From the IMG/VR virus record IMGVR_UViG_3300027969_000341, positions 1 through 28,660 of that record: a stretch of 28,660 nucleotides of DNA, one strand, 5' to 3'. This document shows, piece after piece, positions 1 through 28,660 of the stretch (positions within the stretch are counted from its first letter, which is position 1; every line of letters starts with the position of its first letter). The notes beneath the pieces were generated by a model. The model saw only the letters and a list, made by a program, of their open reading frames with translations. It was not told where the DNA came from and did not search any database. The DNA comes from a virus. Taxonomy: Duplodnaviria; Caudoviricetes. The position numbers and the translations under genes were made by a program.

Positions 1-1
1 A

Positions 2-133
2 TACGGGAGTGTAAATATGGGAGGTTTAACCGGTGTGTTAGCTGTGTCGTTAGCAGGCGGTAACGTAAGATTGACAGTTAGCCCTTCTAGTAGTAATGCA
101 ACTGTGTGGACTACACAGTTTAATACAATTTAA
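2..133 (+). CDS. 3' end of a phage fibre-type structural protein (truncated by window edge)
   Basis: Frame from nt 2 reads YGSVNMGGLTGVLAVSLAGGNVRLTVSPSSSNATVWTTQFNTI* (TAA 131-133). It resembles the C-terminus of 6134..7357 (YG...VSTSIAGGNVNL...). Not in the ORF track because the start lies outside the window. Confidence 0.8.
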   Translation, partial: YGSVNMGGLTGVLAVSLAGGNVRLTVSPSSSNATVWTTQFNTI

Positions 134-152
134 GAGAGCCAGATAAAAGTTT

Positions 153-3100
153 ATGGCATTAAAAAAGTTTAATTCGATAGCAGGGTATTCAGTAGGACTA
201 GAACCCACAATTGAAGTTGTTGACAGCAATGGTAATATAATAGCCAATACCCTAGAAGTTACAAACTTTGCAAACTTGGGTAGCATAAGCAATATCAGCA
301 TCTTGGGAGGCAACCCAGACCAAGTAGTTGCTACTGATGGATTTGGTACATTGTTCTTTAAAGATGCGGCACTAACCTTACCCGGTGGTAGCAATCAATC
401 TATTCAATTTAATAATGACGGTGTATTTGCCGGCGATGCTAATCTAACATACAATAATACTACCGGAGCACTTACTGCTACATCATTTGCTGGTAATGGT
501 ATTGGTATATCATACCTTGCAGGGGCAAACGTATTTGGTGAAGTTTCTAACGCAAACTATGCAACCTATGCATTGGTCACTCTCAATAGTACTCAATCTA
601 ATACTTCAACTACCGTTATTGGTAATTACCAACCAAACATTACTCAAGTTGGCAATTTAGCTAATTTAACAGTCACTGGAGCACTAATTGCTAATTCATC
701 ACTAATTGTTGGTGGTGACGCAACAATCACCGGTAACTTAATTGTTGAAGGTAATGCAATTTATGCTGACGTAGAAACATTACGTATAGAGAATCCAATA
801 ATGCAGTTGGGTTCTAACCCAACAGGTGGTGTACTAACTGAAGCGGATGAGTATAATGCCCGCGGTACATTAATGCATTATTTTACTACAAGTGCAGTAG
901 ATGCATTTGTTGGATGGGATGATACAAATCAAGAATTTTCTGTTGCAAGTAACGTAAGCTTAGTTGCAAATACATTAATCATACACGAATATGGTAATTT
1001 AAAAGCTAATTACTTTGTTGGTGATGGCAGTAGAATATCAAATATTTTTGGCGCAAACGTTACTGGGTTTGTACCTAATGCAGTTTATGCAAATGCCGCA
1101 ACAACTTCGGGAGTTGCAAATACAGTTAACGATTCAGCACAGCCAAACATTAGAAGCTTTGGTACTCTTACGAGTTTAGCAGTTAGCCCTACAGTTAATC
1201 CAAGTCTTGGTAATGTAGTAACTGCTAATTTCTTTGTTGGTAATGGTTATAGATTATTCAACATTACAGGTGGAAATGTAGTAGGTGATGTACCAAATGC
1301 AACATATGCAGTAAGTGCAGGAACAAGTTTATTAGCAGGACATGTTACCGCAGCCGACCAAGGAAATATAACAAGTCTTGGAAGATTGAATAGTTTAATT
1401 GTTGATGGTCCTATTACATCACAAAGTGCAAATCTTGGCGGTAGTGTTACAGCTACTCACATTATTGGTGAAGGTGGCAATTTAAGCAATATTACCGGGG
1501 CCAACGTAACTGGTAAAGTAGCAAATGCAATATTCTCAGATAACGCAGGATTGGCCGAGTATGTAACTCAAGGAACTCAATCAAATATTACAGGCGTTGG
1601 TACATTAACAAGTTTAACAGTAACCGGTGTTGTAACTTCCGGTAGTGCTAATTTAGGAGATGCAGTTAGGGGTAATTTCTTCATCGGTGATGGTAGTAAT
1701 CTTGCTAATATCAACGGTGCAAACGTAACCGGTAAAGCTGCTAATGCAATATTTTCTGATAATGCTGAAAATGCAAATTATGCAAATTTTGCAGGTAATG
1801 TAGTAATAGGAGATCAACCTAATATTACCGGAGTTGGACTACTGACATTATTGAATGTTCAAGGTAATCTAACTACAGGAAATGCTGACTTAGGTAACGC
1901 AGTAACTGCTAATTTCTTTATTGGAAATGCTACATACCTTGCAAATATTACCGGTGCAAATGTTGTTGGTAACGTTAACTTAGCTAAACAAGCTAACACT
2001 GCAAATTTTGCAAATATTTCAAATACTGCATTACGTGCAGGCACAGTCACTACAAACTATCAACCCAATATTACTAGCGTGGGTACCTTAACAGATTTAA
2101 TTGTTTCAGGAAACATAAACGTTTCTAATATATCCGCTAGTGATACAATCACTGGTACTTACTTAGCCGGAGATGGTTATCAAATTTCTAATATCAATGG
2201 TGCAAACATTGAAAGTGATGTAGCTAATGCAAACTATGCTAATTTTGCAGGATCAAGTTTAACAGCAGATAGTGCATATATTGCTAATTTGGTTTATAAT
2301 AATGTTCAACCAAACATTAACGAACTTGGTATATTAAATTTCTTAACTGTCAATGGTCCTACTGCACTAGACACCTTTACTGCTAATAGCGGAATTGTTA
2401 GTGGAATGCTAACTATTGGAAATGTTGCAGGTGAAGCATCAGGGTTGTATAATGTTTACGGACCAAACGTAACTAACAAAGTATCAAATGCTGTGTTTGC
2501 AGACAATGCAGGACAATCTAACGTTGCTAATTATGCAATACACATTACAGGAAACAATCAACCAAACATAACTAATGTAGGTACTCTTGTTGATTTGGAT
2601 GTAAGCGGAGTTGTTACATTTGGACAAAATCTAACCGTTACTGGATTACTAGCAGCCGGATATTTAGCCGGTGATGGTAGTAATATATCAAATATTGCTG
2701 GTGGAAATGTTACTGGAAGTGTAGCAAATGCAGTTTATGCTGATGAAGCTGGGCACTCAGCAACCTCTGACTTAGCAACACAGGCTACTGTTGCTAATAC
2801 TGTTTCTGATAATGCACAACCTAATATTACTAGTTTAGGAACACTAACTAGTTTAACATTAGTTGGGGAACAATCAGTAACTGGCAACGTAGTAGTTTCT
2901 GGAAATATTACTGCAAACAATTTCATATCTACTAACATGTCAGGTGTGTTTAGTGGCGATGTTACAATCGTCGGAGCAAACGGTGCTATACTTTTTAACG
3001 ATGCCGGGTACCTTAAATCAGCAAACTTTTTATTATTTAATAAAACATCAAATACATTAACAGTTCCTGGCAATTTAAACGTTAGTAATAATATCACACG

Positions 3101-6100
3101 TGATGGAAAAACAGTACCAACATTTGTAACACAGGCAACCGCACCTGCCAATGCTAAATTAGGAGACCAGTGGTTAGATACAGATACTACTAAGGTTTAT
3201 CAATTTTTTAGAGACCCGCAAAATCTTTCTTACGCATGGGTCGATATTAGTACCGGTTTCATTAATTCAAATACAGAAGCTACCGGAAGTACAATTGTAT
3301 TACGTGATCCACAAGGTAACATATCTTCAAATAATTTATCTGTAATCGGAGATGCTTCTATTCTAGGCAATTTAGATGTTAAAGGTGCAGTAACTTATAT
3401 TCAAAGTTCTGTAACTTACGTGACAGATCCAATAACTGAAATTGGTGGAGGGGAAGATGGTAATCCATTAATATCAAACAATAATATGGATCGTGGTACA
3501 CTAATTCATAATTACACCACAACACCAATTGATGCATTTATAGGATGGGACACTAGTAATGCAGAATTTGCATTAGGCAGTAATGTATCAGTAACGAACA
3601 ATGTTGTAACTTTTAACGAGTACGGTACACTAAGAGTTGGAAATATAATTGTAGAACAAAACGCCAACATTGATGGCAATATTGTTATTAACGGGTCTAT
3701 TAGTGTTACCGGTGGAATTTCTGGTAGCGTAGGTAATGTAATCCCATTGGGAGGCCCAGTAGATGCAGACTTAGTATCACCCGGATCAATAACTTCATGG
3801 ACAACGGAAACTAAAGTGACTGATGCAATTGATGATTTAAATGAAGCACTTGAAAACGTGCGAAATAATACGTATGTTAAGAGTGTTAGCTTTACCGGTA
3901 CCCCAACAGCAGGTGGTGCAGGTACACTAGTAACACTAACAATTACAAGTGTAGGCAATCCAAATCGATATGATATTAATTGGGGTGATGGTACTTACAG
4001 TAATAACACTAGTTCTACTACACCAACTCATACTTACGCAACCAATGTAGACAGCCCATTTGATGTGACAGTCAGAGCATATAACAACGGTGGCTCTGGT
4101 AAAGGTAGCGAAGCAAGTTTTACCCGGGCAGATTATATTGTAATTTATACTGCTAATCCAGTAGTAAGTTTTGGCTTGTACAGAGGTATTACAGGTGGTA
4201 GTGCATTGTCAGGTATCTCATTATATGTGAGCGAAGGTGAAACATTCTATTTAGATAATACTACTACAAATACTACAGGTGCTACAGTAACTTATACAAT
4301 TAATTGGGGTGATAGTTCTACCCCGGACACAATTAGTAGTGATAGTGTAGCCGGTGGTGTCGGTGGTGGACGAATTAGCCATATGTATGCTACCGGACAA
4401 AACTCTGGTACTGGTACAAAAACAATTACATTGACACTAAACAGTCATAACACAGCAACTCCAGCATATATTGCAACAGGACCAAATAGTACTTCTGCTA
4501 TTAAGATTTATAACCCAAGCATTACTGCACCAAATGGGTTGAGTAGTAAAACAACAGTAGCGTTCCAAGCAAGTGTTGGAACAAGCCCGTATCTTGCAGC
4601 CAACTTTGCTAATAACACAGGTGGTGCAGTTACTATTACAGCAGGATCAAGTGTTAGTCGTGTGACTACAGGAACTCCAGTAGAGACAATCGTACTGTCA
4701 ACTTATGCTTACAACGGCGACAGTGGATATCTACGTGCTTTTGTTAACGGCAGCGAAGAGGGCAATATTACATTGACTACTGGCAGTCAAGTTGGTACTA
4801 ATAGTTCATTGGTTCTATCAGCAGAAAGCGACTATAATTTATTAGATGCTAACGGAACATCAATTGCATTTAGTGCATCAATTTACAGTCCTTCATTATA
4901 TAAAGGCTTTACAGCAAAAGTTTCTAAGACAAACTCTGCACTGACTGTTGGAGTAAACAACTTTAAACTAAGTCATACAACTACAGGTAATACAAATATT
5001 GTTGAATTTGTAAAAGACGATGTAACAAGCGTACCAACTGTTGATGTATCAGTCGCCACAATCAGTAATGCAACAAACGGAACATATCGTTATGTTTCGG
5101 GTATCCCGTATTACAACACAGGTAGCCCAACAATCACAATGACTGGTGCAAATATATATAACTGGATTGGTCAAACATATAGAAATACAACTACTCCATT
5201 CCAAATTGAAGCCGGAACTAATGATGAAAGTACAACAGGAAACGTAATTGCTACACAAACTAAAACATATGCTAACTTAGACGGGGCGACTACGTTCTTA
5301 TCTAGTAGTATACCAAAAGCTAATACAGGTAACACAATTAGCAATCAATATACAATTGGTAGTCAAACAATTACTGTTGCTGGCGTAGCTAGTGTAGCCG
5401 CAGTTCAGACTATTAAGTTCTTAGCAGTTAACGTTAATGGTTCAAGCGCATACGCAACACATACTAAAAAGATTCAAGTTTTTACTGCTACCCCATCAGG
5501 ATTTGTAGAAGATAATATCACTTGTACTATCCCAATTGGTGCAGTAGCAAACAGTAATGCTGCCAAACGTATTGTAATTGCTAGCGCAACAGGCGCTACT
5601 CCAGTGTATGTAACAGCTACAAATTATTATACAAACAGTCTATGGTCTGGCGCTCAAACAGTAGCAGGCACTGATGAAGCTATTGTTCGTTTCAATACAT
5701 TAAAGAATTTTGCAACTGACTTGTCAACTGGTTACTTGCCCGCAGGTCCTGACTTATCAACTGGACGTAGTGGTACACAGTACTTTAGAGGTGCTTTTGT
5801 AAGAGCAAGTAAGAGTAGCTTTAATATTACTATAACAGGTAAAATTTCTGGATTGCGTTTTGCAGTACCAGGAGTAACAGATTCACTACCATATGCAACT
5901 AACGGATGGTTAGACGCTAATCAGCCTTACTTTGGCGCTGGTGTAGCAGGAGCAAATGATAGCGGATGTGCTGATGGTTCAGTTGTACCAACTGGATCGG
6001 TAATATCCGGGGCAACGTACAAAATAACGTTTGGTGAAGGTAGTACAAGTTCATCGGGAAATTCAGGTAATCAAGTACTGTTTAGTATTGCACTAGCATC

Positions 6101-6134
6101 AAGTGATTATATTACATCATGGAGCTTTAGTTAA
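153..6134 (+). CDS. Giant (1993 aa) virion fibre/structural protein: repetitive N-terminal shaft, two PKD-like Ig domains, C-terminal globular region
   Basis: Nine QPNITxxGxLxxL-type repeats, two DPI/DRG/GWD modules and a GDQW...WVD motif. A short helical segment (VTDAIDDLNEALENV) precedes two INWGD motifs (Trp codons at 3981 and 4305) resembling PKD domains. Stop overlaps the next start (TAATG). Confidence 0.85.
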   Translation: MALKKFNSIAGYSVGLEPTIEVVDSNGNIIANTLEVTNFANLGSISNISILGGNPDQVVATDGFGTLFFKDAALTLPGGSNQSIQFNNDGVFAGDANLTYNNTTGALTATSFAGNGIGISYLAGANVFGEVSNANYATYALVTLNSTQSNTSTTVIGNYQPNITQVGNLANLTVTGALIANSSLIVGGDATITGNLIVEGNAIYADVETLRIENPIMQLGSNPTGGVLTEADEYNARGTLMHYFTTSAVDAFVGWDDTNQEFSVASNVSLVANTLIIHEYGNLKANYFVGDGSRISNIFGANVTGFVPNAVYANAATTSGVANTVNDSAQPNIRSFGTLTSLAVSPTVNPSLGNVVTANFFVGNGYRLFNITGGNVVGDVPNATYAVSAGTSLLAGHVTAADQGNITSLGRLNSLIVDGPITSQSANLGGSVTATHIIGEGGNLSNITGANVTGKVANAIFSDNAGLAEYVTQGTQSNITGVGTLTSLTVTGVVTSGSANLGDAVRGNFFIGDGSNLANINGANVTGKAANAIFSDNAENANYANFAGNVVIGDQPNITGVGLLTLLNVQGNLTTGNADLGNAVTANFFIGNATYLANITGANVVGNVNLAKQANTANFANISNTALRAGTVTTNYQPNITSVGTLTDLIVSGNINVSNISASDTITGTYLAGDGYQISNINGANIESDVANANYANFAGSSLTADSAYIANLVYNNVQPNINELGILNFLTVNGPTALDTFTANSGIVSGMLTIGNVAGEASGLYNVYGPNVTNKVSNAVFADNAGQSNVANYAIHITGNNQPNITNVGTLVDLDVSGVVTFGQNLTVTGLLAAGYLAGDGSNISNIAGGNVTGSVANAVYADEAGHSATSDLATQATVANTVSDNAQPNITSLGTLTSLTLVGEQSVTGNVVVSGNITANNFISTNMSGVFSGDVTIVGANGAILFNDAGYLKSANFLLFNKTSNTLTVPGNLNVSNNITRDGKTVPTFVTQATAPANAKLGDQWLDTDTTKVYQFFRDPQNLSYAWVDISTGFINSNTEATGSTIVLRDPQGNISSNNLSVIGDASILGNLDVKGAVTYIQSSVTYVTDPITEIGGGEDGNPLISNNNMDRGTLIHNYTTTPIDAFIGWDTSNAEFALGSNVSVTNNVVTFNEYGTLRVGNIIVEQNANIDGNIVINGSISVTGGISGSVGNVIPLGGPVDADLVSPGSITSWTTETKVTDAIDDLNEALENVRNNTYVKSVSFTGTPTAGGAGTLVTLTITSVGNPNRYDINWGDGTYSNNTSSTTPTHTYATNVDSPFDVTVRAYNNGGSGKGSEASFTRADYIVIYTANPVVSFGLYRGITGGSALSGISLYVSEGETFYLDNTTTNTTGATVTYTINWGDSSTPDTISSDSVAGGVGGGRISHMYATGQNSGTGTKTITLTLNSHNTATPAYIATGPNSTSAIKIYNPSITAPNGLSSKTTVAFQASVGTSPYLAANFANNTGGAVTITAGSSVSRVTTGTPVETIVLSTYAYNGDSGYLRAFVNGSEEGNITLTTGSQVGTNSSLVLSAESDYNLLDANGTSIAFSASIYSPSLYKGFTAKVSKTNSALTVGVNNFKLSHTTTGNTNIVEFVKDDVTSVPTVDVSVATISNATNGTYRYVSGIPYYNTGSPTITMTGANIYNWIGQTYRNTTTPFQIEAGTNDESTTGNVIATQTKTYANLDGATTFLSSSIPKANTGNTISNQYTIGSQTITVAGVASVAAVQTIKFLAVNVNGSSAYATHTKKIQVFTATPSGFVEDNITCTIPIGAVANSNAAKRIVIASATGATPVYVTATNYYTNSLWSGAQTVAGTDEAIVRFNTLKNFATDLSTGYLPAGPDLSTGRSGTQYFRGAFVRASKSSFNITITGKISGLRFAVPGVTDSLPYATNGWLDANQPYFGAGVAGANDSGCADGSVVPTGSVISGATYKITFGEGSTSSSGNSGNQVLFSIALASSDYITSWSFS

Positions 6135-7357
6135 TGGCTATTTCAGACTCACAAAAAGTTGATTATCTTTGGAAGAAAATAGCCTACGGTAAGACTAAGA
6201 CTGATTTAGGAACTATTAAACAGGGTTTTGAAGAAAGTATTTCTAGCCCGTTATTGATTCGTGGCGATAGAATTTGGCAACAATCAGGTAGTATTCCAGC
6301 AAGTATTGCAACATCAAGCGCAGTAGTAACTGTTTATTCAGGTGCAACAACAGTTGAATGTACAGAAGATATAACTGCCGCAGACAATAGAACATGGAAA
6401 ACTAATTATACGGATTGGATCAGTCCTGAGTTTGGTGCTGATTACATTATCAGCGTTTACATTGCTAATTCAGGAATTACAGGGTCAAATAAAACAACTC
6501 AAGTAACAATTGCTGGAAACAAGATTACGGCTGCGGGTGTAACAAGCCCAACTGCGCTTGATGACCAATGGTACTTTGACTACCAATCTGGTGTATTGCA
6601 CTTCATCGGAACAAACATCCCAACTGCCATTACAACTAATGTGACTGGTAAAAGTATTTACATTACTGGTGCAAGATATACAGGTGATTTAGGGTTTGGT
6701 TCAAGCGGTAGTTCTAGTATTTCAAATGCGACTTTGGGTAATTTAAACATTACCGGAAATACAATCAGTAGTCTTAATACAAATGATAATATTGTTATTG
6801 ACCCGAATGGTACCGGTAATATTTTATTGATTGCCAATACGTCAATCACCGGAACAATAAGCATTAATTCAACTGCTGATTCTAATTATGGCGCAATCAG
6901 CATAGGTAATGCAACAATTGCCGCAAATACAACAAGTGGAGCAGCCGGGATATTCACTGGAATAGGTTCGTCTGCAATTAGTAATATTACAATCGGAACA
7001 TCAAGTTCAACTGTAAAAGTTCCTGGTACACTAGCAACGGGAAGCATTGTTGGAAACAGTGCAAATATTACCATCGTTACTGACACACTGATTGATACCT
7101 TCCCAATCGCTACTTACAGAACTGCTAAATATATAATAAAAGTGTCAAATAGTGTAACTTATGAAGCACTAGAAGCATTAGTTATACATGATAATACAGA
7201 TAGTTATATCACTGTTTATGGATATATCAGTTCTGATGATACAGATATTGTAAGCGTAAGCACAAGTATAGCTGGTGGAAATGTAAATCTCTATGCTTCT
7301 AGGATTGGTGCAACTACCACAGTATTGAATTATTTGGCTACTTACATAAAAGATTGA
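6134..7357 (+). CDS. Phage virion structural protein (407 aa) with C-terminal TAKY...IHD...YG domain
   Basis: Translationally coupled to the upstream gene. Globular N-terminus (MAISDSQKVDYLWKK...QWYFDYQSGVLHF), short shaft, and C-terminal IDTF..ATYRTAKYIIKV...EALVIHDN...YG domain of a type common in large-phage fibre proteins. Confidence 0.8.
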   Translation: MAISDSQKVDYLWKKIAYGKTKTDLGTIKQGFEESISSPLLIRGDRIWQQSGSIPASIATSSAVVTVYSGATTVECTEDITAADNRTWKTNYTDWISPEFGADYIISVYIANSGITGSNKTTQVTIAGNKITAAGVTSPTALDDQWYFDYQSGVLHFIGTNIPTAITTNVTGKSIYITGARYTGDLGFGSSGSSSISNATLGNLNITGNTISSLNTNDNIVIDPNGTGNILLIANTSITGTISINSTADSNYGAISIGNATIAANTTSGAAGIFTGIGSSAISNITIGTSSSTVKVPGTLATGSIVGNSANITIVTDTLIDTFPIATYRTAKYIIKVSNSVTYEALEALVIHDNTDSYITVYGYISSDDTDIVSVSTSIAGGNVNLYASRIGATTTVLNYLATYIKD

Positions 7358-7370
7358 TAAGAATAAGAAG

Positions 7371-7898
7371 ATGACATATAAGAGTTTTAACGTTAAGCAA
7401 GGTTTTAGAACTGGTAATATAACCTTAGATGCCTCATCGGGTAACGCTAACGTAGCTAATATCACAGTCACTGATTTAGCTAATATTTCTGTTCTTAAAG
7501 TCAAAGATTATGTTGCTAGTAACCTAATCCCAAATGCAAATGCTACTTATTCTATAGGTAATGCAGCCAATAGATTTCAAAATATTGCGCTTTCGGGTAA
7601 TATTGATATTAATGGGTATTTAATAAATGCCAATGCAACAACCGCTACTTTTTCGGGAAATATTGTTGCAGATGGCGCAAATTTCAACGCTATATCAGTA
7701 AATAATACACTTACGATAAATAGTACTACAGACTCTACGTCCACGGTTACTGGCTCAATAGTCACTTCAGGGGGTGTAGGGATAGCTAAAGATTTAACTG
7801 TAGGTGGTAACATCAACTTAACTGGCGGCGGAACAACACCAAAAGGAAGTTTAGGTTACAACTCAGGGGTTGATAGCTTTGAATTTCAGTTTAAATAA
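7371..7898 (+). CDS. Short fibre segment protein (175 aa)
   Basis: N-terminal KSFNVKQG motif, LIPNANATYSIGN..NRF fibre motif and STS.VTG..V..GG.GI motif. C-terminal YNSGVDSFEFQFK resembles the C-terminus of 8898..13223. Confidence 0.8.
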   Translation: MTYKSFNVKQGFRTGNITLDASSGNANVANITVTDLANISVLKVKDYVASNLIPNANATYSIGNAANRFQNIALSGNIDINGYLINANATTATFSGNIVADGANFNAISVNNTLTINSTTDSTSTVTGSIVTSGGVGIAKDLTVGGNINLTGGGTTPKGSLGYNSGVDSFEFQFK

Positions 7899-7910
7899 TT
7901 AAGGAAAAAC

Positions 7911-8858
7911 ATGAGCGCACCGACAACAATTGGAGCAAGATTAAAAAATGATGGTACACTATACACTGCTGGTATTACACCTGGGGATTTAGATACCGGA
8001 TTTGATGAAGTTACTGGTTCTAATCACAAAGTTACAAAGACAAATATCTTTGCTGGTGAATTAGACGAAATTACATTGCCTTCAGGACAGCCCTCAGGTG
8101 GATCAATTTTATTAAATGGTACAACTCAGTATCTTTCATTAGCAGGTTCTGGAGATTTCCAGTTTGGTACAGACAATTTTACAATTGAAGGATGGTTCTA
8201 TTCAACTTCAGCTGCCTATCAACGTCTATGGTGTTTCCCAGACGGAGATAACGTTGAAGTAATGGGAACTCAAGTATTCTATTGGAAAGGTTCTGGCTCA
8301 CCAATTGGTAGCGGATCAAATTCTTTTTCTGCTAATGCTTGGACTCATATCGCATTAGTTAAAAGCGGTGGAGTAGCTAAAGTTTATATTAATGGTTTAG
8401 CAAGAATAGTAGATAACTCACCGTATGATTCACAAAGCTCACGTGCATTAGCAATTGGTGGTGAAGTTGATTTAGGTATTAGTGGACAAAGCCCAACAGT
8501 AGGTGTAAGAGATGGCTACTTTGTAGGTAAGATTACACAATTTAGAGTCGTAAAAGGCGTAGCAGTATACACTAACACTTTCAGTACACCAATTAATCCA
8601 TTACAAAAAACACAACTTTCAGGGGTAAACATAACTGCTATCACTGGAACAAGTACAAAACTATTATTAAAAGTAATAGATTCAAGTAGTTTAGTAACTG
8701 ACAGTTCGGATAGCACTCAGTCAGTTACAAATAACGGCAATGCAACATTTGATGCAAGTTCACCTTCATCAACAACATTCAACGGAGCAATGAAACAATT
8801 TAGAAATGGTAAATTGCTAGTTCAAAGTGAGTTTGACGAATATACAGGTATAGTGTAA
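7911..8858 (+). CDS. LamG/concanavalin A-like lectin domain protein, with the domain inserted in a small adaptor scaffold (315 aa)
   Basis: SD AAGGA upstream. FTIEGWFY...WTHIALVK...KVYING...LAIGG...YFVGKITQFRVVKGVAVY is a typical phage LamG-like signature. Both termini align with the 77-aa ORF 13235..13468. Confidence 0.85.
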   Translation: MSAPTTIGARLKNDGTLYTAGITPGDLDTGFDEVTGSNHKVTKTNIFAGELDEITLPSGQPSGGSILLNGTTQYLSLAGSGDFQFGTDNFTIEGWFYSTSAAYQRLWCFPDGDNVEVMGTQVFYWKGSGSPIGSGSNSFSANAWTHIALVKSGGVAKVYINGLARIVDNSPYDSQSSRALAIGGEVDLGISGQSPTVGVRDGYFVGKITQFRVVKGVAVYTNTFSTPINPLQKTQLSGVNITAITGTSTKLLLKVIDSSSLVTDSSDSTQSVTNNGNATFDASSPSSTTFNGAMKQFRNGKLLVQSEFDEYTGIV

Positions 8859-8897
8859 ATCACTACAATAACTTTTTAGAAACAAAGGAAGAAAAAA

Positions 8898-11800
8898 ATG
8901 GCAAAATTAAAAGACGGTACTAGAGTTTATGGTGGTTTACAAGTAGACAATACACTTACCGTAGCAAATATTACAATCAGTGGTAACTTAGTAGTTACCG
9001 GTACTACAACATCAGTTAACAGTACAGTTACACAATTACAAGACCCAATCTTTGAATTAGGTGCCGGTGCTAATGGCGCGGCATTATCAACAAACGACGG
9101 TAAAGAACGTGGTCTGTTAATGCACTACTACAATGGTAGTGCTATTGATGCTTTTATGGGATGGCATACAAGTAACGGACAGTTTGAATTTGGTTCGTCA
9201 GCTACAGAAACATCAGGTAACATTGTTATTAACACACATGGTAACGTTAAAGCATTTCACTATTATGGTGAAGGCGACACACTAGCAAATATTACTGGTG
9301 CTAATGTTACTGGTTGGGTTGCACAAGCAAACTATGCAAACTATGCAGGTACAGTTACTGATGCATCACAGAGTAACATTACAAGTCTTGGTAACTTAAC
9401 TGGTTTACAAATTGGTAATGCATCTACAACAGGTAATGTAGTTATTACAACAAACGGTACAATTACAGCTACAGGTCAAATTAACGCGGCTGCTACAGCA
9501 TCAAGTACAAGCACAACAACAGGTGCATTGATTGTTGGCGGTGGTACAGGTATTGCTGGTGATTTATGGGTTGGTGGGACAATTCATGGTTCTATCAGTG
9601 GTTCTACAAGTGCTCCTGGTGCGAATACACAAGTAGGATTTAACGACGGTGGTACTACAAACGCAACAGCAGGTTTTACGTTTGACAAATCAAGCAATAC
9701 AGTAAGCACAACTGCTTTAGTATTAGGTGGCGCGGCAAACATTGAAGGCAACATCAACATGACTGCCGCTACTGGTAACATTAAAGGTGCAAATCTTTCA
9801 ATTTTAGCTACCACTACTGCTATATTAAACGGTGGAACTTCATACGCTAATCTAACTTCATCTAGTGTAGTTTTAGAAACTTCCGGTGGTAATGTTACAC
9901 TTAATAATAATGGTAATTTGACTGTTGGTACTGGTGCATTGAAAGTCAATTCAAATGCAGCTATCTTTTCTGATGGTACTGCAAACGTAAAATCAATGAT
10001 TGCAACTGGTTCTGGTAACGTTGGTACTGCAAACGTCGGTAGTGCAATCGTAAGAGACCTTTCAGAACATAATGTTCCTTTCTTAAACGGTGATAGCAGA
10101 TTAGTTGGCTCTGCTAACATAACATTTACTGCTAGTACTAAAACATTAGCAGTTGACAATGTAACAATGTCTGGTACATCAAATGCAGCCAATGTTATTG
10201 TTACTAGTTTGGGTGATACACGTATTCCTTTTGCTAACGGAGGAAAAGCATTAGTTGACAGTGCTAATTTAACATTCAATTCAACAAGTAATACATTGTC
10301 AGTTTTCAACGCTACACTAGCTGGTACAGCAAATGCAGCCGAAGTTATTGTTACAAGCTTGACATCAACACGTGTTCCATTCGTTGATACAGACAAGTCA
10401 TTAACTGATGATAGCACATTCAAATTTACAACAGCTGGTTCTAAACTAGAAGTTGGTAATGTTGATTTAACTGGTGCACTAGTTGCAGCCAATGTAACTT
10501 CAAATAATCTAACATCTGGTCGTGTTACACTTGCGGGTACAGCTGGCAAATTAGAAGATAGCGCAAATCTAACATTTAATGGTACTGTATTAACAGTTAC
10601 AGGTAATGTAGCCGCAACTAACATTTTAACAAATAATTTACGTTATGCTAACGGTGATGCTTGGGATTTACAAGAAGCTCAAGGTACAAACGGTGCAGTA
10701 CAGTTTAATACTTCTGGAAATTTTGCTGCAAGTGCTAACTTGAATTTTAACACAACAGGTAATGTTTTAACTACAGACAGCTTGGTATTAAATGCTGGTG
10801 CAAATATTGCAGGCGATGTTATTGCAGCCAACTTACGTTCTAATGCATTGACTTCTGGACGTGTTGTACTTGGTGGTGCAAGTGGTTTATTATCAGATAG
10901 TTCAAGTCTAACATTTGGTTCAGGTAATTTGGGAGTTGCTGGTAATATTGTAATGAGTGGCGCTTCTGCTAACATCAGTGGTGTTAACTATCTACTTGCT
11001 AATATTGCTAACGTCATAGATATTAACTCAACCGGTAATGCAAACATTGGTGGTTGGTTAACCGCAAAAGATACAGTTATTGTAGGTAACTTGACAGTTA
11101 CTGGTACAACAACTAGTGTTAATACTACAACTTCACAATTAACTGATCCTTTACTTGATTTAGGTAACGGTGCAAACGGTGCGGCATTAACAACTAATGA
11201 TGCATTTGACCGTGGTTTAGTAATGCACACACGTGTTGCTGGTACAAATAAAGATTTGTTCATGGGTTGGGATACTTCTAACACTGAATTCATACTAGCT
11301 AAGAATGTAACAGTAGCAGATAACGTTGTTACAGTTCCAGGAACTACTGATGCTGAAAGAGCCGCAAATCTTGGTGATTTACGTTTAAGCAATATCTATG
11401 CATACAATGCTAACTTTGGTGGTGTTGTATTCTCAGAAGGTAATGTTACATTGGGTTCTGGAAGTAGTTTTGTTGGTAACGTTAGAGGTGACGTTACTGG
11501 TAATATTTCTGGTAACATTAAAGTAGCTGGTGCAAACGGTTCTATTCAATTTGCTACTAACGTAACAGACCATTTTGGTAATACTATAAATGCTACTGCT
11601 ATTGTAGCAAGCGGGTACTATGAAATCGTTGTACCAGGTACAACTAACTTTACTTTAATTGGTGCAGCCAATAGCCTAGCAGGTACAAGATTCACTGCTT
11701 CAGGTGTTGGTACAGGTACAGGTACAGTTAAAACTGTGTCTACATACGGTGACTTAAGTAATGACGGTTCTAATTTACTATATGATAGTGGCAACCTAAG

Positions 11801-13223
11801 CGTAAACGTTGGTACAGGTGGATATGTTAAGACTGACTATTTAACAGGTACATTAACAACAGCATCACAACCTAACGTAACAAGTTTGGGTAATCTAACA
11901 AGTTTACAATCTAATGGTAACATTAAAATTGATAATACTGTTGCAACAAACGGTATTTTAACTGATAATTTATATTATGCAAACGGTGTTGCTTGGGACT
12001 TGCAACAAGCATCTGGCTCAAATAATTATATCCAGTTCAACACTGATAATAATTTTGCATCAAGTGCTAAGTTTACATTTAACCCAACAGGTAATGTCTT
12101 TACAGTTGATGGTAATGCAAACATTACTGGTAAAGTTGAAACTTCTAACGTATTTGTTTCTACACTGACTTCTGGTCGTGTGACATATGCAAGCACAAGT
12201 GGTAAATTAGTTGATGACTCCGCATTCACATTTGGATCAGGAAAATTAACTGTTGGTAATGTTGAACTTTCTGGCACTGCAAACGCAGCCGAAGTTATTG
12301 TTACAAGCTTAACATCAACACGTATCCCGTTTGTTGATAGTGACAAGTCATTGACAGATAGTGCTAATTTGACATTTGCAAGTAACGAATTGAAAGTTAC
12401 AGGTAACGCAAACGTTACTAGCACACTTACAGCAGCCAACGTTATTGTTACTAATTTAACTGGTGGACGCATCACGTTTGCTGAAGTTTCAACGGATCAG
12501 TTAACCGATAATGCTAACTTAGCATTTGATGCAAGTACTAATACATTAACAACTGTTACCGCTAATGTAACAACATTAAACGGTACTACTGCAAATCTAT
12601 CTGGCAATATTTTTGGTGCAAATCTTTATGCTAACTCAGGTACAGTTAAGGCTACATACTTAGAAGGTACATTGACAACAGCAAGCGCAAGTCAAGGAAA
12701 CATAACAAGTGTTGGTACATTAACATCATTGGCAGTTAGTGGAACATCAAACTTAAATGCAATTAGTAATGTAACTATTACTGGCGGATCTGCTGGTCAA
12801 ATTATTCAGACAGATGGCGCAGGTAACCTAAGTTTCGTATCTAACGATACAACTAGAATTGTTAATGGTACAAGTAATGTAAGTATTGCATCTTCTGGCG
12901 GCAGTGCTGTAACAGTAGTTGCCGGTACTACAATTCTTACTGTTTCTGGTACAGGTGCAAACGTAGTAGGTGTTGTTGAAGCATCAGGTAATATCACTGC
13001 AAACAATATTACTTCTAACAACTATATTACTGCAAACAGTACAACTGATGCAACTAATGCAATTACTGGTGCAATTCATACTGAAGGTGGTATTTCTGCT
13101 AAAGGCAATATCTACGCCGGTAAGGCAGTTGGTTTCGCAGTTGGAACTGGTGGCAACACAGACAGTGCGGCATACATTCAATACAACTCAACATCAGGTA
13201 GTTTAGACTTCATCTTCAATTAA
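8898..13223 (+). CDS. Long repetitive fibre shaft protein (1441 aa)
   Basis: SD AAGGA. N-terminal MAKLKDGTRVYG, two DPI/DRG/GWD modules, eight ~48-50 aa LTSxR(V/I)xF...LxDxANLTF repeats, three QxNITS repeats, C-terminal YNSTSGSLDFIFN. Confidence 0.85.
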   Translation: MAKLKDGTRVYGGLQVDNTLTVANITISGNLVVTGTTTSVNSTVTQLQDPIFELGAGANGAALSTNDGKERGLLMHYYNGSAIDAFMGWHTSNGQFEFGSSATETSGNIVINTHGNVKAFHYYGEGDTLANITGANVTGWVAQANYANYAGTVTDASQSNITSLGNLTGLQIGNASTTGNVVITTNGTITATGQINAAATASSTSTTTGALIVGGGTGIAGDLWVGGTIHGSISGSTSAPGANTQVGFNDGGTTNATAGFTFDKSSNTVSTTALVLGGAANIEGNINMTAATGNIKGANLSILATTTAILNGGTSYANLTSSSVVLETSGGNVTLNNNGNLTVGTGALKVNSNAAIFSDGTANVKSMIATGSGNVGTANVGSAIVRDLSEHNVPFLNGDSRLVGSANITFTASTKTLAVDNVTMSGTSNAANVIVTSLGDTRIPFANGGKALVDSANLTFNSTSNTLSVFNATLAGTANAAEVIVTSLTSTRVPFVDTDKSLTDDSTFKFTTAGSKLEVGNVDLTGALVAANVTSNNLTSGRVTLAGTAGKLEDSANLTFNGTVLTVTGNVAATNILTNNLRYANGDAWDLQEAQGTNGAVQFNTSGNFAASANLNFNTTGNVLTTDSLVLNAGANIAGDVIAANLRSNALTSGRVVLGGASGLLSDSSSLTFGSGNLGVAGNIVMSGASANISGVNYLLANIANVIDINSTGNANIGGWLTAKDTVIVGNLTVTGTTTSVNTTTSQLTDPLLDLGNGANGAALTTNDAFDRGLVMHTRVAGTNKDLFMGWDTSNTEFILAKNVTVADNVVTVPGTTDAERAANLGDLRLSNIYAYNANFGGVVFSEGNVTLGSGSSFVGNVRGDVTGNISGNIKVAGANGSIQFATNVTDHFGNTINATAIVASGYYEIVVPGTTNFTLIGAANSLAGTRFTASGVGTGTGTVKTVSTYGDLSNDGSNLLYDSGNLSVNVGTGGYVKTDYLTGTLTTASQPNVTSLGNLTSLQSNGNIKIDNTVATNGILTDNLYYANGVAWDLQQASGSNNYIQFNTDNNFASSAKFTFNPTGNVFTVDGNANITGKVETSNVFVSTLTSGRVTYASTSGKLVDDSAFTFGSGKLTVGNVELSGTANAAEVIVTSLTSTRIPFVDSDKSLTDSANLTFASNELKVTGNANVTSTLTAANVIVTNLTGGRITFAEVSTDQLTDNANLAFDASTNTLTTVTANVTTLNGTTANLSGNIFGANLYANSGTVKATYLEGTLTTASASQGNITSVGTLTSLAVSGTSNLNAISNVTITGGSAGQIIQTDGAGNLSFVSNDTTRIVNGTSNVSIASSGGSAVTVVAGTTILTVSGTGANVVGVVEASGNITANNITSNNYITANSTTDATNAITGAIHTEGGISAKGNIYAGKAVGFAVGTGGNTDSAAYIQYNSTSGSLDFIFN
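10335..10360 (+). repeat. Intragenic exact 26-nt direct repeat (second copy 12285..12310)
   Basis: gcagccgaagttattgttacaagctt occurs twice, 1950 nt apart, and similarity continues beyond the exact core (acatcaacacgt...gacaagtcatt). Confidence 0.9.
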
Positions 13224-13234
13224 TTGGAGATGTT

Positions 13235-13468
13235 ATGGCTACAATTGCGGCAAGATTGAGTAATACAGGGAACCTGTACTGTAACAAAGACAACATTACA
13301 GGGTTCAGTGAAGTCAGCCAAGCAAACATAAGCATCACCCCTAATGGGGTGTTTGCTTATACGTTGGATGAATATACAGGCACCGAAAATAGTAAGGCCA
13401 TGCAACAGCTAAATACGGGTGTACTAAAAATTTCCGGAGTTTTTGACGAAGTATCTGGAATATCATAA
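13235..13468 (+). CDS. Small three-repeat adaptor-like protein (77 aa)
   Basis: SD GGAG upstream; fills the gap between two large genes. Paralogous to both termini of 7911..8858. Three segments end FSEVS, LDEYT and FDEVS. Confidence 0.8.
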   Translation: MATIAARLSNTGNLYCNKDNITGFSEVSQANISITPNGVFAYTLDEYTGTENSKAMQQLNTGVLKISGVFDEVSGIS

Positions 13469-13479
13469 GTATATAAGTA
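13465..13479 (+). promoter_or_regulatory. Tandem ATAAGTA motifs, candidate T4-like late promoter
   Basis: ATAAGTA at 13465-13471 and 13473-13479, just upstream of the ATG at 13495. The second (TATAAGTA) has one mismatch to the T4 late consensus TATAAATA. Confidence 0.4.
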
Positions 13480-13494
13480 AGGTATAAAAACAGC

Positions 13495-15990
13495 ATGGCA
13501 CTCTTACGTTCAGGCACAAGAATATATGGTAACGCAACAATTGATACGGTGTTGGACATCGATGGTCAAGATGCCGCTACCAGTAACGTAACAGGTGCAT
13601 TAAAAATAGCCGGTGGTATCGGCGTAAAAGGTAATGTATTCAGTTCAGGAAACATTACAGCACTAAATGCTAATTTGGGCAATCTAGTAATTGCTAATTA
13701 TGTCACTGGTACACTAACAACAAATGCCCAACCTAATATTACAAGTGTTGGGTCATTAACTTCTTTAACAGTTACTGGAAGTTTAACTGGTAATAATGCT
13801 ACATTTTCTGGAAATTTAATTGTTAACGGAAGCTTAGTATATGCTAACGTTTCCACATTAAACATTAAAGACCCGATCATTGAACAAGGCGGCGGTGTAG
13901 ATGGAACAGCACTAGCGACCAATGACTTAAAGGATCGTGGTCAATTATTACATTACTATACGACTGCCCCAGTTGACGCATTCATGGGCTGGGATAATTC
14001 AAATGCAGAGTTTGCATTTGGAAGTAATGTAACAATATCAAGTGAGATTATTACATTTAATACATTAGGTAATGTACGTGCTAATACTTTCTTAGGTAAT
14101 TTAAGTGGTTCTGCTACTACAGTTACTGCATCATCTCAACCAAATATAACATCAGTTGGTACACTACTTAACACTACAATGGGCGGTGCAAACTCATTGT
14201 CTGGTGGTAATCTAGTAAGTGCTACTTACTTGACAGGGACAATAACTACTAATGCACAACCTAATATTACAAGTCTTGGAACATTAACTGGATTAAATGT
14301 TTTAGGTTCTTCTAATTTAGGTCCTCCCGCAAATGTACGAATTACAGGTGGAATCAATGGTTATGTATTAATTACAGATGGAAATGGTAATTTAAGTTGG
14401 GCTGCCGGAGCTAGTGGTTCAGGTAATGCTAACGTTGCAGGCTCTAATACACAAATTCAATATAATGATGGTACTAATCTAGCTGGTAGTGCCAATCTAA
14501 CATTCAATAATACATCTAACACGTTAACAGTAGACAAAATAACAGTTATTGATTTGAGCGTTACTGGTAATGTTACTAGCAATTTAATACCATCTGTTGA
14601 TAGCACATATGATTTAGGTTCTAGTAGTCGTAAATTCAAAGATTTGTATCTTTCAGGTAATAGTTTACATTTATCAGACGTAACAGTAACGGCTAACAAT
14701 GGTAATTTGAGTTTACCAAACACAGTATTCAGTGGTAAAACTTTTGTATCCAATGTAAGTAATTTAAATATTTCAGGTGGAACAAGTGGTTATGTATTAA
14801 GCACTGATGGGTCAGGTAATCTAAATTGGGTTAGTGCAGGTAATGCACTACAGTCATCCGGTGGTATTAGCATAGTATCAAACATTGCTAACCTAGTTGC
14901 TGGTTCTGCAATTGATGTATCAGTTAGTTATGCTGATGCAAACTTTCCAGGCGGTAAATATACAATTGCACAATTAGGGCCTGTTTCATTAAGTGCAACT
15001 GATGTTTGGTATACTGGTTCTGCAACTAAGAATGCTTATTCAAATGCTCTTGCTGGAACGGTTAATACACAAAACGTAAATGTAACATTTGGTTTAGCAA
15101 ATGCTACATTTAATGTACAAAGTAGTGACTACATCAATATTGGTAGCAGTAATGTAACTGGAGCAAATCTATTAGCACTGAACATTACAGCTAACGGAAC
15201 ATATATAATTCCTAGCGCATATTTAACAGCAGCCAATACACAAACTAATTCAACTGTAGCGGTAACTGCAAACTTAACAACAAGTAGAGGTGCATACACT
15301 GCTACCGGAACTTCACTAACTAATACCCCGGCTGTACCATTTAACGTTACAGCACTAAGCGGAACATTCGCAAATTCATCAATTCCATATTGGAGCTTGA
15401 ATCAAACATTTAACTGGAATGCAACCACTTCAAGCGGTGCAACCGTAGCAAGTGGAAATGTAACATACAGTGGAGTGATCGGTACTTCAGGTACACTAAC
15501 AAGTGTAGGTGCAACATCAGGAACAAGTGCTTCATTAGATAGCACAATGAATTATACTATAACAAGTAGTGATTATTATGGTGCAGGCGCCTTTGGTGCT
15601 GGGAGTAGAACAATGACTGCAACTGTTAATGGTACAGTAACTGCGGCAACAAAATATTATCCATTGTTTTATAAAATAACAGCTAATAGCACAGTGCCGA
15701 CATTTACTGTAAGCGACAATCGTAACAGTAACACTTATGCAACAGGTCAAGGTGCTTCTACTAACACAACTTCTGGTGATTATCTTTGGTTAGTTATTCC
15801 TAATTACCCAAGTAATAGTAGTAGTTTAGCAAGTCATACATTCAAACATGTGTTTGGTGGATTTGATATTGTAGATACACCAACAGTGACCGGTACACAA
15901 ACTATTACATCAGCCGGACAAAGTTATAACTATTCAATTTATGGCTTTACTGGTTTTACAACAATATCAACAATTATAACAACTTCATAA
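13495..15990 (+). CDS. Fibre protein with repetitive shaft and C-terminal beta-rich head (831 aa)
   Basis: N-terminal MALLRSGTRIYG, one DPI/DRG/GWD module, three QPNITS repeats, LIPSVDSTYDLGSSSRKFKDLYL fibre motif, two TDG.G.L.W motifs and a non-repetitive Thr/Ser-rich C-terminal half. Confidence 0.85.
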   Translation: MALLRSGTRIYGNATIDTVLDIDGQDAATSNVTGALKIAGGIGVKGNVFSSGNITALNANLGNLVIANYVTGTLTTNAQPNITSVGSLTSLTVTGSLTGNNATFSGNLIVNGSLVYANVSTLNIKDPIIEQGGGVDGTALATNDLKDRGQLLHYYTTAPVDAFMGWDNSNAEFAFGSNVTISSEIITFNTLGNVRANTFLGNLSGSATTVTASSQPNITSVGTLLNTTMGGANSLSGGNLVSATYLTGTITTNAQPNITSLGTLTGLNVLGSSNLGPPANVRITGGINGYVLITDGNGNLSWAAGASGSGNANVAGSNTQIQYNDGTNLAGSANLTFNNTSNTLTVDKITVIDLSVTGNVTSNLIPSVDSTYDLGSSSRKFKDLYLSGNSLHLSDVTVTANNGNLSLPNTVFSGKTFVSNVSNLNISGGTSGYVLSTDGSGNLNWVSAGNALQSSGGISIVSNIANLVAGSAIDVSVSYADANFPGGKYTIAQLGPVSLSATDVWYTGSATKNAYSNALAGTVNTQNVNVTFGLANATFNVQSSDYINIGSSNVTGANLLALNITANGTYIIPSAYLTAANTQTNSTVAVTANLTTSRGAYTATGTSLTNTPAVPFNVTALSGTFANSSIPYWSLNQTFNWNATTSSGATVASGNVTYSGVIGTSGTLTSVGATSGTSASLDSTMNYTITSSDYYGAGAFGAGSRTMTATVNGTVTAATKYYPLFYKITANSTVPTFTVSDNRNSNTYATGQGASTNTTSGDYLWLVIPNYPSNSSSLASHTFKHVFGGFDIVDTPTVTGTQTITSAGQSYNYSIYGFTGFTTISTIITTS

Positions 15991-15991
15991 A

Positions 15992-17308
15992 ATGGCAGCA
16001 GCAACCCTTACCTTCCCCTCAGCAACGTTACTTAAAAACGTTGTTAATCCAGTGGATGGGTCAGACGCCGCAACCAAAACATATGTTGATAGTCAAATTT
16101 CTAGCGGCGCAAGTGTCGGTGCTGCCGGTAGCAATACGCAAGTACAATTTAATACTGCCAATGTATTAAGTGCAAGTGCTAATTTCACATTTAATAGCGC
16201 AACTAGTTTATTAACATTAACTGGCGACGCAATTATTACCGGTAATCTAATAGTTAGTGGTGCAACGGAATATACAAACGTAACAAATATATATGTAAAA
16301 GACCCAATCATTGAACAAGGTGGCGGATCAAATGCAGCCGCATTAAGTACGAATGATGGCAAAGACCGTGGTCAATTACTACATTACTATACCTCACAAG
16401 CAGTTGATGCATTTATGGGCTGGGACAATTCAAATGCAGAATTTGCATTTGGTAGTAATGTTAGTGTGTCGAGTGAAGTCGTAACATTTAATTCATATGG
16501 TAATGTTCGTGCTAATGTATATTATGGTAATGGTAGTCAATTAACCGGAGTTGCCGCAAGTTCAGCAACTTCGGCCGGCACAGTAACAACAGCCGCACAA
16601 CCAAACATTACTTCAGTTGGTACATTAACAAGTTTAAGTGTATCGGGTAATGTTGACTTCTATGGTGCTAATGTAAGTTTAGGTAATATCAGTAATCTGC
16701 ATATTACTGGTGGAACAAGTGGTTATTTCTTAACAACAGATGGTTCAGGTAGTTTAAGTTGGGCGGCACAAACTGCACTAACTGCCACTGTAGATGAATT
16801 TACTGCTAATGGTTCATATACTACATTTACGTTATCTACTACCCCATCAAGTGAAAATGTTACAATGGTTGCAGTTCAGGGTGTATTACAACCCAAGTCG
16901 TCCTATTCATTAATGGGTCCACAATTAACATTTGATGCCGCTCCCCCGGCATCAGCGTTTATTGAAGTAACAACATTTAGTGGTGGAGCCGGTGGCGGCG
17001 GAAGTAGTAGTCCTGCACTAACTTGGAATATAGCAAGTAGCAATGCAACTATGGTTGCAAACAATGGATACTTTGTTGACACATCAGGTGGTGCTAAGAC
17101 AATGACATTACCAACTAGCGCAACATTGGGCGATACAATTCGTATCAACGATTTGGCAGGATCGTTTGCTACAAACAATTTAACAATTGCACGAAATGGT
17201 CATAAGATTCAAGGAATAGCTGATAATTTATTAGTAGATGCAGACCAGAGTAGTTTTGGTTTAGTATACAGTAACAGCACATATGGCTGGAAAGTATTGG
17301 AGTTATAA
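15992..17308 (+). CDS. Fibre/connector protein with DAATKxYVD neck, FTxxG beta-domain and T4 gp34/gp10-like C-terminal domain (438 aa)
   Basis: NPVDGSDAATKTYVD motif, DPI/DRG/GWD module and 63-aa VDEFTANG...IEVTTF domain. C-terminal YFVDT...TLP...GD.I...NNLTIARNG..I.G...GW domain. Confidence 0.8.
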   Translation: MAAATLTFPSATLLKNVVNPVDGSDAATKTYVDSQISSGASVGAAGSNTQVQFNTANVLSASANFTFNSATSLLTLTGDAIITGNLIVSGATEYTNVTNIYVKDPIIEQGGGSNAAALSTNDGKDRGQLLHYYTSQAVDAFMGWDNSNAEFAFGSNVSVSSEVVTFNSYGNVRANVYYGNGSQLTGVAASSATSAGTVTTAAQPNITSVGTLTSLSVSGNVDFYGANVSLGNISNLHITGGTSGYFLTTDGSGSLSWAAQTALTATVDEFTANGSYTTFTLSTTPSSENVTMVAVQGVLQPKSSYSLMGPQLTFDAAPPASAFIEVTTFSGGAGGGGSSSPALTWNIASSNATMVANNGYFVDTSGGAKTMTLPTSATLGDTIRINDLAGSFATNNLTIARNGHKIQGIADNLLVDADQSSFGLVYSNSTYGWKVLEL

Positions 17309-18504
17309 TGGCAACCACTAATTTAAAAAATATAAAATCATCTGCACTTACTCCTGTTTTAACTGCCGCAGGAATTTCAACAAGTCCCAAAATAACTTCA
17401 TTGGCGTATGCAGGTGTAACAATTTCGGCTAACGCGGCAGGCGGGGAAACATTAACTATCACTGGATCTGGATTCAGCGCCGGCGCAACAGTGTATGTTG
17501 ACACTACTAGTTGTACAACTACATATGTAAGTTCAACAAGTTTAACATTTACTGCACCTGCAAAAAGTGCAGGTTCTTATCATCTTTATGTTTATAACAC
17601 TGATGGAAGTTTTGCTTTAAAACCCGGTGGAATTACATTTATAGCATATGTTGTATCAACAATAGAATATTTGATAGTTGCAGGCGGGGGCGGAGGCGCC
17701 GCAAATAGTGGCGGTGGAGGGGGCGCAGGTGGATTAAGAGAATCTACCGTTTCTGTTGCTACAAGTGTTCAATATAATGTTACTGTTGGCGGTGGAGGTA
17801 GTGCAGGTGCTGCAACCAGCGTACCTGGACAAAATGGTGGTGCTGGAACTAATTCATCATTAATTGGTGGTGCAGTTAGTATTTCTGCCTCTGGAGGAGG
17901 AGGTGGTGTAGGTGCAGATCAAGGCGTTGGTACAGTTACTTCTCAAAATGGAGGTTCAAGTGGTGGCGGCTCCGGAGGACACCCATTAGCCGGTACCGGT
18001 AATGCAGGTGGATATACCCCGGTAGAAGGATACACAGGCGGTACTGGAACTACCAGTCCAACTTATTTAGGTGGCGGAGGCGGCGGTGCTACTGCCGCAG
18101 GTATCGCCGCAAATGGTATAACAAATGGCACTGCAGGTAATGGTGGTGCCGGTAAAGCATCTAGCATTTCTGGATCTAGTGTAACTTACGCGGGTGGCGG
18201 CGGTGGTGGAACTAGAAATGGTTCAGGAACACAGGGTACCGGTGGAGCAGGTGGAGGGGGTGCCGGTAATCATAGTAATAATGCAGGTTTACCCGGAACT
18301 GATAATACCGGAGGGGGTGGTGGCGCCGGTGGATGGGCTAGTTCATATGGTGGCGCCGGTAACACAGGTGGTTCCGGAGTAGTAATTATTCGCTATTCAG
18401 ATGCATTTTCAGCCGCAGTGACAACAACAGGGTCACCTACAATAACAGTAGCAGGCGGATACAGAGTTTACAAATTCACTGCATCCGGCAGTATAACATT
18501 CTAA
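17308..18504 (+). CDS. IPT/TIG-like domain plus glycine-rich domain protein (398 aa), candidate adhesin
   Basis: TAATG coupling. PKITS...GGETLTITGSGF..GATVYV...VSSTSLTFTAPA..AG.Y.LYV.N.DG matches the IPT/TIG pattern, followed by EYLIVAGGGGG...GGSGVVIIRY...YKFTASGSITF. Confidence 0.85.
   Translation: MATTNLKNIKSSALTPVLTAAGISTSPKITSLAYAGVTISANAAGGETLTITGSGFSAGATVYVDTTSCTTTYVSSTSLTFTAPAKSAGSYHLYVYNTDGSFALKPGGITFIAYVVSTIEYLIVAGGGGGAANSGGGGGAGGLRESTVSVATSVQYNVTVGGGGSAGAATSVPGQNGGAGTNSSLIGGAVSISASGGGGGVGADQGVGTVTSQNGGSSGGGSGGHPLAGTGNAGGYTPVEGYTGGTGTTSPTYLGGGGGGATAAGIAANGITNGTAGNGGAGKASSISGSSVTYAGGGGGGTRNGSGTQGTGGAGGGGAGNHSNNAGLPGTDNTGGGGGAGGWASSYGGAGNTGGSGVVIIRYSDAFSAAVTTTGSPTITVAGGYRVYKFTASGSITF
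18478..18504 (+). repeat. Exact 27-nt direct repeat forming the 3' ends of two adjacent genes (second copy 19696..19722)
   Basis: actgcatccggcagtataacattctaa terminates both 17308..18504 and 18514..19722. Confidence 0.95.
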
Positions 18505-18513
18505 GAGAACGAC

Positions 18514-19722
18514 ATGGAAATAGGCGGTGGAATCAGTTTTGGTGGAGGTATAAATTATAACGCCGAAACCACACCGGTCTATATTTTTACAACAACTCCA
18601 ACTAGTATTAATGAAGGTGCTTCTGGTAGTTTTGTAATTAATACATCATATGTAGCTGACAGTACTATATTATATTGGCAAGTACTTGGCTATCCATATT
18701 TTAGTTCGGCTGTTGAGGATTTTTCATCAGTTACCGGTTCTTTTACTGTTACTGCTGGAGTAGGTTCATTTATAGTAACACCAACATCTGATTCACTAAC
18801 TGAGGGTAGTGAAACATTTAAAGTTCGTATAAGAACAGATTCATCTAGTGGTCCAATTGTTGCTCTCAGCGATGAAGTGACAATTAATGATACAAGTACT
18901 ACACCCGACGGTGGAGTAGCACAATATTTAGTGGTCGCTGGTGGCGGCGCAGGCGGTGAATCTGGTGCATCAAGAGATTATGGCGGGGGCGGGGGTGCCG
19001 GAGGTATATTATCTGGTGCTGACCTTAGCATCACAGCTGGTAAATCTTACACAATTACTGTGGGCGGCGGCGGTTCGTCAGTTGCGGCAAATGGTACTAA
19101 TTCGGTATTGTCTGGTTCTGGTTTTACAACTAAAACTGCTATTGGTGGTGGTGGTGGCGGATTAACTGGTACGGGCGGTGGCAATGGTAAAGCAGGTGGC
19201 TCTGGCGGCGGAGCATCATTTAACTCAGGTACAGTCGGTGGCTCAGGAACTTCTGGTCCCCCAAGACAAGGATATGATGGTGGAGGTCCTGGTGGAGGAG
19301 CCACTGCAAGAACTGCATCTGCTGGCGGCGGAGGTGGAGCCACAGCAGCCGGCGTTAAAGCCGGTGGCGGCTTTGGTGGAGCCGGTGGCTCCGGATATCA
19401 ATGGGTCGATGGCAATTATTATGCTGGCGGCGGCGGCGGTGCATCAGCACTTGGCAAAACTACTTTTGCTGCTGGAGGAATTGGTGGAGGTGGCAGAGGA
19501 GCAATAGGTGGTGTTGGTTCTGTTTCTGGTACTGTTAATACAGGTGGAGGTGGCGGTAATAGCGGAAGCGGTGTAGCTGTATCGGGCGGAAGCGGAGTTG
19601 TAATTATTCGCTATGCAGATAGTTCACCGGTAGCCTCTTCAACAACTGGATCACCAACAGTAACAGTGTCAGGTGGGTATAGAACATATAAATTTACTGC
19701 ATCCGGCAGTATAACATTCTAA
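18514..19722 (+). CDS. Calx-beta-like domain plus glycine-rich domain protein (402 aa), candidate adhesin
   Basis: TSINEG...F...DF...GSFTV...DSLTEGSETF.V.I...VTINDTS resembles Calx-beta, followed by QYLVVAGGGAGG...GGSGVVIIRY...YKFTASGSITF. Confidence 0.85.
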   Translation: MEIGGGISFGGGINYNAETTPVYIFTTTPTSINEGASGSFVINTSYVADSTILYWQVLGYPYFSSAVEDFSSVTGSFTVTAGVGSFIVTPTSDSLTEGSETFKVRIRTDSSSGPIVALSDEVTINDTSTTPDGGVAQYLVVAGGGAGGESGASRDYGGGGGAGGILSGADLSITAGKSYTITVGGGGSSVAANGTNSVLSGSGFTTKTAIGGGGGGLTGTGGGNGKAGGSGGGASFNSGTVGGSGTSGPPRQGYDGGGPGGGATARTASAGGGGGATAAGVKAGGGFGGAGGSGYQWVDGNYYAGGGGGASALGKTTFAAGGIGGGGRGAIGGVGSVSGTVNTGGGGGNSGSGVAVSGGSGVVIIRYADSSPVASSTTGSPTVTVSGGYRTYKFTASGSITF

Positions 19723-19738
19723 CATTAAAGGAAATTAA

Positions 19739-20095
19739 ATGGCACATTTTGCACAAATAGATGAAAATAACATTGTAAGACAAGTTCTTGTTATAGAACA
19801 AGCAGTAATTGATACTGGTTTGTTTGGAGATCCAAGTTCTTTCGTACAAACAAGTTATAACACACATGGTGGAGTACACAGTTTAGGTGGGACACCATTA
19901 AGAAAGAATTATGCTGGTATAGGATATACTTACGACTCTGGTCGTGACGCATTTATACCACCTAAACCATTCAATAGCTGGGTATTGAATGAAACTACAT
20001 GTCAGTATGATGCACCAGTTGCAATGCCAACTGATGAAAAAATGTATACATGGGATGAAGATTCAACTAGTTGGATTGAAGTCACAGATCAATAA
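19739..20095 (+). CDS. Conserved small phage protein (MAHFA...RKNYAGIGYTYD family), possible partner/chaperone of Gly-rich fibre tips (118 aa)
   Basis: SD AAGGA. MAHFAQID...QTSYNT.GG.H..GGTPLRKNYAGIGYTYD..RDAFIPPKPF.SW.LNE.TC...WDE is a family I recall downstream of Gly-rich genes in aquatic phages. Function is inferred, not established. Confidence 0.8.
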   Translation: MAHFAQIDENNIVRQVLVIEQAVIDTGLFGDPSSFVQTSYNTHGGVHSLGGTPLRKNYAGIGYTYDSGRDAFIPPKPFNSWVLNETTCQYDAPVAMPTDEKMYTWDEDSTSWIEVTDQ

Positions 20096-20106
20096 CCCAA
20101 AAATAA

Positions 20107-20114
20107 GATAAATA
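20107..20114 (+). promoter_or_regulatory. GATAAATA, candidate T4-like late promoter
   Basis: Intergenic, 7/8 match to TATAAATA, upstream of SD GAGGA and ATG 20135. Confidence 0.55.
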
Positions 20115-20134
20115 CAATATAAAGAGGAATAACC

Positions 20135-22615
20135 ATGTCACTATTAAAAATTAAACCGTTTAGCATAGACCAAACTGACACATTCACGTTTGCAAATGCC
20201 AATGTCGCCGCAAATCTATTCACTGGTAATGCTAACTTAGGTAATTTAGCTACTGCTAATTTCTTTAGTGGCAACGGTAATGCACTGTTCAGCATTCAGG
20301 GCGCTAACGTATCAGGTCAAGTAGCTAACGCAACTGTTGCCGGTACTGTATATACAAATGCTCAACCTAATATAACAAGTGTTGGTAGCTTAAGTGGATT
20401 AATAGTTAGTAATGCTACTGGTATAGTTGACTTTACTACAACTGCAAACGTAACGTTAGGTGGTGTAGCAAATTTACATATTGCCGGTGGCACTGATGGT
20501 CAATTCTTAAAAACTAATGGTTCAGGTGTCTTAACTTGGAGCGCAGTGGCAGCAGGTACGGGTAACGCAAATATTGCGGGCGCAAATACTCAAATTTTCT
20601 TCAATAATGCTAATAATTCATCGTTGGGAGCAAGTGCTAATTTAACGTTTGACTCAACTACTAAAACATTAACGGTAGATTTAATTTCTGCTAATGGTTC
20701 CGGATTAACAGCATTAGCTGGTGCTAACGTTACTGGAACAGTAGCAAATGCAAATAACTCAGCATATCTTGGTGGTACTATAGCTTCTAGCTATTTACTA
20801 ACTACAGGTACAGGTAGTTCTTTAACAGCAATTACAGGTGCAAATGTAACTGGTACTGTAAGTTCAGCAACAGTGGCAGCAAGTGCAAACTCGGTGACAG
20901 GTGGTAATGTATCAGGTCAAGTAGGTAATGCATTAATAGCCGGAACAGTATATACAAATGCTCAACCAAACATTACATCAGTTGGCACATTAAGTAGTTT
21001 AGATGTTACTGGTAATATTGCAAGTGGTAATGCAAATCTAGGTAATTTAGTTATAGCTAACTTCTTTAGTGGTAGTGGTGCTAATTTAACAAGCATTGCC
21101 GGTGCTAATGTCACTGGATTTGTTCCAAATGCAAATGTTGCAAATACTGCATTTGCTGTTACTGGTTCTAATGTATCAGGTCAAGTAGGTAATGCATTAA
21201 TTGCGGGTACTGTCTATACAAACGCACAACCTAATATCACTTCAGTCGGAACATTAAGTAGTTTAAGTGTTACAGGTGATATTGGAGGAGCCAATCTAAC
21301 ATTAACTGGTAATTTAATCGTAGGCGGAACAACAACTTCGGTCAACTCAACCGTTACACGTGTGGTTGATCCAATATTCGAATTAGGTGGCGGTGCAAAT
21401 GGTGCAGCATTAATCGGAGATGACAATAAAGACCGCGGTGTGTTATTGCATTACTATAGTGGCGGAGCCGCACTAGACGCATTCATGGGTTGGGATGATA
21501 GCAATGGTGAATTTGGTGTTGGTAGTAATGTATCTTTAACCGGTGAGGTAGTTACTTTCACTAGTTATGGTAATCTACGTGCTGATGTATATTTTGGTAA
21601 CGGTAGTCAGTTAACCGGAGTTTCAGCTACATCATCTTTTAAAATAGCAAACGGTACAAGTAATGTAAATATTGCTACAGTTGATGGTAATGTAACAGTG
21701 GGGGTTGGTGGTACTGCCGGTGTCGTAACAATATCAACTACTGGAGTCAACATCGCAGGTTATGCAAACTTGGGTAGTGGTAATTTAATAACAACCGGCA
21801 ACATAGAAGGTGGATATGTAATTGGTAATGGTAGTAGTTTAACCAGTCTGACTGGTGCTAATGTTACCGGACAAGTATCAAATGCATTAATATCAGGTAC
21901 TGTTTACACTAATGCTCAACCAAATATTACGTCAGTTGGTACTCTAACCGGAGTTACTAGTACAGGTATTATTAACTTAACTGGTACAAGTAATGTTGCA
22001 TTGGGTGCAATAAGCAATGTACATATCACCGGTGGTTCAGCAAACTACTTCTTAAAGACAGACGGATCGGGTGGACTAAGCTGGTCAGCATTACCTTCAA
22101 CTACAATCAGCGTTGATACATACACCGGTGACGGTACTTGGACAATGCAAACATTGAGTTCTACTCCAGTTAATATCAACTATACACTAGTTGCAATTGG
22201 TGGTGTATTTCAACCAAGAGATGCATATGCTTTAACTGGTGCAGTTATCACGTTTGATGATCCTCCACCAAATGGTGCTATCGTTGAAATCACAATAATT
22301 AATGGTGGTACAGCCGGATCATTGGGTTATGTTTATCAAGGCATTAATTCAAGCACTACTGCAATTTCAGGTGTACGATATTTAATAGATACTACAGCCG
22401 CCGTAACACTAACATTACCAGCATCAGCAAGTTTAGGTGATGAAGTTGGCATCATAGATGCTACAGGTAATGCAGGTACACAAAACATTACTATTGCAAG
22501 AAACGGTGGGAATATTGAAGGTTCTGCAAGTAATTTAACTCTTACTGTAAACCGTTCTGCAATTACTTTAGTTTATTACAATAGTACACAAGGTTGGGTT
22601 AAAACGCAAAGATAA
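20135..22615 (+). CDS. Repetitive fibre protein with YTGDG beta-domain and T4 gp34/gp10-like C-terminal domain (826 aa)
   Basis: N-terminal MSLLKIKPFSIDQTDTFTF, four TVYTNAQPNITSVG repeats, DPI/DRG/GWD module and 63-aa VDTYTGDG domain. C-terminal YLIDT...TLP...GD...NITIARNG...QGW. Confidence 0.85.
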   Translation: MSLLKIKPFSIDQTDTFTFANANVAANLFTGNANLGNLATANFFSGNGNALFSIQGANVSGQVANATVAGTVYTNAQPNITSVGSLSGLIVSNATGIVDFTTTANVTLGGVANLHIAGGTDGQFLKTNGSGVLTWSAVAAGTGNANIAGANTQIFFNNANNSSLGASANLTFDSTTKTLTVDLISANGSGLTALAGANVTGTVANANNSAYLGGTIASSYLLTTGTGSSLTAITGANVTGTVSSATVAASANSVTGGNVSGQVGNALIAGTVYTNAQPNITSVGTLSSLDVTGNIASGNANLGNLVIANFFSGSGANLTSIAGANVTGFVPNANVANTAFAVTGSNVSGQVGNALIAGTVYTNAQPNITSVGTLSSLSVTGDIGGANLTLTGNLIVGGTTTSVNSTVTRVVDPIFELGGGANGAALIGDDNKDRGVLLHYYSGGAALDAFMGWDDSNGEFGVGSNVSLTGEVVTFTSYGNLRADVYFGNGSQLTGVSATSSFKIANGTSNVNIATVDGNVTVGVGGTAGVVTISTTGVNIAGYANLGSGNLITTGNIEGGYVIGNGSSLTSLTGANVTGQVSNALISGTVYTNAQPNITSVGTLTGVTSTGIINLTGTSNVALGAISNVHITGGSANYFLKTDGSGGLSWSALPSTTISVDTYTGDGTWTMQTLSSTPVNINYTLVAIGGVFQPRDAYALTGAVITFDDPPPNGAIVEITIINGGTAGSLGYVYQGINSSTTAISGVRYLIDTTAAVTLTLPASASLGDEVGIIDATGNAGTQNITIARNGGNIEGSASNLTLTVNRSAITLVYYNSTQGWVKTQR
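20905..20937 (+). repeat. Intragenic exact 33-nt direct repeat (second copy 21169..21201)
   Basis: taatgtatcaggtcaagtaggtaatgcattaat occurs twice, 264 nt (88 codons) apart. Confidence 0.9.
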
Positions 22616-22618
22616 TTT

Positions 22619-22626
22619 AATAAGTA
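22619..22626 (+). promoter_or_regulatory. AATAAGTA, weak candidate late promoter
   Basis: ATAAGTA in the 21-nt gap before ATG 22637; same variant as at 13465-13479. Confidence 0.3.
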
Positions 22627-22636
22627 GTTAACCACA

Positions 22637-25570
22637 ATGGCATTAGAAAAAATAAGACCCAGAATAGTAGATGAGACCGGTAACTACACATTTAATAATG
22701 TAACAGCAACCGGAAACCTTGTCACCTTAAATGCTAATCTTGGTAATGTTGCACTTGCAAATTATGTAAAAACTGACAATCTATTATACGCTAATGGTGT
22801 TCCTTGGAATTTTGGAGGAGGCGGTGGCGGTGCAACAGTTGCAGGTACAAATACACAAGTACAATTTAATGACGGTGGTTCATTTGGTTCAAATGCAAAT
22901 TTTGTATTTGATAAAAGCACAAATAGGTTAACAGTAGATAACATAACTGCTAACGGTGCGGCATTAACTAATCTAACTGGTGCAAATATATCTGGTACGG
23001 TAGCAAATGCAAACTTTGCAGCCTATGCAGGTAATATCACATTAGCCGCACAAAGTAATATAACAAGTCTAGGGACATTAACAAGTTTATCTGTTACTGG
23101 AAATATTTCTACTGGTAATGCTAATCTTGGTAATTTAGTAATAGCAAATTTCTTTAGTGGTAGCGGTAATAATTTAAGTAATATTCAAGCCAGTAATATA
23201 ACAGGTGCAATAGCATATGCTACTACCGCTAACGCAGTAGCTGGTTCTAATGTATCCGGTGCAGTGTCATATGCCGCAACTGCTAATGCAGTAGCCGGCG
23301 GTAATGTAATGGGGCAGGTTGGTAATGCACTAGTTGCAGGTACAGTCTATACTGCGGCACAAACTAATATCACAAGCGTAGGCACGCTAACAAGCCTAAC
23401 AGTTACCGGTAACATCACGGGCGGCAATGCTAATTTGGGTAACGCAGTAACTGCTAATTACTTTATCGGTAATGGTGCATTGTTAACAGGTGTAGATACA
23501 TTAACTGTAGGTAATGCTGGATTTGCTGACGGTGCAAATTATATTTCAAATGGAACAAGTAATGTAAACACTCCAATAGCTAATGGTAATATTACAGTAA
23601 GTATAGGTGGTGTAGCAAACACAGTAGTATTCACATCAACTGGTATGAATGTCTCCGGTAATATCACTACTTCTGGTAGTGGTGGCAACCTATCTGGTGC
23701 AAACTATGTAATTGCTAATTACTTTACCGGTACATTAACAACAGCCGCACAACCCAATATTACGTCAGTTGGCACACTAACAAGTCTAATTGTTAGTGGT
23801 AATCTAACAGTATCAGGAACAACTACTACAGTTAATTCTACAACTACACGGGTAGTTGATCCAATATTTGAATTAGGTGGCGGAGCAAATGGCGCGGCAT
23901 TGGCAGCAGATGACAACAAAGACCGCGGCTTATTGTTACACTATTACAGTGGAGCGGCGCCAGTTGACGCATTTATTGGATGGGATGATTCAAACGCAGA
24001 ATTTGCATTTGGTAGCAATGTAGCAGTTACAAGTGAAGTTACAACATTCAATAGTTTAGGTAATGTACGTGCTAATTTCTTCTTGGGTAATGGTAGTCAG
24101 TTAACAGGTGTTTCAACAGCAATATCATTAGTTAATGGTAATAGTAACGTAGTAGTAGCCGCTAATAGTAATGTAACTATATCAGTAACAAGTGTAGCAA
24201 ACGTAGTAACTGTAACTTCAACTGGTGTAAACATTGCAGGTTATGCTAACTTAGGTAGTGGTAATCTAATAACTACGGGTAATGTCAATGCCGGGTTTAT
24301 AACAACTACAAGTAATATCAGTGTAGGTAGTAACTACTTCTTAGGTAATGGATTTTATTTAACGGGTATTGATGCTGCCGGACAACTTGCTAATGGTACT
24401 AGTAATATTAGAATACCAACAGCTGGTGCAAATATTACGTTCACAGTTAATGGCACAACAGCGGCTAATATAACAAGTACCGGCTTAGCATTATTAGGTA
24501 CAGGTAACGTAACTGCCGGTAATGTATATGCAAATGCGGGTACAATTGGAGCAAGTGCATTAGTTGGCACACTAAGTACAGCAAATCAATATAATGTAAC
24601 AAACGTAGGTACATTAGGTAACTTAGCAGTAACTAGCAACATAACATCTGGTAACGCTAACTTAGGTAACGCAGTCACTGCTAATTACTTTGTAGGTAAT
24701 GGTAGTCAGTTGACTGGTTTGGGTGGTGCAGGATATATCTTTAATGGTACTAGCAATGTCTTTATTGCAACTAGCGGTGGTAATGTAAGTTTCACGGTTG
24801 GTGGAGCTACAAATGTTTTAACAGTTGTTTCAGCTGGTGCAAATATTGGTGGTTATGCAAACGTAACAGGAAATCTTTCAGTTGTTGGTAACATTACTAG
24901 TGGAAATGCTAATTTAGGTAATGCAGTAGTTGCTAATTACTTTACTGGTAACTTCTATGGTAATGCTAATACAGCAGGCACAGTAATAACTGCGGCTCAG
25001 CCAAACATTACTTCTGTTGGTACATTAACAAGTCTAGATGTTTCTGGAACTGCAAACTTAGGTACGGCTAGTAACGTTAAAATTGGTGGCGGTGCAGCCG
25101 ATTATTTCTTAAAGACTGACGGTGGCGGTAATTTAAGTTGGGCAGTACCCGCAGGTGGCGGTGGTGGTGGCGGAACAAGTTTAACTTATACTTCAGCTAC
25201 CGCACCACCAGCAAGCGGTAACATTTTAGGTGACCAATGGTTTAACACATCAGGTAATATATTATACGAATTCATCAGTGATGGTTCGGCAAGTTATTGG
25301 GTTGATGTATCAAGTCCTACAACATCTACATCTACTCCAACAACATTAGATTTAGCAAATGTGTCTATAGCAGGCGGTAGTAATGGTCAAGCAATAGTAA
25401 GTAATGGCGCAGGTGGATTAAGTTTTGCAAATATATTTTTAAATATTACTGCACCCATAAGTAATACCGCAATAGGAACACCCGGACAAATGGCATATAG
25501 TAGTGGTAATTTGTATGTGTGTGTGGCCACTAATACTTGGGCTAAATTTAGCGGAACAACAAGTTGGTGA
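22637..25570 (+). CDS. Repetitive fibre protein (977 aa)
   Basis: N-terminal MALEKIRPRIVDETGNYTF, five QxNITS-type repeats, repeated GNANLGN.V.AN(Y/F)F.GNG, a DPI/DRG/GWD module and a GDQWFNT...YWVDVS motif. C-terminal GTPGQMAY...LYVCVATNTW motif. Confidence 0.85.
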   Translation: MALEKIRPRIVDETGNYTFNNVTATGNLVTLNANLGNVALANYVKTDNLLYANGVPWNFGGGGGGATVAGTNTQVQFNDGGSFGSNANFVFDKSTNRLTVDNITANGAALTNLTGANISGTVANANFAAYAGNITLAAQSNITSLGTLTSLSVTGNISTGNANLGNLVIANFFSGSGNNLSNIQASNITGAIAYATTANAVAGSNVSGAVSYAATANAVAGGNVMGQVGNALVAGTVYTAAQTNITSVGTLTSLTVTGNITGGNANLGNAVTANYFIGNGALLTGVDTLTVGNAGFADGANYISNGTSNVNTPIANGNITVSIGGVANTVVFTSTGMNVSGNITTSGSGGNLSGANYVIANYFTGTLTTAAQPNITSVGTLTSLIVSGNLTVSGTTTTVNSTTTRVVDPIFELGGGANGAALAADDNKDRGLLLHYYSGAAPVDAFIGWDDSNAEFAFGSNVAVTSEVTTFNSLGNVRANFFLGNGSQLTGVSTAISLVNGNSNVVVAANSNVTISVTSVANVVTVTSTGVNIAGYANLGSGNLITTGNVNAGFITTTSNISVGSNYFLGNGFYLTGIDAAGQLANGTSNIRIPTAGANITFTVNGTTAANITSTGLALLGTGNVTAGNVYANAGTIGASALVGTLSTANQYNVTNVGTLGNLAVTSNITSGNANLGNAVTANYFVGNGSQLTGLGGAGYIFNGTSNVFIATSGGNVSFTVGGATNVLTVVSAGANIGGYANVTGNLSVVGNITSGNANLGNAVVANYFTGNFYGNANTAGTVITAAQPNITSVGTLTSLDVSGTANLGTASNVKIGGGAADYFLKTDGGGNLSWAVPAGGGGGGGTSLTYTSATAPPASGNILGDQWFNTSGNILYEFISDGSASYWVDVSSPTTSTSTPTTLDLANVSIAGGSNGQAIVSNGAGGLSFANIFLNITAPISNTAIGTPGQMAYSSGNLYVCVATNTWAKFSGTTSW

Positions 25571-25571
25571 T

Positions 25572-25579
25572 TATAAATA
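25572..25579 (+). promoter_or_regulatory. TATAAATA, exact T4 late promoter consensus
   Basis: Intergenic, upstream of SD AAGGT and ATG 25596. Confidence 0.6.
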
Positions 25580-25595
25580 TAGAATAAGGTAAAAA

Positions 25596-26432
25596 ATGGC
25601 ATTTCCAAGTAGTCCAGCAAATAATCAAGTAGCGGTACAAAATGGTATCACATATACCTACAACAGTACTTATAGTTCTTGGACACGTAATCCTGCTACA
25701 TTACCTACTTTAAGTGTATACATTGATACATTTACGGGTGATGGTATCTCAACAGCATTCACATTAAGTCTTACACCAGGTGGTGCAGACTTTATCAGTA
25801 TTAATATTGACGGTGTAAGTCAGTTAAAGTCAGCATATACATTATCAACTAACATAGTAACATTTACTGGTATACCTGATGTTGGTTCAATTATTGAAAT
25901 TAAGTCATGGAATGCGGCTACAGTTGGTGTGTTAACTGGATTAACATTTGATAGTTTTACTGGCGACGGCACTGACACTACATTTACATTAAGCACAAGC
26001 CCAACAAATAAAAACTATACACTAGTAACTGTTGGTGGTATCACACAAGAAAAAGTTAATTATAATGTAAGTGGAACAACACTAACATTTACTACAGCAC
26101 CCCCAAACAATGCACCAATTGAAGTAATGACGTTTGGTCCTGCGGTTAATTCTGGAATAGTGGGCGGCATTAATTCACAAGTACAATACAATAACTCAGG
26201 TGCATTGAGTGGTAGTGCAAACTTGACATTCAATAATACTTCTAACACGTTAGCAGTAACAAATATAGAAGTTACTGGAGCAAATTTAGGCTCTGCTAGT
26301 AACTTAGTAATTACAGGTGGAACAAACGGGCAATTGCTATCTAGCAATGGTTCAGGTGGAGTAAGTTGGACTAGTATAACTTCAACTATTAATTCTAGAG
26401 CCTTAGTAATGGGAATAATATTCGGAGGATAA
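25596..26432 (+). CDS. Connector-like protein with two tandem FTGDG beta-domains (278 aa)
   Basis: N-terminal MAFPSSPANNQ...GITYTY...W, two 63-aa FTGDG domains (25722..25910 and 25947..26135), C-terminal ALVMGIIFGG. Confidence 0.85.
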   Translation: MAFPSSPANNQVAVQNGITYTYNSTYSSWTRNPATLPTLSVYIDTFTGDGISTAFTLSLTPGGADFISINIDGVSQLKSAYTLSTNIVTFTGIPDVGSIIEIKSWNAATVGVLTGLTFDSFTGDGTDTTFTLSTSPTNKNYTLVTVGGITQEKVNYNVSGTTLTFTTAPPNNAPIEVMTFGPAVNSGIVGGINSQVQYNNSGALSGSANLTFNNTSNTLAVTNIEVTGANLGSASNLVITGGTNGQLLSSNGSGGVSWTSITSTINSRALVMGIIFGG

Positions 26433-26433
26433 T

Positions 26434-26784
26434 ATGGCAATACCAAATTTACTAAACACATCATCAGTTTATGGGCAATGTACAGGGAAAATTTTGACAA
26501 CTGGCAGTCAAGATATAATCACAAACACCACTAATCAAACTATTAAAATTAATACTTTTCTTGCTACTAATATTACTGCTAGCGCAGTAACAGTAACTAT
26601 TGGTTATTATGAGAATTCAACGACAACTACATTTTATATGTTATACCAGACTCAAGTGCCTGGAAATGGTTCACTAGACGTTTTTAATAGACCATTCTAT
26701 TTAAAAGAATCTGATAAAATTACTGCACTTGCTGGTGCGGGCACATCAATTCATGTAGTAGCTAGTTGGGAGTCATTAGCATAA
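26434..26784 (+). CDS. Small beta-rich phage protein (116 aa), adaptor-like
   Basis: SD GGAGG. MAIPNLLN...KIN.....N.....VTVTI...VP...SLDV...YL.E.D.I...VVASWE pattern. Stop overlaps the next ATG. Confidence 0.8.
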   Translation: MAIPNLLNTSSVYGQCTGKILTTGSQDIITNTTNQTIKINTFLATNITASAVTVTIGYYENSTTTTFYMLYQTQVPGNGSLDVFNRPFYLKESDKITALAGAGTSIHVVASWESLA

Positions 26785-27731
26785 TGCGTAGAGTCAATGG
26801 AAGCGTAATAGGACCAAAGGTACAAACTTCGGCTTCAGGCGCCATTGGCATATGGTCTTTGGGAGAAATGGCTTTATTACAAGTTAGTGGTAATTGGCCC
26901 ACACCAACATATTCTATTGATATAATTGCTGTAGGTGGAGGAGGCGGTGCCGGCGGCACTGATGGATCTACTTCCGGCGCGGGCGGCGGTGCCGGTAGCG
27001 CAGTTTATGGTACTATGACTGTATCAACATCACAAACATTAAGTGTTGTAGCTGGCGGGGGCGGTGGCGTAGGAGCATCAAGTACTACCGGTGGCGGCGG
27101 CTCAGCTGGAGCAAACGGCGGCGGCATTGGTGGTGGCGCTGGCGGATCCCCATCGTCAGGTGCTGGTGGCGGTGGCGGTGGATGGAGTGGAGTATACTCA
27201 GGAGCTACATATTACCTAGTTGCAGGCGGCGGTGGTGCCGCCGAAGGTACTGCAAATGATGTAGCAACACCCGGCGGAGGAAGTCAACCAAACGGAGCTA
27301 ATGGAACTAGTTTAACAGGTGGAAACGGAACGCAATACTCAGGTGATGGTGGCGGAGGTGGTGGAGGTGGTGGCGGATATTACGGTGGATTAGGACAGTC
27401 TAACCTAGCAACAAGTGGCCAAGCATCAGGTGGCGGAAACTATGCAAATGGAACTTATGTTACTGGTTCAAGTTTAAACAACGGTGGTTCAGGTGCTTCA
27501 CAACCCAGCGGTAGTAATCCCGGACTACCGCCATCTATATCATGGACTGGATATTCAAATGATGCCGGAAATGGTGGTAATGGCTCCGGAACTCCAACAT
27601 CAGGAACAGCAGGTAAAGTAATTATTCGTTATCTTGGTGCTCAACGAGGTAGTGGTGGTACATATTCTTCTTCGGGTGGCTATTCATATCACACATTTAC
27701 TGGAACTACTCCAGTGACATTTACAGCGTAA
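26784..27731 (+). CDS. Glycine-rich domain protein (315 aa from ATG 26784), candidate adhesin
   Basis: The track starts at TTG 26766, but ATG 26784 overlaps the upstream TAA (TAATG) and is the more likely start. N-terminal NGSVIG...GIWSL.E...WP, then IIAVGGGGG...GKVIIRY...GGYSYHTFT. Confidence 0.85.
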   Translation: MRRVNGSVIGPKVQTSASGAIGIWSLGEMALLQVSGNWPTPTYSIDIIAVGGGGGAGGTDGSTSGAGGGAGSAVYGTMTVSTSQTLSVVAGGGGGVGASSTTGGGGSAGANGGGIGGGAGGSPSSGAGGGGGGWSGVYSGATYYLVAGGGGAAEGTANDVATPGGGSQPNGANGTSLTGGNGTQYSGDGGGGGGGGGGYYGGLGQSNLATSGQASGGGNYANGTYVTGSSLNNGGSGASQPSGSNPGLPPSISWTGYSNDAGNGGNGSGTPTSGTAGKVIIRYLGAQRGSGGTYSSSGGYSYHTFTGTTPVTFTA

Positions 27732-27739
27732 GGAAATAT

Positions 27740-28309
27740 ATGCCATTAACAAAATTAGAACCATACATGGTAGACACAACAGAAACGTTTACGTTTGCTA
27801 ATACTACTGTAGGTAATATTATCGCTACAAACGTTACTTCATCGGGAACTGTATCAGCTAATACTGCAAATACAGTTACTGCATCTTCACAACCAACAAT
27901 AACAAGTGTGGGTACATTAACTGGATTAGACATTGCAGGTACATTAACATACAATGCAGTAGTTGAACCATTAGTTTATAAGACCGGTGCTACAGGAACA
28001 GTAGTGCATGATGTGTCGCAGGCAGCTACTTTCTATCATGCTAGTATGTCTAGTAATTTTACTGCTAGTTTTTCAAATGTTTCAACAGTCGATGCTAGAA
28101 TTACAACAGTTAGTTTGATATTATCACAAGGTGCAACGGCGTATGTACCAAATGCTAACGTAATCATTAATAGTAATTCACAGACTATAAAATGGTATGG
28201 AAATATAACTCCTTCGGGAACAGTAAACGGTACTGATGTTATAACATTTACCTTTATAAAAGCTAATAACAATTTCACTGCTTTTGGTCAATATGTATTT
28301 TTTATATAA
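27740..28309 (+). CDS. Short fibre protein with C-terminal beta-domain (189 aa)
   Basis: SD AAGGA. N-terminal MPLTKLEPYMVDTTETFTF (paralogous to the 20135 and 22637 N-termini), one QPTITSVGTL repeat, C-terminal ...LILSQG...IKW.G...P.GT..GTDVITF domain. Confidence 0.85.
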   Translation: MPLTKLEPYMVDTTETFTFANTTVGNIIATNVTSSGTVSANTANTVTASSQPTITSVGTLTGLDIAGTLTYNAVVEPLVYKTGATGTVVHDVSQAATFYHASMSSNFTASFSNVSTVDARITTVSLILSQGATAYVPNANVIINSNSQTIKWYGNITPSGTVNGTDVITFTFIKANNNFTAFGQYVFFI

Positions 28310-28311
28310 TT

Positions 28312-28660
28312 ATGCCTAGACTAAATTCTTTCAATAGCGGGTCGTTCGGGATGACCTCCTCATATGCACAAAGCCAGTCATATGCTATTGGTGGAAACTC
28401 TGAATATTTTTCCACAGTCTCAAATATTCGTTATAGAGTCCATGTATTCACTACAATTGGAATTTCAACTTTTATTAATCCTAATCCTAAATTAACTTTT
28501 GATTACTTGATTGTTGCCGGCGGCGGAGGTGGCGGCTATTGTAATCAAGGCGACGGGGGAGCCGGTGGAGGTGGCGCTGGCGGTTTAATTTATGTAACGG
28601 GTGCAACAATTGGAGTTGGAACATATTCTATAGTTGTCGGTGATGGTGGTTCAGCAGCCA
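28312..28660 (+). CDS. 5' part of a fourth glycine-rich domain protein (truncated by window edge)
   Basis: ATG 28312 is open to the window end: MPRLNSFNSGSFG...IGGN...RYRVHVFTT...FDYLIVAGGGGGG...GGGGAGGLIY...YSIVVGDGG. Absent from the ORF track because it has no stop in the window. Confidence 0.85.
   Translation, partial: MPRLNSFNSGSFGMTSSYAQSQSYAIGGNSEYFSTVSNIRYRVHVFTTIGISTFINPNPKLTFDYLIVAGGGGGGYCNQGDGGAGGGGAGGLIYVTGATIGVGTYSIVVGDGGSAA

Follow-up and report, generated by a model that had tools for sequence, protein, structure and literature searches.

The matched ends of the proteins encoded in this fibre cluster probably bind each other, joining the proteins end to end in gene order into a trunk that then likely branches. 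The stretch of DNA analysed (the window, 28,660 nucleotides) is a tail-fibre cluster of 19 neighbouring genes (g0–g18, Table 1), located directly 3' of the major capsid gene of an uncultured, ~360-kb PA5oct-like jumbo phage of the T4 superfamily. The window contig is cut at both ends, and g0 and g18 are incomplete. An assembly artefact is unlikely, because a second, longer contig carries identical genes. Searches among cultured phages gave no match for g6 or the first gene of the chain, and in PA5oct, Vibrio 2.275.O and Phosso the annotation of the genes that follow the capsid gene shows no comparable cluster. The family domains on the window proteins were LamG, TIG and Gly_rich_2; no depolymerase or pectate-lyase-like family was found among them.

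Table 1. Genes of the window. Sockets and plugs are candidate partner ends; letters denote the joint family.
Gene	Position	Strand	Product and features
g0	2..133	+	cut 3' end of a fibre gene; ends in B socket (gp9 C-terminal-like domain); full orthologue in G004, 756 aa
g1	153..6134	+	1993 aa; B plug, shaft repeats, internal GDQW (F) domain 3117-3275, D socket (large C-terminal domain, phrog_8578)
g2	6134..7357	+	407 aa; D plug domain (phrog_9417, residues 1-212), C-terminal B socket 7070-7354
g3	7371..7898	+	175 aa; B plug (subtype nearest to T4 gp34 N-terminus), short shaft, A socket
g4	7911..8858	+	315 aa; three-repeat adaptor, LamG lectin domain (PF13385, residues 69-215) between repeats 2 and 3
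g5	8898..13223	+	1441 aa; A plug, long shaft, A socket
g6	13235..13468	+	77 aa; minimal three-repeat adaptor
g7	13495..15990	+	831 aa; A plug, shaft, C-terminal E socket domain ~15598-15987, of no known family
g8	15992..17308	+	438 aa; E plug, shaft, first C domain (FTxxG, XD2-like) 16781-16984, XD1-like G C-terminus
g9	17308..18504	+	398 aa; N-terminus of a class found behind G domains in relatives, IPT/TIG domain, Gly-rich domain (PF21722)
g10	18514..19722	+	402 aa; Gly-rich (PF21722) protein
g11	19739..20095	+	118 aa; phrog_7759, recurs in such clusters
g12	20135..22615	+	826 aa; C plug, shaft, C domain 22106-22303, G domain
g13	22637..25570	+	977 aa; C plug, shaft, GDQW (F) domain 25181-25336 near C-terminus
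g14	25596..26432	+	278 aa; F plug, two C domains (25716-25910, 25938-26141), H-type C-terminus
g15	26434..26784	+	116 aa; small protein of a class behind such H-type ends in 7/7 cases
g16	26784..27731	+	~315 aa; Gly-rich protein
g17	27740..28309	+	189 aa; C plug, C-terminal I domain; weak match to tail-fibre phrog_9017
g18	28312..28660	+	cut; Gly-rich domain; N-terminus of a class behind I domains (4/7)

A preliminary description of this DNA had reported terminal motifs recurring in matched pairs across gene boundaries, and every motif was found at its place. The pair A motif YNSxxxSxxFxF ends g3 and g5, the adaptors g4 and g6 follow, and MAxLxxGTRxYG starts g5 and g7. Similarly, the pair B motif YG...AGGNVxL ends the cut ORF (2–133) and g2, and KxFNxxxG(Y/F)xxG starts g1 and g3. 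For pair C, claimed to occur three times, four FTxxG domains (g8, g12 and two in g14) and three plugs (g12, g13 and g17) are present, but socket and plug lie on adjacent genes only at g12–g13; three genes separate g8 from g12, and two separate g14 from g17. Two sockets described as partnerless are real, with two GDQW domains against one MAFP-type start, and two gp34-like ends against one matching start. Further pairs were found at g1–g2 (D), g7–g8 (E), g13–g14 (F), g14–g15 (H) and g17–g18 (I).

The junctions were compared across 25 mostly syntenic regions, which form one syntenic clade. Knowledge of a C-terminus left 0.12 bit for the next N-terminus, and 1.26 bit within proteins, in agreement with the earlier suggestion that junction pairings are kept and shafts shuffled: the next N-terminus is nearly determined by the C-terminus before it, and the proteins are internally free. 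In these regions an A socket was followed by an adaptor in 40/41 cases and the adaptor by an A plug in 41/41; for the B classes, sockets were followed by plugs in 23/24 and 17/18. The adjacency enrichment and co-variation across related phage genomes, proposed earlier as a check, thus exceeded chance, under shuffle nulls that leave in the shared ancestry of these 25 kindred regions. Pairing also held in other lineages. At nine such loci, both A flanks stood beside all 11 adaptors, each outscoring all 517 background termini, and at 74 unrelated loci a B-type plug followed 11/18 B domains versus 2/513 other junctions. On unrelated protein bodies, the D pairing was found in 2/2 cases and the F pairing in 6/9. 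Socket and plug are 0–40 bases apart, and therefore linkage alone gives co-variation for A, B, D, E and F; we infer that binding is what keeps the two ends together.

The joints move as units. Cassette exchange was shown, in which recombination within shared shaft repeats shifts socket-stop-plug blocks, and the nearest copies of the window D and E blocks in relatives sit at other chain positions. Depending on the genome, one segment is encoded either as an undivided protein or in pieces separated by D, E or D+F joints, which are gained or lost as units. Within a genome, paralogous joints retained 24–66% of their amino acids at a four-fold-site identity of 0.30–0.46 (chance, 0.36). Because four-fold sites are near saturation, these joints are old rather than fresh tandem copies, which rules out recent tandem duplication, the caveat raised initially, as the sole cause of the pattern.

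Pair B combines a socket whose predicted structure has the C-terminal fold of T4 gp9 with a gp34-like plug, and is used at three places along the chain. The AF2 model of the socket (pLDDT 96) gave T4 gp9 as the best Foldseek match (1qex, E 3.6e-4), and aligned with 9f4a_LA 186–299 (VIA) over 94 residues (Z 10.3, rmsd 1.9). Sequence matches were sparse (phrog_967 in 4/34 members, best E 1.2e-5; PF23618 in 1/34, E 0.014), and a sequence search of the PDB gave no useful match. On the B3 plug profile the T4 gp34 N-terminus scored above 303/303 background termini, and on the pooled profile above 300/303; on a profile built from distant B plugs, 4/657 termini scored as high as it did. A gapped HMM comparison of the B plug with gp34 gave no significant match. 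The gp9 C-domain is known to bind the gp34 N-terminus (PMC10253068). Neither g2 of the window nor the gene that opens the chain in two relatives has the gp9 baseplate-binding segment (PF07880 / phrog_677), which was found on a separate gene of 262–270 aa in G001 and G006. In 2/5 records searched, among them the sole complete one, a gene of gp9 type bearing this C-domain lies far from the cluster. A true gp9 encoded elsewhere, as in these two relatives, fits the orphan first B plug.

The adaptor of pair A, a protein of three repeats and, in its minimal form, 77 residues, occupies the position that gp35 has in T4 and shows no detectable homology to it. In both g4 and g6 a small gene stands between fibre genes, its product having a core made of N- and C-terminal segments and an optional carbohydrate-binding insert. 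The g6 family had no match in Pfam, PHROG, NCBIfam or a PDB set that includes no gp35 chain, and matched only unnamed viral clusters in the ESM Atlas (best 0.88). Homology of the adaptor to gp35 was unsupported (hhalign 0.1%; no match in HMM and repeat-profile searches), and the monomer model (pLDDT 55.6) was too low in confidence for a fold search. Homology of the A socket to the gp34 C-terminus was likewise unsupported, 226/303 background C-termini scoring equally high on the ungapped profile. For the A plug, 0/303 background termini scored as high as the T4 gp36 N-terminus, on a profile of only 12 residues. As for joint E, socket and plug subtypes agreed in 22/22 cases (16/4/2); sequence searches with the E socket gave only chance-like PknB matches in the PDB, and none in the ESM Atlas.

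The C domain is probably an XD2-type branching domain, an assignment made via TSP4-N250. Its profile matched 7rej/7rfo 211–249 (CBA120 TSP4-N, E 1e-3), 9k4a (E 6.6e-9) and 7y22 (E 2.8e-13), and g14 matched PF03906 (E 1.6e-4). The C plug is a short hydrophobic N-terminal peptide, which by eye resembles the N-terminal MALxxLV peptide of KP34 (PMC6872550). C plugs were adjacent to a C domain in 6/42 cases, ruling out C as an adjacent-gene pair, and other genes intervened in 36/42. The subtypes of these non-adjacent sockets and plugs nevertheless co-vary (r 0.65 versus 0.17; 0/1000). Among pairing schemes, last-in-first-out gave the highest AMI (0.54; nearest 0.49, queue 0.38, null 0.16; 0/2000), in line with the earlier idea that gene order follows a traversal of the assembly tree; the partial redundancy of the distal plugs speaks against a strict one-to-one code. 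The C subtypes D1 and D5 occur twice in G003 and G008, and in G005 four G2-type starts follow a single G end. The gp34-like (G) end has an XD1-like fold, which published work reads as a spacer.

In the assembly that we propose, the base of the trunk would be the baseplate protein gp9, encoded outside the cluster. Three B joints would come next, in each of which a gp34-type N-terminal plug would sit in a socket of the gp9 C-terminal type. Two A joints would follow; in these, one copy of a three-repeat protein, with a lectin in one of the two joints, would link a fibre trimer to the next in the manner of T4 gp35. Optional D, E and F joints would split or lengthen a segment. Joints of the same family inside one genome are mostly of different subtypes, which would fix the order in the trunk. 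From g8, which may be both the end of the trunk and the first branch point, XD2-like C domains would offer side sockets to the short hydrophobic plugs with which later genes start. The tips would be Gly-rich, Ig or lectin proteins, presumably including g9, g10 and g16.

A stricter version of this proposal is possible but doubtful. It holds that at least six joint families with mutually exclusive subtypes form a true addressing code, by which 20–45 genes set one defined fibre tree, with a trunk of ~6,000 residues (~2x a T4 leg) and branches laid out depth-first in the genome, rewired via socket-stop-plug cassettes. The multi-socket, branched fibre of the preliminary description agrees with the comparative genomics and homology; its one-to-one code is contradicted distally, where the fibre looks partly redundant. 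Specificity might instead be loose, with any B plug taking gp9 or any B socket and C sockets accepting several plugs, such that virions carry a mixture of fibres differing in length and tips. The redundant distal plugs and repeated C subtypes would suit this, as would the 56% identity of B plugs from different positions of one genome, the two B3-type plugs of G006, one behind a g0-type socket, and the two D plugs of L103, identical in their first 15 residues. We consider it unlikely nonetheless, since the B sockets of one genome are only 24% identical and form position-specific subfamilies, and C subtypes predict plug subtypes. The joints also use different subtypes in the two genomes with two E joints and the one with two D joints, cases too few for significance (chance ~0.18 for E).

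Two further explanations dispense with contact between the ends. Repeat recombination and tandem duplication might shift junction blocks as a DNA effect alone; cassette movement is real, the intergenic gaps are 0–39 bases and the data set is syntenic. This is very improbable, given that both ends are conserved despite near-saturated synonymous sites, that C pairs co-vary across intervening genes, that the gp9 matched by the first plug is encoded tens of kb from it, and that binding of such ends is known for domains resembling B and C. Still less probable is that the C-terminal domains are trimerisation caps or sugar-binding tips of separate fibres, whose N-terminal motifs dock independently on baseplate, sheath or head. 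This would leave unexplained why a given C-terminal class keeps its one N-terminal follower on new bodies and at new positions, and why one segment exists in fused and split forms. It draws on the adjoining major capsid gene, on the hair-like fibres borne on head and sheath by relatives in the wider group (PMC7824862), and on the gp9-C fold, which recurs as a C-terminal module of tailspikes (PMC10253068; bioRxiv 10.64898/2026.05.12.724579), with Z 8.9 and 8.0 in our comparisons.

Binding between matched ends, the reading we prefer, has parallels in several phages. The T4 long tail fibre is built as (gp9)3-(gp34)3-gp35-(gp36)3-(gp37)3. Like T4, the cluster has adjacent genes for proteins that would join end to end, a gp9 C-terminal fold with a gp34-like plug, and, between fibre genes, a knee gene of monomer type followed by a gp36-like start. 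Unlike T4, it re-uses the gp9-type socket three times on fibre proteins, and has two knees, a 77-aa adaptor and three additional joints (D, E and F) that belong to no known family. The proposed trunk comprises 9–11 genes and 4,204–6,595 aa, versus 4 genes and 2,908 aa in T4. In T4 gp35 the N- and C-terminal ends together form the core, and the insert binds carbohydrate (bioRxiv 10.64898/2026.03.06.709160), an arrangement shared by g4. A gp10-like branching domain with a short conserved N-terminal peptide is common to KP32, where this pairing is proven (PMC13352976), KP34, CBA120 TSP4, G7C and RaK2/phiK64-1; in RaK2, eight branching domains give a nine-protein tree (PMC10253068). The CBA120 and Klebsiella systems differ in having depolymerase bodies. 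In the branched complexes the sockets form an N-terminal hub, whereas here they lie near the C-terminal end of long shafts, and branching would therefore be serial; several socket subtypes here also co-vary with plug subtypes. DUF7941 of the chimallivirus Goslar forms a fibre cloud of head-to-tail modules (PMC13742148). By description, these are likewise jumbo-phage fibres of docked modules with host-recognition domains, but they form heterogeneous filaments from one module family, in contrast to the at least six joint families and conserved gene order found here.

The plug-and-socket principle is thus less new than the preliminary description implied, having been published for T4, KP32/KP34, CBA120 and RaK2; no literature report was found of serial re-use of such sockets or of the joints found here. 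Phage fibre architecture is usually learned by cryo-EM of cultured phages. If pairing means binding, gene ends alone would reveal how a very large adsorption apparatus is laid out in uncultured jumbo phages. The baseplate socket and knee of T4 would then be portable modules, and cassette exchange would explain how fibres lengthen and gain tips. Structural work and the design of nanofibres would also gain natural protein couplers from these joints, among them a 77-residue adaptor that links trimer to trimer.

The fibre gene cluster occupies an entire virus record (28,660 bases) and comprises 19 genes (g0–g18), all on one strand, with intergenic gaps of −1 to 39 bases and two genes truncated by the window ends. 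The proteins have low-complexity shaft modules in common, in many combinations, and their PHROG matches are to tail and structural families. A search based on g6, one of two three-repeat adaptor genes, revealed relatives whose contigs reach 367 kb, with one contig rated complete. In these relatives the cluster begins immediately after the major capsid gene, whose product shares 67–68% identity with the capsid proteins of PA5oct and Vibrio phage 2.275.O. Searches with g6 and the first chain gene did not find any cultured-phage matches. The product of g11 (phrog_7759), a candidate fibre assembly chaperone, is present in most clusters, just ahead of a C-plug gene in 8/9. The distal ends of the G003 and G008 clusters contain repeat proteins with W..ISAG..H.LA ends, presumably RCC1-like, and genes with LSGLPRSGST-like starts, presumably sulfotransferase-like. 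Three GVMAG-labelled records (L034, L042, L063) have only the g3 shaft module in common with the window, which may reflect either contaminating phage sequence or a fibre repeat common to both.

The preliminary description read the protein ends as pairs of sockets (C-terminal or internal domains) and plugs (N-termini), and its motif sets A, B and C were all found as written. Termini from 25 regions (380 N-terminal, 375 C-terminal) were clustered without reference to these motifs; 27 regions were loaded, the near-duplicates G011 and L122 were removed, and further near-identical or very short loci were left out. In the 25 regions, the A socket was followed by the adaptor at 40/41 junctions (the exception, L123, had no adaptor ORF called), and the adaptor by the A plug at 41/41. 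Pair B, a gp9 C-like socket followed by a gp34-like plug, comprised two classes, which held at 23/24 and 17/18 junctions. Additional pairs were E (g7 to g8, 22/22), D (g1 to g2, 9/9), F (C-terminal GDQW domain to MAFP-type start, 5/5), H (g14 to g15, 7/8 and 7/7), I (g17 to g18, 4/7), and G, an XD1-like end preceding two related start classes (11/18). The uncertainty of the next N-terminus given a C-terminus was 0.115 bit (n = 160), compared with 1.26 bit for a C-terminus given the same protein's own N-terminus (n = 177). Relatives also showed an RRYPFS-type end followed by a MAKH-type start (3/3), and in G004 the g14 start and g17 end are joined in one 400-aa protein.

Because the 25 regions form one syntenic clade, these counts are not independent, and loci outside the clade were therefore examined. 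For A, 9 loci were picked out of 27, the remainder being near-duplicates, known clade members or weak matches. All 11 adaptors lay between an A-type end and an A-type start, and each of these flanking termini outscored all 517 background termini, with upstream bodies of 233 to 1,732 aa. Among 74 further loci retrieved by a shaft module alone, a B-type motif followed 11/18 distinct B domains, compared with 2/513 other junctions, and 8/18 exceeded the 99th percentile by profile score; D was followed by its plug in 2/2, and 6/9 F plugs came after an F-domain gene.

The predicted fold of the B socket (pLDDT 96) was closest to T4 gp9 (E 3.6e-4) and 9f4a_LA residues 186–299 (Z 10.3). Tailspike C-terminal domains were next best (Z 8.9 and 8.0), and the fold by itself is therefore no proof of a socket. 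In T4, according to PMC10253068, the gp9 C-domain grips the long fibre via the gp34 N-terminus; with the profile of the B3 plug subtype, the gp34 N-terminus outranked 303/303 background termini. Full clusters usually contain four B plugs versus three B sockets, the first plug sitting after the capsid gene or after a small gene. A separate gene encoding a B-type C-domain with a gp9-type N-terminus (phrog_677), present in 2/5 records including the sole complete one, is the likely anchor of this first plug. In both records (G001, G006) it is separated from the fibre cluster by tens of kb and is on the opposite strand, outside any T4-like wedge operon and near a gene that is presumably thymidylate-synthase-like.

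Coordinates of features in the window and in related loci
Locus	Positions	Strand	Feature
Window	19739-20095		g11
Window	25596-28660		Pairs H (short hydrophobic end, then 110–123 aa protein, then Gly-rich protein) and I, also in relatives
G001, G006 (L166, L167)	90495-90767; 346263-346523	minus	gp9-type gene
G005	40018-45293		Stitched region: tandem run of four genes whose MAxYxxLKNA starts are near-identical but whose bodies differ, after a single G-ended gene
L123	353-584		Adaptor match of 232 bases, apparently frameshifted or mis-assembled

The adaptor g6 consists of three repeats with a closing D-E motif, and g4 is a g6-type core with an inserted LamG. The family has 184 representatives at 50% clustering; among 147 adaptors examined for layout, 25 stand alone, 23 are insert-split, 62 have cargo behind, 36 cargo in front, and 1 is internal. 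Fusions of the adaptor domain (P0096–P0243) are common: it sits at the C-terminal end of proteins as long as about 2,000 aa, or at the N-terminal end of proteins of roughly 300 aa. This suggests a general means of attaching monomeric cargo to fibre joints. The core of T4 gp35 is described as residues 1–21 and 324–372 with a carbohydrate-binding insert between them (bioRxiv 10.64898/2026.03.06.709160). By profile score the start of gp36 is similar to the A plug (0/303 background termini score as high), and the gp34 C-terminal end shows no such likeness to the A socket (226/303). Sequence and profile comparisons detected no gp35 homology of the adaptor, and its monomer model was poor (pLDDT 55.6). 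The adaptor is gp35-like in position and layout, and a candidate functional counterpart of gp35.

The C domain, an FTxxG domain answered by a later plug, matches structures of tailspikes and adaptors, among them residues 211–249 of CBA120 TSP4-N, a stretch that we infer from PMC8825819 to be XD2. When each plug was assigned to the closest unused domain upstream, 37/38 plugs in 12 regions were paired; with MTTK-type starts, included post hoc after being seen, 42/42 in 14 regions. Socket and plug similarity were correlated in the first set (r 0.65; within-genome shuffles 0.17, 0/1000), as were subtypes in the second (AMI 0.54 vs 0.16, 0/2000 shuffles), with last-in-first-out pairing (0.54) above nearest (0.49) and first-in-first-out (0.38), all figures that synteny inflates.

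Joints D, E and F, for which family searches returned no informative match, behave as mobile cassettes. The stretch from the B2 plug to the B3 socket forms a single protein in G002, G008, G009, L021 and L118; in the window it is divided by D, in G001 by E, and in G010 by D together with F. The g7 segment terminates in E, F or D, in each case with its own plug next. The window D block has 76% DNA identity to a copy that occupies the g7 position in L103, versus about 67% to the syntenic copy, and the window E ends 81–83% protein identity to an upstream copy in G006, versus 46–50%. For E, socket and plug subtypes agree at all 22 junctions (three subtypes, with 16, 4 and 2 members), and in each of the two genomes that have two E joints the joints differ in subtype.

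Mere duplication could produce such pairs, as the preliminary description had cautioned. Paralogous joints within a genome have a four-fold-site identity of 0.30–0.46, against 0.36 by chance, and keep 24–66% of residues; the copies are therefore old and constrained as proteins, which argues against this explanation. Neighbouring ends would also co-vary from linkage alone, and the joints here are candidate binding pairs. For C, only 6/42 socket–plug pairs are adjacent, and subtype pairs recur on different carriers, so that a shared DNA junction cannot explain them.

Of the several orthogonal docking pairs proposed, the conserved matched ends and subtype co-variation were observed, but one-to-one addressing breaks down distally: four similar starts, which may be interchangeable tips in competition for a single site, lie behind a single G end in G005, C subtypes are repeated within G003 and within G008, and G006 has two B3-type plugs. 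The window also contains F and G domains without partners. The match for the G end is XD1, a domain found in gp9, gp10 and gp34 and read as a spacer in two papers (PMC8825819, PMC10253068). A strict orthogonal addressing code is doubtful.

A branching domain with a conserved peptide was modelled in PMC6872550 and proven in PMC13352976, RaK2 has a tree of nine proteins (PMC10253068), and Goslar fibre modules are joined head-to-tail (PMC13742148). A literature search, with most subscription papers outside its reach, found no report of serial gp9-type joints, the three-repeat adaptor family, or D, E and F joints. The window feature is real and conserved: the data show directly that motifs pair, that cassettes move, that the modelled B socket has a gp9-like fold and that subtypes co-vary. 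The fibre proteins are probably physically chained in gene order. The trunk in eight relatives spans 9–11 genes and 4,204–6,595 aa, up to about twice the 2,908 aa of T4. The T4 long fibre is about 145 nm long, and at the same rise per residue the trunk would reach about 300 nm. In the proposed assembly, gp9 would anchor the first chain gene, and g0 to g8 would be linked in sequence through joints of types B, D, B, A, A and E. C domains would make branches, and Gly-rich, TIG and LamG parts may contact the host.
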